The position numbers were made by a program, and so were the translations under genes. The notes below the pieces were generated by a model. The model did no database searches, was not told the origin of the DNA, and was given only the letters and a program-made list of their open reading frames with translations. 64,000 nucleotides of DNA, taken from assembly GCA_011939005.1 (NCBI GenBank), contig GCA_011939005.1_4858.1; one strand, 5' to 3'. This stretch comes from a phage. Below, piece after piece: positions 1 through 64,000 of this stretch (positions are counted from its first letter, which is position 1; each line of letters starts with the position of its first letter).

Positions 1-88
1 TCCCGTTACTGGCTTTCTGTAACGCAGTAAAGGCACTGTCTGCATCATTACGCTCTAATGCACTTTTAATGGTTTGAAATAAAGACAT
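1..88 (-). CDS. partial CDS, N-terminal ~29 codons; gene continues beyond window start
   Basis: Minus-strand ATG at ~86-88 preceded by GAGGAG-like RBS; frame MSLFQTIKSALERNDADSAF... stays open to the window edge. Confidence 0.3.
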   Translation of the reverse strand, partial: MSLFQTIKSALERNDADSAFTALQKASNG

Positions 89-272
89 GGTACTGCACTC
101 CTCGTTAGGTTAAAAGTCAAGGTCAACTACAAAACAAAAGGATGTCGGTATCCTACGGATACCTCCGTTTATGTTCGCATCCAATACATAAACCCCCTTA
201 CCCCCGTACTCTCCTCGATTGTCAAACGATGAGATCGAAACGTAAAAAAGTGTAGTATGAGAGGAGGGTGGT

Positions 273-1205
273 ATGAACAAATCTAAGTCAGGGTTGCACA
301 TCTTCTCGATAGGTATCGTCGCGGAAGATAAACCTCGTGGTGCCACTCGAGTTAAAGTCATCCCTATCGAAGTTAACTTTATTAATCCAACAGCTGTCGA
401 TGCAACAGAGACGCCTGTAGAGAAGCAACACAACAGTTTAAGTGGTACTGACAACCTTACTGTAAAGCAAGGTAATGCCATCACTGCAAAATGGATGAAG
501 TCCAACAGCAACCGGGTTAACCCTCCGGATGTGAAAAAAGAAGACTACGTAAGAATCTGGCGTATCGGTGAAACCGATATGTACTTCTGGGAAGATTTAA
601 ACAACAGTAACGTTAAGCGACTGGAAGATGGGGTATACGCCTGGTCTGCTGACCCAGTAAACCAGATGGCCGATGACCTCTCTAACGCCTACGTACTGAA
701 TATCTCCCCGATGGATGGTCACGTTACTTTACGTACCAGTATGACTAACGGCGAGAAAAATGCGTATTTGCTCCAGCTGAATACCCGTGACGGGTTTTGC
801 CAGTTAGTGGATGACGAAGGGCGTAAGTTCTACCTCAACTCTCCAGAGGATGACTTAGGGTTTGAAAACGCCTGCCGGTCGAAGATTAATATCAATAAAG
901 AGGACGCTTTCATTTATGCTAAACGTTCTATTAATCTCGAGACAAAGACGATTAACGAGAAGTGCGAAACTCGCAACTCTACAGCGTCGAAAAACATGGC
1001 ATGGAAGACTGAAGACTGGAAGACCACATGCCCAACGAATCTATTTACCGGTAACCTGGAAGTAGGTAAAGATTTCCTCTATAACGGCAAAGGTGAAGGT
1101 AAGGGCACATTCACAGTTACCGAATCGGTTATCGGCGGCATCACCTTTACTCTTCACGTACATACTGGCCATGGTCCGGGCAACGACACCAGTACACCAC
1201 ACTAA
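273..1205 (+). CDS. hypothetical protein (310 aa), possibly structural
   Basis: Long ORF with strong RBS (GAGAGGAGGG) 5-8 nt upstream of ATG; no recognisable motif. Confidence 0.6.
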   Translation: MNKSKSGLHIFSIGIVAEDKPRGATRVKVIPIEVNFINPTAVDATETPVEKQHNSLSGTDNLTVKQGNAITAKWMKSNSNRVNPPDVKKEDYVRIWRIGETDMYFWEDLNNSNVKRLEDGVYAWSADPVNQMADDLSNAYVLNISPMDGHVTLRTSMTNGEKNAYLLQLNTRDGFCQLVDDEGRKFYLNSPEDDLGFENACRSKININKEDAFIYAKRSINLETKTINEKCETRNSTASKNMAWKTEDWKTTCPTNLFTGNLEVGKDFLYNGKGEGKGTFTVTESVIGGITFTLHVHTGHGPGNDTSTPH

Positions 1206-1412
1206 GTTATTTACGTGTGTGGGGTATAATGTGACAATAAACCCCTAACTGTAACGATAACCCGAATCGCTTGTGCACAGTTAGCCACTTTTTTCGCACA
1301 AAAGCCGGTTTATTGTCAACTAATTTACGAGTCGGGGCAGTTAATATGCCTTGAAGTACAAGTAGTTGAACATAGGGTTCTTCTGCTATCATTTGTTAAT
1401 GGAGATAAGTAA

Positions 1413-1622
1413 ATGAGCATTCGTGAAATCACCGCAGGCAGCGACGTTTCTGGTCTGGTAGAAGCAGGCACCGTTCAGGTTTCTGGACTGAGCACCGTTA
1501 CCGAAGTTACCGAAGCGCTGGCTAAGAAAGCCGAAGCTGAAGGCGGCGTAGCATTTAAAGTTACCGCTTGCGGCGGCAACAACAAAATGTTCGGCAACGC
1601 CATCTATTACGTAAACGCGTAA
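1413..1622 (+). CDS. small DUF1471 (YdgH/BhsA/McbA-like) domain protein, no signal peptide
   Basis: 69 aa; RBS GGAGA; C-terminal pattern VSG...ALAKKAEAEGG..FKVTA.GGNNKMFGNAIYY matches the DUF1471 consensus as I recall it. Confidence 0.45.
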   Translation: MSIREITAGSDVSGLVEAGTVQVSGLSTVTEVTEALAKKAEAEGGVAFKVTACGGNNKMFGNAIYYVNA

Positions 1623-1649
1623 TCGGCCTGCAGGCAAAAAAAGATATAG

Positions 1650-1695
1650 GTACCCTACTCCCGTTGGGAGTAGGGTTTACCTTTTATTTTTTTCG
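1650..1695. terminator. bidirectional rho-independent terminator
   Basis: Stem CCCTACTCCC / GGGAGTAGGG with 4-5 nt loop, flanked by A-run upstream and T-run downstream; lies between convergent genes. Confidence 0.7.
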
Positions 1696-2946
1696 TGCTT
1701 TGTAGCGATGCATTTCAACAAATGGCTTACCCCAAGCCCCGAAAGGCCCGACGATTGCCTGCGCGTCGTTTACCAAATTCTGGTTATACCAACGCGCGTT
1801 CCCCAACAAAAAGTTTTCCCGGTCGAAGAATGTGGTATTAAAGACCCACTCCCCTTCTTCCCAGGTCGGCCAGTACCCTACACATTTACCAATACGGTTA
1901 AAGATAGGACCTAGCGTCTTCTTCCCATCTGGGTCAGTCGGGTCTTTTAAATAGAACCGGCCCCAGATAGCGTTGTGGCTTATTCCGTGAATCTCTTTTT
2001 CGAGATACGGGTTGTCTATCGTAAAGATAAACGAGGATTCGTGCGTCAGCAACGCTTTTAACGTTTCTGAGTTACGAATACGTTGAACGGACGTAGGCGT
2101 ACTTAAATCACCTACACCGATGGCGTCCCAATCGTAATAGCGACGGGTTTCCAATACAATCTTCGCCACGCTAAGGTTTGGCAGACTCAGCATAATCGCA
2201 CGGTCGCTGAAATAGCCCTGCGGTGGCAACCAATGCAGAATACCCCCGATGACGAACCCAACGGTTTTCCCTGTAATGGAATCGGGTAAGGTCAACATTA
2301 ACGAAGAATAGTAATCTCGCGTAGTATCGAGTTTGTTCATCGTTAAACCGGATATGGGGTAAGTCTTCACTTTACCAATATTCGCCATCACTAGACAGCC
2401 GATGTCGGGTGTGTTGGCTCTCCGCACGATGTTACCAGCACCGGTTAAGCGAACGCCCACAGGGTCAGATTGGTGCGGTACCCACTGACCGTTGATGTTG
2501 TACAGTACCCCGGTACGGTATTTTTCTTTCCACTCATCGTCGCAGACTACAACAACGTCGTGCGCATCATCAGGGTTGAAGTCCTGAGTGTAATGGTACC
2601 CAGGAGGGCACAGGTGCGTTTCTACGGGCACATCTGCATTAATAGACTGGTAATGTGCCTCAGCGAATTCTAACTTCGGTAGGCCTTTCCCAAGCGTTGG
2701 AATTGCGATTCCTGACTTGGTGTTTAACCAATCTTGCAACGTGTCCGTACGGTTTTGTAAATCAGCCAGGTGATACTGGCTATAGAAGGTATATTCGGCA
2801 CCTAGTGCTTCTAGTCCTACTTCGAAAAAGTGGTAGTTAGCACAAAGGGTATTTAAGGGCTGCGTGACATCGATGGTTCCCCAAGTTCGGGTGTCTCGAG
2901 AGAAGCCAAAAGCGCTGTCGGCCCGCACTTGATAAGCAGTAGTCAC
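1684..2946 (-). CDS. hypothetical protein (420 aa), likely virion/baseplate-associated
   Basis: Long ORF; apparent GTG start with GAGGA RBS; divergent from the fiber operon. Confidence 0.55.
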   Translation of the reverse strand: MTTAYQVRADSAFGFSRDTRTWGTIDVTQPLNTLCANYHFFEVGLEALGAEYTFYSQYHLADLQNRTDTLQDWLNTKSGIAIPTLGKGLPKLEFAEAHYQSINADVPVETHLCPPGYHYTQDFNPDDAHDVVVVCDDEWKEKYRTGVLYNINGQWVPHQSDPVGVRLTGAGNIVRRANTPDIGCLVMANIGKVKTYPISGLTMNKLDTTRDYYSSLMLTLPDSITGKTVGFVIGGILHWLPPQGYFSDRAIMLSLPNLSVAKIVLETRRYYDWDAIGVGDLSTPTSVQRIRNSETLKALLTHESSFIFTIDNPYLEKEIHGISHNAIWGRFYLKDPTDPDGKKTLGPIFNRIGKCVGYWPTWEEGEWVFNTTFFDRENFLLGNARWYNQNLVNDAQAIVGPFGAWGKPFVEMHRYKARKK

Positions 2947-3013
2947 TGGCTGTTTCCTCTAAGGATTCGGGTCATAGTATGAACTCGACGCCCTCAGAGA
3001 AAAGGAGTGTAAA

Positions 3014-6000
3014 ATGGCTGTCGTCCCTGACCCGCACTATCAAGAACCGGGGAATATGCAGACCGGTGAAGCGGTAACGCCGATCGGTACTAAGTACCGG
3101 ATGCTGTTCCCCGCACACGCCCCCTTTTATACCACATCCCTGGTGGTCAAGAGTGGCGGCAAGAAATTAACATTAGGTGATGATTACGTCATCACCCATG
3201 CGTACGTTACGGGCATGGCACGCACTGGCCATGTTTGTCACGGCGGCGTGTGGATTACCAACCCGAAATATCAGAGTGGCTTTACACTCGATTACCACGC
3301 AATTGGCATCGGTGAAGCCACTGCAGAAATGATCGCCGCAGAACGAGAAGCGAATAAAGATCGCTATCCCGTGGACTGCCAATGGGATAACGTCATTGGG
3401 GATTTATATTTCCCACCGGTCGATATTAAGTTCGATTGGGAAAACTGGCGTGGCGAATCTGAGTTGATGGAAGCCATTGTTGCGGTTGGTGCTAAGCTCG
3501 GTGAAGCGATCAGTCGCGTTGACCCGATTGCTCGTAACACGTTAGACCTTCAATATCGCGCCGGCGTCACGCTTATCACGTCCGAGCAGTATGCGACGTA
3601 CGACGGTACTGGCGGCTACACGTATAACGCGTCACGTCGTCGTTATTCGTTATCTTACCAGAACACGACATTCGATGCGTATTCGTTAGCGGTAAAATAC
3701 CGTTTACCGAGCATTCCACCGGAAACAACGTTGAACCCAGGCGAGTTGATCGATTGGATGCTCTGTTACGCAAACGGTGGGACAAGTATCCTGCGTCTTC
3801 AGTTGAAGCAACGCGCGATTTATCTTACCTTAACGACAGCGATTGGTTCCGGTTCGTCCAATTACAGCTATACGTTGACGACTGGCCTGACTGATACCGA
3901 GTTGGCGGGTGAGGTTGAGTTTAGCGTGGTCAGACGCGAAGGTAACGGCGTTTACGACATCACCGTTAAAACAAGCAAGCAAACCGTTAACTACAGCTTT
4001 AACGTTGACAACCCACCGAGCGAATTTGCACCAGGGTATCAGAAAACTGATGTCGCAAAATGGTTGAAGTTTAAATCGGGCGTCAACCTAAACTGGTGGG
4101 CAGGTGAGAACGATTACGTCCAGATTCGTTCATTACCAGGCGCACCGGCACCTGACGTTAACAATGACGTGTACCAGCTGCTGGTAAAATATCACCAGAT
4201 TGTCGATAAACTGTACCGTGATGCACCGGCACACACACACGTGCCGCGCAAGGATAACCCGCATCGCGATTCGTGGGGCGCAATCCGTGCTTTGGAGAAT
4301 AACGGTATTGCTTCGGACGCGACACTGGTATACGGAAAAACGCAACCGCAGCTGACAGATTACGTTAACAATCTGTTGCCGAAACTGTCAACGCTGGCGA
4401 ATAAGCTTTTACGTTTACCGGCGGCTGCACAGTCTATCATCGGCACGTTCGGCATGAAGCCTGGCCTGACTTCAATAACGTCAGCAGTGGGTACCGATGA
4501 GTCTGAAGGCGTGGGTGCACAATTCACGGTTGACCCGAGGGTTATCCGTTTTATTGGCCGCGATTCGCAAACCGTTAACGCCGGGAACAATCCGATTACA
4601 TGGCAAGGTGGGGCTAACCAACTCATCCTTTATCCGGATTCCCGTGGATTGGAGTTCAACGGTAAGAAACTGTTGGACCCTACTACGGTCGGGCCGTACC
4701 TGCCGGGTAACGAATCAGGTGGTGATGGACTGTTTTACGGAACATCCACAGCTACTGTAACCATTAACGGTAACGGTATTCAGTCTGTTCCGTTCATTTG
4801 TACCTTTGTTCCACCGGAGTCCGATGACCTTGGCCTGATGGCTGTCCGTTTGTTGGCTACTGAATTCGGCGATCGTGAGGACTTGGCCGCAACGCCGGCA
4901 CTCATCAAGAAATTGGATCAGCAGTTTACGGGCAAGTTGGTTGCCGTTAAATCGTACATCAACGACATGCCACTGACGAGTTCTATTTACATCGATAAAA
5001 CTAACTTCGGCTTATCGAACGTACAGAACATCCCAGATGTACAATTGCCGATTTCCCCGCTCCAACAAGCTGAGCTGGACAAGTATGCAGTCGTCGGTCA
5101 CAAACACACTTCTGCCGCGTTCGGGATTAAGCGTGCAACAACGACGGAGTTCGGTTTAGTACAGTTCGGCACCGCGGTTGACGATGCCACTCTGGCATTA
5201 GACGGTGGTGAGGTCATCCGACAGGCGGACGCCATCACAGAGATAGAGAAGGTTGCGAAGACAGTCGACTCTGGTGCTTCAATCAACATTATTCGTTACG
5301 GTTTACCCGGCACGGATATCATTGAAAACGGCATCACTTACACCGACTGGATGGTTACTATTAAAGCGAACGATTATTTCGTTGGTCGCGAGTACAAAGT
5401 ACCTCTCTCCACATTTAACTTGGCGGAGCTATTCCCAGCGACGCACGAAGATGCTGAGTTTGGCGTGTATGTTGACGCGGCGGGCGATGACGGCAAGTAC
5501 ATTATCTACGAAAATCCAAACACGGCAGAAACTGAGACGATGACCAAAATAGGTTCCATCATCACCAGTGAAACCGGTGTGGTTTTTGTAGAAATCCGCA
5601 ACGTGACGCGTTTAGGTGAGTTCCGTGAATTAGGCGAGCATATCGAGGATGATAACGCCCATATTCGTCGGGGCATGACGCAAGCTGAATTCGGATTTAC
5701 TTACGGTACGGGCGGGCCTGTGTGGTCCACGGGCGCACCGGGTACAAAACGTATAGATGCTGATTGGCGTTACGCGCAGGCTAGCGGCTATACGCCTATG
5801 TTGAAAGCGGACTACGATCCGGCTGCTGATAAATGGACGTTTAAAACAACCAGTTTATCTGTAACCGATTATCGTTTTGTCCACAACACGTTCCCGATGT
5901 TCCAGAATAACGGCATTACCGCAACGTGGACACCTTTAACCGCAACAGCGGACAGTGTGCTAGAAACGGTAATTGGGTGTTGTCATCACTCGGCCACGTT

Positions 6001-6727
6001 CATGCACCGTATTTCTGTACTCGTCGCACGCACCGCAGGACGTATTACCACTCCAGGCGGTGTGAGCACGTATGCGGGAATCGCGGTTAACTACGGACGT
6101 GCTGCGCAGGTTGTTATTGGCTTGAACGGCGTTACTGGTTCCGGCCATGACTGGACGGCACTTAATCCATCGGTGCGTTTCAGCCACGCGCGAACAGCGG
6201 ACGGTATTTCGTTCGTGGGAACGATTAACATCGATTCCAAAACGATTAACTTTGAGCTGACGCTAACCGCGACAACAAAGACGCTGAAATACACCTTGCA
6301 GTCGACCGGCGAGTCGTGGACTGAGGATTTGTCTACCCGTCTCCGTCCTGACTATATCGACTTGACGAAACTGATTACCGATCCGAGTACGCCGATTTAT
6401 CACGGCGTGGGTGGTTTGTTTAGTTCCGACACAGAAGCGCGTTTGACCTACGCTAACCTGAACACGATGCCGACAAAGAATCGTTATTACGCCACGTTCC
6501 TTGACTATGCGATTAACTATTCCGGCTTAAACCGCGCAAGATTCTTTACTGGCGTGGTGGATGCAGGTTCAACGATTAATGAGATGAACAGCGCGATGAG
6601 CAACTATTCATACAGTTCGTTCCGACCAGTGGATACAGGTAAAATTCCACTGGTGGCACACCCATCCAAGATGATGACGTTCAATCCGAAAAACACGTCA
6701 GCTCGAACACTTATTATTCGTGATTAA
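3014..6727 (+). CDS. large tail fiber / fiber-associated structural protein (1237 aa)
   Basis: RBS AAGGAG; N-terminal module (FP..APFY..L.V) shared with the next three genes; size and composition typical of fibers. Confidence 0.6.
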   Translation: MAVVPDPHYQEPGNMQTGEAVTPIGTKYRMLFPAHAPFYTTSLVVKSGGKKLTLGDDYVITHAYVTGMARTGHVCHGGVWITNPKYQSGFTLDYHAIGIGEATAEMIAAEREANKDRYPVDCQWDNVIGDLYFPPVDIKFDWENWRGESELMEAIVAVGAKLGEAISRVDPIARNTLDLQYRAGVTLITSEQYATYDGTGGYTYNASRRRYSLSYQNTTFDAYSLAVKYRLPSIPPETTLNPGELIDWMLCYANGGTSILRLQLKQRAIYLTLTTAIGSGSSNYSYTLTTGLTDTELAGEVEFSVVRREGNGVYDITVKTSKQTVNYSFNVDNPPSEFAPGYQKTDVAKWLKFKSGVNLNWWAGENDYVQIRSLPGAPAPDVNNDVYQLLVKYHQIVDKLYRDAPAHTHVPRKDNPHRDSWGAIRALENNGIASDATLVYGKTQPQLTDYVNNLLPKLSTLANKLLRLPAAAQSIIGTFGMKPGLTSITSAVGTDESEGVGAQFTVDPRVIRFIGRDSQTVNAGNNPITWQGGANQLILYPDSRGLEFNGKKLLDPTTVGPYLPGNESGGDGLFYGTSTATVTINGNGIQSVPFICTFVPPESDDLGLMAVRLLATEFGDREDLAATPALIKKLDQQFTGKLVAVKSYINDMPLTSSIYIDKTNFGLSNVQNIPDVQLPISPLQQAELDKYAVVGHKHTSAAFGIKRATTTEFGLVQFGTAVDDATLALDGGEVIRQADAITEIEKVAKTVDSGASINIIRYGLPGTDIIENGITYTDWMVTIKANDYFVGREYKVPLSTFNLAELFPATHEDAEFGVYVDAAGDDGKYIIYENPNTAETETMTKIGSIITSETGVVFVEIRNVTRLGEFRELGEHIEDDNAHIRRGMTQAEFGFTYGTGGPVWSTGAPGTKRIDADWRYAQASGYTPMLKADYDPAADKWTFKTTSLSVTDYRFVHNTFPMFQNNGITATWTPLTATADSVLETVIGCCHHSATFMHRISVLVARTAGRITTPGGVSTYAGIAVNYGRAAQVVIGLNGVTGSGHDWTALNPSVRFSHARTADGISFVGTINIDSKTINFELTLTATTKTLKYTLQSTGESWTEDLSTRLRPDYIDLTKLITDPSTPIYHGVGGLFSSDTEARLTYANLNTMPTKNRYYATFLDYAINYSGLNRARFFTGVVDAGSTINEMNSAMSNYSYSSFRPVDTGKIPLVAHPSKMMTFNPKNTSARTLIIRD

Positions 6728-6739
6728 GGAGATTTTTGA

Positions 6740-9700
6740 ATGAAAACGTATCCTTACGATCCTCGGGGTGTAAATCCTGAGTGTCACTTCATCGAGGAAC
6801 GTATCATCGACTCCGACAATCCTAACGATCGGGTGGTGATGCTAGATCATCGCCCGTTTTTCGAAGGATTGGTGGTAAGGCTCGCCGGCTCGTCCATACC
6901 GCTTACCCGCGGGACGGACTATGAGCTGGAGTATGCTTTAACACCGTTGGACGACTCGGTGACGACCCCGGTGTTTTGCGGGGTGCATCTTATTAACCCT
7001 AAACTGCGTGGTGCGGTGGTCTTTGAAGGCCAGATGCTCGGGGGTACGTTTTACAGTGGTTTGATTGAGATGTTGGATGAGCTAGTTAAGGCACTCAACA
7101 ATCCAACGGCTGCAGATTGGCTGCTTTTAGGTAATCGACCTTCCCTGTACCCAGCCACCCCTGCAGCGGTGGCTTGGTCAGACATGCTGAATAAAAAGTA
7201 TGTTGCCTCTGCAGTGCATGATGTGGAGTTAGATGCCGGGGCGGCCAACGAGCAGATTCGTGAAAAGCTTACTGAGCTGAAAGATGCGGTTTTGGGCTTA
7301 GGAACTGAAATCGCCGCATTTAACTACCCCGGACACATTGCGTCGACTAACCCTCATGGGACTACCGCGGCGCAGGCCGGTGCGCATCCTGTCAACCTGA
7401 AAACGCCAGATACTTTCCTGGCGTATGGAAAGACGTTGCGTCAGTTAACCAGCGAGGTCCGTGCACTGGGTCTGCAACAATCGGATATCGACAAGTACAT
7501 TTCTAAATGGGTATCGAAAGAATCCAAAGGGGTGTTTAATGCGACGATATCCGGTACTCGTGCCCTGTTCCGTTCTCCTGCTGGTGAATCCGAAATTGTG
7601 TTCTCTGCTGAGGCATTCACTCTTAAATCTAATGGCTCTGTTGTGTTGGCGTGTGGGTATGCCGACACTACTGGAACCGTCCGGTTTATGGAGTGGAAAG
7701 CAGGCATCAATACATTACGTATTGAGTCGACTGGCAGTGCCTTGGGGATGGATAAGCTGACGCTTAATGGTACGACGTTACTGACCACAACTGCTCTCAT
7801 GGGCTATCAACAAGACCCTGGTACCGGCGGTGGTACCGTTGACCCGGATGACAACAAACTGTACATTAGCGGGGTGAACGGCATCACTTTCACGGGTAAA
7901 GGGTCAAAAGCCGATCCCGTCACCGGGAAGGTCACAGCCAAACCCGCGACGACCTCTGAACCAGGCGTTGTGACGCTGACTGATAAGCCGAGCGATGTAG
8001 TCAAAGGGCAAGCAGCCACCCCGTCGGCGCTTTTGCCGTATGAGGGCGACCTGTCTTCGTACGTCAGGAAGACAACGCTGCTGAATAACCAGCCGATGAA
8101 CACTGGTAGTCGAACGCTGACGAAAAAGGATTTAGGTTTAGACTTGGCTGATAACACAGCTGACGTCGATAAACCACTTTCTGATGCGTTGGCAGAAGCA
8201 GTTACCGGTCTTAGTGATAAAGGTCACCATCACAACTTCGCTGATTTACAGATTCCAACAGCCTCTCAAACTGTGCCAGGTATCGCACGATACTCTACCA
8301 ACTTAAACGGCTTGGCGGATAATCGCGGCGTTACCCCGAATGTTCTGAACGATCTGTCAAAACGTTTAGACGTAGTTGCAGCTGCGCTAGCAAACGCGAA
8401 AGAGGATTCCGTGACCGATTTTGCCGCTGTGCGTGGTAAGACTTGGACTGTGGGATCTACACGTACCACCCTCGCCGTAACGGATTTGAATTATTTCTAT
8501 CTGTTAAATGGTGCACGTAAAGAGGGGACGGTATCTGGTTCGATAGACCTGCAAACCACCCCGATGTTCCAGTGGTTCTCTCCAGATAACCGTATGGAAA
8601 GAACGTGGCAGAACGCGGTAATTAATATCGGTGACGGTATTGATTTTAGTGGGTTTGAGGTTGCCGTCCCGGAAACGAACTACGGTGCGCAGATTGGGTT
8701 AACGGCAACCGGCATGGGTGACTTATCGGTTGTTAACCTTTTAGCAAAAACGTGGGTTCGTTGCGATACAGGTAAACTACGTATTTGGGTTCGTGGCGGT
8801 GGTGCTGTTTCTGTTTATCTGGACGGTGTAATTATCGGTGCGGGTATTACAGAAGCGGGGTATCTGGAGGCGACTGTCAAAGAGGGGTGGAAGCAACATT
8901 GCCTGGCGTTTCGTGCGGAATGTAACAATAGCGCGAAAGCAGCTGCTATACGCTTCACCATTTACGATGGTGATTACCCGGTTGCGGTGTCGGACAAAAA
9001 CACCAAAGTTGCCCGCCTGCAGGAGTTTGTTAAGACCGCGAACGGTTTACGACATTATCTTTACGTGAACATGATAACCAACGCATTGTATTCACGTGCG
9101 GAACCCATTGTGGACACGGAAGGTATTAACCTGGAGCGTGGGTACATTGGTTACATTGATGTACCCGAGACGGGATTGGTTGCAGGTACGACTTACGAGT
9201 TTGAAACGACGTTTGATTTTGGCATGGCGTCCGAACTTAAACGGCACTTCGAAACACGTCTGGCGCACGGAGTGAGTAATGCCGACTGGTCGTTGACGGA
9301 TAACCCAAAAATGTTACCGCTAAACAAAGTCGATCCGTTGCCTAAACAGTGGCTTTATGCGTACCCTAATAGTCCAGTTTCTGGTAACCACTATATTCGA
9401 TTAGACCGAGGGTTATTCGATTATAAATTTGATAGTACCATTTCAAGCCTAGTGTTTGTTGGAGCGGTTGTCTCCACAGAAAGCGCATCACCGTACTGCT
9501 GGTTTACACCAAGCAACCCGAAAGAAAAAGGGATGGCGACGTTTGAAGGTTCTGTGGTGGTCGATGTTGATTTGTCGGAAGCACAAACAGTTCGCGTTCG
9601 CGATATCACATTAAACTTCATGGCCCCGTCTGCAGATGATAAAAGCAAGACCAGGGTACTGAGATGGAGTGGCAATCGTCCAGAATTGAATTGTGGCTTC

Positions 9701-10870
9701 ATCACGTCTCCTTATAACCAAGCAACTGGAGGCATCATCTCGACCACGCAGGGCAGTGTTACAAATAAGGTGCTTGAAAATCCGAGGGTAATTAAAAACC
9801 TGACGAGCCAATCTACCGAGTGTTTAGATTTTCTTTCGGTTCATACCGATAGTGAGCTTGCGCCGCTTGGAGATCGTTGGCTTGTACGTTATCGATACAT
9901 TGTTGATACGCAGGTACTGCGCATCTCAATGGTTTCTAAGTTGATAGCCAATCCGCTGGTGCAGGTTTACGAAATGGAATACGACATTCCGTTTGATGCG
10001 ATCGATTACTTTAAAGGTGGGGCGCTAGCCATCCACGTTTCCGGTATTGAAACTGGAGACAACGTGACTATTAACCACGGTTTGATGCAGCCGATCATCT
10101 CAGATGTGGATATAAATCGTTTCCATTATTTACGTTCACTGTTTGAGTCGTATATTGAAAGGACACCAGATAGACAGTCTTCCGGCCACGAGGAGATGAC
10201 AGTAACAACGGTACCTTTTGCGTCATTTGGAGATAACGTTGATCACCCGGTTACGGAATACATCACGATGTCTGCTGCAAGTGAGGGTTATCCGGAACTT
10301 GCACCGAACGGTAAACTCCCAGCGCCGTTTTATAAAGGGCTGCAGAAACGTGGTGCTCCGCTACTTGAGTCGGCTCCTGCCGACTATACGTCTAACGGTG
10401 GTGAATGGAAGTACGGCTTTATGCGGACTTATCGCCCGACTCAAACTGAGCGTTTTGTGTCGGTAAATGGGACAATGCTCTCTAACTACCCCGGATATAT
10501 CGTCGTGGGTAGTGAGAAAATTCCGGGTAATGTTATACCTTTCAGTGCGTCGACAACAGCTGTTCGGATATCCAGGACTCTTGCCCGCACGAAACCGATG
10601 CAGCCAATTCACATCGTGTTCGTGCCTCCGGAAGGTTCTGTGCCGCCGCTGCAAGCGAAGTTCACTATTAATGGTGTGGGTAGTAGTGGTAATCCGATGT
10701 TCGTGATTACTGAAACGACACCGGTGGAACTTCGCACGGGTGGCGAGACGATTCTCATTGAGAAGCGTAATCCATTCCACATCCCCACCAGGACATGGGA
10801 TTGGATTTTACAAACGTTGGATACTGAACGTAGAAACGAAGGCAACAACTCGGGTGAGTGGGCCTCTTAG
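6740..10870 (+). CDS. tail fiber protein (1376 aa) with phage-fibre repeats
   Basis: RBS AAGGAG; shared N-terminal module; repeats of type TSEPGVVTLTDKPSD...AATPSAL and HHHNFADL...GIARYSTN resemble the Phage_fiber_2 repeat. Confidence 0.65.
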   Translation: MKTYPYDPRGVNPECHFIEERIIDSDNPNDRVVMLDHRPFFEGLVVRLAGSSIPLTRGTDYELEYALTPLDDSVTTPVFCGVHLINPKLRGAVVFEGQMLGGTFYSGLIEMLDELVKALNNPTAADWLLLGNRPSLYPATPAAVAWSDMLNKKYVASAVHDVELDAGAANEQIREKLTELKDAVLGLGTEIAAFNYPGHIASTNPHGTTAAQAGAHPVNLKTPDTFLAYGKTLRQLTSEVRALGLQQSDIDKYISKWVSKESKGVFNATISGTRALFRSPAGESEIVFSAEAFTLKSNGSVVLACGYADTTGTVRFMEWKAGINTLRIESTGSALGMDKLTLNGTTLLTTTALMGYQQDPGTGGGTVDPDDNKLYISGVNGITFTGKGSKADPVTGKVTAKPATTSEPGVVTLTDKPSDVVKGQAATPSALLPYEGDLSSYVRKTTLLNNQPMNTGSRTLTKKDLGLDLADNTADVDKPLSDALAEAVTGLSDKGHHHNFADLQIPTASQTVPGIARYSTNLNGLADNRGVTPNVLNDLSKRLDVVAAALANAKEDSVTDFAAVRGKTWTVGSTRTTLAVTDLNYFYLLNGARKEGTVSGSIDLQTTPMFQWFSPDNRMERTWQNAVINIGDGIDFSGFEVAVPETNYGAQIGLTATGMGDLSVVNLLAKTWVRCDTGKLRIWVRGGGAVSVYLDGVIIGAGITEAGYLEATVKEGWKQHCLAFRAECNNSAKAAAIRFTIYDGDYPVAVSDKNTKVARLQEFVKTANGLRHYLYVNMITNALYSRAEPIVDTEGINLERGYIGYIDVPETGLVAGTTYEFETTFDFGMASELKRHFETRLAHGVSNADWSLTDNPKMLPLNKVDPLPKQWLYAYPNSPVSGNHYIRLDRGLFDYKFDSTISSLVFVGAVVSTESASPYCWFTPSNPKEKGMATFEGSVVVDVDLSEAQTVRVRDITLNFMAPSADDKSKTRVLRWSGNRPELNCGFITSPYNQATGGIISTTQGSVTNKVLENPRVIKNLTSQSTECLDFLSVHTDSELAPLGDRWLVRYRYIVDTQVLRISMVSKLIANPLVQVYEMEYDIPFDAIDYFKGGALAIHVSGIETGDNVTINHGLMQPIISDVDINRFHYLRSLFESYIERTPDRQSSGHEEMTVTTVPFASFGDNVDHPVTEYITMSAASEGYPELAPNGKLPAPFYKGLQKRGAPLLESAPADYTSNGGEWKYGFMRTYRPTQTERFVSVNGTMLSNYPGYIVVGSEKIPGNVIPFSASTTAVRISRTLARTKPMQPIHIVFVPPEGSVPPLQAKFTINGVGSSGNPMFVITETTPVELRTGGETILIEKRNPFHIPTRTWDWILQTLDTERRNEGNNSGEWAS

Positions 10871-10965
10871 GACGGACTGCCTACGGGCGGGTAGTCCGTA
10901 GGTAAACCGCCCTTCCGTTATTGGGAGGGCGGTCTCCGTTTTATTACAGATTAGGAGTGTTTGCA
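10871..10965 (+). other. structured intergenic region with nested hairpins between fiber genes
   Basis: Inverted repeats CCTACGG/CCGTAGG and CCGCCC(T)TCC/GGAGGGCGG followed by T-rich tract. Confidence 0.4.
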
Positions 10966-13900
10966 ATGCCGAGAGAAGATGCGGCGCAGTTTAACGGTAC
11001 CCTCAGTACCGCTACTTACCCGAACCGTTATTCGACGGTCATTCCCGTCGAAGCACCGTTCTATCGCATCGGGTTAACGTTAACCGTTACCGATAAAACA
11101 ACCGGAACCAAACGCAAGTTAATAGAAGGTCTTGATTATTTCTTAGGACATTACTTCCAGGAATTAGCCGAGGCTGAGAACGATGCAATATACGGCAGCA
11201 TAATGCTGCTGAACGCCACAGAGGTAGAATACGAGTTATTGTCGGTTGGTCGACAGTATCGCATCCCTGCTTCTGAAATCGGCAAGTATCTGGTTAAGAC
11301 GGATATGAAAGACCCGCGCAACTGCGATTGGTCTGAGCTGATGAAATATCCGCCGATTATCTCGCCAATCGACCCGCCAAAAGATCTCGAAGAAGCCATC
11401 CTTCGCGATGAAATCGTAAAGGCGTTGGAAGATATCCGTCTGGGTATTTTAGAACGTGCCCACGAACTGGATGAGGCTTTTGCGGAAGTTACTGATTTGA
11501 TTTATCAGAACGGTAAAAAGGTGTTTGATGACGAAATGTATCAACACCACCTGATTAAAAATGCACATGGTTACACCTGCGGTGACATTGGCGCTCTCCC
11601 GGTACTCGGCAAAGCCGTAGATGCGACTAAGGCATTCGGACGTACCCTGGCAGAGCTAGTGACGTTAATGTCTACCAGTGGCATCCAACAGAAACACGTT
11701 GACATGCTTCTGGATAATACCCTGGGTGATTTACTGGGCCGTATGCGTGTTCTGAATAACGACGCGATTACGTTCCAAACAACGTCTGGTCACGTTATCA
11801 GCATGAAGGGTGAGAAGTTCATCATCACCTCGACAAAACCGCTGGTATTAAAAGCTGACCAGGATAACAACGAACCGGGTATCGCTACGGAGTTCAGTGC
11901 TGGTCTGAACACGCTTTGGGTTCACTCGGGTAAAGCAGGTGACAAGTGGGGCGCTTATGATGCAGGTGTGCTTGCACCTGTGTATAACAGCGTGTATCTC
12001 GTTACGCCGGATATGGTTAAGATGTACTTGACCTCGGTGAAGATACTTCCAGCAAACGCCTACTTCAAGTCCAGCGACACGTTGAAGATTTACGGCTCTG
12101 GTAAAGAAACAAACAAACTTTACATGAATGCGGAGCTGCCTGCAGCAACCACAACTGTGCAGGGTTTGTTTGCGATTACTAACCTTTCGGCGTCCGCTGC
12201 AGCATCCACAGCGATTTCCCAAAAAGCTGTTACTGACTTGAAGAACAAACTCGACGGATATGTGGACGACACGTATACAGTCAACGGTAAAGGGTTTGTA
12301 TTAGATTCAAACGGGCAGATGCATCTGACCTTAACCGCGGCAGATTTCGGTATTGAGAAGATGAACAATACCGGGCCGCTGGAGAAACCGGTTACTAATG
12401 CGTTGCGCACCGTGCTATCTGGCAAAGCGCTTACAACGCACACCCACACCATTGCCGATCTCGATAACGTGCCGTACGCATCCACGTCTGTTACAGGTTT
12501 GGCTAAACTGTGGGATGCTATTGACACCACAACAGATAAGATGGTTACTTCGCGTCAAGGCTTCTTGCTTGAACAGAAGATTGACACGCTGAATGACAAG
12601 ATTGCTACGTTATTACCGGCGTGGACTGTCGGCGGATCATCGTACGGCAACAATAACTTCTTGCCTATACCTGTCCAGGGGAACTACGAAGGGTATACCA
12701 AAAACCAAACCTGGCAGAAAGGTTTGGCGCGTTACGAGTCTGGTAAGGTTTACTCGCTCCGTAACGGTTCTAACGGGAACCCACCAGGTGACTGGGCTAT
12801 CTATTACGCCTATGCTGATGTGTCGCCAAGCAATACGCTGGAAAATATGCAGCAGACGTCCGTACGCTATCGACCCGCTGGAATGTCGGCGTATCCTGGG
12901 GTGAATCTGGTTGCTATTGTGATTACCGGTACCGATGCAATGATCTGCTTAGGCAGTGACGGTGCGTACTACCTGGTCATCTTCGATGGGACGATTGACC
13001 ATGCAAAACATCATCGTGTTGTTAAAGTGGTGTTGGGTGATTACAAGAACGGTAATGGTGCGGGCACAGTAACGACAGCACCGTGGGCTCCAAACGCTTC
13101 TACAGACGATTTGATTGTTTGTAATGAACGTGTCTACCTGTTGCGTACGGTGCTTACCTCCGGTAACTATTTCGTGAGTATGCGTAGCATCGCACTCAAC
13201 GAACTTAATCTGGGTGGCAGCAACACGTTTGTGGCGGATGCGTTAACAGGCGGGATATTAACGTCGGGTGAAAACGTTTATCTGCGACAGGGACAGAAAC
13301 GTGCACCTTCCGATGCGCTCCCAGCACCAGTTACACAGATCTACGCAGACGCGTTAGCGAAGTGGAACAATGCAACCAACTTTGTACATGGTCCTGAGTG
13401 TAATCACGCGATTGGTGTTGATGGGCTGAGCTTTCGTGTTGGTTTAACTCCAACGGTTTGGTTTGCTTCTACTACAGGGCAAACTATTAACTTTAAACAA
13501 TGGGTGTCAAGCTTTGTTGTCGACTGTAGCGCATTAACGGTAACGCTGGAAGGGGCTGATCGATTCCCTATTGTGGCTGATCTTACCACGGTTCGTTATA
13601 ACGGTGGTACTGAGATTGGGATTCCAAGCCGGAAGTGGGGCGAAGGTCAAGCTAATAACCGAACCTTTGCAACATCGCAAGACAAGTATATCGTTTCGCA
13701 GGGACATGCAGGCGATCGCGACCTAATGCCAATTGTCACGATTACCACGTTAGACGACGGTGTGAGTTGGTACGAGTACCTGTCGTGCGACTACAACTTC
13801 ACTGCCAGAAGTTTTAGTGCGGTAATGTTAAACCAAGGTCGTGGTTCTATCTACGAGCTAGGTATGGCGTATCCACTGACTCTGGGAGCGAATTCCAGAC

Positions 13901-16149
13901 TTATCTGGTTGTCACAGCCACGTTCCCGTTTGGCAATTGAAGTTGAGTTTGATCCGAACACCACTTACTCAGGTAAGGTGGGGTATGGCCCAACTAACAA
14001 TCGTCGTGTAGTAGATTCTATCACGTATGAGAATCTGTCGCAGATGTGCCACATTGTTACACCGGCGTCGCCTGGTACAGAGTTAAACGGCTGGTATTGC
14101 ACAGGGCCAGAAACATTCCCTTACCACAACGTTTCTGGCACTTTCACGATTCATGCCGATCGGTTGACGCTGTCACAGGCCGAATGGGATAAGATGAAGC
14201 AGATGATCATCGACGGTGCACCGGCAGGCGCTGCGAATGGTTATGCTTCGGAATTTATCCTTGCCGCAAATAACGCAGGAAAGGCATTGTTCTCCGTTTG
14301 GTTCATCGGCATTGGTACGGCCACACCGCTCACGTTAGCACAAGTAGCATGTACGCGTACTGTGAACAACGTTAACGTGTTGGATATCTACTACTTTACA
14401 CTGAAACCAACAATCAGCAACGGGCAGGTAACATTCCCCGCAGCGATATTGGCTTTGTTTGACTTCTATAACAACCTCGACTATAGCTTGAACTATGCTA
14501 CGTTGGGTGAGATAACGGGAGGAAAAACACGCCGGCCGGGACAACCTACCTTGGTGTCAGTAGATGGTACTCAGTTCGGGTTGTATCTTCCACACACGTT
14601 AACCTTGCGCCAAATTGGCGACTTGGGTGCGCTTAACTACGCTGTTGGTCTTACGCTGTCTAATGGTACTTGGACGCGTTCTTCTGCTCCACACGGCGTT
14701 GGACGTATGGCACCGTCACACACTCCAGTCAGTCCAGCTTATCTGGCACATCGCGATCAAGTGATGTTACACAACTCATCTCTCGACTACGTCTATTGTG
14801 GTGGTATCGCAACGCCGTCGAGAGATTTTGTCGCGGCTCCTAATTTTAGTGGCCCGACTGAATCGGTTGTCATTGCTGGTGTGGAAACAGCTGAAGGTTG
14901 GCTGGTATATGTGACTGAGGAAGTTGACCTGCGTTTCGGCTCGAGCACTTATAAGCTGCCTACGTGGTATATTGACCTCAGCGCAGCATTTCCAACAAAC
15001 CATCAGAACCGGACATTCTACCTGCACGCCAAGGTAGAAAATGGTACACCGAAGTACGTAATGGACGTGGTTCAACATCCAGACACTGAAACGGAACTCT
15101 ACATCGGGTATGTTAAAACGGGCTCGTCGCGAGTCGTCGAGACTAACGTCGAACATGCTAAGCGATTGGGGGCGGTGAAACAACTGTTGGAACATGCGGC
15201 GGTTGAGAATAAGCATGATGTGGAGGTGGGAAGGGATGCGGCAACGGGCAGACTGGCACCATTGCGTAAAGAAGCGATGGGTCCTTTGTCTATCGATGCT
15301 ACGAAAGGCTATCTGGATAGTCAGTTGCTTTATACCGTATCTGACGCACAGCGTCGCGGTAAACCGATGGTCTCCAAACGTTTCGAAGGCTTGAAAACTT
15401 TGCCGGCGTTTACTCAGGCAAACAAGTCGGGGGCGTTTTGGAAACATCCTACAACAATTGCGACGGTAACGGCCGATGAGAACGGTGAAGCGGCATCGTT
15501 GGGAATGGAGTGGGTGGGTATCCCTACGCCTGCTTTCTCTCCGACCTCAGGAATGATGATAGTGGTGATACAAAGTAAATTCGTCGTCCCAGGTACACCG
15601 GGAGTAGAAACGACCTTTAATGTCAACATCGCCCCATGGGATACGGTAGATAGATTTTTCTACAACGTCGAGGCGGAAGGTAAGGATGTTAACATTGAAG
15701 AAAATCCAGAAGTGCTAATGCCGACACCACATACCGTGTATCACAAACAGCATTCTCTGCCCGCAGGCGTGCCATGTACGTTTACTTTCGCTGCTGTGTT
15801 GAGTTCCCCAGCGCTTGAGATGGCCAACCAGCATATTTGCTCTTGGCTTTTCACGGACGCGGGGGGACTACCAATCACCACCGATCTTTCGGATAGTAAG
15901 ATTCAAATCTTACCATTGGGGGGAGAGACCTACGGCACACCAGTTGTTTTGAACAGCCGTAGCTACACGTTTGTGGATGTGGCGGGTGCAATTCCGGTTG
16001 TTACCACGGGCGCTCAGGGTTTATTCCCACCACCGATCGTGGCGTGGGATGGCGATGATCTTACGTTAACGATTGCGCACGATTGGGTGAACGAGAGAGG
16101 ATGGCAACAGCCTGATATTATCCAGGTCAATCTTATGTTCCGTACCTAA
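10966..16149 (+). CDS. tail fiber protein (about 1727 aa from internal ATG)
   Basis: ORF track starts at an upstream non-ATG codon; ATG at 10966 has RBS TAGGAG; shared N-terminal module; fibre-repeat-like segments (HTHTIADLDNVPYASTSVTGLAKLWDA). Confidence 0.65.
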   Translation: MPREDAAQFNGTLSTATYPNRYSTVIPVEAPFYRIGLTLTVTDKTTGTKRKLIEGLDYFLGHYFQELAEAENDAIYGSIMLLNATEVEYELLSVGRQYRIPASEIGKYLVKTDMKDPRNCDWSELMKYPPIISPIDPPKDLEEAILRDEIVKALEDIRLGILERAHELDEAFAEVTDLIYQNGKKVFDDEMYQHHLIKNAHGYTCGDIGALPVLGKAVDATKAFGRTLAELVTLMSTSGIQQKHVDMLLDNTLGDLLGRMRVLNNDAITFQTTSGHVISMKGEKFIITSTKPLVLKADQDNNEPGIATEFSAGLNTLWVHSGKAGDKWGAYDAGVLAPVYNSVYLVTPDMVKMYLTSVKILPANAYFKSSDTLKIYGSGKETNKLYMNAELPAATTTVQGLFAITNLSASAAASTAISQKAVTDLKNKLDGYVDDTYTVNGKGFVLDSNGQMHLTLTAADFGIEKMNNTGPLEKPVTNALRTVLSGKALTTHTHTIADLDNVPYASTSVTGLAKLWDAIDTTTDKMVTSRQGFLLEQKIDTLNDKIATLLPAWTVGGSSYGNNNFLPIPVQGNYEGYTKNQTWQKGLARYESGKVYSLRNGSNGNPPGDWAIYYAYADVSPSNTLENMQQTSVRYRPAGMSAYPGVNLVAIVITGTDAMICLGSDGAYYLVIFDGTIDHAKHHRVVKVVLGDYKNGNGAGTVTTAPWAPNASTDDLIVCNERVYLLRTVLTSGNYFVSMRSIALNELNLGGSNTFVADALTGGILTSGENVYLRQGQKRAPSDALPAPVTQIYADALAKWNNATNFVHGPECNHAIGVDGLSFRVGLTPTVWFASTTGQTINFKQWVSSFVVDCSALTVTLEGADRFPIVADLTTVRYNGGTEIGIPSRKWGEGQANNRTFATSQDKYIVSQGHAGDRDLMPIVTITTLDDGVSWYEYLSCDYNFTARSFSAVMLNQGRGSIYELGMAYPLTLGANSRLIWLSQPRSRLAIEVEFDPNTTYSGKVGYGPTNNRRVVDSITYENLSQMCHIVTPASPGTELNGWYCTGPETFPYHNVSGTFTIHADRLTLSQAEWDKMKQMIIDGAPAGAANGYASEFILAANNAGKALFSVWFIGIGTATPLTLAQVACTRTVNNVNVLDIYYFTLKPTISNGQVTFPAAILALFDFYNNLDYSLNYATLGEITGGKTRRPGQPTLVSVDGTQFGLYLPHTLTLRQIGDLGALNYAVGLTLSNGTWTRSSAPHGVGRMAPSHTPVSPAYLAHRDQVMLHNSSLDYVYCGGIATPSRDFVAAPNFSGPTESVVIAGVETAEGWLVYVTEEVDLRFGSSTYKLPTWYIDLSAAFPTNHQNRTFYLHAKVENGTPKYVMDVVQHPDTETELYIGYVKTGSSRVVETNVEHAKRLGAVKQLLEHAAVENKHDVEVGRDAATGRLAPLRKEAMGPLSIDATKGYLDSQLLYTVSDAQRRGKPMVSKRFEGLKTLPAFTQANKSGAFWKHPTTIATVTADENGEAASLGMEWVGIPTPAFSPTSGMMIVVIQSKFVVPGTPGVETTFNVNIAPWDTVDRFFYNVEAEGKDVNIEENPEVLMPTPHTVYHKQHSLPAGVPCTFTFAAVLSSPALEMANQHICSWLFTDAGGLPITTDLSDSKIQILPLGGETYGTPVVLNSRSYTFVDVAGAIPVVTTGAQGLFPPPIVAWDGDDLTLTIAHDWVNERGWQQPDIIQVNLMFRT

Positions 16150-16196
16150 CAGATAGCGCTATGGGGCAAGGAAGCCCCAATCAAAGGAGTTTGGCA

Positions 16197-17399
16197 ATGG
16201 CCGAAATCATTTATCAGTACCCGCTCGACCTTACCGGGACATTAACGTCGAACGCCGTTACGCGGCGTATTACGTTAGGTTCTGGTAAAGTTAACCGGGC
16301 TTTTGCATTTCCTGACGGAGCTTTCTACGCGGATACCTTCCGCTTGGCGGCTGCGAATAAACCAGGTGTCTACCCGTACAAACGCGGCACAGACTACGAA
16401 CTGATTTTTGCACATACTGCATATCAGAAAATGACCAAGAACCGCGAAGTGGTCATGGGTGTGGTGGTAACTAACTCGGCCATTCCTACTGATATCGAAG
16501 TCTCTGCGCAAGTCGTTGGTGGTTTTCAGTCCGCGAACGTCGAAGGCATCCGACAAGCGATTGCGTCGTTGAAAATTGAAGACCGCGTGGTGGACTTCAA
16601 GGATCTTCGAAACGTACCCGATACGTTCCCGTCCGCACCGACGTATAAAGACCTTGGCGATATCTACGGTTTTGAGTATATCATTACCGTACTCGCGGGG
16701 ATTAAAGATGCGATTAACTCCGGCTCTGCAGTACAGCTGGAAGAAATTAAAGGTATTCTGGGTGGTCTGAAAAACGACTTCCTCGACGCCTTAAATGCCC
16801 ACATCAACGCCGAAGGTAACGTACACAATCTCGACATTCATCAGGTTAATGGCCTGACGGAGACGGAGATTCGTGCCCTGATTCAAAGTGTACAGACTGC
16901 CATTGACGCCACCATCAAAGATATCGGCGACTTAAGAGCAGCAGACACAGCGTTGGGGCAACGCATCGATGCAATTGTGGCTTCGTTAGCCGCGTGGAAC
17001 GACCAGCTTAACGTGGTTGCTCAAAATTACCAGAAAATGTCGTTAGCATTAGCTAACCTTAATTCTCTGGTGTTGCAATTACAGAAGATGGTTAACGATC
17101 TTCAGTCTGCACTGAATAAAACAAATCAGCGCGTCACGGATCTTGAGAATCAGGGCAAAGACTTCCAACAGCAAATTGATAACCTGCAAGGACAAATCAA
17201 CAGTCTTAAAACTCAGGTTGTAAATAACACCAACGCAATTTCGCAGGCAAACCAGAATCTGGCGAACCATGCGGCTGCGGATAACCCACACCCGAATTAC
17301 CTCCATAAACAGTATGGCGGTGTTGTGCAGGCTGCTGTTCACGTCAACAACAACCTCACCTCGCGCGACGATGTTCAAGCTGAAGCGGGTACTAAGTAA
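16197..17399 (+). CDS. fiber-associated coiled-coil protein (about 400 aa)
   Basis: Internal ATG with RBS AAAGGAG; shared N-terminal module (GTDYEL); long heptad-like Q/N/L-rich C-terminal region. Confidence 0.55.
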   Translation: MAEIIYQYPLDLTGTLTSNAVTRRITLGSGKVNRAFAFPDGAFYADTFRLAAANKPGVYPYKRGTDYELIFAHTAYQKMTKNREVVMGVVVTNSAIPTDIEVSAQVVGGFQSANVEGIRQAIASLKIEDRVVDFKDLRNVPDTFPSAPTYKDLGDIYGFEYIITVLAGIKDAINSGSAVQLEEIKGILGGLKNDFLDALNAHINAEGNVHNLDIHQVNGLTETEIRALIQSVQTAIDATIKDIGDLRAADTALGQRIDAIVASLAAWNDQLNVVAQNYQKMSLALANLNSLVLQLQKMVNDLQSALNKTNQRVTDLENQGKDFQQQIDNLQGQINSLKTQVVNNTNAISQANQNLANHAAADNPHPNYLHKQYGGVVQAAVHVNNNLTSRDDVQAEAGTK

Positions 17400-17410
17400 C
17401 TTGTTTACGA

Positions 17411-17450
17411 GCCGGACTATGTTTATGGACATAGTCCGCTCGTTCTACTT
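17411..17450 (+). terminator. hairpin, possible terminator/attenuator between fiber operon and Cys-peptide operon
   Basis: 9-bp stem CGGACTATG / CATAGTCCG, T-run a few nt downstream. Confidence 0.4.
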
Positions 17451-17464
17451 TTTAAGGAAGCGTA

Positions 17465-17857
17465 ATGGCGATATCTATTAAAGACGTCAGAAACCGCGTC
17501 CAGATAGTCGAAGCTAACATGGCGACAGGCCCCCGCGTCGACGCGCAAGTGGCCTCTAAAGCCCATAATGCGGCAGACCGATTTGGGGGTTGGACGAAAA
17601 CACAGCTAGATTGCGGAGGGACATGTTCTTGGACGTGCTCTAACGGTTGCTCGCATGGCTGTTCGAGCTGTTCAGGAAGCTGTTCTGCTTCTTGTATCGG
17701 TAGCTGTTCTTCGACGTGTGGCGGTAACTGTTCTGGTTGCTCTGGTTGTTCTGGTGGTTGCAGTAGTAGCTGTACCGGTAACTGCACAGGTGGTTGCGGT
17801 GGCTCTTGTTCTTCCAATTGTTCCGGAGCCTGCTCCGGTGGCTGTTCAGGTCGCTAA
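17465..17857 (+). CDS. Cys/Ser/Gly tetrad-repeat small protein A (130 aa); candidate RiPP precursor
   Basis: RBS AAGGAAG; N-terminal ~50 aa non-repetitive leader-like region, then about 21 Cys in C-x3 (sometimes C-x2) spacing built only from C/S/G/T/N/A. Confidence 0.6.
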   Translation: MAISIKDVRNRVQIVEANMATGPRVDAQVASKAHNAADRFGGWTKTQLDCGGTCSWTCSNGCSHGCSSCSGSCSASCIGSCSSTCGGNCSGCSGCSGGCSSSCTGNCTGGCGGSCSSNCSGACSGGCSGR

Positions 17858-17867
17858 GGGGGATTAA

Positions 17868-18272
17868 ATGGCAATTGGATTAAAAGAACTGAATAACCGA
17901 TTAAACACGATCGATGCAAACGCTCTAAAGAATACCACGAATGTGCAAAACTACATTCGCAATAAAGCTACGAATAACGCTGACTTGTTCGCAGGTCAAG
18001 GTCGTTCGCACTACGACTGTGGTGGTACGTGTTCTTTTAGCTGCTCAAGTTGCTCTGGCGGGTGTACTGGGTCTGCGACAGGTGGTTGTGGGTCGACTTG
18101 TTCGGCAAACTGTGTATCAGGCTGTAGCAGCAGCTGCACGGGCTGTAGCTCTTCGTGCTCTGGTGGTTGTAGCGGCACGTGCACAGGCAGCTGTTCTGGG
18201 GGTTGTGGTAAATCCTGCTCCGCAAACTGCTCAGGTGCGTGCTCTGGTGGTTGTTCAGGTCCTAACTCCTAA
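17868..18272 (+). CDS. Cys/Ser/Gly tetrad-repeat small protein B (134 aa); candidate RiPP precursor, paralog of A
   Basis: RBS AAGGGGGA; leader-like N-terminus similar to A (I.LK..RNRL), core starts DCGGTCS and ends CSANCSGACSGGCSG, nearly identical to A. Confidence 0.6.
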   Translation: MAIGLKELNNRLNTIDANALKNTTNVQNYIRNKATNNADLFAGQGRSHYDCGGTCSFSCSSCSGGCTGSATGGCGSTCSANCVSGCSSSCTGCSSSCSGGCSGTCTGSCSGGCGKSCSANCSGACSGGCSGPNS

Positions 18273-18287
18273 CTGACGGAGGCTTAT

Positions 18288-18494
18288 GTGATCAGTCTCA
18301 AGACTATTCGAAACCGTCTCGTTACGGCAGAAGGTTACATTACAACCGCACAGGCAAACAACTATATCGCTAACCAGGGCACCGTGTCGACCACAAATAA
18401 CCTGGCTGGCTTACCGCTTTCTCACTATAACTGTAATGGTGGGTGTAGCTGGTCCTGCAGCGGAAGCTGTAGCCGTGGAGCGGGGAATCGATAA
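18288..18494 (+). CDS. short paralog C (68 aa) with truncated Cys-repeat core
   Basis: Apparent GTG start with GGAGG RBS; leader-like region similar to A/B; core NCNGGCSWSCSGSCS. Confidence 0.45.
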   Translation: MISLKTIRNRLVTAEGYITTAQANNYIANQGTVSTTNNLAGLPLSHYNCNGGCSWSCSGSCSRGAGNR

Positions 18495-18516
18495 CAGAAA
18501 ACGTTCGGAGTATTAA

Positions 18517-19404
18517 ATGAAAAACGATTTGCATCTTGCGTATAAAACCACATTCAACCACCCGCTGCATCTATCTTCCCCAGATTCAGTGCGTGCACAT
18601 CTCGCTGACAAAGTCAGACTGATTGCACAGATTCCTGGTGAGTGGCCAAAGGTTCGTGGTCGCTTCTTGACCGACAAGAAGAACTACACCGTAGAAAATA
18701 CGTTTAAGATCCGTGATATGGTTGCAGAGGCCATCGTTATCTTTAACGGCGATGGTAACTCTCGCGGCGTGTTGGTTGACGGTAAGTATTTCTTCAGTGA
18801 AGGGATTCTGAACAACAGTGTCGATTTAGAACTGATGTTTACACCGTTTGACGAACTTGAAGCAAAACCGATGGCGCGCCGTTGGTGGAGTCCGGACTAT
18901 CTGGGCTCGTTCCCTTACTACTTTGTACTGGTACCTGCCGATACGGAAACGTATTTCGACACCGAACCATACATCGATATCGAGGGGTATAAAGAACTCG
19001 GCATCACCCGTTTAGCGGACATGATGGCGTATAGCTATAAGTTCGTGTGGGATAAAAAGCGTTCTGTCTGGTATGCGCTGACTGACGATTTTGAAATCAC
19101 CAAGCGTATTCGTAAGCCGTGGATGCAACACCTGGTTCAAACTCGATATGGGGATTACCCGGCGACAGAAGCGGATTTGAGTAAGCTGGTAAGTTTCCTC
19201 TTAACGAAGGTGGATTTAACGAAAGAAGAAGCAGAAGCTGTTTCTGAGATTCGTGGTCGTTCGGTAACGTTGGCCGATTTGAAACGTCTGAACGAAAGAC
19301 ACGCCGACCTGAACAAAATTTTAGCTGCCTATCACGACCCGATGTTACTGGTGCCTGGCGCTAACGTAGACGAAGATCCTTTATTCGCCATTGATTATAT
19401 TTAA
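18517..19404 (+). CDS. hypothetical protein (295 aa) in Cys-peptide/radical-SAM operon
   Basis: RBS GGAG; co-oriented and tightly spaced with neighbours; no motif recognised. Confidence 0.55.
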   Translation: MKNDLHLAYKTTFNHPLHLSSPDSVRAHLADKVRLIAQIPGEWPKVRGRFLTDKKNYTVENTFKIRDMVAEAIVIFNGDGNSRGVLVDGKYFFSEGILNNSVDLELMFTPFDELEAKPMARRWWSPDYLGSFPYYFVLVPADTETYFDTEPYIDIEGYKELGITRLADMMAYSYKFVWDKKRSVWYALTDDFEITKRIRKPWMQHLVQTRYGDYPATEADLSKLVSFLLTKVDLTKEEAEAVSEIRGRSVTLADLKRLNERHADLNKILAAYHDPMLLVPGANVDEDPLFAIDYI

Positions 19405-19426
19405 AAATATACTGGAGCAACCTGCA

Positions 19427-20341
19427 ATGACAGATCAAGTAGAATCCAGGATCTCGTCTGAACTGTACGACAAACCGTCAATTCTGTCGGTTGTCGCAAC
19501 TTCTAAGTGTAACTTAGACTGTAGCTTCTGTGGAGGGGCTTATTACATGGATAGAGAAGATACTTCTCGTGAGTTTCAACGTGAAGAGATTCTCTCGATT
19601 TTAGAGAAGAATCCGGATATCGGTGAGATTCATTGGACGGGCGGTGAGCCGCTGTTAGCGCAGCGCAAGATTGAAGACTTCGTGAACGAGTTGAAGGAGT
19701 CTCATCCGAACCTCCGTCATCACATGTACACCAACGGTTTAAAGATGCGTAAATCACATCTGCCGTTGCTGAAACAGTTCGACCTTATCTTTGTGTCCAT
19801 TGACGGCTACAAGAAGTCGGAACGTCCGTTTATGAACTTTGTAAACGGTGGTAATCACGAAGCGCTGGAAGTGCTGTACGAGCTGGACAACTATTACACC
19901 TGGGGTGTGATGACGCGTGACCAGTTAGGTGATAAACGCTGGTACGAAGATTTCATCGAGCTGCACCGAGCAATCTATCATTACCGTCCAGGTGGTATGT
20001 CGTTGCTGTTTGATGCGATGATGCCGAAACCGTTATCGCCAGACCACGTCATGAACTTCATGTACGGGTATTGGAAAATACTCGACAATATCGAACGCCT
20101 TAACATGCAGAACGATTCTGAATGTGGGCTTGCGATCAGTAAAATGTTCGATACCGAGTGCAACACGTGCAGTGAAGTGCTGTGGCTTAACGCCGACGGT
20201 ACGCAGGAGCAAATTCAGAACGCCCCAGAGATATTGGAAGTCGGCTGTAATCGCCTGGCGCGTTCTATCGGCGTTGATGCGTATAACTACATCAACCGTG
20301 TAATTTCTGCTAAGCGTAAACGGGCGGCGAACAATGAGTAA
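19427..20341 (+). CDS. radical SAM enzyme (about 304 aa)
   Basis: C-x3-C-x2-C (CNLDCSFC) about 28 aa from the internal ATG start (RBS GGAG); GGEPLL motif; extra C-terminal cysteines (CGLA...CNTC...C) suggest an auxiliary cluster. Confidence 0.75.
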   Translation: MTDQVESRISSELYDKPSILSVVATSKCNLDCSFCGGAYYMDREDTSREFQREEILSILEKNPDIGEIHWTGGEPLLAQRKIEDFVNELKESHPNLRHHMYTNGLKMRKSHLPLLKQFDLIFVSIDGYKKSERPFMNFVNGGNHEALEVLYELDNYYTWGVMTRDQLGDKRWYEDFIELHRAIYHYRPGGMSLLFDAMMPKPLSPDHVMNFMYGYWKILDNIERLNMQNDSECGLAISKMFDTECNTCSEVLWLNADGTQEQIQNAPEILEVGCNRLARSIGVDAYNYINRVISAKRKRAANNE

Positions 20342-21662
20342 TAGCGAACAGCAAATCCAGTACACACCACGCACGTATCAGGTTGTGACTAACCTGTCAT
20401 GTAACCTGGACTGCGAATACTGCTACGAGCGTAAATATCCACGCAATAACAAAGTAGCTGACGTGATTGATTTTATCCACGCTTGCTTCGAGCGCGATAA
20501 AGATATCCCGAACGTTGAAGTCATCATCGATATCATCGGTGGTGAGCCGTTCATGCAGCCTAAACTTCTTTTGGCGGCCTTTGAAACCGCAGAGAAGTTA
20601 TGCGCAGAACACAATCGCCCGTATATGTTCAGTATCTCCACGAACGGTACACTTCTGGACCGTCCGCTGAACAAAGAAATTATCGAGCGCTGGAAAGACA
20701 AACTGTCTATTGGGGTCTCCATCGATGGTTTACCTGAAGTCCATGACAAATATCGTATCTTTACCACGACGCGTGAAGGGTCGTACGAAGCTGCGGTACG
20801 TGGTTACAATTATCTGAAGAGTGTTGGCATCGCTGAACTGGGCGTAAAGGCGACGTTTACGATCGATACATTGCCGCACTATGCCGCCAGCATGAAATCG
20901 TTAATTGACATGTCCGGCGGTGGTACCATTTCTGGTAACGTAACGTACGAAGATATCCTACCGCGCCATATGGCGTTGGATATCGCGAACCAGATGATGG
21001 ACGTGATGGACTACTGGATTGAGAAGGGTCTGCACACCAACCCGCGTAACACGATTACACACATCATCCCGGATGGCCTGAACTTTATGGCAACTTGGGA
21101 CCCGGATTGGCGTGACAAACTCTTACATGACGACTCTGTTCGTCTCGACCCAGAACGCCTGAAACCGTACTGCGGTACGTTGACGCACATGACCTGTCTC
21201 GGCTTTGATCGCAAGATTTACGGTTGTAACCGTTTCATGTCCACGGTAACTTCCCGTTCTGCTGTAGCAGAACTGGTCGGTCGTGAGTTTGTGAGCCTGG
21301 ACGGTGGTAAGCTGTTAGAAGAGATTCAAACGCAGTACACCAACTACCCAGAAACCTGTTTAGGGTGTCCGATGAAACACAGTTGCGGTAGCTGCGCGGC
21401 AGCATCGTACGAAAACGGTGAAGGTACACTGGAAGACCGTAAAGCGTATCATGCCGAGCGTCGTCAGTGTGGTTGGACTACTGCGAAGCTGATGGCGGCA
21501 GAATATTGGTATCAGAAAACTGGTACGACCCGCGCATCAGATTTGCATGATAAATCCATGTGCTATTGTTCACGTTGTGTACGCCAACGTGCTGAAGCAG
21601 AAAAATTACAAAACGGAGCCCAGAATGAAGTCAATACTGATTCACAATTTTACGAAGCGTAA
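20334..21662 (+). CDS. radical SAM enzyme with SPASM-like C-terminal domain (442 aa)
   Basis: CNLDCEYC near N-terminus; C-terminal cysteine cluster C-x2-C-x5-C-x2-C plus upstream Cys; start ATG overlaps stop of the upstream radical-SAM gene (translational coupling). Confidence 0.8.
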   Translation: MSNSEQQIQYTPRTYQVVTNLSCNLDCEYCYERKYPRNNKVADVIDFIHACFERDKDIPNVEVIIDIIGGEPFMQPKLLLAAFETAEKLCAEHNRPYMFSISTNGTLLDRPLNKEIIERWKDKLSIGVSIDGLPEVHDKYRIFTTTREGSYEAAVRGYNYLKSVGIAELGVKATFTIDTLPHYAASMKSLIDMSGGGTISGNVTYEDILPRHMALDIANQMMDVMDYWIEKGLHTNPRNTITHIIPDGLNFMATWDPDWRDKLLHDDSVRLDPERLKPYCGTLTHMTCLGFDRKIYGCNRFMSTVTSRSAVAELVGREFVSLDGGKLLEEIQTQYTNYPETCLGCPMKHSCGSCAAASYENGEGTLEDRKAYHAERRQCGWTTAKLMAAEYWYQKTGTTRASDLHDKSMCYCSRCVRQRAEAEKLQNGAQNEVNTDSQFYEA

Positions 21663-22191
21663 ACTGCACTTGGTCGATCGCTTCCTGCGCAAAAGCAAGC
21701 TGTACAATGTGCACGCAATTGTGGCAGGGGAAGACTTCACTGATGAAATCCAAAGCCTGTTGATTAAATACGGGCTGAATGTGATGATCCCGGTCTACTG
21801 CGTTGAGAAAGGACACGAGTCTGTCGCAGAAATCGAAAAGCGCAATCCTGGCTTTGAGAAGCGATTGCTCGCATACCCACGCCACAAAATCGAACTGCTA
21901 CGTCATTCCATCGATGAAGCCAGTCCTGAAAGTTTAGTGGCTTTGGGCTTGTCTTTCCCGCGGATGCGTATTCGTAACTTACGCTCCAATAATCCGGTCG
22001 ACGCGTATTACACAGAGCGTCAAATCTTTGAAGAACATCTGCTCCCGCAGTTGGAAGAAGAAGAGCAACACAACATTTCGTTGTTGTGGGCCGGTAACCT
22101 CGATCAGGACTTCCAGATGCTGGACTTCGGTTTGTTGTTAGAACTTGGCCTGATTGAGGAGGACGAATGTCTGTTACTGACAAAAGCTTAA
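21625..22191 (+). CDS. hypothetical protein (about 188 aa)
   Basis: Internal ATG with RBS GGAG; overlaps end of upstream gene; same operon. Confidence 0.45.
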   Translation: MKSILIHNFTKRKLHLVDRFLRKSKLYNVHAIVAGEDFTDEIQSLLIKYGLNVMIPVYCVEKGHESVAEIEKRNPGFEKRLLAYPRHKIELLRHSIDEASPESLVALGLSFPRMRIRNLRSNNPVDAYYTERQIFEEHLLPQLEEEEQHNISLLWAGNLDQDFQMLDFGLLLELGLIEEDECLLLTKA

Positions 22192-22838
22192 CGAACGAAG
22201 AGATCCGCGCCCGTTATTTCCAGCGCAATTTGCCGATTGACCGACACGGCAACTTCATGGAACGTATCGGTGCAGAGGATCAAGGCCGTACAGGCTTTTG
22301 CGCTCTGCTCCATTATCATCTCATCGAAGGGATGTCTGATAAAGAAGCCCTGGCACGCATGAAGCTGTATGAGATGTCGGAGATTGAAGCTAACTTCACA
22401 TTGAAACGCACGAAAGAGTTTATTGCTAATGTGCTGGAGATTGACCTCGACGAAATTCGCGGGAATCTAAAATCTACCGCACGTTACATTTACGAAGACG
22501 TGCAGAAGATGCTGTTGGAACTCGACCACCGCTACGAAGATGAGCGCCATGGTTATATCGAGTTTGAAGGTAGTCACTTTCAAGCCGATGAATCGTCGCG
22601 TACCATCCTCGGTCAATACATTCAGGCAGATACCGCACCAGAATACTGGCTCGATACGCTGAATACTAAGCACAGTCCGTTTACAGTAGACCAATGTAAA
22701 GCGTTGTTGGGCGCTATTGTTGCACGCGACCAAGTGTTGCACTCAGCAATGGCAGATAACAAACGCCAAATCCGTGAGTTAGCTGAAAAGCGCGATTACA
22801 CTGGATTAAAAACATTGTCCGAGTCACTCGGCATGTAA
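22167..22838 (+). CDS. hypothetical protein (223 aa), last gene of operon
   Basis: RBS GAGGAGG; followed by strong terminator. Confidence 0.5.
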   Translation: MSVTDKSLTNEEIRARYFQRNLPIDRHGNFMERIGAEDQGRTGFCALLHYHLIEGMSDKEALARMKLYEMSEIEANFTLKRTKEFIANVLEIDLDEIRGNLKSTARYIYEDVQKMLLELDHRYEDERHGYIEFEGSHFQADESSRTILGQYIQADTAPEYWLDTLNTKHSPFTVDQCKALLGAIVARDQVLHSAMADNKRQIRELAEKRDYTGLKTLSESLGM

Positions 22839-22852
22839 GCAAAGAAAATAAA

Positions 22853-22895
22853 GGCCCTACCTCCCCGAAGGGAGGTAGGTACCTTTTATTTATTT
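22853..22895. terminator. bidirectional rho-independent terminator
   Basis: 10-bp stem CCTACCTCCC / GGGAGGTAGG with CGAA loop, T-rich on both sides. Confidence 0.7.
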
Positions 22896-22919
22896 CTTAG
22901 AAACTACTAAGTTGTTTTG

Positions 22920-23447
22920 TTAAACGAATCCGTCCAGTTCACCGTTGGTGGTACTCAGGTCAGTTTTAACGATTGGCTGCGTTACAGTATAAACTGCAAG
23001 GCTGGCAGGCTGGTATTTAATGTGGCCTTCTTTCACCTTAACAGTGATGATTTTCTCACCACTGTCGCCGTCCTCGCGTGTAATGGTGAGTTCAGACAAT
23101 GCAAACGCATCTTCCGTTTTACCGGCAGCAATTAGATCTGCGTTGACAAAAGCAAGCACTTCTTCATCGGTATCCCATTCTGCCTGGTCAGCGGTAACTG
23201 CTTTCGCACCGATGATGTTCAATGAATCGAGGCGGGTATAATGCAGCTCTTTCTCGCCAGTAAAGTTAGCGGATTCCGCGGTGGCAGTGATGGTGAGTTT
23301 GGAGTTGCGATGGTCTCCAGAATCTGCTGGTGAATAGTCAGCAACAGCGCCGAATGTAACGTCAGCAGAAGTTAACGGACTAGACAGTCCGCTGTTTGCA
23401 GCATTAAACAGCGCAACGAGTTGGTCTTTTGCAGAGATGACTGCCAT
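22920..23447 (-). CDS. fiber-like protein, short member of the N-domain paralog family, C-terminal NGELDGF motif
   Basis: Internal ATG with RBS AAGGAAA; N-terminus resembles the 36982-43059 array; ends TNGELDGFV. Confidence 0.5.
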   Translation of the reverse strand: MAVISAKDQLVALFNAANSGLSSPLTSADVTFGAVADYSPADSGDHRNSKLTITATAESANFTGEKELHYTRLDSLNIIGAKAVTADQAEWDTDEEVLAFVNADLIAAGKTEDAFALSELTITREDGDSGEKIITVKVKEGHIKYQPASLAVYTVTQPIVKTDLSTTNGELDGFV

Positions 23448-23571
23448 GGTTGTTTCCTTATAGTAGGTTTGTGGTGCATACCAAATCATTCTAAAAAATA
23501 CATAGTGGGGTTAATATGACAGTAAAGTTGGCTGTTAAACGAGAAAGTTTTTACCACTGAAAGGATACCTT

Positions 23572-24063
23572 ATGAAACGTCTATTTATCGTATTCGCGAT
23601 TATAAACCTGTTGGTCGGTTGTGTTCAGTCGCCAAACAACATCGGGCAATTTAGCGCCACGCCAGTAAAGAATCACGACTTGGTGATTTATACATGCACA
23701 GGAACGCAGGAGAAGTTTGTAGACTACCGTCCGGTTCTGGACAACCTACAAATGATGCCGCGGTCAGTAACAGTATTGGATGTGGGTGCAAGCTGGGTAG
23801 CAACGTGGGACGGTGGCAAACTTGAGTCACCGATGATGTTTAAAGATACAATTGGCAAAATCGACGGGAATGTTAACACCACCACAGGTGAGCGTTATTA
23901 CCGTATTAATAAAACCGTAAACGATAGCCCCACTTACTCTTTTTCGGATGTGAACCCGTATACCGGCGAAGGTAAAGGGATGACATTCTTTCGCTGCAGC
24001 AGCGGGTTTATCGGTGAAGTTCCTACCCCGATTACGATTGTTCCGTTAGAAGAAAATAAATAA
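23572..24063 (+). CDS. predicted lipoprotein (163 aa)
   Basis: N-terminal signal peptide with lipobox (LLVGC); followed by GNRA-loop terminator. Confidence 0.6.
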   Translation: MKRLFIVFAIINLLVGCVQSPNNIGQFSATPVKNHDLVIYTCTGTQEKFVDYRPVLDNLQMMPRSVTVLDVGASWVATWDGGKLESPMMFKDTIGKIDGNVNTTTGERYYRINKTVNDSPTYSFSDVNPYTGEGKGMTFFRCSSGFIGEVPTPITIVPLEENK

Positions 24064-24110
24064 TGCTTACCCACTCCCGTAAGGGGAGTGGGTAAGGGCT
24101 TTATTTACCC
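24064..24110 (+). terminator. rho-independent terminator
   Basis: Stem TTACCCACTCCC / GGGAGTGGGTAA with GTAA loop, then T-rich tract. Confidence 0.7.
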
Positions 24111-24188
24111 TCTAAAACGCTCTGTAACGCTCTCTAAGCGCATTAAACGTATCAAATGATAAATGATATTACTTTTGATTAAAGTGGC

Positions 24189-24704
24189 TTAGATTTTAAC
24201 TAGCTTGCTCCAATCGATGGGTTGTTGCTTAACCACTTTAACGGTACCACGTGTCGGTGACCAGAAGGTGATATCAGGCTGGTTGCGTACGTCAACATGC
24301 AGCCAGGTAATATCGCACTCGATAAAGTGAATAAATGGAAACTCGTCAGGGTTCGCGGCAATATAATCGTGCACTTTCTGCAACGGAGTATCAAGCATTG
24401 TTGCATCAAACGCATTACCGAATTTATGCATACTGCCTGATTCGGCGTACAGTTTGTTTGCACGAGTTTGCCAATCGCCACCCTTTGGTTTCTCTTGATT
24501 AATAAAGAACTGCAGGGTACGCAGACTACGCTGTTGCTGGGAACTGGTTAAAATCACCATCCGCCCAAAACGATTACGAATCTGTTGGAGCGAGATTAGC
24601 AGTAACGGATTAAGGAAACGAATAGCACCTTCACCGTATTTCGCGATGTACTCCTGCGGCATCAACTCTTTTAACGCGAAGTTGGCAGGATTCGGATGAA
24701 ACAT
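24189..24704 (-). CDS. peptidase M15-like zinc peptidoglycan peptidase (171 aa), putative
   Basis: Motifs S-M-H-K-F-G-N-A-F-D (S.H..G.A.D) and W-L-H-V-D consistent with the His/Asp/His zinc site of M15/VanY-type cell-wall peptidases. Confidence 0.45.
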   Translation of the reverse strand: MFHPNPANFALKELMPQEYIAKYGEGAIRFLNPLLLISLQQIRNRFGRMVILTSSQQQRSLRTLQFFINQEKPKGGDWQTRANKLYAESGSMHKFGNAFDATMLDTPLQKVHDYIAANPDEFPFIHFIECDITWLHVDVRNQPDITFWSPTRGTVKVVKQQPIDWSKLVKI

Positions 24705-24713
24705 TTTCTCTCC

Positions 24714-25355
24714 TTAAGGGGTAGTCAGGAACGCGCGTTTGATATTCAAATACTGCACGTTTACCGGTTGCCCATTAGTAATGTCAACACGTTCGTGTTC
24801 AGGAATCGCTAACGTACGCGATGTTCTAAAGAACAGGTAGTTGCGATTATAGGACAACGTCTTTTCTACCGGCCGGCTATAAACCACCTTAGAGTTATCG
24901 TCTACATAGGACGGCCAACCAAACTCGTGAACGGCATGGTAGAAGGACTTACGAATAAAGGTGTCAACGCCTAATGCCTCCATGATGCGTAAGAACATCA
25001 AGTCAGCGAACGTTTTGTCACATGCACGAGATAGATTACCTTCAACGGTGTCAGGGTAAAAGCCTACCGATGAACGTTTCTGGTAAAACAAATCATGCAC
25101 ACAAGCGGCAGCGGCCCAAGGCCCATCCGGATGCAGGATAGGACGTAACGTTTCTGGAATGCTTGCCAGGTCCGTCACAAATCCTCTCGGTACCGTTACC
25201 CATAACGGGGTATCCGGATGCACACCTGCTAATGCTACCATCGCATCCATTCCGGTCTGTTCACGATAGAGGCTGCGCAACGTAAACTCGAAATGGAAAT
25301 CATCCGTGAGGATAAACCACGGCTTCTCTAACAACTTATACTTAAGTGCTTCCAT
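24714..25355 (-). CDS. DUF1353 domain protein (213 aa)
   Basis: GFVTDLASIP....HPDGPW....HD..Y pattern typical of DUF1353. Confidence 0.45.
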   Translation of the reverse strand: MEALKYKLLEKPWFILTDDFHFEFTLRSLYREQTGMDAMVALAGVHPDTPLWVTVPRGFVTDLASIPETLRPILHPDGPWAAAACVHDLFYQKRSSVGFYPDTVEGNLSRACDKTFADLMFLRIMEALGVDTFIRKSFYHAVHEFGWPSYVDDNSKVVYSRPVEKTLSYNRNYLFFRTSRTLAIPEHERVDITNGQPVNVQYLNIKRAFLTTP

Positions 25356-25643
25356 ACTGACCTCATGTCATATAACGCACGAGCATCGTGAGGACCATTA
25401 ATCCCAGTAAAATGGGCATTAAGCCTTTCGGCCAGTCGTCGTTGTCGTATTGCATGGCTTTACCCTCTGACAGAAGATCGTGCGTAATAGTTTGAAGAAC
25501 CCAGAATCGTAATACGTTTCCGGAACAGTTTGTACTTCGGGGAACTTAGGCGGAGTTGGACGGTGGGTCATTACGTTTTCTCCTTGCAGCAAAAACAAGG
25601 GCGCGCCAGATAGCTTTCATTAAGGCAGCAAACCAATTCTGTT

Positions 25644-26297
25644 TCATTTACACATCCCCAACTTAGCCACGTAGTCTGGCATTTCCTGATAGACGCGGCC
25701 ATACCAGCCGTAAGTAAACTCTTCGTTATCCTCACGCCCTTCACTGATTTCCGTGTAGTACGCTACCTGATGACAGGTTAAAGCGAATATCAGTCGATTT
25801 AGGCCCTCTTCCCCACGAGCTTTGATAAAGCCTTCTAACGCTGTTAACGTACGTGGTCCAATACCACCGTCGGCATCGATATCGTCGTACAGTTTACCCT
25901 GACGGTTTAATACGTTCAGAATGCGCTGCAGGGACTTGATACAGTTGCCACGACCTGCGTTGATGCCGAAATCAAACATCCGGTCAGCTAGCAGGACATT
26001 CATTTTCATAATCTGGTCTAAGCGCATCCGCTGCCACCAGAGCTTGTTGTAAATGTCTAACGCGGTTTCTAGGCTCAGGTCACGCATATCCCCTTTATAG
26101 CCATATTCACGCGCCGTGAGTTCGGTGACACCACGGTTCGTTGCTTTACCCAAATCTTTCGGGTTATTAACGTAACCGGCTTCGATGTTTACTTTGGCAC
26201 GAATAATGCCCTCTTTACTCCAACGATCGACCACGATAACCTCCTGCGTTGATAGGGTCATAAAAAGAAAGCCTCTTCCCCGTGGGGAAGAGGGCAT
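25644..26297 (-). CDS. endolysin: GH108-type muramidase with C-terminal peptidoglycan-binding domain
   Basis: EAGYVNNPKD.G..T..GVT...YGY.GDM motif (GH108) and DADGGIGPRTLTAL (PG_binding_3-like). Start ambiguous: M1 at 26297 or M13 at 26261, which sits immediately after a hairpin. Confidence 0.8.
   Translation of the reverse strand: MPSSPRGRGFLFMTLSTQEVIVVDRWSKEGIIRAKVNIEAGYVNNPKDLGKATNRGVTELTAREYGYKGDMRDLSLETALDIYNKLWWQRMRLDQIMKMNVLLADRMFDFGINAGRGNCIKSLQRILNVLNRQGKLYDDIDADGGIGPRTLTALEGFIKARGEEGLNRLIFALTCHQVAYYTEISEGREDNEEFTYGWYGRVYQEMPDYVAKLGMCK
26268..26296 (-). terminator. hairpin terminator after the 722-aa gene, overlapping the possible 5' end of the endolysin gene
   Basis: Stem CCTCTTCCCC / GGGGAAGAGG, T-run on minus strand. 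Confidence 0.5.
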
Positions 26298-26348
26298 GGG
26301 TTATTCTCAGGCTTTAACCCCGTCAAGTTCCTCGTTAAATTATGATAA

Positions 26349-28517
26349 CTATTTCTTTGGCCGCACCCACGGTTTAGGGGCGGATTTGGTATACGGATTA
26401 CATTCCATCATCTTACCGAGGTAGGCATCGTAATACACGAAGCGATCGACATAGAACTTCTCCACCGGTGCACTACTGGTAGCCGATTTCACCCGGTTGC
26501 GTTCCACAGCGAGGCTAATCGCCCCGGTAGGTGCGGGTTTTAGCGTGAACATTACCGCGCGGTTGTAACGCCAAGTGTCGTGCACAATATCAAACTCCGA
26601 TACACAGTGTGCCATGATACCAAACAATGTGGTGGCTGGTAAGTTGGCTACAGCATCGCCGTATGGTGTTCCCACCAAACCGCCGGGTATGTTTTGCTTT
26701 TTGAACAGCGTACCTGAAATAATCGTACCTAAGAACTCCACAACTACAGGCTTGGTTGGGTCGGTGACTTTATCTATCCCATCCGCACTGGCCAATCGGT
26801 TGGCATCTAAATCTGCGAGGTAGTCGAGGAACTCTTGGTACTCGTCGGTAACATTCGGTTTCACCGTTCCGACGGATACCCAGTTGACGATACTTTTATT
26901 CCCACCGACAGCTTCGCCTGCCATCCCAGGGCGAGTCCATGACATCCCGTCTTCACGACCGTAGACATAGACTGGCGAGCCGGTAGCCGGGGTGTTCCAT
27001 TGCTCGAACGCTGTATATCGTCCCGGCTGGCCCCAATCCCCACCCGGACCGCCATAGTAGCGACTCTGGTAGCCGGTAAATTGCGCGACGACTAACTGGG
27101 TAGCACCGCCTTTGTCACGGGACCCAGCTAAGCCGTTACGGTTATTGGTGCCGCTGGGCACCGCCGCGCCTGGCCCGAGAGGCGCACCACCAGCTCCACC
27201 GATCTTGGTGGTGCTAAACGCATAGTAGTCGCCCCCACCCCCACCACCGGCGATGGTGCCGTAGTTTTCGATGGTGACTTTGCCACGGAAGGTATCGCTA
27301 ATGTGGATTGCGTCAGCTCCGTCCGCTGATGTGTTCGCAGGCATAGAGTAGACCACACCCGAACCACCACGACCAAGAATGGTTCCCCGGTTAACGAAGT
27401 TCCAAACCACCTCGCCAATTTGCGGCAATTCGTCGATAACGAACGTCGGTTTCAGGTTGCTGTCGCGATAAACGAAAGCCCCCGCATCTACGGTCACGTT
27501 AACAAACAAACGCCCGCACGCCGCATGGTTGGTCAACGTTGTGGCCCAGTAGCTGTCCGAAAGTTGCGACGTAGTTGTGTAGTTCAGGTTAAGGGTTTGC
27601 TCGTTATCTTGATAGCGTGCTACATTCAACGTGGCACTGCCCATGACTTTGTACGAACCCTCTACGGGTGCCAATTGCACTTGTCTCGGCCACTCGCCTG
27701 CCAGGTTCTCTACAGGAGCAATTTCGTTTACATCAAAAACACTCCGAATGCCGAGTGTCTCGATGGCCAGAGCATCGTGCAGGCTACCGGTGAAATCATC
27801 CGGGACGTATGTGGTTTTGCCTGCATATGTCTCGAGTTTGTTACGTGAGAAGAACACATACTTCGTTCCAAACATCCCGCTCCCCGGTCTAGCGGTCAAA
27901 GCTACGACGCTGTTATACGCAGAGGTTTGGCCTATATCCTCCGGGGACATCGGGGCGCTGACATCGACTTTATCAAGATCCACGATCCGTTTGGTTGCAT
28001 TAGAGTAGAAGTTAATCCACTGCTGCTTATTCGCAGCCTTTAGCGTGAAAATGATATTGGTAACAGTGTAGACAGTGTTGATATCCACGTCACCGTTTAT
28101 CACATCTAGCGTTTGGCTGCCGTACCAGATAAGACTTGTCTGTTTCGCCTGGAACGTGATGCGCGCAGCATTGTTTGTCCAAGTGATGGGCAGGTCTTCA
28201 AAGTCGTCGGTTAAAAAGGTAATCCCTAGTAGAGTGTCTAAATGCGGCAACAGTTCGTGGATGGACGCACAAGTGGGAATGGCATCCAACTTAACCTTGG
28301 CGAAATAATCAGCAATATTTTGCTTCGTGACTTGGGCCGTAATTTGACCGTAACTAGAATACCCCGGACCCCCTGTCAGTGTGACGTCTAGGGTTTTTTC
28401 GTCACGATGCGCCACGGACACCAGGCGTACGTTAGCGGGGTCTACTGCTTTGGCGACCGCGTTTTTACGGTTGAGCGACCGAATCACGGTCGCCACTAAA
28501 TCGGGAGTGTATGACAT
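26349..28517 (-). CDS. fiber-like protein (722 aa) with Gly-rich region; N-domain paralog family
   Basis: RBS AAGG; N-terminal module resembles the array genes; poly-Gly/GGxGG segment. Confidence 0.6.
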   Translation of the reverse strand: MSYTPDLVATVIRSLNRKNAVAKAVDPANVRLVSVAHRDEKTLDVTLTGGPGYSSYGQITAQVTKQNIADYFAKVKLDAIPTCASIHELLPHLDTLLGITFLTDDFEDLPITWTNNAARITFQAKQTSLIWYGSQTLDVINGDVDINTVYTVTNIIFTLKAANKQQWINFYSNATKRIVDLDKVDVSAPMSPEDIGQTSAYNSVVALTARPGSGMFGTKYVFFSRNKLETYAGKTTYVPDDFTGSLHDALAIETLGIRSVFDVNEIAPVENLAGEWPRQVQLAPVEGSYKVMGSATLNVARYQDNEQTLNLNYTTTSQLSDSYWATTLTNHAACGRLFVNVTVDAGAFVYRDSNLKPTFVIDELPQIGEVVWNFVNRGTILGRGGSGVVYSMPANTSADGADAIHISDTFRGKVTIENYGTIAGGGGGGDYYAFSTTKIGGAGGAPLGPGAAVPSGTNNRNGLAGSRDKGGATQLVVAQFTGYQSRYYGGPGGDWGQPGRYTAFEQWNTPATGSPVYVYGREDGMSWTRPGMAGEAVGGNKSIVNWVSVGTVKPNVTDEYQEFLDYLADLDANRLASADGIDKVTDPTKPVVVEFLGTIISGTLFKKQNIPGGLVGTPYGDAVANLPATTLFGIMAHCVSEFDIVHDTWRYNRAVMFTLKPAPTGAISLAVERNRVKSATSSAPVEKFYVDRFVYYDAYLGKMMECNPYTKSAPKPWVRPKK

Positions 28518-28531
28518 GGTGACACCTTAGT

Positions 28532-29851
28532 CTATAGCGCTGGATACCAAGGGACCGGGGCAGTTTTGCTATATGGACTGTAGACCATATAGCCGCCTTT
28601 GCTTGGGTCGTAATAGATGAAATAGTTACAGTAATTCGAGTAGAGGCTCGTCATTTGTTTGGATTGGTATCCGTTACGGTATAGTCCCTGGTAAGTAGTA
28701 GCTGATGTCGTGGTGGTGTAAGCAGTGTGGTACAGTACCCGACGTCGGTTAGCAATACTTTCTTGGAACATCTCTTCGGTCGGAAACGCGTGTTGCATCA
28801 GCCGTCGAATACTCCCGGTACAGTATCGAGTGCCATACGGGGAACCCGTTAAATCATCCGCAGTTTCAGGCGATTCTGCCCGAGTCAACACGTACTCGTT
28901 TTGATACAACGTGACGCTCATCGAATTTGGGCTGGTTTCCCGGAAACTCATGTAACGCGCATAACGTTCGACGTCCTCTTCCTGCGCCAAATAGGCCACG
29001 TTATTTTTCGGACCAAAGTGCAAGAAGAACGGACGGCGGAGATTACCCATATCCTCAGGTGGCGTCAACTTCACGCAGTAATTGTACTCCCCACGCATAT
29101 CAGGGTCTAAGCCTGGGTTGTTATTGCGTGTAGCGACATACCCATAGAGGTCATACGGGTTATCAGTAGCAGCATTACCGATAGTGAACGGGATGCCCGA
29201 CCATGCCGACAGCGCCGCGATGAACTGGGTCATGTACGAGTTACTGTTTAGTCGCAGCGGGGTACCCATCTGGATATTGATTATCTGTTGGGTGTACATG
29301 CTCCAGTCGAGTCGATAGACCGTGCTGTAAACATCCATGGGTTCCCAAGCTCCGGTTTCGGTGGTGTGGTACAAGTCGGCAAAGCTGGGCTCTTCACGAA
29401 TAAAGCTAATAGGAATGTGACCCGTGAATGCGGGGTTATCCGATTTAATCGCCACCGTCCGATCGCCCGTTGCCACAGTGATCATTGCAAACTGGCTGTC
29501 AGGATACGTTAAATCGTCAGCAGTAAGCACCAGCCCACAAGCTGCGGAAATCCGGTCGATGATGTCGCGGTAGACCGTCGCCCGATAAGGTACTTTAACC
29601 GGTACGCTGACGCCTTTAAAATACTGCGAAAGGTTTAAGCGGTCGTAGTAGATGTCCATCTTACCGCTGTAACCACCACCCTGTAATCCGTTTACCACGA
29701 TACGGCTGTTGCGACCATCGCGCAAGGCATTGGTTAAAGGACCTTGTAATAACGCCACGTTGGTTGCGTTGAGCGGTTTCTTGAGCTGCGGGTTATCACG
29801 ATTAATCTGATCCCAAACCAGTTGCATGACAGGTTTGTTATAGTTGATCAT
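28532..29851 (-). CDS. fiber-like protein (439 aa), N-domain paralog
   Basis: Starts MINYNKP..L..QINRDNP, VYYDRLNL motif shared by family. Confidence 0.6.
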   Translation of the reverse strand: MINYNKPVMQLVWDQINRDNPQLKKPLNATNVALLQGPLTNALRDGRNSRIVVNGLQGGGYSGKMDIYYDRLNLSQYFKGVSVPVKVPYRATVYRDIIDRISAACGLVLTADDLTYPDSQFAMITVATGDRTVAIKSDNPAFTGHIPISFIREEPSFADLYHTTETGAWEPMDVYSTVYRLDWSMYTQQIINIQMGTPLRLNSNSYMTQFIAALSAWSGIPFTIGNAATDNPYDLYGYVATRNNNPGLDPDMRGEYNYCVKLTPPEDMGNLRRPFFLHFGPKNNVAYLAQEEDVERYARYMSFRETSPNSMSVTLYQNEYVLTRAESPETADDLTGSPYGTRYCTGSIRRLMQHAFPTEEMFQESIANRRRVLYHTAYTTTTSATTYQGLYRNGYQSKQMTSLYSNYCNYFIYYDPSKGGYMVYSPYSKTAPVPWYPAL

Positions 29852-29861
29852 TGCAACGTCC

Positions 29862-29895
29862 TAAAAAAGAAAATAGGCCCCGAAGGGCCTATTTT
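29862..29895 (-). terminator. rho-independent terminator (UUCG-type loop)
   Basis: Stem AGGCCC / GGGCCT around a 4-nt loop, T-run on minus strand. Confidence 0.6.
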
Positions 29896-30086
29896 TAGCT
29901 GTTATGGTGAAGTACGCTATCCCTTTAACTCCAGCTGCTTCGACGTCAGTTTGGATAACCACGCGGCCGTACGCTTTATTAGCGAAATTGAATCAGCGCT
30001 GATTCGACCTGCGAGTTCAGGGTTATCCCTTACGACTTGTTGGCAGAGCAGTTCCAGTGCGCTATACAATCCCATGAAGTCTCCTG

Positions 30087-30986
30087 TTAAGGCAGAACGA
30101 GTTCAAGTACCGCGATAGAACGTATTGTATTGGTTTCGTATCTACCGTACGACGGCGACTCTGGGTAGGGTGGACGGTTGTACCACTGATTGTAAATGTC
30201 AGACATAGCCGCAAAGAATGCAGATTGTTGGGCAGTAGTCGAATCGATTGAACCGACCGGAAGGTCGTCAAAGCGCGGCAACTGCCCACTGTAGTTGTAC
30301 AGGCGCGCGAAAGTGTTAAACCACTCACCGTCGAGATACAACTCACTGTTACCGCTTCTAACGTTAGTCGTCCAGAATCTGTAGTCGAACAAATACGGCA
30401 AGCGCACCACGTATTCGTAACCGTTCTTCGCCACCGTGCGGCGTTGGTTACGTGCAGTGGCCCAGCTCGGTACAAATCCATTGCCATCCTGGCCGTACAT
30501 CAGCCCCTGGTTATAAATGAACTGCGGGCTAGCGTATATTATCGAGTTATCGGACATAAACAGAATACGGTTTTTGTAAATGAATTTATGCCAGGCACCA
30601 ACGGCGGAACTGAACATATTCACCACGAGGCTGTTCAGTTCCGCGTTAGTGAATAACTCTGCTGGCGTTACTGTTCCAAAGTATCCAGCGTGCCAGTCGC
30701 CGTATAACAGCTTCTGGGGGCCAGGCCCGGTGTCTAAAAAGAACCCTTGGGCGGTAGGGGTGTTGAAGACACGCTCACCGTCTTTAACCGCAGCTATCCA
30801 ATAACGGTAAGTGGTGTTGTTTTCCACAGCGTTGTCTTCGTACGATGTAGCGTCACCCGGAAGGGTTGCCAGAGGCGTTCCCGGTGCATTAACATCAATG
30901 GTGGCGTTGCCCGGCGTCTTGCGATAGATTTCAATGTTATCGAGCGCCTGTGGCTTCCGTTGTGCAAAGTTTAATGTAATAGGCAT
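30087..30986 (-). CDS. fiber-like protein (about 300 aa): FN3-like N-module plus GPGP module
   Basis: Internal ATG overlaps stop of upstream gene; TTYRYW..AVKDGER and DTGPGPQ motifs. Confidence 0.55.
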   Translation of the reverse strand: MPITLNFAQRKPQALDNIEIYRKTPGNATIDVNAPGTPLATLPGDATSYEDNAVENNTTYRYWIAAVKDGERVFNTPTAQGFFLDTGPGPQKLLYGDWHAGYFGTVTPAELFTNAELNSLVVNMFSSAVGAWHKFIYKNRILFMSDNSIIYASPQFIYNQGLMYGQDGNGFVPSWATARNQRRTVAKNGYEYVVRLPYLFDYRFWTTNVRSGNSELYLDGEWFNTFARLYNYSGQLPRFDDLPVGSIDSTTAQQSAFFAAMSDIYNQWYNRPPYPESPSYGRYETNTIRSIAVLELVLP

Positions 30987-30988
30987 GA

Positions 30989-31978
30989 TTAATCCTCGAT
31001 AAGCTCGATTACTGGAATCCAAATACCGCCCACGGTCGCACCAGGGACATGTTGTATACGCTGGAGGTTATCCACGGTATCAGTGGAATCCGTCGTCGCT
31101 GTTCCGCGCGTCAGCCCCAACTTACGGTCTGGGTCAAACTCCTGACAATGCACCCCACGGCCACTCACCACCGATCCATTTCCGAATATGCTGATGTTCG
31201 ACCGCGTTAACAGGGACATCACTTTTTTCTTTGCTGGGAACCAGGTACTTATCCCATAGATGAGTCGGTTGTATTCGCTATCGGCAGTATACGGTGACAC
31301 GTCATGGATTTTTCCGTCCCACTGTGCATCGAGCGCCATGACCGGACTTTCACTGTCGTGTGTTAAACCGCGCAGCAATCGCATCCGATAGCGGTCACCC
31401 AACCACGTAAACTCCCCAGACTGGTCAACGTCAGGTAAATCACCATGACCGCCTTCCGGACCAGGTCCCGCCACACCGTACAGCAAACCCGCGTTATAAA
31501 TCGCATCACGGCTATACAGCGTGTTGCCGTTCACACGAAGACCACTAAGCAGATACAGAATTTTACCGTCTAGCTGGAACTTAAACAAGTACAGCTTAAC
31601 AGTTGGGTCAATTCCAGAAAGGGCCACAAACCCTGGCGGATAATCACCCACGCTAGGCAATTCATCGTACGCCACATTCCCGTAATACGCAAAGCGGTCA
31701 TCACCGTACTGTGGAGTCACGATGCCGATACCGCGACGGTTCTGAATCAGAATTGATTTCTGCGGACTGAACAGTGTCCGGCTTCCCACTGTCACGGTGG
31801 TCATGTAGTAATACGTTGTCCCCAGTATCGCTGTTCGGTCAGTATACTCAGTTTCCCCGTTAGTGAACGTTGCCAGAGGTTCAGGTAATGCCGTACGCAC
31901 CAGAGGTTTGGTGTCGCGGTACAGCTTCACGGTCGAAGCCCCAGGGTTATTGTTCGTCCAACGAATTGTAAAAGCCAT
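30989..31978 (-). CDS. fiber-like protein (329 aa): FN3-like N-module plus GPGPEGGHG module
   Basis: Starts MAFTIRW; paralog of 34434-35432. Confidence 0.55.
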   Translation of the reverse strand: MAFTIRWTNNNPGASTVKLYRDTKPLVRTALPEPLATFTNGETEYTDRTAILGTTYYYMTTVTVGSRTLFSPQKSILIQNRRGIGIVTPQYGDDRFAYYGNVAYDELPSVGDYPPGFVALSGIDPTVKLYLFKFQLDGKILYLLSGLRVNGNTLYSRDAIYNAGLLYGVAGPGPEGGHGDLPDVDQSGEFTWLGDRYRMRLLRGLTHDSESPVMALDAQWDGKIHDVSPYTADSEYNRLIYGISTWFPAKKKVMSLLTRSNISIFGNGSVVSGRGVHCQEFDPDRKLGLTRGTATTDSTDTVDNLQRIQHVPGATVGGIWIPVIELIED

Positions 31979-31990
31979 TGTCGTTACCTC

Positions 31991-33487
31991 TTATTGGAAT
32001 CCATCCAACTCACCGTTAGTATCGCCCAGAGTAATTTTTGAAGGTTGGGCGATTTGGTCAGTCGTGAGAATAATCGGTCTAATCTTAACGCTAGCCATGC
32101 CTGTTACCGCGACGGAATATGCACGTTCATCATTGTCCGTCGTGGCAAGCAGAGGACGTGGTGAGTCTGATGACGCTTCCCGTACCCAGGCAGGGGTGGC
32201 AGTTTCGGTGTTGTCGGTGTTGAAAACTAACGGACGTGGATTCGCTGCAGCGGAGGTTTCCGTAATCGGCACCACACGAAGCGATTCATTTTGGTCGATG
32301 TCCGTCAGAGTAACCACGGACGGTGCCCATGTTAGTTCTGCACCTTCGTCAATCAACGGCACAGGTTCATTGGCAACATCAATCATCTCCAAGATTGGCC
32401 AAAAGCCAGAAGAGGTGTAGATGTAGGTGTATGAACGATAGCTCCCACTGATAGACTGGTAATACGCTTGGTCGGCACCGAACTGGTGTCGTAACCACAC
32501 GTAATCCAGGAAGTTAGCATCAGTCGTGCTAAGAGTTCCCCATTCCCCATATACGTTCACCGACCCCAATTTGCTGGTCAGTGACAGGATAGAGGTGATT
32601 GACGGCGGTTTACTCCAATCAGGCGCGGCGGCGTTCTCGGTGTAATACGGGATAGACATTCTGAAATAATGCGTTCCTTCATCATCCCGTTTTACCATGT
32701 ATTTCAACTGTTCAACATCGACAGGTGTGTAAGTCGACTTCGGGCGAGGTCCTGCGTCTCCGGAATCAAATATTGCACCCTTGTTGTACAGGTCTGCCCA
32801 GGTAACGTTGCAAATCGCACGGGTCGGAACAAACACTACCGCCCCATTCAGAAAGAATTTGAGCCACTTGATAGCGTAGCGGTTAGGCCAGTTGGTGCCG
32901 TTATAGAGGGCATACACCATTTCATCAGATGTGAATAACTCTTCCGCGCTTACCAGCCCAAAAAATCCGTATAACTCATTACCGGCCATTAATCCTTTTG
33001 GCCCAGGGCCCGACTTCGGATACATCGCAATCGGTTCGTAAACATAGGTCATCTTGCATGACCCGGTATAGCACAAGGAGTTAGCGTGCGCCGTCAGAGT
33101 TACAGTTTCTGGCGTAGCGTATTTCATTAATGCAACGTTTGGACTGGTGATGTCACTCGCGGTTAAGTTCAACCCGTTCAATTCATTGAACGCCGGTAAC
33201 GCTTCCGCATGGGTTTGTGCGCTACGTGGAATACTCACCATCTTCGGGCCAGACTTGAACAGACTGGCCAGATTCAACCGGTCGTAATAGACCGTTATTT
33301 CCCCAGCAAATCCTTTACCGGGTTTACCTACCAACGTAATCTGTGTGTTTCGTCCGTTAACGTTTTTCGCAACAGGAACACCCCTGACCCCAATGGAGTC
33401 AGCGGTGATTTTTCCTGCTAAACCGGGATTGTCACGCACAATTTGTTGGCAGAGCAGTTCCATTGAAGGTTCTGTATACAACCCCAT
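31991..33487 (-). CDS. fiber-like protein (498 aa): N-domain, GPGP module, C-terminal NGELDGF
   Basis: RBS GGAG; VYYDRLNL, SGPGPKGL, ends TNGELDGFQ. Confidence 0.6.
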   Translation of the reverse strand: MGLYTEPSMELLCQQIVRDNPGLAGKITADSIGVRGVPVAKNVNGRNTQITLVGKPGKGFAGEITVYYDRLNLASLFKSGPKMVSIPRSAQTHAEALPAFNELNGLNLTASDITSPNVALMKYATPETVTLTAHANSLCYTGSCKMTYVYEPIAMYPKSGPGPKGLMAGNELYGFFGLVSAEELFTSDEMVYALYNGTNWPNRYAIKWLKFFLNGAVVFVPTRAICNVTWADLYNKGAIFDSGDAGPRPKSTYTPVDVEQLKYMVKRDDEGTHYFRMSIPYYTENAAAPDWSKPPSITSILSLTSKLGSVNVYGEWGTLSTTDANFLDYVWLRHQFGADQAYYQSISGSYRSYTYIYTSSGFWPILEMIDVANEPVPLIDEGAELTWAPSVVTLTDIDQNESLRVVPITETSAAANPRPLVFNTDNTETATPAWVREASSDSPRPLLATTDNDERAYSVAVTGMASVKIRPIILTTDQIAQPSKITLGDTNGELDGFQ

Positions 33488-33500
33488 GGCTTTTACTCCG

Positions 33501-34424
33501 TTACGGTAAGACTAATTCAAAAGCAAAGAATATCGTGGCCGAGTTCCCGACACCTGCGGTGTTACTAATCACCATAGGCACGGTGCCATACGCATAAGCG
33601 AATATGTTGTTGCTCCACAAAGGAGCTAATACAGCGGCACCTGACTCATTCGGCTGCACAGTCGCGCCTTGTCTTGCAAGTGAGTCAATCGCACCAAGAC
33701 CGAGGGCTGCGAACTGTGCACCGACAGGATACAAACGGCCCATTGTGTTTCGCCATTCACCGTTGTTGTAATCCTGTCCTGAGAGAACAGCGTCGTACGG
33801 GACTGCGTAAGGTAATCGGATACGGTACGTACGACCATCCTTCGTGACCTTACAATCTTGTTTAGTCGCCGTGGCTCCCTGCGGAACAATACTTCCGACA
33901 TCATCGGTCCCGTACATCATACCGTACTGATACGCCATTTGTACCGAGTTGGTTTTCGAATGCATCGTCGCTGGGAAGAAGACAATTCTCCCACGGAAAA
34001 TAAACTTGTGCCATTCCTGAGGGTCGTAGACAAACATGTTTCCCTGCTGTGCAGTCAACATAAGCTTCAGCTCGGCGGTATTAAAGAACTCGGTATTCGG
34101 TACTGTACCGAAATAACCTGAAGCCCAGTCACCACGCAAAATAGTTTGCGGACCCGGCCCGGTGTCCGGATAGAATCCTTGCGTAATCGGATTGCCGATA
34201 AGTCGTTCACTGTCCTTCACAGCAGCTACCCAATAACGATAGGTTGTATTCTTCGTCAGAGTATCGATATTATCTACGAACTCTACCGCGTTGCCCGATA
34301 AAGTTGCGTGGGGTGTGCCTGGATTGTAAACGTCGATTGTTGCGTTCCAACCTTCCTTGCGGTAGATTTCAATCGCGGTAAGACCTTTGCTGGCTTGGGA
34401 CGGCCAGCTTAACCGTATAGTCAT
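33501..34424 (-). CDS. fiber-like protein (307 aa): FN3-like N-module plus GPGP module
   Basis: Starts MTIRLSW; TTYRYWVAAVKDSER; DTGPGPQ. Confidence 0.55.
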   Translation of the reverse strand: MTIRLSWPSQASKGLTAIEIYRKEGWNATIDVYNPGTPHATLSGNAVEFVDNIDTLTKNTTYRYWVAAVKDSERLIGNPITQGFYPDTGPGPQTILRGDWASGYFGTVPNTEFFNTAELKLMLTAQQGNMFVYDPQEWHKFIFRGRIVFFPATMHSKTNSVQMAYQYGMMYGTDDVGSIVPQGATATKQDCKVTKDGRTYRIRLPYAVPYDAVLSGQDYNNGEWRNTMGRLYPVGAQFAALGLGAIDSLARQGATVQPNESGAAVLAPLWSNNIFAYAYGTVPMVISNTAGVGNSATIFFAFELVLP

Positions 34425-34433
34425 GACTGCCCC

Positions 34434-35432
34434 TTACTCGACCAGTTCAAAGATAGGGTAGTAACGCCCTTTCGTGGTGGGTGATAAATAGTTTATACGC
34501 TGAATCGTGGATACGGGTGTTCCACCGGCATTGTTAAAAATGCCACGATGGACCACACGGTCTTCCGCGGTGTCGTGTTCCATACAGAGAACTCCGGCAC
34601 CGAAATACGTTGCCGAGGTTCCCAAATTAGCCTGCCCCAGATAAGTATAACTGTTCGCTGCCCAGTTAGCCCAACGCTGTTTCCTCGGCACCTCGTTAAC
34701 CATCGTGTAAAGTAAATCGTTATACTCACACGGGTTGGTTAGAGAAGCGATTTCATCGTGGGTTTTCCCATTGTAGTCAGCTACGAAAGGATACGCAGGA
34801 GACTCGCTAGACGTCGTCAGGCCGCGAGGAAGACGCATAATGTACGTATCCCCTTTGTGGACTATCTTAGCGTCTTGTGGAGTGGCCGGTAGCGTTCCAT
34901 GGCCGTTCTCTGGGCCAGCATCGCCCGTACCATAGACTAAACCAGCTTGATAGAGGGAAGCCCAGTCCACAGGCGTATTCGGGAACTGCGACGTGTTAGA
35001 TAGCATGTAATAGATCTTCCCGTTTCGGGTAAATTTATACAACGCCACACGATCGGTTAACAGGTTAGGGAACATCGCCAAAAATGCAGGTGGCATTTGC
35101 GACGGAAGCCACTGTTCGTCGTAAGGAACCTCACCCATAAACCCTAAACGGTCGTTGCCGTTTAGAATAGTCATTGGGCCTATCCCGCGTTTTACCTCAA
35201 TGGTATATTTCTGGCTAGACGACGCTACTGTTTTACCGTTGGCGGTTACCGTCAGAAGGTAATAATAGGTTGCGCCTGGTGTGGCGGTGGTATCACGCCA
35301 TTCTGTCTCGCCGTTTGAGAGCGTTGCAATCGGTTCAGGCAAAGCGCTTGGTGTGATATCTTTAACATCACGGTAGATTTTTACTACCGTAGAGATTACG
35401 TTTGGATTTTTCCAACGCAAAGTAAAAGACAT
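34434..35432 (-). CDS. fiber-like protein (332 aa): FN3-like N-module plus GPENGHG module
   Basis: Starts MSFTLRW; paralog of 30989-31978. Confidence 0.55.
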   Translation of the reverse strand: MSFTLRWKNPNVISTVVKIYRDVKDITPSALPEPIATLSNGETEWRDTTATPGATYYYLLTVTANGKTVASSSQKYTIEVKRGIGPMTILNGNDRLGFMGEVPYDEQWLPSQMPPAFLAMFPNLLTDRVALYKFTRNGKIYYMLSNTSQFPNTPVDWASLYQAGLVYGTGDAGPENGHGTLPATPQDAKIVHKGDTYIMRLPRGLTTSSESPAYPFVADYNGKTHDEIASLTNPCEYNDLLYTMVNEVPRKQRWANWAANSYTYLGQANLGTSATYFGAGVLCMEHDTAEDRVVHRGIFNNAGGTPVSTIQRINYLSPTTKGRYYPIFELVE

Positions 35433-35443
35433 AGATGATACCT

Positions 35444-36934
35444 CTACTTAAAGCCGTCCAGTTCACCGTTAAGAGACGTTAACGTTGTCTTGTCAGGGGG
35501 CGTATACATTTCAGCGGTAGCCGCAATAGGTTGAAAATCGACAGTCTTCGGCAGCATTAATGCAGGCGGATGCAGTGCGAAACTGTTTTCTGAAGTAACG
35601 GCCACAGGTTGAAAATCGACAGTCTTCGGCAGCATTAATGCAGGCGGATGCAGTGCGAAACTGTTTTCTGAAGTAACAACTACCGGTTCGAAATCGGTAG
35701 TATCTGGATTACCGAGCACCAACGGCTTGAGACTAAACGTGTTTTCTGCGGACACGCTGCACGGTTGGAGGCTGTAATCTACCGCGCCGTGGATATCTTC
35801 TAAGCCCAAGGTAACCGTGGACTTATCCACCAACTCCAGCACCGGGAACCAGTAGTAGTTGCCCGCACTCGATGATTTTTCTAAGTTTGTCCAACTTGCT
35901 CCAGACAACGTCGCCATGCGATGATTGGCGACGTTGGTGTTCAGTGTATCTTTCAATAAACAGAACAGCGTCCAGTAACTGTTAATCGGTTTGTCCCACG
36001 TTCCATTATACAGAAAGTTGAACATCTCAAACTCACTACCTGCTAACTCAGCGGCAGTTGGGGTGCCGCTGACGTATGGGTCTTTCCCGGCACTAGGTAG
36101 ACGAACGCGGAAGTAAAACCTTTTGTTGTCTGCGCCTGTAAAGCTAATGATGCGTCCCTGGTTAACGGGCGTCGCCGCAGGGTATTTACCATTATCATCT
36201 GTTCCGTAAACGAGTCCGTTTGTATATAACGTATTCCAGGAGATGGAGCTAGCGACAGGACTGATCGGAAGGTAAATAACCCTACCCTGGTAAAAGAACT
36301 TGTACCAACCTTCGGCACCAGAATGTACCGGTGGTAACGCACCGGCCGATATAGTGGCATTAAGAAGTTGAGAGTGTGTAAACAACTCTGCAATTGTGGT
36401 TGTTCCGAAATAACCCGCGATAGTGTTACCTTGCAGCAACGTTTTAGGGCCAGGTCCAGAATCGGGGTAAATTGCACCGCTCGGGACGGTATAACGTATC
36501 GTTAAGCTGCCTATAAACGCAGGGCAATTACCTGAGATATTTAATTTCAACGTCTGCGGCGAAGCGCTCGGTTTAGGTAAACTTGCGTCAGGTGACTGCA
36601 AATCAGAAGCAACTAATGTAAGCCCCAATGCGTCGTTTATTGCAGGTAGCGCGTCTCGTACCGTTAAGACTGTATCTTTGATAGCCACAGTCGGCACAAA
36701 ATTAAATAAAGTGGCCAGGTTAATCCGGTCGTAGTACACGGTAACATTACCTTGTACACCTGTCCCTGGATACCCGGTGAAAACAGCTTTGGTGTTACGT
36801 TGGTTTAACGTAACTGAAGTTGGGCCGCTGGTTAAAGCAGCGATAGCCGGTGTCAGCTTAACAACTAAATCAGGGTTATCCCGATTGACTTGGTCGTATA
36901 CAAGCAGTGCCGACTCCTTCGAGTAAAATAGCAT
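35444..36934 (-). CDS. fiber-like protein (496 aa): N-domain, GPGP module, internal 26-aa tandem repeats, C-terminal NGELDGF
   Basis: VYYDRINL; DSGPGPK; repeated KTVDFQPVAVTSENSFALHPPALMLP; ends NGELDGFK. Confidence 0.6.
   Translation of the reverse strand: MLFYSKESALLVYDQVNRDNPDLVVKLTPAIAALTSGPTSVTLNQRNTKAVFTGYPGTGVQGNVTVYYDRINLATLFNFVPTVAIKDTVLTVRDALPAINDALGLTLVASDLQSPDASLPKPSASPQTLKLNISGNCPAFIGSLTIRYTVPSGAIYPDSGPGPKTLLQGNTIAGYFGTTTIAELFTHSQLLNATISAGALPPVHSGAEGWYKFFYQGRVIYLPISPVASSISWNTLYTNGLVYGTDDNGKYPAATPVNQGRIISFTGADNKRFYFRVRLPSAGKDPYVSGTPTAAELAGSEFEMFNFLYNGTWDKPINSYWTLFCLLKDTLNTNVANHRMATLSGASWTNLEKSSSAGNYYWFPVLELVDKSTVTLGLEDIHGAVDYSLQPCSVSAENTFSLKPLVLGNPDTTDFEPVVVTSENSFALHPPALMLPKTVDFQPVAVTSENSFALHPPALMLPKTVDFQPIAATAEMYTPPDKTTLTSLNGELDGFK
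35524..35684 (-). repeat. 78-bp period tandem direct repeat inside the 496-aa gene
   Basis: Two copies identical over 71 nt (GGTTGAAAATCGACAGTCTTCGGCAGCATTAATGCAGGCGGATGCAGTGCGAAACTGTTTTCTGAAGTAAC), flanked by degenerate copies. Confidence 0.85.
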
Positions 36935-36942
36935 AGGGACTC

Positions 36943-36978
36943 CGCATCGCCAAAAGAGGGGGCTCCGAAGAGCCCCTA
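36943..36978 (-). terminator. rho-independent terminator (UUCG loop)
   Basis: Stem GGGGCTC / GAGCCCC around TTCG, T-run on minus strand. Confidence 0.6.
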
Positions 36979-36981
36979 CAC

Positions 36982-37809
36982 TTAGCTGTTATAGTGGTAG
37001 TACGCCACGCCTTTCACGCCTTCCTCATCGATGCCCGTTTGGACAACCACGCGGTCGTACGATTTGTTAGCGAACTGAGCGGTGGATGTCGGCACATCCT
37101 GAACGGTGTTGCTGTTCAGTGGCCCCGCGTAGTTCGGAATACCCAGGTCATCCAACACCTTACGCAATCCAGCCCACTGCGGTAGGCCAGAAGCATCTAC
37201 TGTCAGTAGGTTTTTATACGCGGTAAAGTCAATACCATACGTCAACAAATCAATACACTTCTTACCGAGAGACGGTGAAATAGGCTCTTGAATCGCATTC
37301 AAGACATCCGATTTCACCGAAGTGTCTAGTACCGGTAAACCACGGTTATAACGCAACGTCGCAGAACCGATATAAGCCGGAGATGTCGATAGCGCTACGA
37401 TGTTCTGTGTATTGGTGTAATTTGGGGTATTGGGACCCGCCAGTGGGAGGTTATAGATATCGATTGCAGAGAAGTTTACTCCGTAAGTATCCAAGAGCAC
37501 CGAAAAGGCTGAATGGAGGTTGGGCGCGTCAAACGTGACGAACTGCGCCTGGACAGAAGGACCCCACGGCAATAACCGCGCTAAGTTCACACGGTCGTAG
37601 TAAACGGTGATTGCGTCTCGAAATCCGGAACCCTGAATACCGCGCAAGCGTGCCGACGTATTGCGGTTGTTGGAAGCTGCATTAACGGGAACCTGTGTCA
37701 CTTTCTCCACGTAGCAGTTTGCCGGCGACGCTTTAATAGGTAGGTTTGGGTTATCCCGGTTAATGAGGTCAAAGACCAACTCGTTTGACGGCTTAGCATA
37801 GTTGATCAT
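36982..37809 (-). CDS. fiber-like protein (about 275 aa), N-domain paralog
   Basis: ATG at second codon of tracked ORF with GAGG RBS; starts MINYAKPSNELVFDLINRDNP. Confidence 0.55.
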   Translation of the reverse strand: MINYAKPSNELVFDLINRDNPNLPIKASPANCYVEKVTQVPVNAASNNRNTSARLRGIQGSGFRDAITVYYDRVNLARLLPWGPSVQAQFVTFDAPNLHSAFSVLLDTYGVNFSAIDIYNLPLAGPNTPNYTNTQNIVALSTSPAYIGSATLRYNRGLPVLDTSVKSDVLNAIQEPISPSLGKKCIDLLTYGIDFTAYKNLLTVDASGLPQWAGLRKVLDDLGIPNYAGPLNSNTVQDVPTSTAQFANKSYDRVVVQTGIDEEGVKGVAYYHYNS

Positions 37810-37812
37810 CAA

Positions 37813-38700
37813 TTATACCTCGCTTGGATCGTCCAGATCGTTGAACTGGAGATACAACGTTCCGACGATGGTGGTACAGGTAACAGGCAGTTTCAACGCC
37901 AGCACATACTTGTACTTCGCGTTTGTCGGCATTGCAACAGGGTCATTCAGACCAACACTGATAACCTCCGCGCCCGCCAAACCGTAGGAAGCGGAAGTGG
38001 TCGCTACCCATGCAGTACCCGTGATATCTTTCAGCAGGTTAACCATATCCGTTAACGGCTGTCCGGACAGAATACCCGGCTTGTATGCCAGCAGAGCATC
38101 TCGGTACTTAGTGAAGTTGTACGGGTAGGAATAAACCTCTGCAATGACCGCAGTAACATTTTCGGAACCCATCTGACCGTTCGGGTATTTCAGACCGGTC
38201 AGGACGTTAGTGGTGACTGCAGAGACTAACGACTCATCACCTTTCACGACTTTAAATGTCGCCTGTCCAACCCAACCGATAGACTCTGGATGTGCAACAA
38301 CACGCACAGTACCTTCGGTCTTATCACCGTTCCATTCGATATCTGCGTCCTGCAGGTCAGCTTCTTCCAGAACAAAACCGTAACGTTGGTTCAGTCCAGG
38401 AATGGCCGCATACAAGGTTTCGTTGGATGGGCCGATCGCCAACGTGTCACCGATCAGCACTAACAAGTCTTCGACTTTCATGCGGTTGTAGAAGACATTT
38501 TTCTTACCCGACCAGGTAGAGCCCGTTACCCCATCTGCCGTAATTTTAATTTGCGTGTTACGGTTAGTCAGCGTTTCCTTCTCCGTACCACGGATGTCCT
38601 TTGGCGAGGACCAGATGATGTCAGTCATCTTAACAGCAAGCGAGTTCTGTGCGTTCACTGCTGCCAACAGGACGTCTTTAGAAGGTTGATAAATAGCCAT
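37813..38700 (-). CDS. fiber-like protein (295 aa), N-domain paralog
   Basis: Contiguous with neighbours, no intergenic gap; family N-terminus. Confidence 0.55.
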   Translation of the reverse strand: MAIYQPSKDVLLAAVNAQNSLAVKMTDIIWSSPKDIRGTEKETLTNRNTQIKITADGVTGSTWSGKKNVFYNRMKVEDLLVLIGDTLAIGPSNETLYAAIPGLNQRYGFVLEEADLQDADIEWNGDKTEGTVRVVAHPESIGWVGQATFKVVKGDESLVSAVTTNVLTGLKYPNGQMGSENVTAVIAEVYSYPYNFTKYRDALLAYKPGILSGQPLTDMVNLLKDITGTAWVATTSASYGLAGAEVISVGLNDPVAMPTNAKYKYVLALKLPVTCTTIVGTLYLQFNDLDDPSEV

Positions 38701-38710
38701 TCGCTAATTC

Positions 38711-39550
38711 CTAGTTGTTGTAGTGCAACATACACTCGCCGATTACTTTCGGGTCGTTCTGAATGCCGGTAATCAGCAATACGTTATCGTACGCTTTATT
38801 GGCGGTCGCCAACTCACTCGTTTTGTAGCGGGTAATTGTGCAGTTCGTCGGATCAAACGACGGTACCCCACGTGCGACCAATGTGGCCATCAGATTGGAC
38901 GTGTAACCCAAATCAAAGTTACTTCCTACATCCATTCGCCCGTTCTTAAACGAGGCCATAACCTGCACTTCATCGGTAAAGTCTTCCCCGTACGTCAAGA
39001 AGCCCATGTATTTCTTACCAGTGCTTGCTGCTGCAGGGTGGTTCAAAGCCAACAAGATGTCGTTTACCACGAGGTCTTCGAGGCTATTCTTACCCCGGAT
39101 AGACATAAAGGTGATGCTGCCAGTGTATTGGATACAGCTAGCGTTAATACGCATCGTGTTGTTTACGTTCAGATAAACGTATTGTTCTGGGATATCATCT
39201 GCAACCAGGTTTAATCCATAACGACCGTTCAGGTTCTGCGCAAACGCAGTACGTTTCGACTCCACGTTCAACCAACCGTAGGCATTCGGTGCAGTTACCT
39301 GAGGTGTCATGTTCTTAAATAAGTCGTTCAGCGACAAGCGCTTATAACGGAACGTCTGGGGACCGATATAGCCACGACCTTGACGACCACGAATGATAAT
39401 CTCAGTATTGGCACCGCTTGCTGTCGGTGTGATTGCTTTCGGCGTACCGATGATAGCATTGTCTAAACCCATCGGTAGCACAGCATCCGGGTTTTCGGCA
39501 TTAATCGCATCGTACAGATATTGTCGCTGAGACAGACTATATAAAGCCAT
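38711..39550 (-). CDS. fiber-like protein (about 279 aa), N-domain paralog
   Basis: Internal ATG with RBS GAGGAGG; ends LHYNN. Confidence 0.55.
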   Translation of the reverse strand: MALYSLSQRQYLYDAINAENPDAVLPMGLDNAIIGTPKAITPTASGANTEIIIRGRQGRGYIGPQTFRYKRLSLNDLFKNMTPQVTAPNAYGWLNVESKRTAFAQNLNGRYGLNLVADDIPEQYVYLNVNNTMRINASCIQYTGSITFMSIRGKNSLEDLVVNDILLALNHPAAASTGKKYMGFLTYGEDFTDEVQVMASFKNGRMDVGSNFDLGYTSNLMATLVARGVPSFDPTNCTITRYKTSELATANKAYDNVLLITGIQNDPKVIGECMLHYNN

Positions 39551-39569
39551 AATAGCCTCCTCGGCCAAA

Positions 39570-39612
39570 AAAGAAAGGAGTAGCCGGGAGGAGGATTTCC
39601 TCCTCCCAGCGA
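39570..39612 (-). terminator. hairpin, possible intra-operon terminator/attenuator
   Basis: Stem GGGAGGAGG / CCTCCTCCC with AAAT loop; T-run follows after a short spacer on minus strand. Confidence 0.45.
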
Positions 39613-39619
39613 GGCCTAA

Positions 39620-40531
39620 TTAGGCATTAAAGTGCAGGTACATGATGCCCTGGAAGTTGGTGCACAGAGTGTCATCCAGCTGCAGCAGCAGAACCTGGTT
39701 GTAAGCAGTGTTTGCACCTTCAACCGGTTTCTTAGGTTCGTCGCCTGAAGCAGTGCCATCGTCAGTAGTAGAACCAACGTACAACACGTTAGCACCTTTC
39801 AGGTTATAATCCGCAGGCTCATCAGATGCAACCCACAGTTCCGGCACAACTTTATTCAGCTCAACCGGGAATGCAGAGTCGCCAGCGATAACACCTTTCG
39901 CCTGTACTTTCAGGAATGGTGCGATTGCTGTGCAGTCTACACCGTAAGAGTAGATGTAACCCTGACCCTTCGCTTCGCTTGGACCATCTGGGTAAACCAG
40001 GCCGTCGAGCTTGGTTTGTGTTACCACCAGACTCAGACGTTCACCAACCTGAGGCTTAGCACCGATTTTAACCGGGATGCTGCCCAGATAAGCGTAGCAG
40101 TCTTCTTTGAAGGTAATGACGTGGTCAACCGGTGCTGGGTCCGGATCGTTCGGGTTAGTCAGCGGCGGGTTGGTATTTTCCGGAATAGCCGCCGGAACAA
40201 TATCATCTTCGGTCAGTTTCAGACCGTATTGGGTGTTCAGGGTCGTCAGCAGGTCGGTGGTGGTTTTCGGCAATTTAACGTCGAGGTATGCCGTTACATT
40301 ACGGAACAGCGCACCGCCTTCCAGGCGATTATAAGTCACGTCCTGAGTACCGATGTACCCGGAGTTCTTTTTCGCAGTCAGGGTCATGCTGGTATTGCGA
40401 TCAGCACCTTCATCGCTAATAGGGGTCGGTGTGCCGAGCGTTATTTTAGAAAGTTCCAGTTCTGCGTCTGGGTTTTTCTCATTAATAAAATCCAGAACCA
40501 GCTTATCTGACGTTTTGTTTAAAGGTTTCAT
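39620..40531 (-). CDS. fiber-like protein (303 aa), N-domain paralog
   Basis: RBS AAGGAAG; ends LHFNA. Confidence 0.55.
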   Translation of the reverse strand: MKPLNKTSDKLVLDFINEKNPDAELELSKITLGTPTPISDEGADRNTSMTLTAKKNSGYIGTQDVTYNRLEGGALFRNVTAYLDVKLPKTTTDLLTTLNTQYGLKLTEDDIVPAAIPENTNPPLTNPNDPDPAPVDHVITFKEDCYAYLGSIPVKIGAKPQVGERLSLVVTQTKLDGLVYPDGPSEAKGQGYIYSYGVDCTAIAPFLKVQAKGVIAGDSAFPVELNKVVPELWVASDEPADYNLKGANVLYVGSTTDDGTASGDEPKKPVEGANTAYNQVLLLQLDDTLCTNFQGIMYLHFNA

Positions 40532-40552
40532 TCTTACTTCCTTTACTCAGGA

Positions 40553-41398
40553 TTAATCAGGGTCGTTGTAATGCAAATACAAACGCCCGCCAAAATTCAG
40601 ACAGTACAACGACAGCTCCACAATCAGCACGTTGTCGACTGCTGGGTTGGTTGGTAATTCCGCTTTGTTACGCCCGTTATAGACGACGACGGCTTCACGA
40701 AGGTTAAAGTCGATTGGGTTACGGTACGTTGTCCAGTTATCACCGGTGACCGTTTTGAGAATCTGCGCCAGACGTTCTGCGGTTATCGCAGCACCTAGTC
40801 GTTGAAATTCCTCCGCGAAATTATCAAAGCGCCAGGGATACGAATAAACTGCACCTTGACCGACCTTGATGTTAAAATACGGATACTCGTAAGGCATCAC
40901 TGTTAACGGTTCGAAGTTTGCAGGAAGCAACGCATCGCCTGGTAACAGCTGTACCTGTTGTTGCCCTATCCAACCTAAAGAAGAGGGCGTGGCAATCAGA
41001 TCCACACGCCATGTCTTCCTGTCGATTTCGGTATTCACCACATCTGCAGGTTTAAGGCTGAGACCGTAATACTGGTTAATTAACCCGACCACGTCATGCA
41101 TCTGGTAAACAGCATCGAGACGTGCAGGAACACGTAAAGGTTGAATCCCGTCTGGGTCGGTAAACATGTCTGCGAAGTCAACACGATCGTAATAGACGGT
41201 AGTGGCACCGATAGCATTAGCCGTGGCCAATGCCTGAATGCGCACCATCGCGTTGTGACCGTTAGCTTTTGCCAAGTCTTCGTCAGACGTTGGAATCGCA
41301 GGGACACCAAAAACAACATCCTCGACTTTTAAATCGAGATTGTTTTCGACGTTAACTTCCGCGATAATAATCTTTTCAGCTGTGGCTAAAAGTGGCAT
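40553..41398 (-). CDS. fiber-like protein (281 aa), N-domain paralog
   Basis: RBS AAGGA; ends LHYNDPD. Confidence 0.55.
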   Translation of the reverse strand: MPLLATAEKIIIAEVNVENNLDLKVEDVVFGVPAIPTSDEDLAKANGHNAMVRIQALATANAIGATTVYYDRVDFADMFTDPDGIQPLRVPARLDAVYQMHDVVGLINQYYGLSLKPADVVNTEIDRKTWRVDLIATPSSLGWIGQQQVQLLPGDALLPANFEPLTVMPYEYPYFNIKVGQGAVYSYPWRFDNFAEEFQRLGAAITAERLAQILKTVTGDNWTTYRNPIDFNLREAVVVYNGRNKAELPTNPAVDNVLIVELSLYCLNFGGRLYLHYNDPD

Positions 41399-41408
41399 GT
41401 CAAAATCC

Positions 41409-42251
41409 TTATATCGGGAGATAATGAAGGATGAGATTACCGGCGTAGTTGCTGTCCGCAGCTAGCTTGATAATCGCCACACGCTGATAATCGGGGTTGT
41501 AACTATCGTTCGGTGTGACTGAAGTTATCCCCATAAATCGTGCACCTTGGAGTGCAATTTGTTCAGGTTGCGCATTCGCCCCCGTCACATATGCAAACTT
41601 TAATGGCACCACTTCATTCAACAACTCAACATCCGCTGCAGTGATTGCACGGTTGTAAACCCAATCGGTGGTGAACTGTTTTTGCAGTTCAGTCCAATCG
41701 TAACCATACGCCACATACTCGGCCTGTGGTTTACTAGCAACCACGAACGGTGCGATTATTGCGCTGAGGTCAACATCCGTCACCACATCCGCCAAGTTCG
41801 GGAAGAACTTCGCAAAGCGTAAACGGAAACCACCTTGCCAGGCCAAGCAACCGGGCTTAATAGTCACATCGATTAACCAGCTTTCTCCCAAATCTTTTAC
41901 TGACTGGTCAACGATATCGTCGGCAACTAAAGACAAGCCGTATTTCGCATTCAGAAACGGCAACAACTCAGAGAGTTTATTTACCGGGTCGGCAACGACT
42001 ACCGGTATTACGTTCCTGAACAGAATTTCCATTTCGATACGGTCGTATTCGAGCGTAACGTTGCCTTTGTAGCCCTTGCCGTTCAACCCGTATAAGAGCA
42101 CACGTGTATTCCGGTCAGCGCCAGGCGTTTGGACAGACTCAGGGAAGCCAGTTGCAACCTGCTCCCATGTGAGTGGATTGGCCGTTAATCCGTTCTGTCG
42201 GTTAATAGCATCTAACAACATCTCTTTCGAGGGCTTATCGTAAATAGACAC
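41409..42251 (-). CDS. fiber-like protein (280 aa), N-domain paralog
   Basis: Apparent GTG start with AGGAGG RBS overlapping upstream stop. Confidence 0.55.
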   Translation of the reverse strand: MSIYDKPSKEMLLDAINRQNGLTANPLTWEQVATGFPESVQTPGADRNTRVLLYGLNGKGYKGNVTLEYDRIEMEILFRNVIPVVVADPVNKLSELLPFLNAKYGLSLVADDIVDQSVKDLGESWLIDVTIKPGCLAWQGGFRLRFAKFFPNLADVVTDVDLSAIIAPFVVASKPQAEYVAYGYDWTELQKQFTTDWVYNRAITAADVELLNEVVPLKFAYVTGANAQPEQIALQGARFMGITSVTPNDSYNPDYQRVAIIKLAADSNYAGNLILHYLPI

Positions 42252-42261
42252 CTATACCCTC

Positions 42262-43059
42262 CTAGTTGTTAAAGTGTAAGTTGAGGCTGCCCTGGAAGTT
42301 CGTACATTTATCGGTCAGTTGCACTGACACGACTTTCGCGAACGCCGTATTTGCTCCCGGTAAGTCTGCAGGTACGCCGTCGAATACGACAGTAGCACCA
42401 CGCAAGTTATACGGGGATGGGGTATCTTCAGCCACCCAAATCTCAGGAACACATTTGTTGAGTTCGATTGCTAACGCCGTGTCATCTACTTCGATACCGA
42501 CCGCTAAGAGGCTCAGGAAACGAGAGATGTGGCTACAATCGATGTCGCGCGAATAGATATACGCCTGACCCAACTGGATGTCCTGGTGATCCGGGTACAG
42601 AAGACCGCTCAACTCTGTATTGGTTATTACTTCTGCCAGAGGTGTAGCAGGTTTCAGCTCGATGACCGCTTGACTTCGCCACTCGTGGGAAGTTTCAACA
42701 GCAACGACTGTGTGAGTCTGTCCATCAATGGGGTTATCTTCGATATCCTCAGGTAAGATAGACAGATTAAAACGCTCGTTAATCGCCGCGAGTAAGTCGT
42801 GCGTGGTATGCACATCTTCATCGCCAAAGGCAACATCGCCTGTAAGGTAGTCCTCTAATGGACGACGATGATAGTCCACAATCACTTGCGTACCTTCATC
42901 ACCGCGCATTTTCGAGGTTAGTACCACCTCCGAATCACGACCGTCTACTGACACAACCTCCGGCAGTCCGATATCAACATCGTCAAAGGTAAGCGGTGGG
43001 CTTATCTTATTCTCTTCGTTGATGAGTTTTAGCAGATTCTGTTTTGAAGTAAAAGACAT
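42262..43059 (-). CDS. fiber-like protein (265 aa), first gene of the paralog array
   Basis: Starts MSFTSKQNLLKLINEEN; ends LHFNN. Confidence 0.55.
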   Translation of the reverse strand: MSFTSKQNLLKLINEENKISPPLTFDDVDIGLPEVVSVDGRDSEVVLTSKMRGDEGTQVIVDYHRRPLEDYLTGDVAFGDEDVHTTHDLLAAINERFNLSILPEDIEDNPIDGQTHTVVAVETSHEWRSQAVIELKPATPLAEVITNTELSGLLYPDHQDIQLGQAYIYSRDIDCSHISRFLSLLAVGIEVDDTALAIELNKCVPEIWVAEDTPSPYNLRGATVVFDGVPADLPGANTAFAKVVSVQLTDKCTNFQGSLNLHFNN

Positions 43060-43184
43060 CGCGTTAACTCGAGTTAAGGGATTATTGAGGTCGTAAGATT
43101 TTTAGACCTCCTGCCAGCATATTAAAAGCGTAGAGCGTACCAGAATCCGAACAAGAGCAAACAAAAAGAAAAGGAAACAAAAAA

Positions 43185-43215
43185 AGAAGGGGAGCCGAAG
43201 CTCCCTTTTCTTCAC
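43185..43215 (-). terminator. rho-independent terminator
   Basis: Stem GGGAGC / GCTCCC around a 4-nt loop with flanking T/A runs. Confidence 0.55.
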
Positions 43216-43236
43216 GACTATATCCTCAATCGTCGA

Positions 43237-43455
43237 TTAACAGACCCACACAAGGCCGTTATTCTTTGGGCGGTCTTTAACACCATAGGTTACTTCAACA
43301 TTGTCAATCGTTTTCTCGTCGTCTTTCATTGTATTCATGAAAGCTTTGGCTTCTGCTGCAGACATTTTCAGCAGCAGGTCAATCATGTCGGGCTTACGTT
43401 TGGCTGCGGTTTCAACAACAGGTTTGATTTCAGATTTGGAGAACAGGTTGCGCAT
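43237..43455 (-). CDS. small hypothetical protein (72 aa)
   Basis: ORF with downstream terminator; no motif. Confidence 0.4.
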   Translation of the reverse strand: MRNLFSKSEIKPVVETAAKRKPDMIDLLLKMSAAEAKAFMNTMKDDEKTIDNVEVTYGVKDRPKNNGLVWVC

Positions 43456-43516
43456 GGGATATTCCTTTTTTGTAGATTGCGGGTGAATTGGCGGGACTTT
43501 GCCCGCCGGGTTATTA

Positions 43517-43963
43517 TTAGTGTACTTCTTTTTCTAAACGCAGGCGATGTGTTGCTAAGGCAACCGCGCGGTTTTCGAATTCAAGACTGAATGGGCTGAT
43601 TTGTGCCATGTATTTCTTTACGACATCGTCAGAGACAACTTGACGACGATAATCACGAATCATTTCAGCAAAGCTGCTAGTAGGAAGTTCGTCGTATTCG
43701 ATTTCCATACCACGTCTATTGATGTAGTACGAAGCAATCATGTCGTTAAACATTACATCGCCGGCTTCACCTAGAGGGAACTCGTCACGTGTGGGTTCCG
43801 TAGTCTGGAACGTGGCTTCTTTGGCGTTGGCGATAATCTCTTCGAAGTCCTCAGTAGTGAATTCGCTAGGGTCTTGTTTGTTGGCCGCCATCACGATTAG
43901 GAAAGAAATCATAATCGGGTTTTTGCTAGCGTATTTAGTAAGTTCGTTATTCAGAATGTACAT
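43517..43963 (-). CDS. hypothetical protein (148 aa)
   Basis: RBS TAAGGAG; promoter-like motif about 70 nt upstream. Confidence 0.5.
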   Translation of the reverse strand: MYILNNELTKYASKNPIMISFLIVMAANKQDPSEFTTEDFEEIIANAKEATFQTTEPTRDEFPLGEAGDVMFNDMIASYYINRRGMEIEYDELPTSSFAEMIRDYRRQVVSDDVVKKYMAQISPFSLEFENRAVALATHRLRLEKEVH

Positions 43964-44023
43964 GTTAAAACTCCTTAAGATAATGGTCGATTAGATAAGA
44001 GTTAATTGTTAACTCTCACCTAA

Positions 44024-44047
44024 GTAATATATATCTGAAAATAATTG
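44024..44047 (-). promoter_or_regulatory. promoter-like motif, copy 1 (minus-strand reading TTTTCAGATATATATTACTT)
   Basis: Shares TTTCAGATA.AT.TTA core with two other intergenic sites; contains -10-like TATATT; lies between a terminator and an RBS/ATG. Confidence 0.4.
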
Positions 44048-44059
44048 TAATCGGACTAG

Positions 44060-44105
44060 GCAAAAAAAAGAAGAAACCCTACTCCCGAAGGAGTAGGGTA
44101 CTGCT
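44060..44105 (-). terminator. rho-independent terminator
   Basis: Stem CCCTACTCC / GGAGTAGGG around CGAA, T-run on minus strand. Confidence 0.65.
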
Positions 44106-44135
44106 TTATTCGCTACCCTTGGGATAAGCGTCATC

Positions 44136-44564
44136 CTAGTTGATGTGGAGTAGAGTGTCCTTCAACGCCTTCTGCTTTTCGTACGACTGACGACACAAGG
44201 AAGTCAGCGTCGAATACGCCGTGCCGGTACGCACCGGTAATTCGCCACCCGCTTCGGTGGGTTCTGTACGAACAAAAGACCCTTCTTCAAACGGCGGCGC
44301 TGCGTGTGGGAAGTTCTTTTTCATGTATCGCTTATACCAGCCGGCCACAACACGGATAACTTTTGGCATCTGAGATCGTCGGTCACGTACTTTCTTCCCG
44401 TGCATCTGATTCATCTCGGAAGACATGCATAGCGAGGTGTACTGACTGAATCCGTCACTGACCCACTTACCGTCCTGGACCAGTAATTTCTTACCAACTG
44501 CTACAGCGATTCTCGGAGAGAAAATGACCGCACCATCTTTACGTTTCTTAGGCTTAAGCATCAT
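44136..44564 (-). CDS. hypothetical protein (142 aa)
   Basis: ORF in minus-strand operon. Confidence 0.45.
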   Translation of the reverse strand: MMLKPKKRKDGAVIFSPRIAVAVGKKLLVQDGKWVSDGFSQYTSLCMSSEMNQMHGKKVRDRRSQMPKVIRVVAGWYKRYMKKNFPHAAPPFEEGSFVRTEPTEAGGELPVRTGTAYSTLTSLCRQSYEKQKALKDTLLHIN

Positions 44565-45357
44565 TATCGTCCTTGTATAGGGAGTCGTAAGGGCTGTTAG
44601 TGTTCATGTTAAATTCTTGTTCTACTTCAGGATGTTGTGAAAGGGAATCCAGAAAGATCGGTTGATATCCACCCTCTGTACGTTTCTTTATCATTTCAAG
44701 GAACGACTTTCCATCAGGAACATCAGGTGTTGATACTAACACCGTGTCAGAGACTGTCGGTAAACGCGCGCAGCCTTCAGTGTTCAGCTGTAGTACCGCG
44801 TCTGGTGCGATGTGTCTGATGTTAGGAAACTTCAACGCGATCTCTTCCATCTTCGCTTTCAATGCATCACCGTTTAGCAGCGGTACAGTCGGCGTCATAT
44901 AAGCGAACTCAACATCTCGATCGGCCACATAATCGCGTAAGTGTTTTCGGGCTGCTACTGTAGCAGAAACTTGCTCTTTATTAGCGTTTATGCCGATGTC
45001 ATTAAAGCGTTTTAGTTTGTCTAAGAAAACGCTAATGTTTTCCTTCGGCATAGGGCGTGGGAACTTACGCAGAAAATAAAGTTGTTCGCGGCCAGGCACC
45101 CAGCTGAGTACCCAGCACGCTTTTAGTGTACGGAAGATATCACGATAGGGTTTCTTCTCTTGAAAGAAATCCCCTTTTAACTGGCAACGGTCTTCAACCA
45201 TTGCCTGGAGTTGGGTGGCTACGTTGGCCATTGCCGACCAGGTGATAAGACGACTACGGTGTTTACCCACGTAGAGACGTCCACCTGTAACACGATGGGA
45301 CTGTGGATGTACTATTTTGACAAACTGTAATCTTTTCTGTTTGCGTGGCTTTAACAT
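44554..45357 (-). CDS. hypothetical protein (about 267 aa)
   Basis: Internal ATG (MLKPRKQ) with GGAG RBS. Confidence 0.5.
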   Translation of the reverse strand: MLKPRKQKRLQFVKIVHPQSHRVTGGRLYVGKHRSRLITWSAMANVATQLQAMVEDRCQLKGDFFQEKKPYRDIFRTLKACWVLSWVPGREQLYFLRKFPRPMPKENISVFLDKLKRFNDIGINANKEQVSATVAARKHLRDYVADRDVEFAYMTPTVPLLNGDALKAKMEEIALKFPNIRHIAPDAVLQLNTEGCARLPTVSDTVLVSTPDVPDGKSFLEMIKKRTEGGYQPIFLDSLSQHPEVEQEFNMNTNSPYDSLYKDDNDA

Positions 45358-45434
45358 TTTAATACTCCTTATGGTCGTAACTAATTTGAAACTGTTGCTT
45401 TTAAGGATTAACGAACAGCCTGCCAACCTCTAAT

Positions 45435-45851
45435 TTACTCATCTTTTACCTCGAAACCGTGACTACGGAAATACTCGATGGCCGCAGAACGTTTACCTAC
45501 ACAGGAGAGTTTTTCATAGAGCAACTCAAGGAGTGTTTTTGGTTCCCAACGTTGCTCTATGAAATAGATTAGGGCACCCAGGTTCCGTCCTAACATCTTG
45601 TCACGCAGATCCGCATCTCGTCGGGCATCTCGTAGTTCGTCTTCGAGTTTTCGGTTCTTAGACTGTTCCTCAGAAAGTAATCGGGTAAGTTTGCGTTGTT
45701 CTTCGAATGCTGCTAACAGGTTCCGTTCCCAAACTTCTTTGGACGCTTTCAACTCAATTTTTGCGATGTCGAGTTCCATTTCCAGCAACTCTACTTGCTG
45801 CCGCAATTGTCTCCTCTCCCGGAACACTCCGAACATGTTTTCTCCTTGCAA
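45435..45851 (-). CDS. hypothetical coiled-coil protein (138 aa)
   Basis: Charged heptad-like region (ELLEMELDIAKIELKASKE...). Confidence 0.45.
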   Translation of the reverse strand: MQGENMFGVFRERRQLRQQVELLEMELDIAKIELKASKEVWERNLLAAFEEQRKLTRLLSEEQSKNRKLEDELRDARRDADLRDKMLGRNLGALIYFIEQRWEPKTLLELLYEKLSCVGKRSAAIEYFRSHGFEVKDE

Positions 45852-45901
45852 TAGCCCTGTCGATTCTGTTACGAATTTCTGCTAACGTTAACGGTTCCCA
45901 C

Positions 45902-46222
45902 TTAAAATCCATTGCGACCTCCTTGTGCGATGTATAACGCACATTTCGCATTGAGTGCTTCGATATTAGCGATAAGTATCATCACCCCGCCGAGTGTTCG
46001 TGGTACGCGAACTGCTTCGTACTCGCGACTTTGTGTACGGACACAATACTCATCGCCCAGAAACGCGATTTCGTAATACTCAGCGCGTAGCGGCACAAAT
46101 GACTGCAGCAACATATCTGCGGTTTGATAGTCGTCAGTCAGTTTCCCGCCCTCGAGTAAATATTTCTGAATCTCGTGAATGGTCAATCCCTGTAATGAAA
46201 TAGACACCGGCTTCTCCTTCAT
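45902..46222 (-). CDS. hypothetical protein (106 aa)
   Basis: ORF; overlaps the 3' end of 46134-46565, so start/extent uncertain. Confidence 0.35.
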   Translation of the reverse strand: MKEKPVSISLQGLTIHEIQKYLLEGGKLTDDYQTADMLLQSFVPLRAEYYEIAFLGDEYCVRTQSREYEAVRVPRTLGGVMILIANIEALNAKCALYIAQGGRNGF

Positions 46223-46565
46223 GGTCGATTAATAACAGTTCAGGTGGCACGTCATAGTCGATGGGTGCGGACTCCTCCATCACGCTATACAATCGCTGAT
46301 AGAACCCTCTGGAGGTTTCCAGGTGCCCTCTTGACACGTGTCTGACATGCGGTGTATTAGGATGATAAAACTCGCCGTAGGTTATCGCTAACTCGACAAA
46401 CCATAGACATAGTTCTCTTGGCCCGTATCGGTTATAAAACTTTATCACCCCAACATCAAACATCTTGTTGTAATGCGGTAAATCGCGATAACGAAGTTTT
46501 AGTGTACCTACACCGATGCGTTGAAGCTCGATAGAGATAGCTACGTCTATGGTTAACATTATCAA
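46134..46565 (-). CDS. hypothetical protein (143 aa)
   Basis: ORF in operon. Confidence 0.45.
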   Translation of the reverse strand: MIMLTIDVAISIELQRIGVGTLKLRYRDLPHYNKMFDVGVIKFYNRYGPRELCLWFVELAITYGEFYHPNTPHVRHVSRGHLETSRGFYQRLYSVMEESAPIDYDVPPELLLIDHEGEAGVYFITGIDHSRDSEIFTRGRETD

Positions 46566-46582
46566 TTACCCTTATCTACCGA

Positions 46583-46966
46583 TCAGTTAAATCCGGTATA
46601 TTCGTTGATGCTACCGTCCTTGATATACACGCCTGGCGTCAGTGCAACTTTACGTGGATCGTTATCAGCACGCTCGCCGTTACACTGAACGTTCCACTCG
46701 TTGACTAAGCGCTCCATTTCGCGCGATGCATATAGGCGCACGTCTGTAACCAGCTCGCTGGCCTCACCCAGATGCGTTGCGTGAAGCACGCTGTTCTCCA
46801 GGCTGTAGAGTTTAGCGAGCAGGATTTTGTTAAGTTCTAACGCTGCTTTTGCAACGAGTGCATACCCTTGACGTTGTCCGTCTGTGCTTGCATTCAGTAA
46901 CGTCAGCTGATGGTTTTTCATGTGTTCGATTGCCAGTGCTAAGTCGGTGTTCATTGGCATTTCCAT
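46583..46966 (-). CDS. hypothetical protein (127 aa)
   Basis: ORF in operon. Confidence 0.45.
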   Translation of the reverse strand: MEMPMNTDLALAIEHMKNHQLTLLNASTDGQRQGYALVAKAALELNKILLAKLYSLENSVLHATHLGEASELVTDVRLYASREMERLVNEWNVQCNGERADNDPRKVALTPGVYIKDGSINEYTGFN

Positions 46967-47286
46967 TAGTATTTATCCTCACGTTTGCTAAACTCTTCTA
47001 ACATCTCGTCGTACACATTCCTGGTATCTTTCAATCCCTGGACGGCCGCGTCATAGACGCGACGCGCAGGAGACGTAAGATGGTAGTGTCCAATACGTTC
47101 GATGATATCGTGGCACCGGCTAATGTGCGTGCAAAGCCTACTCGCGTTAACACCCAGTTTCGCGAGGTCGTGTCTTAACTGCAAGTTATCGGCCTGTACA
47201 CGACGGTTAGCGGCAGCCAATTCTCGGTTTTCTTCGTACAGTTGTTTTTGTCGCTTGTTAATCAGCGCAAGTAACCAGTTCAACAT
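46966..47286 (-). CDS. hypothetical protein (106 aa)
   Basis: ORF; stop/start overlap with neighbour. Confidence 0.45.
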   Translation of the reverse strand: MLNWLLALINKRQKQLYEENRELAAANRRVQADNLQLRHDLAKLGVNASRLCTHISRCHDIIERIGHYHLTSPARRVYDAAVQGLKDTRNVYDEMLEEFSKREDKY

Positions 47287-47296
47287 CCTGTCCCCC

Positions 47297-47815
47297 TTAA
47301 CGCTTCAGATAGATAACGTTATGGTTTTCGTATTTCGCATCTACCCAGGAAAATTCCCAGTAGTGGCGAGGCCGATCAGCAATTTTCATGTCCAGTTCCA
47401 GGATACCATCTAAAGGTACCTGTCTGAGCACCTCTACGATGCTCTGTAGCTCGTTACGAGGCCGGTCGTGGATTAGCTCCAGATAACGCTCCAAACGCGC
47501 AGGCGTCGCTACAGTGCGAATATGGGTACGTTTATCGTCATCGTGTAAGTAGAGGAAGTTTGGTGTGCGTGGAACGTACCAGTGCCAGGTACCGATATAC
47601 GGACCAGGCTGATAATCAGACAGTTGTTTGATTGCATTTAATACCGACGAACAACGGAAATACCAGATGTCCCATTCATCACGAGGGAACAGTTCCGCGA
47701 CTTTCACTTTCAATGGGTCGATACTAATATCCCCCGCAGCCAATACTTCCGGGGCAACGCCCGATTCTAAAACGTTACGTTCCCGTTTGGTATACAGGTT
47801 CATGATAATATTCAC
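47297..47815 (-). CDS. hypothetical protein (172 aa)
   Basis: ORF in operon. Confidence 0.45.
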   Translation of the reverse strand: MNIIMNLYTKRERNVLESGVAPEVLAAGDISIDPLKVKVAELFPRDEWDIWYFRCSSVLNAIKQLSDYQPGPYIGTWHWYVPRTPNFLYLHDDDKRTHIRTVATPARLERYLELIHDRPRNELQSIVEVLRQVPLDGILELDMKIADRPRHYWEFSWVDAKYENHNVIYLKR

Positions 47816-47842
47816 TTAATGCTCCTTAGGATTTAAAATAGC

Positions 47843-48502
47843 TTATTGTTTAGCCCAGTATTCGGCTAACGTTTGGTCGCCTTTACCGATGCGAGCATGA
47901 ATGCCCATTTTACGCAGCCGGCACAGCTCAAGGGACATAGTGTTTAGTTTGATAAGATTTACGTCCGTTGGGCTCTTAAGGCAATCGTCTAATACATTAA
48001 CGAATTTATCCAGCGCCTCTTGCGGAACTTTGCCTTCTGGGTAGTCGTACAGTGTTATCACTTTAAAGGTGTAACCGTCGATATTCGACAACTGTTTTAC
48101 AGCTTCACTGATATCACGATTTATCATCGGCGTCCTATTGAGACGCATTGGTCTGGCAACACGGATTACTCTACCCATTAACCACCCCAAACCACTTACA
48201 GTGGATGCTGCGGGGACATCCAGGTTATTCATCCATAACGACAGTTTGTTCATCTTCGCCGCGGTTTCAGGACTAGGGTTATTGCGCAAGTCACTTAAAG
48301 CCATCGCATACTGGGTTGCCAGTATTTGACTGCCGTAGAAAGCACTGCGGCTTACTGGTAACGCTTCGAAGCGTGCATCGAAATTGTTTGCTTGGTTAAG
48401 TTCTTTAACAGTGCTCAGAATGGCTTCTTGCATTCGAAGTTCACCGTCGCCTTCAAGGTCAGTTGCCTGACGCAATACCGCAATGTGATAGACTTTAGAC
48501 AT
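47843..48502 (-). CDS. hypothetical protein (219 aa)
   Basis: RBS AAGGAG; promoter-like motif about 75 nt upstream. Confidence 0.5.
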   Translation of the reverse strand: MSKVYHIAVLRQATDLEGDGELRMQEAILSTVKELNQANNFDARFEALPVSRSAFYGSQILATQYAMALSDLRNNPSPETAAKMNKLSLWMNNLDVPAASTVSGLGWLMGRVIRVARPMRLNRTPMINRDISEAVKQLSNIDGYTFKVITLYDYPEGKVPQEALDKFVNVLDDCLKSPTDVNLIKLNTMSLELCRLRKMGIHARIGKGDQTLAEYWAKQ

Positions 48503-48568
48503 TTTAAGTGCTCCTTAATACATGACATAAGCTCTGATTGAAACGTAAATTTCAGAGGTTCACTGAGA

Positions 48569-48590
48569 TAACATCTATCTGAAATAAAAT
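48569..48590 (-). promoter_or_regulatory. promoter-like motif, copy 2 (minus-strand TTTCAGATAGATGTTATCTCAGTGAACCT)
   Basis: Near-identical to copy 3 over about 25 nt; TG.TAT extended -10-like element. Confidence 0.45.
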
Positions 48591-48591
48591 A

Positions 48592-48630
48592 AAGGTTAGG
48601 TGGTACCTCTACGAGGTACCACCTAGACAC
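48592..48630 (-). terminator. rho-independent terminator
   Basis: Stem GGTGGTACCTC / GAGGTACCACC with short loop. Confidence 0.6.
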
Positions 48631-50790
48631 TTACTGATATATTTTGATTTGTGGGTAACTATAGCGATAGCTATCGCTATCAACATCCTGACCGACAAAC
48701 AAAATGCCTGTGTTAGAAAACGCCGCGCTGCAATACAATGTTAGCCCGGCGGGGTTAGAAATCGTATTACCGTAGTAGGCGCTGTAGCGCATGTACTTAC
48801 CATCATTCTTCACAAACAGGCTGCCTAACGATCCAACCATTCCGAAGATCAAACAAGCACCATCGGGAGAAACACAGACATTGCCGTTCGGATATCGAGT
48901 GGATGTTACACTATAATCAATTTCCGTGTAATCCAACTCACGTGTCGCCACCCAACCATCGGCGCGTTTTTCGAAGATGTAGTATTTGTGGGTTTCAAGG
49001 ACGGATACCAGTATGACTGAAAAGTTCGAAGATGCTGCCACCTTCAACGTCGAGGCTTCTGCTAACCCTGGGATGTCTAGCTTAGCGGTTTCAACATAGA
49101 GTCCTTCTGAACCTTTAGTTACGATATGGACAGATTTTCCATTGTGCTCTGAAAAAGCAACGCTGGTGCCATCGGCGGTCATCGCGATACTGTCGTACGA
49201 ACCACACAGAGCACCAGAATCGTCGAAGTCAAACGTGAGCGTTTCGTAATTTGAAAACCCATCACTTTTTTGGTAAACAGCTATTTCGCGCGTACCATTC
49301 CCAACGAACAGTGTCTCTCCGTCCGGGGTGAGTTTGACCAACTTACCGTTTACACCGGCGGCCGGGAGATTGGTAATTGCCGTTGGCGTCACTTTGCCCC
49401 ACGCCATGTCGGCACCGTTGTCGTAAACCAGCACTGCGCCCTTCGTTGTTTCTCCAGTTATCGCGGAAGGAATCCCGACGACGAACAAATCGCCTGACTT
49501 GTTTATCGATACCGGACAACGCCCGTCGGTTTCCGCATTTTCACCAGTATCAAAAGTTAGATCCATCAGAATGCTGGCATCGTGTCTATAGCCTGGGAAA
49601 TCTTTTCTATATATAGAAATTGTAGTTGAACGCTTTGCAAGCGGAGTGGTAATCAGAACATTTGCATCGCTACTACAATCCAATTCTGCACCCAACGAAT
49701 AATTATTTTCCGAAGACACGTTCAACGACTGGAATTCATTCGATGGGTATACGTTTCGGCTTATCTTTATCCGATAAGGATCGGACCACTGTCCGACGGT
49801 GTCCTCACCACGATATCTGACGCGTAGCCAATAACTACTACCGTATTGAAGCACGTTATCCGGCAGAGTTATCGTTGTAAGGTTTCGCATATCGAACAAT
49901 GAAGAGAATGGTAGGTTGCTACTAGGACTAAAATCTAACGTATCGCCATAGTTATAATAGAGTTTCCAGTCTGTAGCAATATGCGTTTCCGTGCCTGAAG
50001 TTTCAAACGTCGATGTTTCTATCGTTAAACCTGACGGTCCGTTCACATCGGTTGGGGTTGGCGACACTATCGTCGGTTTTTGGATTGTGGTCTCTATTAC
50101 CGAAAACATGGTTACTGACCAGTCACTATTAACCGTATCTGAGTGAAATTTAGCACGGGCGTAATACGTCTTGTTTCCTACCAGTGTGCCGGGTGGTAAA
50201 GTTAGAAATTTTTTAGCATCCTGAGATTCGAGCAATTGGTAAACCGTAGTGGAAAAATCTTCATTTTCAGACACTTCCCAACTCGTCGCTCTATGAGGTG
50301 TTGTTTGAAACGGCCTTGCAGTGAAGCCATTGAGGATAAAATCCAGATCACTAGCTGAACTAGAACCGTAGTACGGGGAAATCCATGTAGGCGCGTCCAC
50401 TACATTAGAGACCACCTCAATTTCATAGGTTTTGGTGATGCCGTTAGCAGAAACGGTCAGCGTAATAATTTGTCCTAACTGCCGAGGATCTTCGATAAAC
50501 AACGTATAGTTTAAACCTCCATAATGCCTGATTGTTGCTTCAGGGCACGTTACCTGATAAACCGACGGTTCTTCATTACCGGCAATGTAAAAAAGCGTTT
50601 CACTGCCTAGAATGCATTTTTTTTCATTTCCGTCGGAAAAGATTACAGTGAATGATGACTCTGCAGAAGCATCTGACAACGGTATCTTGTATTCGATTCC
50701 ATCCTTACTAAATAAAACAACCCCACCCGTTTTATCCCCAGTAAATTCAGGCAGTTCGTGTAAACGTTTCTTTTTGACTACAGTTGCCAT
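48631..50790 (-). CDS. large structural protein (719 aa) with tandem FN3/Ig-like domains
   Basis: Two FN3-like segments (W.V...E.F...Y...YYARAKF; W.L.Y..G....YWLRVRYRG); Thr/Ser-rich beta-type composition. Confidence 0.55.
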   Translation of the reverse strand: MATVVKKKRLHELPEFTGDKTGGVVLFSKDGIEYKIPLSDASAESSFTVIFSDGNEKKCILGSETLFYIAGNEEPSVYQVTCPEATIRHYGGLNYTLFIEDPRQLGQIITLTVSANGITKTYEIEVVSNVVDAPTWISPYYGSSSASDLDFILNGFTARPFQTTPHRATSWEVSENEDFSTTVYQLLESQDAKKFLTLPPGTLVGNKTYYARAKFHSDTVNSDWSVTMFSVIETTIQKPTIVSPTPTDVNGPSGLTIETSTFETSGTETHIATDWKLYYNYGDTLDFSPSSNLPFSSLFDMRNLTTITLPDNVLQYGSSYWLRVRYRGEDTVGQWSDPYRIKISRNVYPSNEFQSLNVSSENNYSLGAELDCSSDANVLITTPLAKRSTTISIYRKDFPGYRHDASILMDLTFDTGENAETDGRCPVSINKSGDLFVVGIPSAITGETTKGAVLVYDNGADMAWGKVTPTAITNLPAAGVNGKLVKLTPDGETLFVGNGTREIAVYQKSDGFSNYETLTFDFDDSGALCGSYDSIAMTADGTSVAFSEHNGKSVHIVTKGSEGLYVETAKLDIPGLAEASTLKVAASSNFSVILVSVLETHKYYIFEKRADGWVATRELDYTEIDYSVTSTRYPNGNVCVSPDGACLIFGMVGSLGSLFVKNDGKYMRYSAYYGNTISNPAGLTLYCSAAFSNTGILFVGQDVDSDSYRYSYPQIKIYQ

Positions 50791-51323
50791 TATACATCGT
50801 CTCCGTAGGTTAACACTGCATCATCACCGATGCATAAAACAGTTTCTTCATCCAGACTTGCCACAGCTTCTTTTTCATTAAACGCCGTGAATGTAAAGGT
50901 AGCCGTCCAAGCCGGTGAATCGTCACTCATCGCTGCAATCAATGGCTCGTTTGTTGGTGTAATAACCCCTGTCGAGATGTCTTCACGTGACAAGTTTAAA
51001 CCGCATAACTGGTTTACAACTGTCGCTAAATCAGCATAGGTGTCGCCGGGAGCTACAGTAACCAGTATCGGTCCTTGCGGGTCGATAATATTATTAGCGA
51101 CTAGACGGTCGTAATAGACGGTAACCTTCTTGCCGTTAGGTTTACGTGCTTTCGCAATGTACGCTTGCGAGGTACGGGCACTTTCAACACCTAAGTCGAT
51201 TGGCCCTACTCCGCTTATCACAATCTCGTCAGGCGATAATGACAAGCCGTTATCGTGATTAATCAACGCCACGACAAGCGCTTTCGACGAGATTGTTAGG
51301 TCGGGCTGATAGCGGTCTGCCAT
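50790..51323 (-). CDS. short N-domain family protein (about 177 aa), possible adaptor
   Basis: Internal ATG with GGAGG RBS; LINHDN...VTVYYDRL motif of the fiber N-domain family; stop overlaps start of the 719-aa gene. Confidence 0.5.
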   Translation of the reverse strand: MADRYQPDLTISSKALVVALINHDNGLSLSPDEIVISGVGPIDLGVESARTSQAYIAKARKPNGKKVTVYYDRLVANNIIDPQGPILVTVAPGDTYADLATVVNQLCGLNLSREDISTGVITPTNEPLIAAMSDDSPAWTATFTFTAFNEKEAVASLDEETVLCIGDDAVLTYGDDV

Positions 51324-51334
51324 TAACGCCTCCA

Positions 51335-51388
51335 GAAACAAAAAAAATAAGCTACCACACATATGATCGTGTGGTAGCCTACTCGTAC
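51335..51388 (-). terminator. rho-independent terminator
   Basis: Stem GCTACCACAC / GTGTGGTAGC followed by T-run on minus strand. Confidence 0.6.
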
Positions 51389-51392
51389 GCTG

Positions 51393-51788
51393 TTAGTGCA
51401 GTGTAGCACTGTGCACAACAGTTAACCCGCGACGTTTGATCTCATCCGCGATGGATTGCAACAGCTTATCGTAACCCACCTTTACAAATTCAGGTAAGCC
51501 ACGGTCAACCATCTCCATCTCGGTGATTTCTTCACGGAAAACTTGACAACAGCCTTCTAAATAACGTTTAGCTTCTGTCACGTCATCGACATACCGCGCA
51601 TAACTCAGGGCGATCGCGTAACCTTCTGCAATAAACGCATACTTCATGAAGATTTCTGGGTCGAGTTCTTCAACTGCTACGTCTAGACGTGAAGCGGTCT
51701 GACGTACAGAGTTACGTAATGATTCAGAAAACAGTGTAGTCGTAACCATATCCTGATTAGGAACGGTTTTAGGCATAATCAATTTCAC
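51393..51788 (-). CDS. hypothetical protein (131 aa)
   Basis: ORF in operon. Confidence 0.45.
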   Translation of the reverse strand: MKLIMPKTVPNQDMVTTTLFSESLRNSVRQTASRLDVAVEELDPEIFMKYAFIAEGYAIALSYARYVDDVTEAKRYLEGCCQVFREEITEMEMVDRGLPEFVKVGYDKLLQSIADEIKRRGLTVVHSATLH

Positions 51789-51799
51789 GAGGACTCTCC

Positions 51800-52183
51800 T
51801 TACGATAACTCGCCCATGTAAATTACTTCATAACCGAACCACTCACCGATTTCAATAAGGTAAGAAACTAGCAAGTGGCGATGACAGAATTTCCCCGGTG
51901 GGCAATAGCACATTAGTACGACCTCGCCCTGGCGGAGAATCTCTATCAACTTATCAGTGTCTTCATCAAACAACCGACTAAGTTTCTGCAGGTAGCGTTT
52001 GGTATACGCAGCTTCTGCGTCGGGGCCTTTATCAGACTTCTTGTAGTCCATCAGAAAGTCCCAGTCGGGTGCCAAATATTTCAACCCCGACTTAACTGTT
52101 ATATCCAGCTTTGGCAAATTCCGTTTTTCAGCTATCCGCCACTTCGCCAGTTGGAGCGTCCACAGCTTTACTTGCTTTGGCAT
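51800..52183 (-). CDS. DUF488 (YeaO-like) domain protein
   Basis: C-terminal LMCYCPPGKFCHRHLL matches the DUF488 signature. Confidence 0.5.
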   Translation of the reverse strand: MPKQVKLWTLQLAKWRIAEKRNLPKLDITVKSGLKYLAPDWDFLMDYKKSDKGPDAEAAYTKRYLQKLSRLFDEDTDKLIEILRQGEVVLMCYCPPGKFCHRHLLVSYLIEIGEWFGYEVIYMGELS

Positions 52184-53135
52184 TTTTCGCTATCTCTTTT
52201 TCTTTCTCCTGAAGCGCTTTAAAATGTGGCGCATACGCGCACCACTCTTCCGCGGTAAACGATGTGATACATAACCGGTTAGTATCTTCACTTACCGTAA
52301 AGGTCGTGTGGTTTCTTTCCGGGTCCTTAAAGTTAGCAAAAGCCGGTACGCCCAAACCCATAGCAGAAATAGCACTACCGAGAGCAGAACACCATACCCG
52401 TCTGTAAGCATCGTTGATTTTAATCTCCCATCCCACTGACGGTGTAATACCAAGACTACGATAATTCTGCGACTTTGCCGACGGATGGGCATAAACGATG
52501 AGCACGTTATTCTCACGGTCTATCGCGAATTCGTAGTTGTTGTTGTTACTGACCTGTACCAACCTACGAATATCTTCCGGCAACTCCTGCCACATTTCCA
52601 GTTTCTCTTTATCCCACGCAGGTGTTAGAAGCGGTGGAACGCGACCGGCATGATCTTGGAAATACATCAATTCGCTATAGAGGTTCTTTAAGCGAGCGTA
52701 CTCGTCTAATGTCCAATCTCCCAGCTCTAGACTATTCTCCAACGCATCTAGCTTATTCCAACCAACAACTGCATAGGCGTGGTGCTGTTTGCGCGTAATA
52801 CCACACATCAGTTTAGCGAGACCGTTAACAACATTGCCCTGCTGAACCAGAGGCGACCAGCCGTTAGCATATCCAGCGCTAACGACAGGCTGGAAGTTCT
52901 CTTCCCCGAGCACCGCCCATGTAACATGTTCGGTTTGTGCATGGTGTCTATCCATCAACCGTTCAACAATGGCCACGCTACAAAGAATTTCCATGAAGTT
53001 CGCGTTACCTCCATTCCACATGGAGAAATACGCAGGACGGACATGTCGTGCTTCATTGGCCGGTGCTTTGCATAGCAGCTGATACATTATCCAGGTGGAA
53101 TCCAACCCTGCTGAAAACGAAACGAGCTTCGCCAT
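52128..53135 (-). CDS. putative PP-loop (adenine nucleotide alpha-hydrolase) superfamily protein (335 aa)
   Basis: N-terminal SFSAGLDST resembles the SGGxDS PP-loop; assignment tentative. Confidence 0.3.
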   Translation of the reverse strand: MAKLVSFSAGLDSTWIMYQLLCKAPANEARHVRPAYFSMWNGGNANFMEILCSVAIVERLMDRHHAQTEHVTWAVLGEENFQPVVSAGYANGWSPLVQQGNVVNGLAKLMCGITRKQHHAYAVVGWNKLDALENSLELGDWTLDEYARLKNLYSELMYFQDHAGRVPPLLTPAWDKEKLEMWQELPEDIRRLVQVSNNNNYEFAIDRENNVLIVYAHPSAKSQNYRSLGITPSVGWEIKINDAYRRVWCSALGSAISAMGLGVPAFANFKDPERNHTTFTVSEDTNRLCITSFTAEEWCAYAPHFKALQEKEKEIAKNAKASKAVDAPTGEVADS

Positions 53136-53143
53136 CCTTTACC

Positions 53144-53476
53144 TCACTTTTGTTTCTGTTTTTCTTCACGCATCAACTTAGCGTTCAGGTCGACCATGTA
53201 ACCCGGTTTTTCCATCACCTGCACTTCTTCCCAATTGCTCCCCACTGCCATTTTGAGGGTTCCTTGACGTACCGCGATTTCTTTTGCAGTGTCACGGCAG
53301 ACCTCTAACGCTTCGTCCAAATCGTTAAAGGTTGTCTTCTGTGGTCCGTTAAAGGTTTTAGCGCATTCCAGGAATACACGTTCGTAAACATCCTGGTCGA
53401 GTAAGAGTGGTTTGTCCGCAGCGTGGACAACCATAGGCGCAACGAGTGCGCCTAACAGAACTAAAACTTTCTTCAT
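53144..53476 (-). CDS. secreted/periplasmic small protein (110 aa)
   Basis: Classic Sec signal peptide MKKVLVLLGALVAPMVVHA with A-x-A cleavage site. Confidence 0.55.
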   Translation of the reverse strand: MKKVLVLLGALVAPMVVHAADKPLLLDQDVYERVFLECAKTFNGPQKTTFNDLDEALEVCRDTAKEIAVRQGTLKMAVGSNWEEVQVMEKPGYMVDLNAKLMREEKQKQK

Positions 53477-53605
53477 TGTTTCACCGTGTGTATAAGTTGA
53501 TAACGTGGGGTTTCTTCTACCACAACATCAAAGGATGGAATACATGGGGTTAAAATCAAATCCATGTAACCTAGGGTCAATAGCGCACTTGCGGCGCTAT
53601 TAGCA

Positions 53606-55366
53606 TTACGCGTTCTCTGTCCAAGCACGCCCACGCAGCGTTTCACCGCGTATGTCATATTGCTTATATTTCGAAGAGTCGTAAGACGCAGGTAGGAAGA
53701 TCTGATGAACAATATCCGCCAGTCGACGAGCACCAAGGTTCTCTACAGCATTGGCTTCCATTGTTTTCTCAGCGATGAACGTATAGGTGTCCATGTCGTA
53801 CTGCGTTTCCACCCCTTCGGTTTTCAACAACTTAATCATGCCGTGGAACTCACTGTTATCCAACTTACAGATAGCAATCAGTGCCTCGGTATCCAGCGAA
53901 GACATTTTCGCTCTTAACGGAAAACGTCCCTGGAGTTCTGCCATGAGTTTAGAAACAGGCGCTTGAGCAAACGACCCAGCAGCGACAAAAAGCACATTGG
54001 TTGTGTCAACGCCATGATAAATACCCCCTTCAACCATTTTCAACAAGCTACGCTGCACACCACTACGGGATACACGTGCGGTGTGTTGCGTGTCAGTCTC
54101 GATAAGTTTGTCAAACTCATCCAAGAACACCACCGCAAAGTTCTCAACGAAATCATGCCCATTACAGTTGGGTAGTTTCTTGAGGTCTTTGCGGCTGACT
54201 GTTTCTTTTTCTGGTGCAACTGTTTCAGGTATCTCGTAATGCCAGAGCCGTTCATCGGCGTATTTGGTAAATTCTGGAGAACCTTCGAACACGTCATCCC
54301 ACCAACGACACCACTTCTCAGGATCTTCCAAACGAGACAACAAGCGAATAGTAAACGCTGTAGCGTTGATCGGGAGCCAATTAATGCCCACCGGCTCGAC
54401 GTCCTCGTCGTCGCCGTTAAACGTGTCGAACAAATCGTAGAAATCTGAGCCATCGGCACACGAGAGTGGCAGGTTATTTGACATCAGCGCTTGACCGGCA
54501 TCAACGTATAAGTCAATCTGTTCGCCTAAAGCCATCAGCGACATAAACTCACCCATATACCCAATCGCGCCCGGTATATCACCATCCATTAACTTATCGA
54601 CTTGACTTTCAAGTTCTACACTATTCAACAGTTCAGAAATTGACGAGACACCGAGCAGACTCCTTGCGATTTCCGACATCTTATCTATCCATTCCTGCAC
54701 AGTACGGCCACCGAGCGTAACAGAATAGATATCGAAGTCTTCGTAGGTTAAATTGTGTTGACGGCAATAGCCAACCATAAACGCGCGAAGACAATAGATG
54801 TCTTGGTATTCTTCGTACAACTCCTTCGGATCGAGTATACCCTGACGCCGTAATAGTTCGGTGTGGTCACGTTTAGCTTGATACCGCAGCTGGCGCTCAG
54901 CTGCGCGCTCGTCTAGTTCGCGCTCAACTTCCTTACGGGATTCACGCTCCCACTCTTCACGAGTAAGACGATTACCGTCTACTTCCGTCTCGACACGTCG
55001 TTTGGTACGCAGCTCGATATACCAGTCGGGCAATTCGACAGAACGCGCTAAGTCGGCTAAGTCCTTGCCGATTGATGTAACTTCCCGGCCTACGTAGCCT
55101 GATTCTGTAAACGCGGTCATGTCGAGTTCCAGCACAGGTAAACCGAATTTAGTTTTCAGTACCCGCATCAACGCTGTTTTACCCGTGCCTGTTGGACCTT
55201 CTATTAAAAGGTTCTGTTTGTGGACCGACATACGGTCCACTACGTTGAGTTTGTTGGCACGATATCGATTACGTAGCGCAATCGCCAGCATTTTCTTTGC
55301 CTGCGTTTGTCCGTATACGTAACGGTCGAATAGCGCCACTATCTCAACCGGCGTGAGGTTTTCCAT
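53606..55366 (-). CDS. hslU: HslU-like AAA+ ATPase/unfoldase (586 aa)
   Basis: N-terminus GQ..AK..LAIALRNRYR....nLLieGPTGTGKT (Walker A) then TESGYVG; C-terminus FLDEFDK...GVQRSLLK.VEG...AAGSF...LQGRFP...GARRL, colinear with HslU including an inserted domain; RBS AGAGGA. Confidence 0.8.
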   Translation of the reverse strand: MENLTPVEIVALFDRYVYGQTQAKKMLAIALRNRYRANKLNVVDRMSVHKQNLLIEGPTGTGKTALMRVLKTKFGLPVLELDMTAFTESGYVGREVTSIGKDLADLARSVELPDWYIELRTKRRVETEVDGNRLTREEWERESRKEVERELDERAAERQLRYQAKRDHTELLRRQGILDPKELYEEYQDIYCLRAFMVGYCRQHNLTYEDFDIYSVTLGGRTVQEWIDKMSEIARSLLGVSSISELLNSVELESQVDKLMDGDIPGAIGYMGEFMSLMALGEQIDLYVDAGQALMSNNLPLSCADGSDFYDLFDTFNGDDEDVEPVGINWLPINATAFTIRLLSRLEDPEKWCRWWDDVFEGSPEFTKYADERLWHYEIPETVAPEKETVSRKDLKKLPNCNGHDFVENFAVVFLDEFDKLIETDTQHTARVSRSGVQRSLLKMVEGGIYHGVDTTNVLFVAAGSFAQAPVSKLMAELQGRFPLRAKMSSLDTEALIAICKLDNSEFHGMIKLLKTEGVETQYDMDTYTFIAEKTMEANAVENLGARRLADIVHQIFLPASYDSSKYKQYDIRGETLRGRAWTENA

Positions 55367-55575
55367 TAATTTTCCTCTTTCAATATCTCAGCAACTGCTT
55401 TACGGCACGCATTCACCGCGTCAGGATAAGTGGTACTGTTCGGGTCTACGCGGTCAATGCACATTCTGAACGTACTGGTTGCGGTCTCGCGACGTTCTGC
55501 AGTGCGGGTACTGGTGCTGATGGCGATATAAATACAAAACAACACAGCAGCCACGATCGGCCAACGTAGATTCAT
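55366..55575 (-). CDS. small membrane protein (69 aa)
   Basis: Single hydrophobic helix (IVAAVLFCIYIAI); stop overlaps hslU-like start. Confidence 0.45.
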   Translation of the reverse strand: MNLRWPIVAAVLFCIYIAISTSTRTAERRETATSTFRMCIDRVDPNSTTYPDAVNACRKAVAEILKEEN

Positions 55576-56273
55576 CAGTAATCCCCCGTTGCCCCTATCG
55601 CAGTCGCTACTTTACTGACAACCTCGTCAACCGGAAGCACCACCTCGTCTTTCTTGCTCACAATCTCTGGTACTTCTTTGACATGTTCAACGGTCACGTC
55701 AAACTTCCGAGTATAACCAACGAGCAGGTTGGCCATTTCTGCACGACTAACGAACTGTTGTTCTTCCGACAGATGTAACGACGTATCAAGAAGTCCAGAA
55801 TGCATGAAGTTTTCAATGAGTTGGTCTTCTTCCGCTTTGAAGTCGTACCGCTCGTTCGGGGCGGCCACAAACGCATAACCGAAATATTTCCCTTCTTCCT
55901 GTTCAGGACGTAGCGATTTAACTAACTCCTCAGCGTGTTCACAGAAGTCCGCCAAAGTATAATCGTCGAGTGTGGCAACTGCGGTTTCTGTTACAATTTC
56001 ACCGGTGTCGAGTTCAGTGAGGTGCATCACCCAAAGATGCCATGGTCGCGGTTGGTCGAACAGCCCACCGACTAACATATCTGTGGCGATAGCACGAATA
56101 CGAGGACTTGCCGTAAAGTGAAAACCACGGCCCGCGTACGGCCCGAGGCGACGAATCGAACTGCCTATAAACGTGATACGATTCAGAGCGTTTTCAGCGA
56201 CGGTGTGTGCCGTACGTTCTGTGGCAACTTTCGGGTTATACTTTTTGTTACGGGGTTTCTTTTGCTTAGCCAT
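55575..56273 (-). CDS. hypothetical protein (232 aa)
   Basis: ORF with start/stop overlaps to both neighbours (coupled). Confidence 0.5.
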   Translation of the reverse strand: MAKQKKPRNKKYNPKVATERTAHTVAENALNRITFIGSSIRRLGPYAGRGFHFTASPRIRAIATDMLVGGLFDQPRPWHLWVMHLTELDTGEIVTETAVATLDDYTLADFCEHAEELVKSLRPEQEEGKYFGYAFVAAPNERYDFKAEEDQLIENFMHSGLLDTSLHLSEEQQFVSRAEMANLLVGYTRKFDVTVEHVKEVPEIVSKKDEVVLPVDEVVSKVATAIGATGDY

Positions 56274-56743
56274 TAGTTAAAAACCTTTTTGCAAACTGTG
56301 TGGAATACTTTACGAATTTCACGAAGGGATTGTTCGGTGTGCAGATAACGATACGTTATCTTCCACGCGTTATACGTGTTTTTCAGGGTGATTTCGCTGA
56401 GGTCATAAACGAAATCATCATCAGGGTACATGAGTCTCGCCATGGATAAATCCCACAATGGTGGAATATCCGCTTTCATTAACTCAGCAACTAGCTCATG
56501 CGCTTTGTGCTCAAAGCCAACACCAAGAACAAACACTACATGGAACTCCCCTGGCGAGTTCTTTTTAGAATATGGTCCGTGTCCATGACATGACCACATT
56601 GTCGTCGCGCCGGGGTAACGGCAAATAACTTCACACGCATCCCGTACCCCACGCTCGACCCAACCGTTTACGAGCGCTTCGGATGCCCGTAGTTTAAACC
56701 GATCCAAAACTTTCAGATCCACGCCGCCGTATAAAACTGGCAT
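56273..56743 (-). CDS. hypothetical protein (156 aa)
   Basis: ORF in coupled operon. Confidence 0.5.
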   Translation of the reverse strand: MPVLYGGVDLKVLDRFKLRASEALVNGWVERGVRDACEVICRYPGATTMWSCHGHGPYSKKNSPGEFHVVFVLGVGFEHKAHELVAELMKADIPPLWDLSMARLMYPDDDFVYDLSEITLKNTYNAWKITYRYLHTEQSLREIRKVFHTVCKKVFN

Positions 56744-56771
56744 CTTTAATTCTCCTTAAGGGTGTCTTCAT

Positions 56772-57224
56772 TTAATGGTTGTGTTCTGTAAAAATTGCGA
56801 GTGCGAGCCAGTGCTCCATCACTCTTTCCATCACATCTGGGTCAGGTCGATAGATGAGTCTAAACGTCCAGCTTGGATAACAGAGATTCGCATTGCCTTC
56901 TTGACGCAGCCAAGTAAAGTTTAACTGAAAACGTTTCCCGTATTCGTGCGGCTGCCATCCTTCTAATAAATGATTAATGTCTTTAAGACCAGCCTCGGTT
57001 GCCACAAATGTTAAGCTGTGGTGTCTACGTGTACGAAGCTTGTCTCCGTCTTTGCGAACTTCTCCCGTGAATGCCCAAACGGTTGCGATATTCGGCCATT
57101 CGCTAAATGCCCTAATGATTGCACGCGTTTTAACATCGACTGGTTTTTCAGCATCCAGCGCCCGGATTGTGCGCTGCTTGTACACGGCCAATTCCGCATC
57201 ATTGACGACTGAACATTGAAACAC
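56772..57224 (-). CDS. hypothetical protein (150 aa)
   Basis: ORF in operon. Confidence 0.45.
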   Translation of the reverse strand: MFQCSVVNDAELAVYKQRTIRALDAEKPVDVKTRAIIRAFSEWPNIATVWAFTGEVRKDGDKLRTRRHHSLTFVATEAGLKDINHLLEGWQPHEYGKRFQLNFTWLRQEGNANLCYPSWTFRLIYRPDPDVMERVMEHWLALAIFTEHNH

Positions 57225-57249
57225 GGTATATCCCTCAGAGGGTTAAAAA

Positions 57250-57292
57250 TAAAAAGAGCCCTACCTAACCGAAGTTAGGTAGGGGACTACTT
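57250..57292 (-). terminator. rho-independent terminator
   Basis: Stem CCCTACCTAAC / GTTAGGTAGGG around CGAA, T-run on minus strand. Confidence 0.65.
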
Positions 57293-57596
57293 AAGCGACA
57301 GCGCGTTTGCGTTTATCGACGACTTTCTTGGTTGCTTTCGCTGCCTTCTTACTGGCAGGGATAGTATCAACCGGGGTGTCGGCTACCAAGGCACGCTCTA
57401 CACCGTCTGCACGTACGACGCGCAGATTCTTCGCCTGTGGTAAGCCTTTGAAAGTGATGGTCAAACCCGCGCGGAGACCTTGATACAGAAACCCTTGCAG
57501 GTTCAGTTTCTTGGCGGTTGCAGTGTTCTCACAACCTTTCTCCACGTACAGCAGAGTCATACCTGCACGTTTAACAATTGTGTATTGTTTAGCCAT
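57291..57596 (-). CDS. small basic protein (101 aa), possibly nucleic-acid binding
   Basis: Lys-rich C-terminal tail (KKAAKATKKVVDKRKRAVA); promoter-like motif about 45 nt upstream. Confidence 0.45.
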   Translation of the reverse strand: MAKQYTIVKRAGMTLLYVEKGCENTATAKKLNLQGFLYQGLRAGLTITFKGLPQAKNLRVVRADGVERALVADTPVDTIPASKKAAKATKKVVDKRKRAVA

Positions 57597-57633
57597 CTAC
57601 TTTTTTCCTTTCTTTACAGTTAGGTTCAGTAAA

Positions 57634-57653
57634 ATAACATCTATCTGAAAAGT
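57634..57653 (-). promoter_or_regulatory. promoter-like motif, copy 3 (minus-strand TTTTCAGATAGATGTTATTTTACTGAACCT)
   Basis: Conserved with copy 2; TG.TATTTT extended -10-like element. Confidence 0.45.
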
Positions 57654-57659
57654 CGTGCG

Positions 57660-57992
57660 TTAGACCATCATCTCTAAGCGCACATACTCTTTACGGCTAG
57701 GATGTACCTGCGCCATAATCCGATGATGCACACGGTCGATGAGCAGCGTTTCGTTTACGCGCGGAATAAACCGAAATACGTTTAACGGTAACGTGAACTC
57801 AACACCCGTCACAATATTAGACAGTGTCATTAGTTCTTCGCCGATACCTTTAACTTCTGCAACCACGGAACGATCGTGTACCTCACCACCTAACGGGGGT
57901 GTGAACGCCCGAATAAAACGGACGTGCAGTTCCTGGTGCGTCAGCGTGGGCTCAATGGGGTTTAGGTTCGACATGAAGCTGTCCTGGGGCAT
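57660..57992 (-). CDS. hypothetical protein (about 105-110 aa; start uncertain)
   Basis: Tracked ORF extends to 58211, but RBS-supported ATGs are near 57974 or 57992. Confidence 0.35.
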   Translation of the reverse strand: MPQDSFMSNLNPIEPTLTHQELHVRFIRAFTPPLGGEVHDRSVVAEVKGIGEELMTLSNIVTGVEFTLPLNVFRFIPRVNETLLIDRVHHRIMAQVHPSRKEYVRLEMMV

Positions 57993-58269
57993 ACGCGGTA
58001 CCTTTTTCATTGGTTGTGTTAGCAACGCACCACATCCACTGTTTAGTTTCTTTGTCTTGCCAAGAAAACAAGATAGAACCCTCGCGGATTTCAGACGCAT
58101 CAACTTCGGGATGGAATAACATGAATTCGTTTTCATCGTTGTCCACCACGACATACTGCCCTTCCTCCATACGGTCGAAGTTAGCGACACCAACGGTAAT
58201 CGGTTCCGCATCGACAGAAAGGGTCACTTCACGTTTTGGCAGGTCACGATGAATAGCACTTAACCACAT
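57952..58269 (-). CDS. hypothetical acidic protein (105 aa)
   Basis: ORF; overlaps downstream gene start region. Confidence 0.4.
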   Translation of the reverse strand: MWLSAIHRDLPKREVTLSVDAEPITVGVANFDRMEEGQYVVVDNDENEFMLFHPEVDASEIREGSILFSWQDKETKQWMWCVANTTNEKGTAYAPGQLHVEPKPH

Positions 58270-58330
58270 TCTCTTAATTCCTCTTTACGTGGGTTGTTTC
58301 ACATAAGTTAGTGGACTGATGTAAATAAAA

Positions 58331-58362
58331 GGGACCTCCTTACCCGTGGGCAAGGAGGTAGA
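58331..58362 (-). terminator. rho-independent terminator
   Basis: Stem CCTCCTT / AAGGAGG with about 10-nt loop, T-run on minus strand. Confidence 0.5.
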
Positions 58363-58364
58363 CC

Positions 58365-58859
58365 TTACAGTTGGTTTTCTTCGCGGTCGTCTGTCAGTAC
58401 GGCTGCGCAGATAAAGCGTGCGAGTTTCAATTTCGCAGCAGCCGTCTGTTCTGCAGATGGGTTTGGGTCAACCGGTGCAGCCAAATCGACATCTGCCAGC
58501 TCTTCCGCGTATTTCTCAGCAGCTTCATCGAAGCCTGCACGGATACCTGCCAGAAGGTCTTGTACCTCATCGCTTGGCACAGGACCATCGATAAGAATCT
58601 TCTGAGCGTCAGACGGTTCCACATCAGCAAAGTTCATTTCGTTTAACATGCCAATGCGTTCTGCGTTAGAGGTGATGAGTTGTGCCAACAGTTTTTCAAA
58701 ACGGTTGATATACTCATCGTCCAACGGTTGACCGGTCAGTAGCTCGTAGTAGCGGGCCATAAGTGTGTTCGCGTCGGCCCCTTCCTCATGACGCACGCCT
58801 AAATCAAAATCGTGCTGAGGGAGCTGACCTAATTCGATCATATCCATAGTTAACCTCAA
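58365..58859 (-). CDS. hypothetical acidic protein (164 aa)
   Basis: ORF in operon. Confidence 0.45.
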   Translation of the reverse strand: MRLTMDMIELGQLPQHDFDLGVRHEEGADANTLMARYYELLTGQPLDDEYINRFEKLLAQLITSNAERIGMLNEMNFADVEPSDAQKILIDGPVPSDEVQDLLAGIRAGFDEAAEKYAEELADVDLAAPVDPNPSAEQTAAAKLKLARFICAAVLTDDREENQL

Positions 58860-58887
58860 CGGTATTTAAGGGTCATACAATGGCGAA

Positions 58888-59178
58888 TTACGCCGTTACC
58901 GGAACAGGGGTGATTAACAGCTCCCCTTCCACCTCACGTAACTGATAACCGTACATAACGTTGTAGGATTTAATGCCGTCGCGTTGTTTGGCTTTCGCGA
59001 CGAGTTTTTCCAACACGCGACTATGTGCACGAGTCATCTCCTCTTTCGGATAAACAACTTGGAGCACGTGCTGTTCGTCAATAACGGCACGGAACTGCAT
59101 TACATCACCGTCTTCAACGTTGTAAACGACTTCTTTAGACTTCGACACTGTACGATTAATTTGCATTATTTTCTCCAT
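58888..59178 (-). CDS. hypothetical protein (96 aa)
   Basis: ORF in operon. Confidence 0.4.
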   Translation of the reverse strand: MEKIMQINRTVSKSKEVVYNVEDGDVMQFRAVIDEQHVLQVVYPKEEMTRAHSRVLEKLVAKAKQRDGIKSYNVMYGYQLREVEGELLITPVPVTA

Positions 59179-59968
59179 TAGTAGTTTTCAGGGCACGTCC
59201 GTAGATATAACTTTCAGGTAGCCAACCGTTTTCTAATAACCACATTGCGGCAGGCCCCCCAGTATATTGGTGATAAGTGTAAATCAGTTCATCCCCCACC
59301 GGTAATTCAGACTGGATACAGTGCATCAACAGCCCGAACTCCTCCCGAGTTAGAGTAACCACCCCTTCTGCGGTAAACCACCCACCAATAACCCAGCGTT
59401 GTCCACGATGTGTGAGCACTGTCAGTTTGTAACTATCGCTGTTCCGCCACGACATCATCCTCCCGCCCGTAACGAGCGTTGAGTAGATAGAGCTTGTACC
59501 GTAAAGCATCCTAACCCAATCCAAGAACGCTTTCTTACTATCGAACAACGAACTGACATCCCCACAGAAATCCTCATCGTGGCTAGGCACCGATGAATTA
59601 ATTTTGCGATAGTTTATCGTTTCGCAACAAAAGCCCATGCGTGCATATTCGTCCCCTTCAGAACGAGTAAAATGCATCGCGTAGTTACGCCCAGCTGCAC
59701 GAAGTAAGGAATCCGCAAGCGAGGTTAACTGGGCGTCTAAAGCACGAACCATATTGATAACTTCTAACATGTATCCGTGGTCCAGACAGAGCACGATCGC
59801 ATCAGGCGCAACCGTGTCCCGACTGAATACTTCAAAGATTCGGTAGTAAAGACGACGTTCATCTTGTAACGTGGAAGGATCGATATCATTTAACAACGAT
59901 AACGCTTTACGGTCTTCCAACCACGTTCGGTCCAGAATCCTCTCCGTGCGTTCGATAACTCTCAGCAT
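59156..59968 (-). CDS. hypothetical protein (270 aa)
   Basis: ORF in operon. Confidence 0.45.
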   Translation of the reverse strand: MLRVIERTERILDRTWLEDRKALSLLNDIDPSTLQDERRLYYRIFEVFSRDTVAPDAIVLCLDHGYMLEVINMVRALDAQLTSLADSLLRAAGRNYAMHFTRSEGDEYARMGFCCETINYRKINSSVPSHDEDFCGDVSSLFDSKKAFLDWVRMLYGTSSIYSTLVTGGRMMSWRNSDSYKLTVLTHRGQRWVIGGWFTAEGVVTLTREEFGLLMHCIQSELPVGDELIYTYHQYTGGPAAMWLLENGWLPESYIYGRALKTTNGENNAN

Positions 59969-59977
59969 ATTCTCTCC

Positions 59978-60781
59978 TTACGCAAGGGTGTAATGATGCG
60001 TGATTACACGATACTCTAACCCTTCGATAGAAGGAAACTCGTGCTCTATCGCAACACCCATGTTGACCTTCTTACCTTTCTGTCCCGCCAAATGCAAAAT
60101 GGCGTGGTAGTGTTTTAGAAACTCTACCGAGTAGGCAATCGGGTCAAAACTTTGGCAGCAGAATTGCTCAGTAATGATGCTCTTCGGGAACTCCTTATAG
60201 AGCATTAATGAAAACGGTTTCTGGCCGTGTAACCCTACAAACGCGGAAACAAAACCATTTGCTAACTCGCCCAACATCTCTCGCGTTCCTGCGTCTTTTA
60301 GCGTAGGTCGCATCAGATAGCAAACATCTTGGGTTTGTTCTAATGACAATGTCTCCAACGGGACAACCGATGGGTCTGACGTAAAACCGTATTTCGGACT
60401 GACAGTAATCTCCACACGTTTCGTTACAGCTTCGAACCCCAGACGCTGGTATAATGCTGCGTGTTCGGTGTCGTGCGGGAAACAGGTAATATCAAGCATC
60501 TGCACTTCCAGGAGTCGCGTTAAACGCTTCCACTCGTGGAACAGGGGCTCGGAAAGCACGTGCAACTCGTAGATGTAGTAAACAATACCTGAACGACATC
60601 CACGAAAATACATTTGCGCACGACCGCTATTGCTCAACACTAACCAATGATCGTCTTCTTGGTCTGCGACGGGTCGCAAATCTTGAATCCGTTCGCGGAG
60701 TTGCCCCAAGGTGGTCAATCGACCACTAAACTCTACGGTCAGGTCGTTTTTGTCCATACCGTATAGATTAAATAGTTGCAT
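59978..60781 (-). CDS. hypothetical protein (267 aa), possible acetyltransferase-like fold
   Basis: Segment HAALYQRLGFEAV resembles GNAT motif B; weak. Confidence 0.4.
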   Translation of the reverse strand: MQLFNLYGMDKNDLTVEFSGRLTTLGQLRERIQDLRPVADQEDDHWLVLSNSGRAQMYFRGCRSGIVYYIYELHVLSEPLFHEWKRLTRLLEVQMLDITCFPHDTEHAALYQRLGFEAVTKRVEITVSPKYGFTSDPSVVPLETLSLEQTQDVCYLMRPTLKDAGTREMLGELANGFVSAFVGLHGQKPFSLMLYKEFPKSIITEQFCCQSFDPIAYSVEFLKHYHAILHLAGQKGKKVNMGVAIEHEFPSIEGLEYRVITHHYTLA

Positions 60782-60790
60782 GTTGGTACC

Positions 60791-61609
60791 TTATAGGGTG
60801 CCGATTAGCTCTGTCACCGCTTTACGCTTATTCGCATCCGCAGACATATATCGACCTACCTGAACTTCGCGCCAAGTAAAGCCGTAGTAGATGTCACGTG
60901 TGAGTAACGTATCTGCGTTTGACAGAACGACCTTATTGCCATCGGCAGCTTGTTGTTTTAAAAGTTTCGCTAACTCGCGGTGGTCAGCTTGTGAAAATTC
61001 TTTGCTGTGATACTGCGCGTGTTTAGCCGTATCCGAAAGTGGGATGTAAGGCGGGTCAGCGTATATCACAGCGTTAGATGGGCATTTATTTAGGATATCG
61101 CGGAAGTCCGCGCAGAGCAGCTCGACGTTGGTTTCCGAACAACGTTTTGCCCACGCCAGAATTTCCTCTTCAGGGAAATAGACACCGTTCGGGTGTTGAC
61201 CATAAGGCACGTTAAACCCACCCGACTGATTGTATCTGCACAAACCATTGTAACCATGACGTGTAAGATACAGGAACATCGCGGCGCGCTGGAGATTAGG
61301 TTTCCCCGTGGTTGCTTCGCTGTTAAATTCCTCGCGTCGTTTCATGTACAGACCGCGGTCCGTCCCATTTGCAAAGAGTGCCTTTGCTTCCAGAATCAGC
61401 GCTTCCGGACGATCGCGCGCCATGGTCAGTAACTCGATTAAGTCTGGGTTCGTGTCGCCGAGAATATAGTTCGGGTATTTAGTGTTTAAAAACACTGACC
61501 CTGCACCCACAAACGGTTCAACGAAATACTCAGCATCTGGAAGCACCTGTAGCAGCTCGGGAAGTACGCGACTCTTACCACCCATCCATTTTAAAATTGG
61601 TCTTATCAC
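60791..61609 (-). CDS. dam: DNA adenine methyltransferase (Dam-like, N6-adenine, D12 class)
   Basis: N-terminus LKWMGGK...VEPFVGAGSVFLNT and catalytic DPPY (IYADPPYIPLS), colinear with E. coli Dam. Confidence 0.85.
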   Translation of the reverse strand: MIRPILKWMGGKSRVLPELLQVLPDAEYFVEPFVGAGSVFLNTKYPNYILGDTNPDLIELLTMARDRPEALILEAKALFANGTDRGLYMKRREEFNSEATTGKPNLQRAAMFLYLTRHGYNGLCRYNQSGGFNVPYGQHPNGVYFPEEEILAWAKRCSETNVELLCADFRDILNKCPSNAVIYADPPYIPLSDTAKHAQYHSKEFSQADHRELAKLLKQQAADGNKVVLSNADTLLTRDIYYGFTWREVQVGRYMSADANKRKAVTELIGTL

Positions 61610-61615
61610 CCGTTA

Positions 61616-62614
61616 TCATCCTCTCATGCCAGATTGAAACATATCACTAATAGTCAGCCTGGTTGTAGTCTCCACCGGAAAGCTAGGTTCTTCATTCAGC
61701 ACTCGATCGGCGCGGTTTCCATTCACCCGTTTCCAGCTAATAAGTTCAGGATCGCGTTTCAACGTTAGTGTACGCAGTACCTGCTTGCAACGTAAGATGT
61801 TGCCATACAGGTGATTTGCTGGATTATTATCAGCAGCTGTTTCAATATAGACTTGGTCGGAATGACGTTGTGCGAAATCGAATAGCGCGCCCATTAGCCG
61901 GCGGCCAATGCCACGTTTACGGTGCGTGGGTGCAACGGTTAAACCAGAAAGTTCAACGACGCCTGGTGTAACCAAGCGCATCTGGGCAATACCGACGATA
62001 TCATGACCGTCTCGCCAAATTGCAGTCTCCACATTAGCGTGCTGAATTCTTGCTATTACTGTTTCTGCTAACGGACCAATGTGCGTATAATAGCCACGCA
62101 CATCGTATTCTAGCTCTTCGCAAATTGCACCGCTAATCAAATTCAGGATAACGTCTTTATCTTCCTTGGTAAGTTCTGCGTATGCATCACCAGAAATAAT
62201 CTTGATTTCCGATGCGGTGATTACTTTGTCAAACAGTTTAGAATGACATGCCCAAACGATATCTGAAAGAACAAACCCTTTTTCGACCAGTTTTTGTTCA
62301 ACATCGTCAGTAGGTGCTGGGCACGACATATATTCGAATCCTGTGTGGTCGAGCACAAGGGCCAAACCAACTTTATCGAACGCCCCAGGTACAAACTCCT
62401 CAAAATAGTGACAGGTTAGTGTAGGGTCACCGTGTCGATAGGTGGCCACTAAATAACCCTCCCAGGTTTCTTTATTCTTCACCACGTAAACAGAATAAGT
62501 CTCGTCCTTTAGAAACTCTTTTAGGCGGCGTGCTCGTACAGTATCGGTACCGACGTTATTTCGGAACTCGGCAGTGCGGATGCTGGTGCGAAACAATTTA
62601 GCCACAGTTTTCAT
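61616..62614 (-). CDS. GNAT-family N-acetyltransferase domain protein (about 332 aa)
   Basis: Internal ATG with GAGGG RBS; C-terminal acetyl-CoA binding motif R-K-R-G-I-G-R-R-L (R..G.G/A). Confidence 0.6.
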   Translation of the reverse strand: MKTVAKLFRTSIRTAEFRNNVGTDTVRARRLKEFLKDETYSVYVVKNKETWEGYLVATYRHGDPTLTCHYFEEFVPGAFDKVGLALVLDHTGFEYMSCPAPTDDVEQKLVEKGFVLSDIVWACHSKLFDKVITASEIKIISGDAYAELTKEDKDVILNLISGAICEELEYDVRGYYTHIGPLAETVIARIQHANVETAIWRDGHDIVGIAQMRLVTPGVVELSGLTVAPTHRKRGIGRRLMGALFDFAQRHSDQVYIETAADNNPANHLYGNILRCKQVLRTLTLKRDPELISWKRVNGNRADRVLNEEPSFPVETTTRLTISDMFQSGMRG

Positions 62615-62667
62615 TGTAATGCCCTCAAAAGGTATTGCTGTCACAACATGAGGATAATGCGTAAAAA

Positions 62668-62702
62668 GACAAAAAATTAAGGGGTCCGAAGACCCCTTAA
62701 TG
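62668..62702 (-). terminator. rho-independent terminator (UUCG loop)
   Basis: Stem AAGGGGTC / GACCCCTT around TTCG followed by T-run on minus strand. Confidence 0.65.
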
Positions 62703-62703
62703 A

Positions 62704-63360
62704 TCACAGTTCAGGTTTGGAGACAAGCGCCGTCCAAGTTTCAGAATGTTTGACACTGACGTGCGCCAAGCGATTCACCATGAACGCAAATTTGTCCATA
62801 TGCTTCTGCACTTCGTTATCAGTCAGATTGCCAGCGATAACTTTACCGTCTTTGGTCAGCACGATATAGCCGTGGTTGTTGTCTACCGTAGTGAACGCCA
62901 CATCAATCGTAACCGGGTAAAGTTTCACCAGCGTCGGCAGAATGTGGCCAACACGATCGGCCATACCCGCAAGCTGGCCACAAAGGTCGGCTTTATCCTG
63001 CATGAACAAACGCAACATCGCTACTGCAAACACCGGATAGATGTTTTCGATTTGCGTGTCGTAACGAGACAGACCGATAACTTCATCACCGCGGGTTAGC
63101 ACCATGTTGTTCAGATGCGCGCCTTTATAGATGGTAAAGCGTACGTCGCTACCAAGGTTAACCGCAACGATTTCCTGACCAAGGTCAATCGGATATTCGC
63201 GCTCGATGTGAATTGTTTTCAGACGTTCACTGATTGGTACAATTACATCCGGTTTAGGAATGGTAGGTGAGCGTGGAGATTCGGTAGTACGCGTTTTTGT
63301 GGATTTAACCGCGCTGCTTGCCATTGAATCTTTTGCTACAGTTTTAGGGGCCTTCGCCAT
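62704..63360 (-). CDS. hypothetical protein (218 aa)
   Basis: ORF with terminator downstream. Confidence 0.5.
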   Translation of the reverse strand: MAKAPKTVAKDSMASSAVKSTKTRTTESPRSPTIPKPDVIVPISERLKTIHIEREYPIDLGQEIVAVNLGSDVRFTIYKGAHLNNMVLTRGDEVIGLSRYDTQIENIYPVFAVAMLRLFMQDKADLCGQLAGMADRVGHILPTLVKLYPVTIDVAFTTVDNNHGYIVLTKDGKVIAGNLTDNEVQKHMDKFAFMVNRLAHVSVKHSETWTALVSKPEL

Positions 63361-63386
63361 GGTATACTCCTTAAGGTTTACACTAG

Positions 63387-63773
63387 TTAATCCCAGAAAG
63401 CTGCTTCTGGAAAGTCGTGTTCAAATGCCCGACGGTCATTCTCTACACGGTTTAAATGTGTCGGTAAAGACACGCAGTTATTACAGATACAAAGTTCTTT
63501 ATCCCCTTGACTGGGGTCAAAGTCGTACCATTTCCACTCAACGGTATCCCGTTTCGGGAAGGTACCTTTGCAGTCGTCGCAGACCACTTCTTCAGCTGCA
63601 ATTTCAGCCTGCAGCTTTTCCCAGCAGTTCTCGCACATGTAATACGTTTCGCGGCCCCATGGGTCGCACTCTGCCGTATAACGTGGAGCTATAGAGCCCA
63701 CTTTAAGATGTTTACATCGATCATCCTCTTCCGTCATTACACGACGGGTGATACCATTTACAAACCAATTCAT
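63387..63773 (-). CDS. Cys-rich zinc-finger-like protein (128 aa)
   Basis: Multiple C-x2-C pairs (CENC, CDDC, CNNC) spaced as in zinc ribbon/treble-clef folds. Confidence 0.45.
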   Translation of the reverse strand: MNWFVNGITRRVMTEEDDRCKHLKVGSIAPRYTAECDPWGRETYYMCENCWEKLQAEIAAEEVVCDDCKGTFPKRDTVEWKWYDFDPSQGDKELCICNNCVSLPTHLNRVENDRRAFEHDFPEAAFWD

Positions 63774-63784
63774 ACGTTTGCTCC

Positions 63785-63979
63785 CTACATCACTGCAGAA
63801 GGTTTACGTGCCATGACTTTAAGTCCCGTATCTCGTACCCGGATAGGACAGTTATTCATGTAGTCGATGCAGGATTCAATTTTGAAGCTATGGCGGCATT
63901 TGCCGTTGATGGAACGGTAAACGATTTCGTAATTCAGGCGCAGTGTATCAGCAACCCGCATCAATGTTTCGATAGTCAC
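63785..63979 (-). CDS. small hypothetical protein (64 aa)
   Basis: ORF; upstream region extends toward window end. Confidence 0.35.
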   Translation of the reverse strand: MTIETLMRVADTLRLNYEIVYRSINGKCRHSFKIESCIDYMNNCPIRVRDTGLKVMARKPSAVM

Positions 63980-64000
63980 GGCCTTCTCACGTTCATTTTT

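Follow-up and report, generated by a model that had tools for sequence, protein, structure and literature searches.

Llp, Imm, and Sp are phage exclusion proteins that are expressed early in infection. The exclusion lipoproteins of the Cor families (T1, phi80, N15, and HK022) are encoded in a gene order of the stf-tfa-cor type. The other systems closest to the locus described here are the Rz1-type outer membrane spanins and a set of small eight-stranded barrel lipoproteins that includes MliC/PliC, the NHBA C-domain, fHbp, and TbpB/HpuA. Sorting of lipoproteins to the outer membrane is governed by the Lol +2 rule, in which Asp at position +2 is decisive. Nucleus-forming jumbo phages have been studied mostly for the intracellular shielding of their DNA. 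In the literature that we searched, we found nothing on how these phages handle competition or the loss of progeny at the cell envelope, and nothing relevant on gp159, a lipoprotein, a spanin, or exclusion in SPN3US or Goslar.

The locus lies in a 64,000-nucleotide stretch of phage DNA, referred to below as the window. Between positions 22800 and 24800, the DNA is 95 to 98% identical to that of 34 Seoulvirus jumbo phages, including SPN3US, SPLA1a, and the SPFM phages. The initial annotation reported a lipobox-containing open reading frame (ORF) of 163 amino acids at 23572 to 24063, which is present exactly as described, on the plus strand and with an ATG start. It encodes a homolog of SPN3US gp159 (SPN3US_0159; 93% amino acid identity), a protein that is annotated in GenBank as “hypothetical protein.” We conclude that gp159 is very probably an outer membrane lipoprotein with a periplasmic β-barrel, processed by the Sec/LspA route, that is nonstructural and is made late by chimalliviruses that infect Enterobacterales.

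Signal peptide, lipobox, and predicted barrel

A ribosome-binding site, AAGGA, can be read from the sequence at 23561 to 23565 (+), 6 nt 5′ of the ATG. Positions 23572 to 23619 (+) encode a signal peptide of the signal peptidase II type, MKRLFIVFAIINLLVG, that leads into the lipobox LVG-C and is conserved across the family. The codon at 23620 to 23622 (+) specifies Cys17, which is the predicted lipid attachment site and residue 1 of the mature protein, with Val at +2. To check the signal peptidase II site, we looked for a positively charged n-region, an h-region of 7 to 22 residues, and a lipobox of the form [LVI][ASTVI][GAS]C. The N terminus of the gp159 homolog is that of a lipoprotein precursor by all three measures: it consists of MKR, LFIVFAIINLLVG, and C17, has two positive charges, and runs through a hydrophobic core of 13 residues into the lipobox L-V-G-C. 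When the window was scanned for lipoboxes from every start in six frames, the gp159 homolog was the sole credible lipoprotein; the other two hits were a 32-amino-acid ORF and an ORF antisense to the lipoprotein gene.

Of 17 diverged family members, 16 retain the lipobox Cys, and the one that does not is a called sequence without any signal peptide; a lipobox is present in all full-length members. Across the family, the +2 residue is Val, Ala, Ser, Lys, or Thr. Because no member has Asp at this position, outer membrane sorting by Lol is predicted for all of them. From these sequence features, we infer that gp159 is lipidated and resides in the outer membrane. The start of the gene is annotated inconsistently among relatives, with a 126-amino-acid product lacking the signal peptide in SEGD1 and 182-amino-acid products in SaP7 and JN03. 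Several SPFM genomes have many indels across the gp159 region, where matches are broken into about 31 pieces.

Structure prediction with AlphaFold2 depended on the depth of the alignment: 5 sequences gave a pLDDT of 39.6, and 17 sequences gave a mean pLDDT of 82.1 and a pTM of 0.70. In the 17-sequence model, the signal helix is followed by a tether, an all-β domain at about residues 27 to 145, and a floppy, variable C-terminal tail. The domain is an eight-stranded barrel on a short tether, and most of its core has a pLDDT of 90 to 96. The tether (residues 18 to 26, VQSPNNIGQ; 23623 to 23649, +) is predicted to be flexible; it is variable and has no secondary structure, and its residues 18 to 22 have a pLDDT below 50. 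The barrel domain corresponds to positions 23650 to 24006 (+) and is probably stabilized by a disulfide between C42 and C142. The tail (residues 146 to 163, with the stop codon at the end of 24007 to 24063, +) has a pLDDT of 47 to 50 over its last two 10-residue blocks. This C terminus, GEVPTPITIVPLEENK, is polar, varies in length and sequence, is absent in several homologs, and contains no transmembrane segment. The mature protein has 147 residues, of which 6.8% are Pro.

The barrel is without a specific structural or sequence relative. Foldseek searches of the PDB returned nothing below an E value of 0.06, PDB sequence searches with two family profiles returned nothing below 0.13, and a structure search of BFVD returned only family members and weak matches to other uncharacterized phage lipoproteins. 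The fold matches were generic for small eight-stranded barrels; the best was a cytoplasmic CBASS domain (Cap15), and transmembrane barrels scored equally well. The gp159 homolog had no match in Pfam, NCBIfam, or PADLOC, and Pfam searches with all 17 members at E values of ≤10 gave only scattered single-member noise. We found no exclusion-annotated family for gp159 in PHROG, Pfam, NCBIfam, or PADLOC.

One explanation for such a protein, which we consider unlikely, is that the barrel neutralizes a periplasmic enzyme or binds a small ligand. Its target could be a peptidoglycan hydrolase, inhibited in the style of MliC/PliC against lysozyme or T4 Spackle against tail lysozyme; the barrel could also block a host sensor of envelope stress or defense, or carry a lipid-like ligand as lipocalin and YceI barrels do. 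The invariant residues R108, Y110, and R111 and a Gly-rich loop (G132/G134/G136) could form a binding site, and two peptidoglycan-hydrolase-like genes are found nearby in the window. However, the fold matches, with Cap15 on top and transmembrane barrels at equal score, are generic, and at E values of ≤10, neither Pfam MliC nor an inhibitor family of any kind gave a match to a member. To our knowledge, the known families of lysozyme inhibitors act on c-, g-, and i-type lysozymes and not on GH108 or M15 enzymes. The idea that gp159 inhibits the M15-like gp158 is weakened by the Erwinia phages, which keep the lipoprotein but have no gp158 homolog in the loci examined (±7 kb).

Family, gene neighborhood, and virion status

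The gp159 family corresponds to PHROG 9559, which has no functional annotation. When 1.84 billion cluster representatives were searched exhaustively with HMMER, only 14 proteins of this family were identified; tblastn located gp159 in 66 phage records, with identities down to 32% (Goslar) and with Salmonella, Erwinia, Escherichia, and Proteus as hosts. The members belong to nucleus-forming jumbo phages of Enterobacterales. We recognized no cellular homolog, and all of the contexts examined were phage-like. The features common to the family are the lipobox and two further invariant cysteines; over the 17 diverged members, C42, G72, R108, Y110, R111, S125, G132, G134, and C142 are invariant, and Cys17 is nearly so.

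Over nine Seoulvirus genomes, the gp159 gene has a dN/dS ratio of about 0.2, indicating purifying selection and therefore a real gene rather than a chance ORF. We looked for positive selection in the same nine genomes and saw no sign of it. The dS of gp159 is about twice that of its two flanking genes (0.14 versus 0.07), and gp159 is the most diverged gene of its 10-kb neighborhood, with 93% identity to SPN3US compared with 97 to 100% for its neighbors, and 61% identity to SPAsTU compared with 71 to 90%. This does not extend to comparisons with the more distant Erwinia phages, in which gp159 is not the neighborhood protein that has diverged most. The raised divergence, coupled with the doubled dS, may reflect allele exchange. 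The gp159 protein is identical between SPN3US and a phage listed on Proteus. The gp158 homolog is almost invariant over the nine Seoulvirus genomes (dN of 0.001, dN/dS of 0.01, and a dS similar to that of gp160), a constraint far stronger than that on either of its flanking genes.

The initial annotation placed the lipoprotein gene beside fiber genes. In the window, this is true only loosely, since its direct neighbors are a head gene and a gene for an M15-like protein, and in the Erwinia phages, too, it is flanked by the gp160 head gene and peptidoglycan-hydrolase-like genes rather than by a fiber gene; it does hold in two other lineages, described below. The large virion proteins of the baseplate/fiber class, homologs of gp170 to gp167, are encoded at 3014 to 17399 (+), 6 kb or more upstream of the lipoprotein gene, in a plus-strand operon that ends at 22838 with the gp161 homolog (DUF4376) and is followed by a terminator at 22856 to 22879. 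The part of this operon that was called RiPP-like (17465 to 22838, +) comprises several small ORFs, two genes for radical-SAM proteins (homologs of gp164 and gp163), and then the DUF4376 gene. The radical-SAM block adjoins the lipoprotein locus in all of the Seoulvirus and Erwinia relatives that we examined. The divergent partner of gp159 is the homolog of gp160 (22920 to 23447, −), an abundant head protein with DUF7941 by Pfam and PHROG matches. On the other side, the peptidase-M15-like gp158 homolog (24189 to 24704, −) is convergent with gp159 and is followed by homologs of gp157 (DUF1353) and gp156 (GH108 endolysin). Beyond these lie the gp155 homolog (26349 to 28517, −) and a long array of head paralogs.

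Between the DUF1353 gene and the endolysin gene, a 30-amino-acid ORF with one transmembrane segment, MQYDNDDWPKGLMPILLGLMVLTMLVRYMT (25363 to 25455, −), may encode a holin-like or endolysin-associated membrane peptide. A small ORF is also found at this position in SPLA1a, SPAsTU, Asesino, Huxley, and Wellington. The gp155 homolog (722 amino acids) has an N-terminal DUF7941-like “virion structural” domain and a Gly-rich region that matches PHROGs annotated as “tail fiber protein; host specificity.” Given that SPN3US gp155 occurs in tailless heads, this protein might be a head fiber, which would be of interest in a phage reported as flagellotropic.

GeLC-MS of purified SPN3US particles detected 83 proteins (PMC5105663, Table S4). 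These include gp155 and gp160, both of which are also found in tailless heads, and the tail-associated proteins gp167 to gp171 (PMC5105663). According to the text of the SPN3US paper, gp158 is present in virions but not in heads. The protein gp159 is absent from all four SPN3US particle preparations (PMC5105663, Table S4). Localization to the virion, which the initial annotation named as an outcome that would count against an exclusion role, was thus not seen among the 83 proteins, and the absence of gp159 from the list fits an exported protein. We consider it very improbable that gp159 is a virion or assembly component that escaped mass spectrometry, for example, a low-copy decoration linked to DUF7941 head proteins. 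Its gene always adjoins structural genes of the DUF7941/gp160 family, and small low-copy proteins can escape GeLC-MS, but gp159 went undetected in four preparations, and its lipoprotein signal peptide would direct it to the periplasm, whereas capsids assemble in the cytoplasm.

In every lineage examined, the lipoprotein gene has on its 5′ side a structural gene that belongs either to the DUF7941/gp160 family or to the head-paralog array, which itself contains DUF7941 members. Seoulvirus and three Erwinia phages (Asesino, Huxley, and Wellington) have the gp160 and lipoprotein genes in divergent orientation, separated by about 125 bp. Goslar and a Goslar-like contig carry, on one strand, a gp160-like gene, a P1-S-like tail fiber gene (about 1170 to 1320 amino acids), a Caudo_TAP tail fiber assembly gene, and, 41 to 44 nt after the latter, the lipoprotein gene. 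In a third lineage, a weakly gp160-like protein of 279 amino acids (phrog_2935, E = 5e-8) is followed by a 1375-amino-acid “tail protein” (phrog_2871) and, 29 nt on, by the lipoprotein. A fourth lineage has the lipoprotein as the last gene of the head-paralog operon, 13 nt past the preceding gene. The lipoprotein gene is therefore found within structural operons in three lineages other than that of the window, and in two of these it directly follows a tail or tail fiber gene. The lipoprotein gene adjoins the endolysin cluster in Seoulvirus, Asesino, and Wellington, and this adjacency is lost in Huxley and Goslar.

This neighborhood bears on the possibility, also an improbable one in our view, that gp159 is a lysis accessory that acts late at the outer membrane or peptidoglycan with the GH108 endolysin, the M15-like peptidase, and the 30-amino-acid membrane peptide. 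It could be an unusual outer membrane component of a spanin or a factor that times or localizes envelope breakdown. Such a role is consistent with the late-type promoter motif described below, with membership in structural operons elsewhere, with a predicted topology that is that of o-spanins, and with a position within 0.1 to 2 kb of the DUF1353 gene, the small transmembrane ORF, and the GH108 endolysin gene in Seoulvirus, Asesino (Erskinevirus), and Wellington. However, no gene for an inner membrane spanin partner is adjacent, overlapping, or embedded, and gp159, which is confidently modeled as a barrel, contains 6.8% Pro, and lacks a transmembrane segment at its C terminus, does not resemble the short Pro-rich o-spanins. 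The loss of endolysin adjacency in Huxley and Goslar also argues against this role, as does a much better candidate for a separated spanin-like pair in SPLA1a (190947 to 191945), which means that gp159 would not be needed for lysis.

The SPLA1a pair lies in a near-identical genome (OR413578) as two adjacent, unannotated genes at 190947 to 191456 and 191466 to 191945, in the manner of separated spanins. The first protein has 169 amino acids, with a transmembrane segment at about residues 30 to 55, a charged helical stretch, and a Pro-rich end. The second, encoded 10 nt after the first gene, is a Pro-rich lipoprotein of 159 amino acids with the lipobox LLLTGC. Both fall into PHROGs without an assigned function, and a spanin or holin is annotated nowhere in the SPLA1a genome. 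Two specific spanin types were considered for gp159 and rejected. An Rz1-like outer membrane subunit was set aside on reading the flanking gp160 and gp158 sequences, which have no transmembrane segment, and given a barrel that is mostly above a pLDDT of 90 and has 6.8% Pro; a unimolecular spanin like T1 gp11 was set aside because gp159 has no C-terminal transmembrane segment.

Promoter motifs and terminator

A candidate late-type promoter or start motif (that is, one for the nonvirion RNA polymerase), TTAATATGACAG, lies at 23511 to 23522 (+), with its TATG at 23515 to 23518, about 55 nt 5′ of the ATG. We aligned the intergenic regions upstream of the lipoprotein gene from six phages and found two conserved islands, both of which contain TATG. 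The first, TATATGAC, is conserved in SPN3US, SPAsTU, Asesino, Huxley, and Wellington in an intergenic region that is otherwise poorly conserved. The second, with the conserved island TATGCAC(C), has its TATG at 23477 to 23480 (−), before the gp160 homolog (TATGCACC). A similar motif, TTAATATG, is present upstream of the head-paralog operon. The divergent intergenic regions at 2947 to 3013 and 23448 to 23571 each contain TATG motifs arranged back to back, so that either flanking gene has one directed toward it (CATAGTATGAAC and CATACTATGACC are examples); these motifs resemble the core of phiKZ late promoters. In phiKZ, the only conserved element of late promoters is T-3ATG+1 (PMC7598289).

The sequence ATATGAC is not enriched in the window (4 occurrences found versus 7.2 expected), and the case for a promoter therefore rests on conservation across phages, from which we infer that the TATG motif acts as one. 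Late expression of gp159 is indicated by the conservation of this motif together with membership of the gene in structural operons in three other lineages; on these sequence grounds, the gene appears to be expressed late.

A separate AT-rich motif, TTCAGATAKATRTTAY or TTCAGATA(G/T)AT(G/A)TTA(T/C), occurs at 44024 to 44039, 48568 to 48583, and 57634 to 57649, always on the minus strand, just after hairpin terminators and 40 to 70 nt before gene starts. There are 3 exact matches in comparison with 0.2 expected, for a pattern that was derived from the same three sites. It is a candidate for the early (virion RNA polymerase) promoter consensus of this phage, and it is absent from the intergenic region upstream of the lipoprotein gene.

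In the window, the lipoprotein gene forms a small transcription unit of its own. It was also credited with its own terminator, and a strong and real one is present: an intrinsic terminator at 24066 to 24106, with a 13-bp stem and a 5-nt loop (24066 to 24096) and T-runs on both strands. The hairpin starts 3 nt past the stop codon and has a ΔG of −28.4 kcal/mol (z = −5.96 in comparison with shuffled sequences). A hairpin with a T-run is found at the same place in 6 of 6 aligned phages; the stem sequence differs in Wellington and Huxley, but the structure is kept. Because the terminator is bidirectional and shared with the convergent gp158 homolog (24189 to 24704, −), it is not strictly the lipoprotein gene's own. 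Past the terminator, at 24097 to 24150, SPN3US, SPAsTU, and Asesino share about 45 nt of conserved noncoding sequence, CCCTCTAAAACGCTCTGTAACGCTCTCTAAGCGC, and Wellington shares part of it; this conserved stretch had no match in Rfam.

Candidate roles and comparison with known systems

The reading that we rank first, and hold only tentatively, is by analogy with T5: gp159 may have an Llp-like role in superinfection exclusion or in the protection of progeny. It is ranked first because of the predicted location of the protein, its absence from the virion, the recurrent linkage of its gene to tail and fiber genes, and the restriction of the family to one host order. This reading is weakened by the lack of homology to exclusion proteins, the late timing, the flagellar receptor, the lack of positive selection, and the nonfiber neighbors in the window, and guilt by association is a weak argument for it.

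We propose the following course of events. The protein would be made late, most likely from the TATG-type promoter, and in other lineages it would probably be cotranscribed with structural genes. It would be translated in the host cytoplasm, exported by Sec, and processed by Lgt, LspA, and Lnt, which would lipidate and cleave it at Cys17; Lol would then carry it to the outer membrane, where it would be anchored in the inner leaflet. In this position, the compact eight-stranded barrel of about 120 residues would hang in the periplasm on a tether of about 10 residues. It would act as an envelope-level factor of “lytic conversion” that works like T5 Llp while being unrelated to it. Since a lipoprotein in the inner leaflet cannot mask the flagellum, a secondary target must be assumed. 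The barrel could bind a conserved component of the enterobacterial envelope that the tail needs after flagellar capture, for example, a secondary receptor, or it could act in the periplasm, at the stage of tail penetration or DNA ejection. Infected cells, debris, and vesicles would then cease to take up or inactivate phages of the same kind.

A broader form of the exclusion reading, which we regard as speculative and somewhat unlikely, is that gp159 is the founder of a new, nonhomologous class of late-expressed outer membrane β-barrel lipoproteins with which nucleus-forming jumbo phages of Enterobacterales close the envelope to further phage entry. Candidate targets are a secondary receptor, tail penetration, and the basal structure of the flagellum, and these lipoproteins could have a second role in sparing progeny from debris. 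If this is true, gp159 would give the chimalliviruses their first described exclusion factor at the envelope level. If gp159 blocks entry, it would identify the postflagellar receptor step of SPN3US-like phages and would also bear on the design of phage cocktails that include them. Because it is exported, conserved, and confined to phages, and because its fold is modeled with confidence and its predicted location is clear, gp159 offers an easy entry point. It is real, unstudied in the literature searched, and moderately interesting, and it is not surprising.

Among the known systems, the link of gp159 to MliC/PliC is one of generic fold resemblance only, and a match to the Pfam MliC profile is absent. 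Like the Rz1-type o-spanins, gp159 is a lipoprotein with predicted outer membrane sorting and apparently late expression; it differs from them in having no partner i-spanin gene and in forming a folded barrel, whereas they are short Pro-rich peptides. The resemblance to Cor lies in gene order, with stf-tfa-cor recalling the Goslar-like order of fiber, tail fiber assembly, and lipoprotein genes, but gp159 is much larger and comes from a virulent nucleus-forming jumbo phage, and it had no PHROG or Pfam match to the Cor families.

The analogy to T5 Llp, which the initial annotation drew from placement, stands in part. It survives in the placement seen in Goslar-like lineages, in the lipoprotein nature of the product, and in its absence from the virion; it fails in the lack of homology of the mature domain, and the late-looking expression points away from it. 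When the family profile was compared by hhalign with T5 Llp (a query sequence 100% identical to llp of the T5 genome), only the signal peptide aligned, over 17 columns and with a probability of 36%. Mature Llp has 61 amino acids, in contrast to the 147-residue β-barrel protein encoded here, and Llp is early, whereas gp159 is apparently late. The host receptor concerned is the outer membrane transporter FhuA for T5, while that of SPN3US is reported to be the flagellum (PMC11428620). The divergent partner of llp encodes the receptor-binding protein, and that of the gene in the window encodes the head protein gp160. Despite these differences, both Llp and gp159 are phage lipobox precursors with a known or predicted outer membrane location that are not part of the virion. 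Each is encoded by a short stand-alone gene that faces away from a gene for a virion protein, and the roughly 80 to 125 bp between the two genes hold promoter elements placed back to back. And just as T5 llp adjoins the receptor-binding protein gene pb5, the gp159 gene of Goslar-like phages adjoins the tail fiber module.

What the first reader, a model, noticed from the sequence alone, without database searches (positions are those of the whole stretch)
24189..26297. Lysis module with two distinct peptidoglycan hydrolase types and a DUF1353 protein
A GH108-like muramidase with PG-binding domain is followed on the same strand by a DUF1353 protein and an M15-like zinc peptidase. Two hydrolases with different bond specificities in one cassette is notable. 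No canonical holin was recognised among ORFs of at least 60 aa.
Basis: partly seen in the sequence, partly recalled or inferred. Interest (0 to 1): 0.5.

Follow-up and report, generated by a model that had tools for sequence, protein, structure and literature searches.

The report
Jumbo-phage lysis cassette with phospholipase-like gene
In a giant Salmonella phage of the SPN3US group, a cell-wall-cutting enzyme, three tiny membrane-peptide genes, a phospholipase-like protein (currently mislabelled a tail chaperone) and a zinc peptidase form one compact cassette, probably for bursting the host; similar pairings occur in many unrelated phages and in the typhoid-toxin islet.

Summary
On the minus strand lie a TtsA/Sen1395-type GH108 muramidase with PG_binding_3, a DUF1353 protein, and a divergent zinc peptidase. 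The peptidase falls below Pfam's M15_3 cut-off, but a confident model has the LAS/M15 fold and the H-x6-D...H residues never vary. The window is 96-97% identical to SPN3US (gp156-158).

Corrections:
- The first 36-63 nt of the 217-codon ORF form a terminator-like hairpin. The muramidase probably starts at GTG 26234.
- The 290-bp gap holds three conserved, overlapping ORFs of 33, 50 and 30 aa.

DUF1353 is the family of TtaP, an experimentally shown phospholipase A2 that sits beside the muramidase TtsA. The His/Asp/Asp residues never vary here. In relatives DUF1353 is the constant core, partnered by GH108, the peptidase or both. In unrelated phages it lay within 1.8 kb or three genes of a recognised endolysin or holin in 13 of 30 contexts.

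A lysis cassette is the best reading (about 0.55). The main rival is that SPN3US gp157 acts at entry, because it was detected at low level in virion heads. None of the functions has been tested by experiment.

The parts
26272..26293 (-). Terminator-like hairpin (9 pairs, 6 G-C, then CTTTCTTTTT) between the upstream head-paralog gene (stop at 26349) and the muramidase start. It lies inside the 5' extension of the 217-codon ORF.
25644..26234 (-). Soluble GH108 N-acetylmuramidase with a PG_binding_3 domain (SPN3US gp156 homologue, TtsA/Sen1395 family). The probable start is GTG 26234 after AGGAGG. Alternative starts are ATG 26261 (SPN3US annotation) and ATG 26297 (longest ORF). No signal peptide was seen by eye.
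25546..25647 (-). ORF-a, 33 aa: MKQNWFAALMKAIWRALVFAARRKRNDPPSNSA. It is a cationic (+6) amphipathic helix. Its ATG overlaps the muramidase stop (ATGA). It matches PHROG_25143 (E=3e-12) and is conserved in phiEaH2, Asesino and pEa_SNUABM_29. Against SPN3US it shows 5 synonymous and 0 non-synonymous codon changes.
25419..25571 (-). ORF-b, 50 aa, preceded by AAGGAG, overlapping ORF-a and ORF-c in another frame. It carries the conserved amphipathic motif D-S-G-F-F-K-L-L-R-x-I-F-x-x-R-V, shared with phiEaH2, Asesino and pEa_SNUABM_29.
25363..25455 (-). ORF-c, 30 aa: MQYDNDDWPKGLMPILLGLMVLTMLVRYMT. It has an acidic N-terminus and one hydrophobic helix. It is annotated in SPLA5c and conserved in pEa_SNUABM_29. 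Caitlin gp167 (50 aa) resembles ORF-b's N-terminus followed by an ORF-c-like helix.
24714..25355 (-). DUF1353 protein, 213 aa (SPN3US gp157 homologue), with a phospholipase-A2-like core. Invariant residues are T61, D62, H87, D88, D118, V142 and G146. No signal peptide was seen by eye. Databases label it 'tail assembly chaperone'.
   Evidence: PMC11525133
24189..24704 (-). Divergent LAS/MD-clan (M15-like) zinc peptidase, 171 aa (SPN3US gp158 homologue). H93, D100 and H136 are invariant. The AAGGAG Shine-Dalgarno site overlaps the stop codon of the DUF1353 gene.
24066..24096 (.). Bidirectional terminator-like hairpin (13 pairs) that closes the cassette and the convergent lipoprotein gene.
23572..24063 (+). 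Convergent neighbour: 163-aa predicted lipoprotein (lipobox LVGC; SPN3US gp159 homologue). It is conserved at this position in four of the five Erwinia relatives checked. Whether it belongs to the system is uncertain.

Best explanation
This is the host-lysis cassette of an SPN3US-like (Seoulvirus) jumbo phage. It lies between two hairpins on the minus strand.

Proposed roles of the parts:
- gp156-like protein: a soluble GH108 muramidase with a peptidoglycan-binding domain. It cuts glycan strands.
- gp158-like protein: a zinc peptidase of the LAS/M15 fold. It cuts stem peptides or cross-links and acts as a second or alternative endolysin.
- gp157-like DUF1353 protein: a TtaP-type phospholipase A2 that hydrolyses envelope phospholipids. 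It helps to destroy the membranes, most plausibly the outer-membrane step that spanins or disruptins perform in other phages.
- Three translationally coupled micro-ORFs (two cationic amphipathic helices and one 30-aa transmembrane helix): they supply the membrane-permeabilising, holin-like function that lets the three signal-less enzymes reach their substrates.

Shown here: domain identities, conserved catalytic residues, gene coupling, and conservation of the micro-ORFs and of the linkage.

Inferred: every activity, late timing, the order of events, and calcium gating of the phospholipase (silent in the low-calcium cytoplasm), which is pure inference from group XIV PLA2 chemistry.
For: 1. Identity of the parts:
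- Pfam, PHROG and PDB matches.
- Invariant H93/D100/H136.

2. DUF1353 as a phospholipase A2:
- TtaP consists of a single DUF1353 domain and has PLA2 activity that D85A abolishes (PMC11525133).
- In 34 homologues H87, D88 and D118 are invariant.
- hhalign against group XIV PLA2s gives E=0.0008-0.0017. It puts H87/D88/D118/V142/G146 on SvPLA2 H64/D65/D85/V118/G122. The global alignment puts TDLAS on the TDLCT loop.

3. One expression unit:
- ATGA overlap, Shine-Dalgarno overlap and flanking hairpins.

4. The micro-ORFs are real:
- Amino-acid conservation across genera.
- ORF-a shows 5 synonymous and 0 non-synonymous changes against SPN3US.
- ORF-a matches PHROG_25143.
- Amphipathic or transmembrane character.

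5. Linkage in relatives:
- Among 15 jumbo relatives DUF1353 is flanked by GH108 (12), the M15-like gene (9) or both, and never by neither.

6. Linkage in unrelated phages:
- An annotated endolysin or holin lies within three genes in 6 of 10 GenBank phages.
- A Pfam lysis family lies within 1.8 kb in 7 of 20 non-redundant IMG/VR contigs. Examples are M15_4-x-DUF1353-holin and Amidase_2-DUF1353-TM-lipoprotein.

7. A fully PHROG-annotated close relative has no holin or spanin annotated anywhere.

8. The muramidase TtsA and the DUF1353 protein TtaP also share the five-gene typhoid-toxin islet (PMC11525133).
Against: - No activity, timing or phenotype data exist for these genes.
- SPN3US gp157 was detected in purified virions (4 unique peptides, 9 spectra, 25% coverage). 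It was assigned to the head and was missing from three head-protein mutants. This fits an entry role at least as well as a lysis role.
- The micro-ORFs match no holin or spanin family, and 30-50 aa is below known holin sizes.
- Some DUF1353 loci carry spanin-like genes as well (L157), so 'spanin replacement' is not general.
- DUF1353 is also repeatedly next to DUF4376 or tail-fibre genes.
- The neighbour survey had no formal control.
- An exported SLT elsewhere in the genome could be the main endolysin.
- Deleting ttaP gave no envelope phenotype in S. Typhi (PMC11525133).
Confidence: 0.55

Rival explanations
1. The DUF1353/PLA2-like protein is a low-copy head-packaged (ejection) protein. It acts at the start of infection on the host inner membrane, for example to help genome and protein passage. 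Its position next to wall hydrolases reflects a shared envelope target rather than a role in lysis. The GH108 enzyme may still be the endolysin.
For: - SPN3US virion mass spectrometry lists gp157 (24.5 kDa, 4 unique peptides, 9 spectra, 25% coverage, 'Head'). It was not identified in 47(am1), 218(am101) and 244(am84) particles, which lack ejection or vRNAP proteins.
- gp156 is not listed as a virion protein, so bulk contamination by cassette products is not obvious.
- phiKZ-like phages, SPN3US included, form a lipid vesicle around injected DNA (bioRxiv 2024.03.24.586471).
Against: - Abundance is at the bottom of the virion list. The same authors dismissed equally faint gp158 and gp100 as non-specific.
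- DUF1353 is absent from most nucleus-forming phages.
- In small phages it is sandwiched between endolysin and holin genes.
- TtaP acts in a bacterium that has no virion.
Confidence: 0.2
2. The DUF1353 protein is what the databases call it: a tail or tail-fibre assembly chaperone. It works with the DUF4376 protein and fibre genes and has no enzymatic role.
For: - PHROG_1158 'tail assembly chaperone', E=4e-66.
- A DUF4376 protein or a tail-fibre gene lies immediately upstream in RSL2, NrS-2, a Helicobacter prophage, L119, L104 and L107. DUF4376 lies within 5 kb in all 15 jumbo relatives.
Against: - The label appears positional; I found no experiment behind it.
- His/Asp/Asp, matching the catalytic residues of an experimentally shown PLA2, are invariant across 34 homologues. 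A chaperone has no need for them.
- Lysis cassettes commonly follow fibre genes, which explains the adjacency.
- In L153 the gene follows antiterminator Q, a peptidase that looks M15-like by eye (no Pfam hit) and a Pfam-supported holin, with no tail genes within the 1.8 kb examined.
- In SPN3US it was assigned to heads, not tails.
Confidence: 0.05
3. The cassette is not the main lysis device. The exported SLT transglycosylase encoded elsewhere (signal or SAR-like N-terminus) is the true endolysin. gp156 to gp158 do something else to the envelope, such as local wall and membrane remodelling or superinfection-related functions.
For: - A 240-aa SLT protein (Pfam E=2e-6) with the N-terminus MFRTILFLLVAMTTFNSNAS is encoded at 184.6 kb of SPLA5c.
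- phiKZ uses an SLT-type endolysin, gp144.
- TtsA-type muramidases can act without lysing the cell (PMC11525133).
Against: - gp156 is closest to the prophage-type Sen1395.
- It sits with membrane micro-ORFs in a layout typical of lysis cassettes.
- Linkage of the hydrolases with DUF1353 is conserved across five genera.
Confidence: 0.1

Closest known systems
TtsA-TtaP pair of the Salmonella typhoid-toxin islet (GH108 muramidase plus DUF1353 phospholipase A2)
   Same: - The same two Pfam families are encoded together.
- gp156 matches the solved TtsA-family structures at E=1e-39 to 1e-41.
- gp157 is a DUF1353 protein with His/Asp/Asp conserved.
- Neither phage protein showed a signal peptide by eye, and TtaP lacks an overt one.
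   Different: - This is a phage gene set with an extra zinc peptidase and three micro-ORFs.
- gp157 is 213 aa against 125 aa. It has N- and C-terminal extensions and a loop of about 10-16 residues between His and the distal Asp.
- TtsA releases toxin without general lysis and needs LD-cross-linked wall. No such specificity is known here.
- TtaP's biological role is still unknown.
Canonical holin-endolysin-spanin lysis cassettes of phages of Gram-negative hosts (lambda S-R-Rz/Rz1)
   Same: - Compact same-strand unit.
- Soluble endolysin without a signal peptide.
- Small membrane-active ORFs with overlapping reading frames.
   Different: - No recognisable holin or spanin family member.
- The membrane ORFs are only 30-50 aa.
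- There are two hydrolases.
- A phospholipase-like enzyme is present.
Mycobacteriophage LysA/LysB and the phiKT disruptin (accessory outer-layer disruptors)
   Same: The logic is the same: a second enzyme or peptide attacks the outer lipid layer after the wall is cut. LysB is a lipid esterase, and disruptin is a cationic amphipathic peptide like ORF-a and ORF-b. This comparison rests on my own knowledge, not on a test here.
   Different: - No sequence relationship.
- The hosts are ordinary diderms.
- PLA2 chemistry instead of mycolyl esterase.
- The role of ORF-a and ORF-b is untested.
Group XIV secreted PLA2 (Streptomyces violaceoruber 1LWB/1FAZ, Tuber borchii 4AUP)
   Same: - Catalytic His-Asp, the distal Asp and the C-terminal Y-x-A-V-x-x-F-G motif align column for column.
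   Different: - No disulphides and no secretion signal.
- Less than 20% identity.
- Extra beta-rich N- and C-terminal parts.
- Similarity is below the level that would prove homology on its own.
M15/LAS endolysins (T5 L-alanoyl-D-glutamate peptidase, Ply500, LysB4) and LD-endopeptidases (VldE)
   Same: Shared fold and the H-x6-D...H pattern.
   Different: - Below the Pfam M15_3 threshold.
- A long helical N-terminal half.
- No wall-binding domain.
- Bond specificity unknown.

Membership tests
GH108 muramidase with PG_binding_3 (TtsA/Sen1395 type) | Pfam PF05838 and PF09374 above their gathering scores | tested here: met
   66.9 bits against a cut-off of 21.2, and 68.1 bits against 24.6
GH108 muramidase with PG_binding_3 (TtsA/Sen1395 type) | Catalytic Glu in the E-G-G-Y motif near the N-terminus | tested here: met
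   The E of N-I-E-A-G-Y aligns with the E of E-G-G-Y in Sen1395 and 6V40. That this Glu is catalytic is from my own knowledge of the family.
GH108 muramidase with PG_binding_3 (TtsA/Sen1395 type) | N-acetylmuramidase activity on peptidoglycan | not testable with these tools
   Needs purified protein and muropeptide analysis.
Peptidase M15 / LAS (MD clan) zinc peptidase | Pfam M15-family model above its gathering score | tested here: not met
   Peptidase_M15_3 gives 16.7 bits against a cut-off of 23.2, and only residues 32-55 match.
Peptidase M15 / LAS (MD clan) zinc peptidase | Hedgehog/DD-peptidase fold | tested here: met
Peptidase M15 / LAS (MD clan) zinc peptidase | Zinc ligands H-x(3-6)-D ... 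H | tested here: inconclusive
   H93-x6-D100 and H136 are invariant in 18 homologues. Residue-level superposition on a solved zinc site was not possible.
DUF1353 / TtaP-type phospholipase A2 | Pfam PF07087 above its gathering score | tested here: met
   62.9 bits against a cut-off of 22.5. All 34 aligned homologues match.
DUF1353 / TtaP-type phospholipase A2 | Catalytic His-Asp plus distal Asp (TtaP H70, D71, D85) | tested here: met
   H87, D88 and D118 are invariant. They align with H64, D65 and D85 of the Streptomyces PLA2. A direct alignment to TtaP itself was not made because its sequence was not held.
DUF1353 / TtaP-type phospholipase A2 | Group XIV PLA2-like fold | tested here: inconclusive
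DUF1353 / TtaP-type phospholipase A2 | sn-2 phospholipase activity | not testable with these tools
   Shown only for TtaP (PMC11525133).
Holin-endolysin-spanin lysis cassette | Holin: a small membrane protein of a known holin family next to the endolysin | tested here: not met
   ORF-a, ORF-b and ORF-c match no holin PHROG; ORF-a matches PHROG_25143, of unknown function. ORF-c has one hydrophobic helix, so a holin-like role is possible but family membership is not shown.
Holin-endolysin-spanin lysis cassette | Spanin pair or unimolecular spanin | tested here: not met
   None is in the cassette, and none is annotated in the PHROG-annotated relative SPLA5c. The neighbouring lipoprotein is convergent and has 146 mature residues.
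Holin-endolysin-spanin lysis cassette | Late expression and a lysis-defective phenotype on loss | not testable with these tools
   No transcriptome or mutant data were found. The 2019 SPN3US infection proteome paper was not available.
Tail assembly chaperone (PHROG_1158 label) | Membership of the PHROG | tested here: met
   E=4.3e-66. The family name is an annotation, not a tested function.
Tail assembly chaperone (PHROG_1158 label) | Chaperone role in tail or fibre assembly | not testable with these tools
   Only positional evidence exists. It is contradicted by the head assignment in SPN3US and by the conserved catalytic residues.

The most novel reading that the evidence does not exclude
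The DUF1353 protein is a phospholipase A2 packaged in the giant-phage head and ejected with the DNA. It remodels or later opens the host-derived lipid vesicle (EPI vesicle) that encloses the genome of nucleus-forming phages at the start of infection. This would be a bacterial-virus counterpart of the parvovirus capsid PLA2 (that comparison is from my own knowledge). The same enzyme may act again at lysis.
Probability: 0.12. Interest if true: 0.85.

Novelty: new variant of a known kind. Interest (0 to 1): 0.58.

Why it matters
- If DUF1353 proteins are lysis-associated phospholipases, phages of diderm bacteria have an unrecognised enzymatic way of destroying envelope membranes, alongside spanins and disruptins.
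- A widely propagated database label ('tail assembly chaperone', PHROG_1158) would then be wrong.
- It gives a concrete, testable origin and role for the typhoid-toxin islet's TtsA-TtaP pair. The pair would be a domesticated fragment of a phage lysis cassette, in which the phospholipase supplies the outer-membrane perturbation that TtsA-dependent toxin release needs in vitro.
- It identifies the likely lysis genes, including three unannotated or barely annotated micro-ORFs, of the SPN3US genetic model for nucleus-forming jumbo phages. In that model no holin or spanin is annotated.
- The two hydrolases and the small disulphide-free PLA2 are also candidate enzybiotic and industrial enzymes.

Tried and rejected
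- phmmer and profile hmmsearch of gp157 and gp158 against PDB sequences gave only chance-level hits.
- A Pfam scan of 34 DUF1353 homologues at E up to 10 found no PLA2 family.
- Foldseek of the gp157 model against PDB gave nothing below E=1.
- The afdb50 library was not available.
- The sigma-70 promoter scan gave 2 sites against 5.3 expected. It is also uninformative because phiKZ-like phages use their own RNA polymerases.
- Literature searches for phage lysis plus phospholipase A2, DUF1353 or TtaP found no paper that links DUF1353 to phage lysis.
- The SPN3US infection-proteome paper could not be retrieved by DOI or by a guessed PMC id, so timing remains untested.
- I considered a frameshifted single gene for ORF-b plus ORF-c, by analogy with Caitlin gp167. 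I rejected it as unnecessary: pEa_SNUABM_29 has both as separate ATGA-coupled ORFs, and phiEaH2 and Asesino have ORF-b alone.
- I considered the neighbouring lipoprotein as an o-spanin. I did not adopt this because it is convergent, its mature part has 146 residues, and no i-spanin partner was seen.
- Of the 51 DUF1353 loci in bacterial genomes, only 1 had a neighbour matching my small lysin/holin library by tblastn. They say little about phage function, so I left them out of the counts.
Full report
**Where the window comes from**

The region 23500-26400 is 96-97% identical over its full length to 33 Seoulvirus genomes: SPN3US, the SPFM and SPLA series, MET_P1_082_240, and E. coli phages EC001 and Lh1B. 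The three ORFs correspond to SPN3US_0156, 0157 and 0158. RefSeq calls them 'endolysin', 'tail assembly chaperone' and 'hypothetical protein'. A Pharokka-style record calls them 'endolysin', 'tail assembly chaperone' and 'endolysin'. The DNA is therefore a new isolate of a known jumbo, nucleus-forming phage group. The two hydrolase calls already exist as automatic annotation. I found no experimental work on any of the three genes.

**Checking the observation**

All three ORFs are on the minus strand, as described.

- *Muramidase.* It hits Glyco_hydro_108 (E=2.3e-18) and PG_binding_3 (E=7.5e-19). It is a close relative of the solved Salmonella muramidases 6V3Z (Sen1395, E=1e-41) and 6V40 (E=1e-39). 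The Glu of the E-G-G-Y motif is aligned.
- *Middle ORF.* It is a clear DUF1353 member: E=2.2e-17, 62.9 bits against a cut-off of 22.5.

**Corrections to the anatomy**

The 217-codon ORF overstates the muramidase gene. Bases 26293-26272 form a 9-pair G+C-rich hairpin followed by CTTTCTTTTT. It lies directly after the upstream head-paralog gene, which stops at 26349.

AGGAGG at 26245-26240 is followed after five bases by GTG 26234. This gives 196 aa, starting one residue before the conserved VDRWS. The annotated pEa_SNUABM_29 homologue has the same length. SPN3US annotates ATG 26261.

A 13-pair bidirectional hairpin at 24066-24096 closes the unit. The peptidase gene's AAGGAG overlaps the DUF1353 stop codon.

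**The 290-bp 'gap' is coding**

Translating the interval in the window, SPN3US, pEa_SNUABM_29, phiEaH2, Asesino, Caitlin and Wellington shows small ORFs conserved at the amino-acid level.

- *ORF-a (25647-25546, 33 aa).* Its ATG overlaps the muramidase stop (ATGA). The sequence MK-x-NWF-x-x-LM-[KR]-A-x-x-RAL-x-x-A-x-R-[RK]-x-R is shared with phiEaH2, Asesino and pEa_SNUABM_29. It matches PHROG_25143 (E=3e-12). It is a +6 amphipathic helix with hydrophobic moment 0.64-0.71. Against SPN3US it shows five synonymous and no non-synonymous codon changes.
- *ORF-b (25571-25419, 50 aa).* It follows AAGGAG and carries the conserved amphipathic motif DSGFFKLLRxIFxxRV.
- *ORF-c (25455-25363, 30 aa).* It has an acidic N-terminus and one hydrophobic helix (Kyte-Doolittle 2.0). 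It is conserved in pEa_SNUABM_29 and annotated in SPLA5c.
- *Other genera.* Caitlin gp167 (50 aa) looks like ORF-b's N-terminus joined to an ORF-c-like helix. Wellington gp174 (37 aa) is another single-helix peptide in the same place.

None of these matches a holin or spanin family.

**What DUF1353 is**

A literature search found that TtaP, the fifth gene of the typhoid-toxin islet, consists of one DUF1353 domain. It is a distant homologue of group XIV secreted PLA2s and has PLA2 activity that D85A abolishes. The islet also encodes the muramidase TtsA. The authors note that Salmonella prophages carry DUF1353 proteins and TtsA-like muramidases (PMC11525133).

I tested the link for this protein in four ways:

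- In 34 homologues spanning 24-77% identity, P56, G58, T61, D62, A64, S65, P67, G78, H87, D88, D118, V142 and G146 are invariant.
- Profile-profile alignment to three solved PLA2 sequences, which I verified against PDB, gives E=0.0008-0.0017. It places H87/D88/D118/V142/G146 on the PLA2-invariant H64/D65/D85/V118/G122. The global version also places F-V-T-D-L-A-S on W-S-T-D-L-C-T.
- Foldseek against PDB, HMMER against PDB and a Pfam scan at lax thresholds give nothing.

The PLA2 assignment therefore rests mainly on family membership plus conserved catalytic residues. Independent fold support is weak. The protein has extra beta-rich N- and C-terminal parts that TtaP lacks, and no signal peptide was seen by eye.

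**Comparative context**

Among 15 jumbo relatives in IMG/VR, DUF1353 is the constant element and three layouts occur (also 34, 35, 37, 40-43):

1. GH108, micro-ORFs, DUF1353, M15-like: Seoulvirus and five metagenomic contigs.
2. DUF4376, GH108, micro-ORF, DUF1353, with no M15-like gene: Machinavirus, Wellingtonvirus and others. phiEaH2 and Asesino (Erskinevirus) show the same GH108, micro-ORF, DUF1353 order without an adjacent M15-like gene, but there virion-structural genes lie upstream.
3. DUF4376, DUF1353, M15-like, with no GH108 within 5 kb: Derbicusvirus (CR5, Phobos, Derbicus).

The two hydrolases therefore behave as interchangeable partners of DUF1353. This is what one expects of alternative endolysins.

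Outside this clade, 6 of 10 GenBank phages have an annotated endolysin or holin within three genes:

- Fusobacterium phiRTG5: endolysin, x, DUF1353, holin.
- Fusobacterium FNU4: autolysin, x, x, DUF1353, holin.
- Caulobacter DMCA: M15, x, DUF1353.
- Pseudomonas Bjorn: lysozyme, DUF1353.
- Pseudomonas Cygsa01: DUF1353, endolysin.
- Nitratiruptor NrS-2: DUF1353, x, x, lysozyme.

For 20 non-redundant IMG/VR contigs I concatenated the neighbouring ORFs within 1.8 kb and scanned them against Pfam. Seven had a lysis family:

- L114: Phage_lysozyme.
- L109: lambda-S holin family.
- L121: SLT.
- L153: antiterminator Q, a peptidase that looks M15-like by eye, a P21-type holin, a lipoprotein-like ORF, then DUF1353.
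- L103: M15_4, x, DUF1353, holin_4_1.
- L157: Amidase_2, DUF1353, a TM protein, a lipoprotein.
- L107: holin_4_1.

Two more (L140 and L135) look like lysins by eye only.

The total is 13 of 30. A 3.6-kb window around one lysis cassette in a 35-50 kb genome would give roughly 10% by chance. That figure is my estimate; no matched control was run.

All named host genera I saw among the phage matches are diderm bacteria.

**Counter-evidence and the main rival**

DUF1353 is also repeatedly preceded by a DUF4376 protein or a tail-fibre gene. This probably explains the 'tail assembly chaperone' label and keeps a tail-related role alive.

More serious is the SPN3US virion proteome. It lists gp157 (24.5 kDa, 4 unique peptides, 9 spectra, 25% coverage) as a head protein. 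gp157 was not identified in particles of the 47(am1), 218(am101) and 244(am84) mutants (PMC5694885). gp156 is not listed. gp158 appeared only as traces, which the authors judged non-specific. A low-copy head protein with phospholipase chemistry could act at entry. This is intriguing because phiKZ-like phages, SPN3US included, wrap the injected genome in a host-derived lipid vesicle whose opening is unexplained. However, the signal is at the bottom of the proteome, and DUF1353 is absent from most such phages.

**Is there another lysis system?**

A close relative annotated throughout with PHROGs (SPLA5c, 258 features) has no holin or spanin annotated. Its only 'endolysin' calls are these two genes. 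It also has a 240-aa SLT protein with an N-terminal signal or SAR-like segment at 184.6 kb, outside this window. Absence of annotation is weak evidence, but it is consistent with the cassette being the lysis device. It also leaves a rival endolysin.

**Mechanism proposed**

Shown:
- Identities, catalytic residues, gene coupling, and conservation of the micro-ORFs and of the linkage.

Inferred:
1. The unit is read through the upstream hairpin from the late head-gene operon.
2. The three enzymes accumulate in the cytoplasm.
3. One or more micro-peptides permeabilise the inner membrane.
4. The muramidase and the peptidase degrade the wall.
5. The phospholipase hydrolyses membrane phospholipid and completes envelope rupture. 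It may be activated by external calcium, as group XIV PLA2s are calcium-dependent.

I put this at about 0.55, the entry role of gp157 at 0.2, an accessory non-lysis role at 0.1 and the chaperone reading at 0.05.

**Novelty and score**

The sequence and its hydrolase annotations are known, and two hydrolases per phage is not rare. The following appear to be new, as far as the searchable literature shows:

- The reading of DUF1353 as a phospholipase-like, recurrent partner of endolysins in phages of diderm hosts.
- The link this makes to the TtsA-TtaP pair.
- The three conserved micro-ORFs.

I class it as a new variant of a known kind. It is of moderate to good interest, and it rests on experiments that are easy to do in the SPN3US genetic system.

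Noticed in passing
window 23572-24063 (+): A 163-aa predicted outer-membrane lipoprotein (MKRLFIVFAIINLLVGC..., residue after Cys is not Asp; PHROG_9559, unknown function). It lies convergent to the cassette and shares its terminator. A homologue with a conserved lipobox sits at the same place in phiEaH2, Asesino, Wellington and pEa_SNUABM_29. It could be a lysis partner or a superinfection-exclusion protein.
   Followed up: partly
window 26349-28517 (-), 28532-29851 (-), 22920-23489 (-): These are members of the large DUF7941 paralog family. Published SPN3US proteomics assigns this family, and gp155, to the head. Yet the 722-aa member (gp155 homologue) also carries a Gly-rich domain that matches the T-even tail-fibre adhesin Gp38 (Pfam E=7e-18) and tail-fibre PHROGs. 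An adhesin-like domain on a 'head' protein is unexplained.
   Followed up: no
window 22167-22838 (+); L007, L010, L004, L005, L018, L017, L119, L104, L107: A DUF4376 protein is a recurrent close neighbour of DUF1353 across unrelated phages, and lies within 5 kb in all 15 jumbo relatives. In SPN3US-type genomes the cassette is inverted relative to it. The DUF4376-DUF1353 pairing may have its own meaning, such as a tail-fibre-like module.
   Followed up: partly
outside the window: L025 34582-35304 (SPLA5c 184582-185304): A 240-aa SLT-domain transglycosylase with a hydrophobic N-terminus (MFRTILFLLVAMTTFNSNAS). It is a possible exported or SAR-type muralytic enzyme, and a third wall-degrading gene in this phage group.
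   Followed up: partly
L153 3227-5716 (IMG/VR contig 2740892177_000005): A lambdoid late region reads antiterminator Q, a peptidase that looks M15-like by eye (no Pfam hit), a P21/HP1-type holin, a 165-aa ORF with a lipoprotein-like N-terminus, then DUF1353. DUF1353 therefore sits where Rz/Rz1 would normally be.
   Followed up: no
window 20334-21662 (+) and upstream; 21547-22191 (+): Two adjacent radical-SAM genes are followed by two small conserved genes of unknown function, with overlapping ends. This block is syntenic with the cassette in CR5, Phobos, Caitlin and Wellington.
   Followed up: no
GenBank records LR535901, LR535917 and other SPFM genomes: Several SPFM phage records match this region only as up to 40 short pieces. 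They carry frameshifted versions of gp157 and gp158, which suggests sequencing or assembly errors in those deposits rather than biology.
   Followed up: no
L135 1277-4650 (IMG/VR contig 3300045806_000070): A DUF1353 gene lies between a reverse transcriptase (RVT_1; I did not check whether it is a diversity-generating retroelement) and a DUF7338 protein. About 1 kb downstream is an ORF with an M15A-like SxH...D motif seen by eye.
   Followed up: no
L028-L077 (bacterial genomes): The distant DUF1353 homologues aligned carry N-terminal signal-like segments. In the 51 bacterial-genome loci, many of them from Alphaproteobacteria (Caulobacter, Phenylobacterium, Hyphomicrobiaceae, Xanthobacteraceae), my small tblastn lysin/holin library found a neighbouring hit in only one. 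This suggests a secreted, non-phage branch of the family.
   Followed up: no

Follow-up and report, generated by a model that had tools for sequence, protein, structure and literature searches.

A tandem array of modular DUF7941 paralogs in a close relative of phage SPN3US: candidate chain-forming virion proteins

RESULTS

Fifteen consecutive genes form a single paralog family

Positions 26349-43059 of the window (the whole 64,000-nucleotide stretch of phage DNA that we analyzed) hold 15 back-to-back minus-strand ORFs encoding proteins of 265-722 aa, with no unrelated gene between them (Table 1). A preliminary description had proposed that these consecutive genes are paralogs, and the ORF listing, BLASTP, and Pfam all support this. 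In an all-vs-all BLASTP comparison, the array proteins matched one another at 22-42% identity, with E values down to 1e-73, and 11 of the 15 matched PF25613 (DUF7941) at 83-292 bits (E 2e-23 to 8e-87), well above its gathering score of 27 bits, showing that the similarity is homologous rather than compositional. The other four proteins, which combine FN3 with a domain here called X, did not match PF25613. Two outlying genes that had also been assigned to the family, at 22920-23447 and 50790-51323, do belong to it, scoring 43 bits (E 4e-11) and 63 bits (E 4e-17), respectively, against PF25613, and our own domain HMMs found no further members among the ORFs of at least 80 aa in the window.

The mechanically called starts were over-long in three ORFs, for which the SPN3US and EC001 annotation indicates that the likely genes are 30087-30986 (299 aa), 36982-37809, and 38711-39550. 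The array had been called uninterrupted, and this is approximately true, except that within a 235-bp gap (29852-30086) lie the remnant of a truncated gene and a strong terminator-like hairpin. Three more hairpins split and flank the array, giving three blocks. The array is flanked by lysis genes on one side and by tail genes, rather than head genes, on the other.

The array corresponds to the published "paralog family B" (DUF7941) of virion proteins of the Salmonella jumbo phage SPN3US and was therefore already known; that family comprises gp83, gp138-154, gp160, gp237, and possibly gp122 (PMC5105663, PMC5694885, PMC10052503). The expansion is indeed unusual, as the preliminary description had stressed, but it is not new, having been reported by Thomas et al. 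2016 as potentially the largest paralog family of any phage (PMC5105663). The window and SPN3US arrays share gene order, 97.8% nucleotide identity, and 91-100% protein identity, and the window holds 15 of the 18 SPN3US array genes (gp138-155), with orthologues of gp160 and gp122 as the outliers.

Table 1. Genes and other features of the array and its two outlying family members
Position	Strand	Feature	SPN3US orthologue	Basis
42262..43059	-	Class A, full DUF7941 (NTD-linker-CTD), 265 aa	gp138	PF25613 E 6.6e-68; HMMs NTD 2-135, CTD 144-265; 100% aa identity to SPN3US
41409..42251	-	Class A, full DUF7941, 280 aa, GTG start	gp139	PF25613 E 1.2e-70; domain HMMs
40553..41398	-	Class A, full DUF7941, 281 aa	gp140	PF25613 E 7.4e-79; domain HMMs
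39620..40531	-	Class A, full DUF7941, 303 aa, linker TQTKLDGLVYP	gp141	PF25613 E 3.8e-84
38711..39550	-	Class A, full DUF7941, 279 aa	gp142	PF25613 E 1.7e-79; start per SPN3US annotation
37813..38700	-	Class A, full DUF7941, 295 aa	gp143	PF25613 E 2e-81
36982..37809	-	Class A, full DUF7941, 275 aa	gp144	PF25613 E 7.6e-87
36959..36976	-	GC-rich hairpin with T-rich tail, separating class A genes from cassettes		Terminator-like, consensus match only
35444..36934	-	Class B, 496 aa, opens cassette 1: NTD (1-149), X (157-370), Pro-rich disordered leash, C-terminal LNGELDGFK	gp145	Domain HMMs
34434..35432	-	Class C1, 332 aa, FN3 (1-82) and X	gp146	BLASTP, domain HMMs; phrog_1062
33501..34424	-	Class C2, 307 aa, FN3 (1-87) and X	gp147	AF2 pLDDT 92.9; FN3 fold
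31991..33487	-	Class B, 498 aa, opens cassette 2: NTD, X, 120-residue disordered leash, TNGELDGFQ	gp148	
30989..31978	-	Class C1, 329 aa, FN3 and X	gp149	BLASTP, domain HMMs
30087..30986	-	Class C2, 299 aa, FN3 and X	gp150	BLASTP, domain HMMs
29986..30075	-	Deletion scar, first 30 codons (MGLYSALELLCQQVVRDNPELAGRISADSI) of lost class B gene		blastn breakpoints; sequence and translation
29870..29895	-	Strong terminator-like hairpin, 11-bp stem then T run, just upstream of 439-aa gene		
28532..29851	-	Class D, 439 aa: NTD, middle domain without assignment, C-terminal CT2	gp154	PF25613 E 3.9e-26; phrog_6409
26349..28517	-	Class E, 722 aa: two tandem NTDs (1-139, ~179-304), Gp38-type glycine-rich adhesin domain (373-553), CT2	gp155	PF25613 E 2e-23; PF05268 GP38 E 7e-18
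22920..23447	-	Class F outlier, 175 aa: NTD and linker ending TNGELDGFV, without CTD (Goslar gp23 type)	gp160	PF25613 E 4e-11; phrog_4862
50790..51323	-	Class G outlier, 177 aa, NTD only	gp122	PF25613 E 3.6e-17

The family is modular and includes a conserved block

Domain HMMs confirmed the earlier suggestion that a shared N-module (a DUF7941 NTD or FN3) is combined with variable C-modules, and we distinguished seven module classes in this truly modular family. The NTD has the fold of PhiKZ gp127, which its profile matched in the PDB (E 8e-25), and FN3 is a seven-strand beta-sandwich. The seven class A proteins (36982-43059) have the full-length NTD-linker-CTD plan and span PF25613 profile positions 1-276, and the remaining PF25613-matching members retain the NTD alone or the NTD plus the linker motif.

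The idea of a fast-diversifying repertoire fails for these seven proteins of 265-303 aa. Erwinia and Cronobacter phages carry a 1:1 orthologue of each class A gene, in conserved order and at 44-84% identity, as against ~25% between paralogs. The best-conserved segment between class A orthologues is the linker, typically 85-100% identical compared with 50-90% for the flanking domains.

Three-gene cassettes are gained and lost as units

The next genes are arranged in cassettes, each made up of an NTD-X-leash gene and two FN3-X genes, which are gained and lost as a unit; among relatives, the copy number is 1, 2, or 3 and changes by whole cassettes. Sequence similarity among cassette genes tracks position within the cassette (BLASTP), and in the SPN3US data the PSM per kDa are roughly equal inside each cassette. 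SPN3US carries a third cassette, gp151-153, of which the window retains only the 90-nt scar at 29986..30075. The gp145 orthologue in the window is 26 aa longer than that of SPN3US because of a 78-bp perfect tandem duplication at 35528-35696. Thus, the duplication and module exchange anticipated for this locus are visible in the cassette copy number, in deletion scars, and in the fusion of a Gp38-type domain to the NTD. No diversity-generating retroelement was seen.

Domain X found no match by sequence in Pfam or the PDB but probably has a C-type-lectin-like fold. It has no sequence-level similarity to the C-type-lectin-fold modules of the Bdellovibrio Bd2740 fibre tip, Treponema TvpA, or intimin and, unlike them, comprises ~220 residues with large insertions. 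X is widespread, occurring in 1,742 protein clusters; among these are giant proteins from jumbo-phage-sized contigs that also contain Laminin_G_3, Kelch, or BspA-LRR domains. Between orthologues, X has changed more rapidly than either FN3 or the NTD.

The 722-aa protein carries a Gp38-type domain

Residues 373-553 of the 722-aa protein scored 65.7 bits against PF05268 (cut-off, 25), and this region had weak PDB matches to S16 gp38 (6f45_D) and to 9v85_A (E 0.005). The match begins at profile position 61, and the Gp38 N-terminal domain (the first ~60 profile positions), which attaches to the gp37 tail-fibre tip, is absent from the 722-aa protein. Compared with T-even Gp38 (PF05268; S16 gp38, PDB 6F45), the glycine-rich receptor-recognition region is thus common to both, whereas the tail-fibre-tip attachment domain is replaced by two DUF7941 NTDs and CT2 is added. 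CT2 also ends the 439-aa protein (BLASTP 614-717 / 334-435, E 2e-5). These profile matches assign two NTDs and a Gp38 domain to gp155, which is missing from the published family list.

Although the genes had been called fiber-like, their products are not classical fibre proteins. Models show globular domains with disordered segments and linkers and no trimeric fibre repeats, and we rejected a classical trimeric fibre or spike on these grounds; apart from the GP38 domain, no fibre or spike Pfam families were found among the family proteins.

SPN3US proteomics associates the family with heads

Virion association has been demonstrated for the SPN3US orthologues (91-100% protein identity), each of which was detected in triplicate by mass spectrometry. 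The PSM table puts gp141 first in abundance among the full-length members in SPN3US virions, at ~375 copies per virion by our own rough estimate, and gp160 is the second high-abundance member. SPN3US tail-tube-mutant heads, purified over two CsCl gradients and tailless but DNA filled, keep the 18 array proteins, gp160, and gp83 at 0.9-1.7 times the wild-type level, while true tail proteins fall to 7% or less. An independent gp64 mutant shows the same head retention, and protease-minus prohead preparations also contain family proteins. In contrast, gp122 gave 7 PSM in the wild type and 0 in tailless heads and is found only in tailed virions. The gp122 orthologue in the window adjoins a tail-protein locus, directly upstream of it.

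DISCUSSION

We propose, with a probability of about one-half, that the family encodes chain-forming virion proteins that are linked head to tail and mediate multivalent, low-affinity host adhesion from the particle exterior. The NTD (~150 residues) would be a socket, and the short linker that follows it, with the core [TS]-x-x-[EK]-L-[DS]-G-[LF], would be a plug docking on the NTD of the next subunit and so polymerizing the proteins into flexible chains. The chain would be built from the seven class A subunits and the abundant short class F subunit. As cargo carriers, the first protein of each cassette would consist of an NTD, the putative lectin-like X, and a ~120-residue Pro-rich leash ending in an NGELDGF plug, and the two FN3-X proteins, which have neither socket nor plug, would probably join by X-X association, so that each cassette would have three X domains. 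In the 722-aa protein, two sockets would bear the Gp38-type outer-membrane adhesin domain.

The putative plug recurs widely. An NGEL[DNST]GF C terminus, preceded by a hypervariable leash, is shared across four phage genera by the class B proteins, with a Huxley orthologue as the single exception, and by most of the short class F proteins, and NGELDGF matches the linker cores of class A (TKLDGL/TELSGL), Goslar gp34 (KELDGL), and gp23 (VADGF). With a linker-derived PSSM, the C-terminal site ranks between 1st and 6th among 170-500 positions for the majority of these proteins, although scores are weak (1.6-5.5 bits). In the AF2 monomer of the 498-aa class B protein, residues 380-498 are disordered (pLDDT ~30), with the tail undocked in cis.

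The closest known system is that of phage Goslar, in which gp22 forms filaments in vitro, as seen by negative stain, and AF3 predicts head-to-tail linker-NTD docking for gp22 and the CTD-less gp23 (bioRxiv 10.64898/2026.04.21.720040). Sequence identity to this distant homologue is low, but the Pfam family, the NTD-linker-CTD plan, and the linker core motif are the same, and in both phages the two top-abundance members are a full-length and a CTD-less protein (Goslar gp22/gp23, SPN3US gp141/gp160). Goslar has 10 members scattered over the genome and fused to glycoside hydrolase, carbohydrate-binding, or LRR domains, whereas the array described here is tandem and uses X, FN3, and Gp38-type modules.

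The place of the family on the particle is disputed, since the SPN3US head proteomics conflicts with the baseplate "fibre cloud" of the Goslar preprint. Retention on tailless heads, together with presence in prohead preparations, would fit equally with packaging inside the capsid, as ejection proteins or sub-vertex "antlers" that act in the host after injection. In the DNA-free proheads of protease mutants, classes A and F are near the wild-type level; Ali et al. 2017 (PMC5694885) tag gp141, gp143, and gp160 "Head ejection?", supplementary-table notes read "gp160 Head, antler" and "gp141 ?antler", and several members are estimated at near 55-60 copies, or 5 times 11-12 vertices. However, the prohead preparations also held tails and flagella, so copurification is possible; the PhiKZ and Goslar sub-vertex complex has since been resolved and consists of other, non-DUF7941 proteins; PhiKZ gp127 is external; and FN3, lectin-like, and Gp38 domains, like the glycoside-hydrolase, carbohydrate-binding, and LRR fusions of Goslar, typify exposed host-binding proteins. 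We consider an internal location unlikely and external exposure the better reading.

Somewhat more doubtful is the proposal of the 2026 Goslar preprint that all DUF7941 chains start at six peripheral-baseplate sites and extend outward as host-searching filaments of great length. PhiKZ gp127, with six copies per virion, is modeled at the tips of the baseplate star lobes (one per lobe), and unexplained density nearby can be fitted by a gp126-gp127 dimer. The NTD-only SPN3US protein gp122 (window 50790-51323) is restricted to tailed particles, where its level suggests ~6 copies, and another SPN3US member, gp237, is also tail associated; the position of the array beside tail rather than head genes points the same way. 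Set against this are the two independent SPN3US mutants in which heads retain the array proteins, gp160, and gp83, data that the preprint does not cite, and the fact that DUF7941 density was not seen in the Goslar baseplate maps. PhiKZ has only ~3 members (gp127, PDB 9XQD chain 0; gp126), and its gp127, a six-copy baseplate component, more likely has its functional counterpart here in the NTD-only protein than in the array.

Least probable is passive capsid decoration or cement without host binding (hexamer-centre density or inter-capsomer "wings"), with the extra domains as evolutionary baggage: the SPN3US capsid does bear inter-capsomer wings and, on the outside of each of its 260 hexamer centres, a protein without assignment, gp141 and gp160 are present at a few hundred copies, and seven class A paralogs kept 1:1 across genera are what fixed structural positions would predict, but high-resolution Goslar and PhiKZ capsid maps give decoration to other families and contain no ordered DUF7941, Goslar gp22 forms long filaments rather than lattice-bound monomers, and cassette turnover with faster X divergence suggests an interface under changing selection.

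The receptor-binding repertoire suggested earlier is in keeping with the adhesin-type domain content, from which an adhesion role may be deduced, but the SPN3US proteomics assigns the proteins to heads instead of tails; gp155 too is found there, unlike tail-fibre Gp38. Nearly identical arrays occur in phages of E. coli, Proteus, and Salmonella hosts, and the array is therefore no obvious host-range determinant. Capsid-borne binding proteins have precedents in T4 Hoc and the capsid fibres of phage 7-7-1, in which Ig/FN3-type and binding domains make weak multivalent surface contact. Those proteins attach straight to the capsid lattice, each as a single protein, whereas we propose a polymerizing adaptor family of ~20 paralogs, for which lattice contact was not seen. 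SPN3US capsid reconstructions report no fibres.

A more speculative extension, which we hold only tentatively, is that each cassette forms a heterotrimeric lectin-like "head" (one NTD-X and two FN3-X) whose ELDGF plug, on its ~120-residue leash, fits any DUF7941 socket. Adhesin heads, including the Gp38-type one, could therefore be clipped combinatorially onto capsid-borne chains, and whole cassettes would be exchanged into and out of the genome. If true, this would amount to a head-borne, plug-in display of adhesins and would reconcile the SPN3US head proteomics with the host-binding domains of the family.

The array belongs to a known family of DUF7941 paralogs

Between 26349 and 43059 lie 15 abutting minus-strand ORFs of 265-722 aa, whose products are linked by all-vs-all BLASTP at 22-42% identity (E down to 1e-73). 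Pfam matched DUF7941 (PF25613) in 11 of the 15: seven (E 1e-68 to 8e-87) match along all 276 positions of the profile, and four along its N-terminal half only. The remaining four had no Pfam match. We regard the array as confirmed because of these BLASTP links, the PF25613 matches and a search of every ORF in the window with HMMs made from the paralogs' domains, which returned no further family members. The paralogous expansion proposed in the preliminary description is thus real, and its similarity is a matter of homology, not composition. The two genes outside the array that had been assigned to the same family also belong there, matching PF25613 with E 4e-11 (class F; see the table) and 4e-17 (class G).

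The array is 97.8% identical in nucleotide sequence to that of Salmonella phage SPN3US and 98.1% to that of Escherichia phage vB_EcoM_EC001 (EC001), both of the genus Seoulvirus. SPN3US has 18 genes at this locus, RefSeq gp111-128, which are gp155-138 in the papers' numbering used below, a map that agrees with the masses in published tables. The array has been known in print since 2016 (Thomas et al.); Ali et al. 2017 (PMC5694885) named the "paralog family B," with 20 members, including gp83, gp160/161, and gp237, and with gp122 as a possible further one. Every array protein was found in triplicate virion preparations of SPN3US (Scheuch et al. 2023, PMC10052503, Table S2). Pfam defined DUF7941 after the SPN3US family papers, and the 2026 Goslar preprint (10.64898/2026.04.21.720040) places DUF7941 proteins among the most abundant virion proteins. 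The family is known, bears a name, and has been characterised in part, and the phage that carries it here is nearly identical to a model phage; with a literature going back to 2016, a Pfam entry, and a functional model from 2026, the array is not itself a discovery. What we add are secondary refinements, namely, the cassette unit and its scars, a terminal plug peptide, domain X, the membership of the Gp38-bearing protein, and a head-versus-baseplate conflict.

Module classes and domain X

We sorted the genes into classes A to G according to their combinations of the ~150-residue N-terminal domain of DUF7941 (NTD), the short linker that follows it, the C-terminal domain of full DUF7941 (CTD), domain X, FN3, and CT2, the C-terminal domain common to the 439-aa and 722-aa proteins.

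Positions of the module classes and of other features in and around the array
Feature	Coordinates	Strand	Description
Class A	36982-43059	-	Seven genes, each NTD-linker-CTD
Class B	31991-33487; 35444-36934	-	NTD, X, Pro-rich segment, C-terminal NGELDGF
Class C		-	Four genes, FN3 + X; sub-types C1 (~330 aa) and C2 (~300 aa)
Class D	28532-29851	-	NTD, middle domain without assignment, CT2
Class E	26349-28517	-	Two NTD copies, Gp38-type glycine-rich adhesin domain, CT2
Class F	22920-23447	-	NTD + linker ending TNGELDGFV
Class G	50790-51323	-	NTD only
Class B 5' remnant	29986-30075	-	First 30 codons of lost gp151-153 cassette gene, in gap before 439-aa gene
78-bp tandem duplication	35528-35696		Within Pro-rich leash of 496-aa protein; perfect, 1.9 copies at 100%
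Terminator-like hairpins	43190-43205; 36959-36976; 29870-29895; 26272-26293	-	Intergenic, GC-rich, then T runs
719-aa ORF	48631-50790	-	Directly downstream of NTD-only gene
Lysis-type cluster	24189-26261	-	Adjoins array
Two radical-SAM-domain genes, then DUF4376 gene	19391-21662	+	SPN3US annotation; few kb from array

The adhesin domain of class E matched PF05268 with 65.7 bits against a cut-off of 25, and its matches to S16 gp38 in the PDB were weak; on its domain matches, the Gp38-bearing protein is recognised as a DUF7941 family member. For the 307-aa class C2 protein, AF2 gave a confident model (pLDDT 92.9) whose N-domain has an FN3 fold; in the model of the 498-aa protein, NTD and X are folded (pLDDT ~90) and residues 380-498 are disordered (pLDDT ~30). 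Taken out of their proteins and searched against Pfam at E up to 10, the X, middle, and CT2 domains had no meaningful match.

Domain X, 220 residues long, was found by BLASTP to be common to the four Pfam-less proteins and the two ~497-aa proteins. Its profile had no match among PDB sequences. A search of 1.84 billion representatives at E up to 1e-3 put 1,742 clusters in the X family, some of them giant proteins that combine several X domains with Laminin_G_3, Kelch, or BspA-type domains; several of the giants are encoded on 240- to 275-kb contigs. Judged from sequence, X is widespread. Between orthologues it diverges faster than FN3 or NTD (e.g., 59% versus 85% identity to Huxley). The match table gives no aligned residues for the lectin-like fold matches, which we tentatively allotted to X because its secondary-structure order fits and because DUF7941 alone had given the Goslar authors no confident fold match. 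X is probably lectin-like on these structural comparisons.

Cassettes have been duplicated and lost as units

Genes occur in cassettes of the order B, C1, C2, that is, one NTD-X-leash gene and two FN3-X genes, the leash being the disordered Pro-rich segment. BLASTP similarity tracks position in the unit (307 versus 299 aa, 42%; 332 versus 329 aa, 40%), and the units were therefore duplicated whole. There are two units in the window and EC001, three in SPN3US, SEGD1, STsAS, Huxley, and phiEaH2, and one in CR5. Relative to SPN3US, the window is missing 3.3 kb (gp151-153), of which the class B remnant is left. SPN3US carries a different remnant ('MGFYSSTALELLCRLIQRDNPQHAGRISWS*', about 15592-15677 of its locus) at the gap before the 439-aa gene, implying that a fourth cassette has been lost, and the class B stub of EC001 in that gap is even shorter than either. 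The 78-bp duplication adds 26 aa to the leash; the protein of SPN3US, EC001, and SEGD1 is one copy shorter (470 aa).

Erwinia and Cronobacter phages match the seven class A genes 1:1 with orthologues in unchanged order (44-84% identity); by this comparison, the seven are old and individually conserved. The four hairpins lie at the ends of the array and inside it, dividing it into three blocks that hold the seven small genes, the cassettes, and the pair coding for the 439-aa and 722-aa proteins. A sigma-70 promoter scan was uninformative because it gave fewer sites than shuffled sequences did (16 versus 22); phages of this group have RNA polymerases of their own. STsAS is without both the 439-aa and 722-aa genes. 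In phages of other genera, two or three copies of the short NTD-plus-ELDGF gene stand in tandem, as in STsAS (31957-34220 of its locus), Huxley (31605-32713), and phiEaH2 (33320-34433), and one is present in the window.

A conserved C-terminal peptide resembles the class A linker

We compared the C-terminal peptide across eight genomes of Seoulvirus relatives, Machinavirus, Erskinevirus, and Derbicusvirus. Class B proteins end in NGEL[DNST]GF in all eight, with one exception (a Huxley orthologue), as do most of the short class F proteins, and the ~100 residues before the peptide are hypervariable. The peptide resembles the core of the class A linker (TQTKLDGL, TNTELSGL) and the linkers of Goslar gp34 (KELDGL) and gp23 (NVADGF), the latter being exactly an NTD-plus-linker protein without the CTD. 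The linker motif is too short for HMM detection in tails, and we used a PSSM from class A linkers instead; in most class B and F proteins, it ranked the C-terminal site 1st to 6th out of 170-500 positions, with low scores and ranks that are suggestive only. Among class A orthologues, no part of the protein is better conserved than the linker. [quoted passage not shown]

Because of the conserved ending, its likeness to the linker core, the PSSM ranks, and the conservation of the linker, we read the peptide as a plug that would dock on the NTD as its socket. Class B proteins would then insert cargo and leash between socket and plug. In the AF2 monomer of the 498-aa protein, the tail was not docked in cis. 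The EC001 orthologue of the abundant short class F protein (gp160 type; 2551-3099 of its locus) ends '...LGGFGGEGHAGM' instead of TNGELDGFV, probably through a frameshift, real or a sequencing error, which would remove the proposed plug peptide.

Genes at the edges of the array

The 719-aa ORF sits where SPN3US has gp124 (a 1005-aa tail protein) and gp123 (a 156-aa 'tail fiber protein'), has no nucleotide similarity to SPN3US (the EC001 locus used here stops shortly before the gene), and is without a family in Pfam or PHROG. A search of 50,697 phage records matched just the first 39 aa, to the N-terminus of an Erwinia phage Asesino tail-fibre protein, and one of 5.8 billion proteins returned a single cluster, 99% identical, from Salmonella Enteritidis assemblies. 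These searches make it look like an orphan gene for a receptor-binding protein, swapped in behind a conserved N-terminal adaptor, and it may be the most novel gene of the window.

The Erwinia-phage 'EPS depolymerase' gave no match to the DUF7941 NTD up to E 1e-3 and is therefore a neighbour of the family, not a member. It lies directly upstream of the first array gene in Huxley (12815-14617 of its locus) and phiEaH2 (12842-14659), and the Gp38-bearing gene is absent from both phages, an arrangement which suggests that genes for host-specific binding or degradation are kept at the array's edges. The lysis-type cluster contains an endolysin (annotated GH108 in STsAS), a DUF1353 protein annotated 'tail assembly chaperone' (phrog_1158), and a second endolysin-like protein (phrog_894).

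Location on the particle

The literature on where DUF7941 proteins are located contradicts itself. From the docking and filament results, the Goslar authors propose a baseplate-anchored 'fibre cloud' (10.64898/2026.04.21.720040), and in the model of the PhiKZ structural atlas (PMC13250141), each star lobe of the baseplate carries the DUF7941 protein gp127 at its tip; no DUF7941 density was seen in the Goslar baseplate maps of the same preprint. In SPN3US, all 18 array proteins, gp160, and gp83 were present at 0.9-1.7 times the wild-type level in tail-tube-mutant heads purified on two CsCl gradients, in which tail proteins were at ≤7% (PMC10052503), and the family was likewise retained on heads of an independent gp64 mutant (Thomas et al. 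2016). Class A and F proteins were near the wild-type level in protease-minus prohead preparations, which also contain tails and flagella. Only gp122 (the orthologue of the class G gene), with ~six copies by a rough PSM/kDa estimate, and gp237 act as tail proteins in SPN3US (PMC10052503). Thus, the family proposed to form a cloud at the baseplate is the one that three SPN3US proteomic studies put on tailless heads.

Our judgement is that the array codes for chain-forming proteins of a socket-and-plug type that display adhesin-type modules, with the bulk of the family on the head and a few NTD-only members on the tail. Given the mutant-head proteomics on one side and the Goslar model and PhiKZ gp127 on the other, we accord a baseplate cloud lower weight. 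External exposure and an adhesion function are put forward from domain content only, including the bona fide tail-fibre-tip adhesin domain that one member carries, and we likewise give lower weight to internal or ejected proteins, with which head retention is also compatible, and to passive decoration. That the family forms internal sub-vertex 'antlers,' as in a supplementary note on gp160 and gp141, is unlikely, since the resolved homologous vertex-binding complexes of PhiKZ and Goslar contain other proteins. A literature search for 'hairy' SPN3US-type virions gave only unrelated phage lineages.

If the chains hang from the capsid, host capture would be a task of the head in this group of jumbo phages, and the anatomy of cassette, leash, and plug would supply concrete constructs with which to test it.

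Follow-up and report, generated by a model that had tools for sequence, protein, structure and literature searches.

A derived in-frame duplication of a 26-residue unit in the tail of a DUF7941 virion protein from a SPN3US-like jumbo phage

Gene, protein and genomic setting

The window, that is, the whole stretch of 64,000 nucleotides analysed here (contig GCA_011939005.1_4858.1 of the phage assembly GCA_011939005.1), comes, judging by its sequence, from a SPN3US-like jumbo phage of the genus Seoulvirus. Three of its genes are compared below:

35444..36934, minus strand: gene of a 496-aa virion protein, ortholog of SPN3US gp145 (SPN3US_0145), DUF7941 / paralog family B
31991..33487, minus strand: 498-aa paralog, SPN3US gp148-like, with the same three-part build, a divergent tail and the end ...NGELDGFQ
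22920..23489, minus strand: 189-aa protein with the DUF7941 N-domain only, probably SPN3US gp160-like, with the end ...KTDLSTTNGELDGFV

The first of these genes is ~97–98% identical at the nucleotide level to its counterparts in SPN3US, SEGD1, EC001, the SPFM and SPLA phages and Proteus phage 7, and its synteny with SPN3US gp145, inside the gp138-gp154 paralog array, confirmed the orthology. The SPN3US_0145 record (AEP83978 / YP_009153439) reads "putative virion structural protein 12", and the best PHROG was phrog_3589 (1.5e-174). The two orthologs share about 97.5% nucleotide identity, this array position and a three-part build, but SPN3US gp145 has 470 aa with one B-type repeat unit (see below), whereas the window protein has 496 aa with two. 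A protein identical to the latter is present in NCBI as EOR9476978.1 / EET4800435.1, annotated in E. coli. The three parts of the protein are the following:

36485..36934, minus strand: N-terminal DUF7941 module, aa 1-150
35819..36481, minus strand: middle globular domain, aa ~152-372, with a C-type-lectin-like / FGE-like fold, also found in the genes at 33501..34424 and 34434..35432
35447..35818, minus strand: C-terminal tail, aa 373-496, a 26-aa repeat array predicted to be unstructured in the monomer

The N-terminal module scored 110.6 bits on PF25613 (DUF7941), whose gathering cut-off is 27 (E = 1.2e-31), with aa 1-150 covering positions 1-153 of the 276 in the profile. The protein therefore does not contain the full DUF7941 module (an N-domain and a C-domain joined by a linker, 1-276 in the profile), which the neighbouring paralogs of 276-303 aa cover over its whole length. 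When the tail was submitted alone to Pfam, neither DUF7941 nor any other credible match was retrieved, and searching PDB sequences with the protein, with a 27-sequence profile and with a canonical paralog gave nothing useful.

The AF2 model, built from a 27-sequence alignment (mean pLDDT 73.7), was confident for aa 1-372, which formed two domains. The region containing all the repeats (aa 380-496) had pLDDT values of 30-45 and lacked secondary structure, and the tail remained undocked on its own N-domain in this monomer. The fold of the N-domain resembled that of the N-terminal domain of phiKZ gp127 (PDB 9XQD chain 0), located in the outer peripheral baseplate, although with only 16-17% sequence identity. 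The two proteins differ also in their assigned position, since phiKZ gp127 belongs to the baseplate whereas the SPN3US-type protein has been reported in the head.

The tandem repeat and its copy number among relatives

Tandem Repeats Finder detected in the tail-coding region an array at 35528..35677 (period 78, 1.9 copies, 100% matches), the sole strong tandem repeat within the 64-kb window, and a looser version of it at 35528..35696 (2.2 copies, 93%). By direct comparison at period 78, positions 35528-35599 were identical to 35606-35677 over 72 nt, an exact match that cannot be due to chance. The order on the coding strand is GTAGTT-(72 nt)-GTGGCC-(72 nt)-ATTGCG, and the two copies thus depart from a perfect 78-nt duplicate by six junction bases. 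An earlier sequence-only reading had proposed a perfect 78-bp duplication identical over 71 nt; the tandem repeat stood, with its exact run corrected to 72 nt and its perfection interrupted at these six bases. The features of the tail, with the protein units in order from the N- to the C-terminus, are:

35606..35677, unstranded: exact repeat copy 1, 72 nt
35528..35599, unstranded: exact repeat copy 2, 72 nt
35600..35605, minus strand: junction hexamer GTGGCC (Val-Ala), marking the two-copy allele; the flanks GTAGTT and ATTGCG differ from it
35696..35779, minus strand: unit A, aa 386-413, DYSLQPCSVSAENTFSLKPLVLGNPDTT, old and degenerate
35618..35695, minus strand: unit B, aa 414-439, DFEPVVVTSENSFALHPPALMLPKTV, found in every relative
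35540..35617, minus strand: unit B', aa 440-465, DFQPVAVTSENSFALHPPALMLPKTV, the extra unit according to unit-by-unit DNA comparison
35447..35539, minus strand: unit C plus terminal motif, aa 466-496, DFQPIAATAEMYTPPDKTTLTSLNGELDGFK

The degenerate flanking copy that the same reading had noticed is indeed present, unit A being an older degenerate unit upstream of the duplication. With its period of 78 nt, or 26 codons, the repeat keeps the reading frame and leaves the minus-strand ORF at 35444..36934 intact, encoding 496 aa. Unit B' is a composite: its first 18 nt are those of the start of unit C, followed by the 6-nt junction and by 54 nt corresponding to the end of unit B. No donor of GTGGCC was found elsewhere in the window, where the junction sequence had a single occurrence even with 3 mismatches allowed. 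A function of the repeat at the DNA or RNA level was also considered and rejected, as the repeat is wholly contained, in frame, in a single ORF, and no ORF reaching 60 aa overlaps it on the opposite strand.

We then compared this locus with 34 phage records and two metagenome contigs (~242 kb). The gene was 1413 nt long (470 aa) or not scorable in 32 of the 34 records, and JN03 (MT799840) was the only one of them with the 1491-nt form. Unit B' was accordingly present in JN03 and absent from those 32 records and from both metagenome contigs, each of which had a single B unit. The gene length could not be scored in the error-rich SPFM assemblies, where the match was broken into 19-23 pieces, and for these we relied on a 106-nt junction-centred query, which revealed no duplication there and aligned collinearly in JN03 alone. 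Translations of ten relatives contained one B-type unit in nine cases and two in JN03. In a 295-member protein cluster, the members listed had 470 aa with the exception of two of 496 aa, one frameshifted of 459 aa and one partial. Only two unit counts were seen in the 36 DNA sequences and the cluster members listed, with the long allele in 2 of the 36 sequences and in 2 of the cluster members listed. It occurs in an E. coli-associated phage and in a Salmonella phage. Variation in copy number between isolates, which the sequence-only reading had suggested as a possibility, thus exists: alleles of 1413 and 1491 nt, with 97-98% identity, distinguish otherwise near-identical genomes, JN03 having the longer one and related phages the shorter.

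Additional carriers were sought in other resources. The junction 24-mer had no match in IMG/VR, where SPN3US was the only close relative; the 23-mer of unit B retrieved nothing from GTDB genomes; the gene had no match in complete E. coli genomes, and an exact-protein look-up retrieved no contig encoding the 496-aa protein.

Could the second copy simply be a mis-expanded repeat? The sequence-only reading had kept an assembly artefact among its possibilities, and in its favour are the complete identity of the copies along 72 nt and the fact that tandem repeats can be miscounted by short-read assemblers. However, the hexamer GTGGCC matches neither flank (GTAGTT in unit B, ATTGCG in unit C) and must have been read from DNA; it could not be created by collapse or expansion of a single-copy sequence. 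Moreover, the junction recurs in JN03, which was sequenced independently and shows two differences between its own copies, the identical protein exists under two NCBI accessions, and usual read lengths exceed the 72-nt repeat. We consider an artefact highly improbable and this alternative essentially excluded. Since the same hexamer occurs in the window and in JN03, the allele has one shared origin.

More distant orthologs provided the direction of the change. Those of SPAsTU and many Erwinia phages, with 40-76% identity, have 456-478 aa. Measured after the LELVD motif, the tail spans 98-100 aa in 18 of 20 orthologs and 86 aa in the two others, both devoid of the terminal motif, against 126 aa in the window protein, and none of the 20 ortholog tails showed unit-sized indels. 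As all outgroups and the close relatives other than JN03 have the short tail, the extra unit is, on this comparison of sequences, a derived insertion.

Age and origin of the two-unit allele

The identity of the two copies had been taken as the sign of a very recent duplication, but this age is doubtful, and it does not follow from copy identity alone. A simple duplication model would need at least three substitutions in the 6-nt junction and none in the 72-nt repeat. By our calculation, with substitutions evenly spread over the 78 nt, the probability that all three fell in the hexamer is (6/78)^3, or ~5e-4. Both copies carry, in addition, private substitutions and signs of concerted evolution. 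Three to four synonymous states (GCA, ACT, TTT and GAT) are common to the window and JN03 and missing from the single-unit alleles, except that GAT is found also in SPLA3. These shared sites fall in the repeated segment and, consequently, in both copies. JN03 shows two further changes relative to the window (CCC and CCA), again in both of its copies, and its second copy has a TCA>GCG change (Ser>Ala).

This pattern suggests either an older allele that may have been homogenised by recombination or an allele that may have been imported, and the concerted changes in JN03 may point to exchange that still goes on. Over the rest of the gene the window has 20 differences with EC001 and 38 with JN03, and directly upstream of the repeat it matches SPLA3. 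The window being closer to EC001 in the gene and SPLA3-like beside the repeat, the locus is mosaic.

The simplest path to the present sequence would start with unequal recombination or replication slippage between adjacent degenerate units, a misalignment of 78 nt producing the hybrid unit with the start of C and the end of B. The resulting allele, which circulates in at least two mosaic lineages, would then have spread by recombination among co-circulating phages, and further exchange between the copies would have kept them alike since. In its outcome, this is an ordinary in-frame gain of a coding repeat in a phage structural gene, a known kind of event. The number of collagen-like repeats, for instance, varies in the receptor-binding proteins of dairy phages, where, as here, unit number differs between isolates through recombination of tandem repeats with the frame kept; in our case, by contrast, the motif is an uncharacterised one of 26 aa, only two alleles were seen, and the protein is at most a candidate receptor-binding protein.

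Fibre, head protein or tether

No virion protein family of SPN3US-like phages is larger than DUF7941 / paralog family B, whose location and role are disputed. On the one hand, the SPN3US members (gp83, gp138-154 and others) were assigned to the head because they are kept in tailless mutants (PMC5694885; PMC5105663). Mass spectrometry found gp145 itself in tailless heads as well as in virions (PMC5694885, PMC10052503); its spectral counts were similar for wild-type virions and for particles consisting of heads only, and it is labelled "B, Head" (PMC10052503 Table S2). On the other hand, a 2026 preprint proposes a baseplate-anchored "fibre cloud" in which DUF7941 proteins form host-recognition filaments (bioRxiv 10.64898/2026.04.21.720040). 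According to this study, purified Goslar gp22 assembles into filaments, AlphaFold docks the DUF7941 linker of each protomer on the N-domain of the one that follows, and some DUF7941 proteins bear carbohydrate-binding or LRR domains (bioRxiv 10.64898/2026.04.21.720040). In the window, the 722-aa DUF7941 protein at 26349..28517 contains a Gp38 tail-fibre adhesin domain (PF05268, 65.7 bits), which supports a host-recognition role for members of the array.

The label of fibre paralog given to the protein by the sequence-only reading holds only in part. It is compatible with the host-recognition filaments of the preprint and with the Gp38-bearing neighbour, but the protein belongs to DUF7941 / family B, has an ortholog found in heads and is not phiKZ gp131-like. 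The fibre candidates resembling phiKZ gp131 make up a separate family C, gp168-170 (PMC5694885). Neither a gp131-like N-terminal segment nor a beta-propeller C-domain was detected in our protein by Pfam, PHROG or fold, the best structural match being gp127 and not gp131-135, and the presence of gp145 in head-only particles also argues against a tail fibre of the phiKZ gp131 type.

The C-terminal end offered another clue. The 496-aa protein finishes in NGELDGFK, within a terminal peptide KTxLxxxNGELDGF, and an end ...NGELDGF followed by K, Q or V is common to three proteins of the window (35444..36934, 31991..33487 and 22920..23489). The C-terminus of the 189-aa protein matched aa 465-495 of the 496-aa protein by BLASTP (47% identity over 34 aa, E = 2e-4). 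MAFFT placed this same C-terminus on the inter-domain linker of the canonical paralogs of 265-303 aa (xLxxVVTxxxLxGLxYP) and, at the same position, on that of Goslar gp22 and gp23; Goslar gp23 was aligned by Pfam through profile position 174. A BLASTP comparison of the 189-aa paralog with Goslar gp23 was not significant, and the homology with the linker is accordingly based on the MAFFT alignment and one short BLASTP match. Conservation of the last 40 aa (mean pairwise identity 0.47) was similar to that of the N-domain (0.46).

From these alignments, the terminal peptide looks like the linker that connects DUF7941 protomers. As in Goslar gp22 and gp23 and other chimallivirus DUF7941 proteins, the N-terminal module of our protein falls in PF25613, and a linker-like motif follows the N-domain in short DUF7941 paralogs as well (...LxGLxYP / ...ADGFVKP / ...ELDGF). 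In contrast with the Goslar proteins, the C-domain is missing and a lectin-like domain occupies its place, and a repeat tail of ~100 aa separates the linker-like motif from the globular part. The tail would thus link the lectin-like domain to a conserved terminal peptide that may dock on the N-domain of the next subunit, and an extra unit would lengthen this tether by 26 residues or add a strand-like contact element, in either case tolerated by the phage.

Taking all these observations together, our preferred explanation, with a probability of roughly 0.6 for the whole of it, is a real, heritable and derived 26-residue in-frame duplication, probably made by recombination or slippage, that would lengthen the tether in the tail of a DUF7941 protein. 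A more ambitious version, in which the 26-aa units would act as modules for docking or spacing within a network of DUF7941 filaments and would set the presentation of the lectin-like domain, their gain and loss tuning adsorption or host range, appears to us doubtful.

The repeats could instead build a structured, probably oligomeric fibre shaft, with one rung per 26-aa unit, and the duplication would then make a rigid fibre longer. The near-constant length of the tail, the alternating hydrophobic pattern of each unit across orthologs and the Gp38 adhesin domain on a paralog of the same array agree with this idea, and AF2 applied to a monomer would fail on an intertwined shaft. It is also favoured by a phmmer search with the tail against 1.8 billion representatives, which retrieved, besides orthologs, proteins from phages, 1050-1293 aa long, in which a unit of 24 aa is repeated 25-29 times in tandem (DFDPQAVTTENNFSQLDAETLDLx; E ~5e-10, summed over 7-10 stretches). 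Three of these, P0062, P0064 and P0066 from uncultured phages, have the core D-F-x-P-x-x-V-T-x-E-N-x-F-x-x-L in common with B and B', and in phage contigs their genes close structural modules, in the position of fibre genes. They differ from our protein in their period of 24 instead of 26 aa and in their 25-29 copies, and the reverse search with an HMM of the 24-aa units gave ~2 bits on SPN3US-clade units and missed the distant orthologs. We regard a relationship between the 26-aa unit and these 24-aa fibre repeats as a lead, and the shaft as possible, if unlikely.

It is likewise unlikely that the duplication is a neutral or slightly harmful hitch-hiker in a floppy spacer, unit number having no phenotype. 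The tail is predicted to be disordered, only two alleles were seen, the long one being rare (as counted above), and there are variants without even the terminal motif. Nevertheless, tail length and motifs are kept down to ~40% identity, unlike in a free spacer, and the long allele is old enough to have diverged between two lineages. The allele constitutes a natural experiment, in which a tail of nearly fixed length in the 20 orthologs compared accepts a whole extra unit, and comparing phages with one and two units could reveal what the tail does. The GTGGCC junction provides a handy PCR or read-level marker for it.

Besides the undocked tail of the AF2 monomer, the lack of a Pfam match to the tail alone and the narrow basis of the linker homology, three observations run against a tolerated lengthening of a DUF7941 tether, the explanation that we favour. 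The near-constant tail length of the orthologs suggests that length matters, and the insertion may be mildly harmful; the head location of gp145 in proteomics fits poorly with the baseplate filament model; and the occurrence of frameshifted variants and of Erwinia orthologs without the terminal motif indicates that this motif is dispensable in some phages. The Erwinia phage orthologs end in ...YTPPES. Among the frameshifted relatives, P0051 (459 aa, 3 contigs) ends in ...YTPPPTRQR, and SaP7 is another case. A G5 run (C5 on the coding strand) at 35496..35500 is situated just upstream of the terminal motif, and it is at or beside this run that the relatives are frameshifted.

Sequence variation within the gp145-like gene

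Two segments of the gp145-like gene vary among SPN3US-like relatives:

35934-36434 (approximately), minus strand: divergent middle third (coding nt 500-1000), encoding the lectin-like domain
35496-35500, minus strand: run of five C on the coding strand (codons Thr478-Pro480), directly ahead of the terminal NGELDGFK motif

When we compared the window with phage SPLA3, 112 of the 500 positions in the middle third were different, against only 26 and 22 differences in the outer thirds. The divergence looks like a recombinational swap of a putative ligand-binding domain. Frameshifts located at or adjacent to the C5 run, with loss of the NGELDGFK motif, were found in phage SaP7 and in P0051, a 459-aa frameshifted form of the protein present on three contigs from Salmonella isolates. 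The frameshifts could reflect a hot spot of slippage at this run, or sequencing error. In the orthologs of the Erwinia phages Caitlin and Machina, the natural C-terminus is ...YTPPES.

Composition of the paralog array

Three further features concern the DUF7941 paralogs of the window:

22920..23489, minus strand: 189-aa protein, DUF7941 N-domain alone, ending in ...KTDLSTTNGELDGFV
26349..28517, minus strand: 722-aa protein combining a Gp38 tail-fibre adhesin domain with two stretches of DUF7941
~29,946-29,986: site of a missing block of ~3.35 kb, between ORFs 28532..29851 and 30087..31022

The terminal module of the 189-aa protein is the same as in the gp145-like and gp148-like proteins. In SPN3US its counterpart is probably the abundant gp160; it is also analogous to Goslar gp23, a DUF7941 protein. 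The adhesin domain of the 722-aa paralog (PF05268) spans aa 373-553 (E 7e-18). Paralog family B proteins have been proposed in the literature to be internal head or ejection proteins, an idea into which a receptor-binding adhesin on one of them fits poorly.

The ~3.35 kb block is carried by SPN3US and SEGD1. By coordinates, it contains three genes (SPN3US_0151-0153), namely a single copy of the module that recurs in a long DUF7941 protein, and two lectin-like proteins. EC001 and SPLA3 also appear to lack it, as deduced from gene spacing. Since some relatives possess this block and the window does not, variation in the paralog array extends to entire modules.

Occurrence in bacterial isolate assemblies

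The 295-member cluster of the gp145-like protein includes many near-identical copies on ~240 kb contigs in NCBI assemblies of Salmonella enterica and E. coli isolates. SPN3US-like phages therefore often accompany sequenced bacterial isolates, whether as contaminants, as pseudolysogens or in a carrier state.

Other tandem repeats

Three uncultured-phage proteins retrieved by phmmer with the gp145-like tail (P0062, P0064 and P0066; 1050-1293 aa each) contain 25-29 tandem 24-aa repeats (DFDPQAVTTENNFSQLDAETLDLx), whose similarity to that tail is tentative. They had no Pfam or PHROG match. Their genes occupy a tail-fibre position on the respective contigs (L025-L028), one of which, 40 kb long, also carries PolA, Prim-Pol and an adenylosuccinate-synthetase-like gene. 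The window itself has a second, weak tandem repeat at 17678..17735 (period 24, 2.4 copies, 76% matches).
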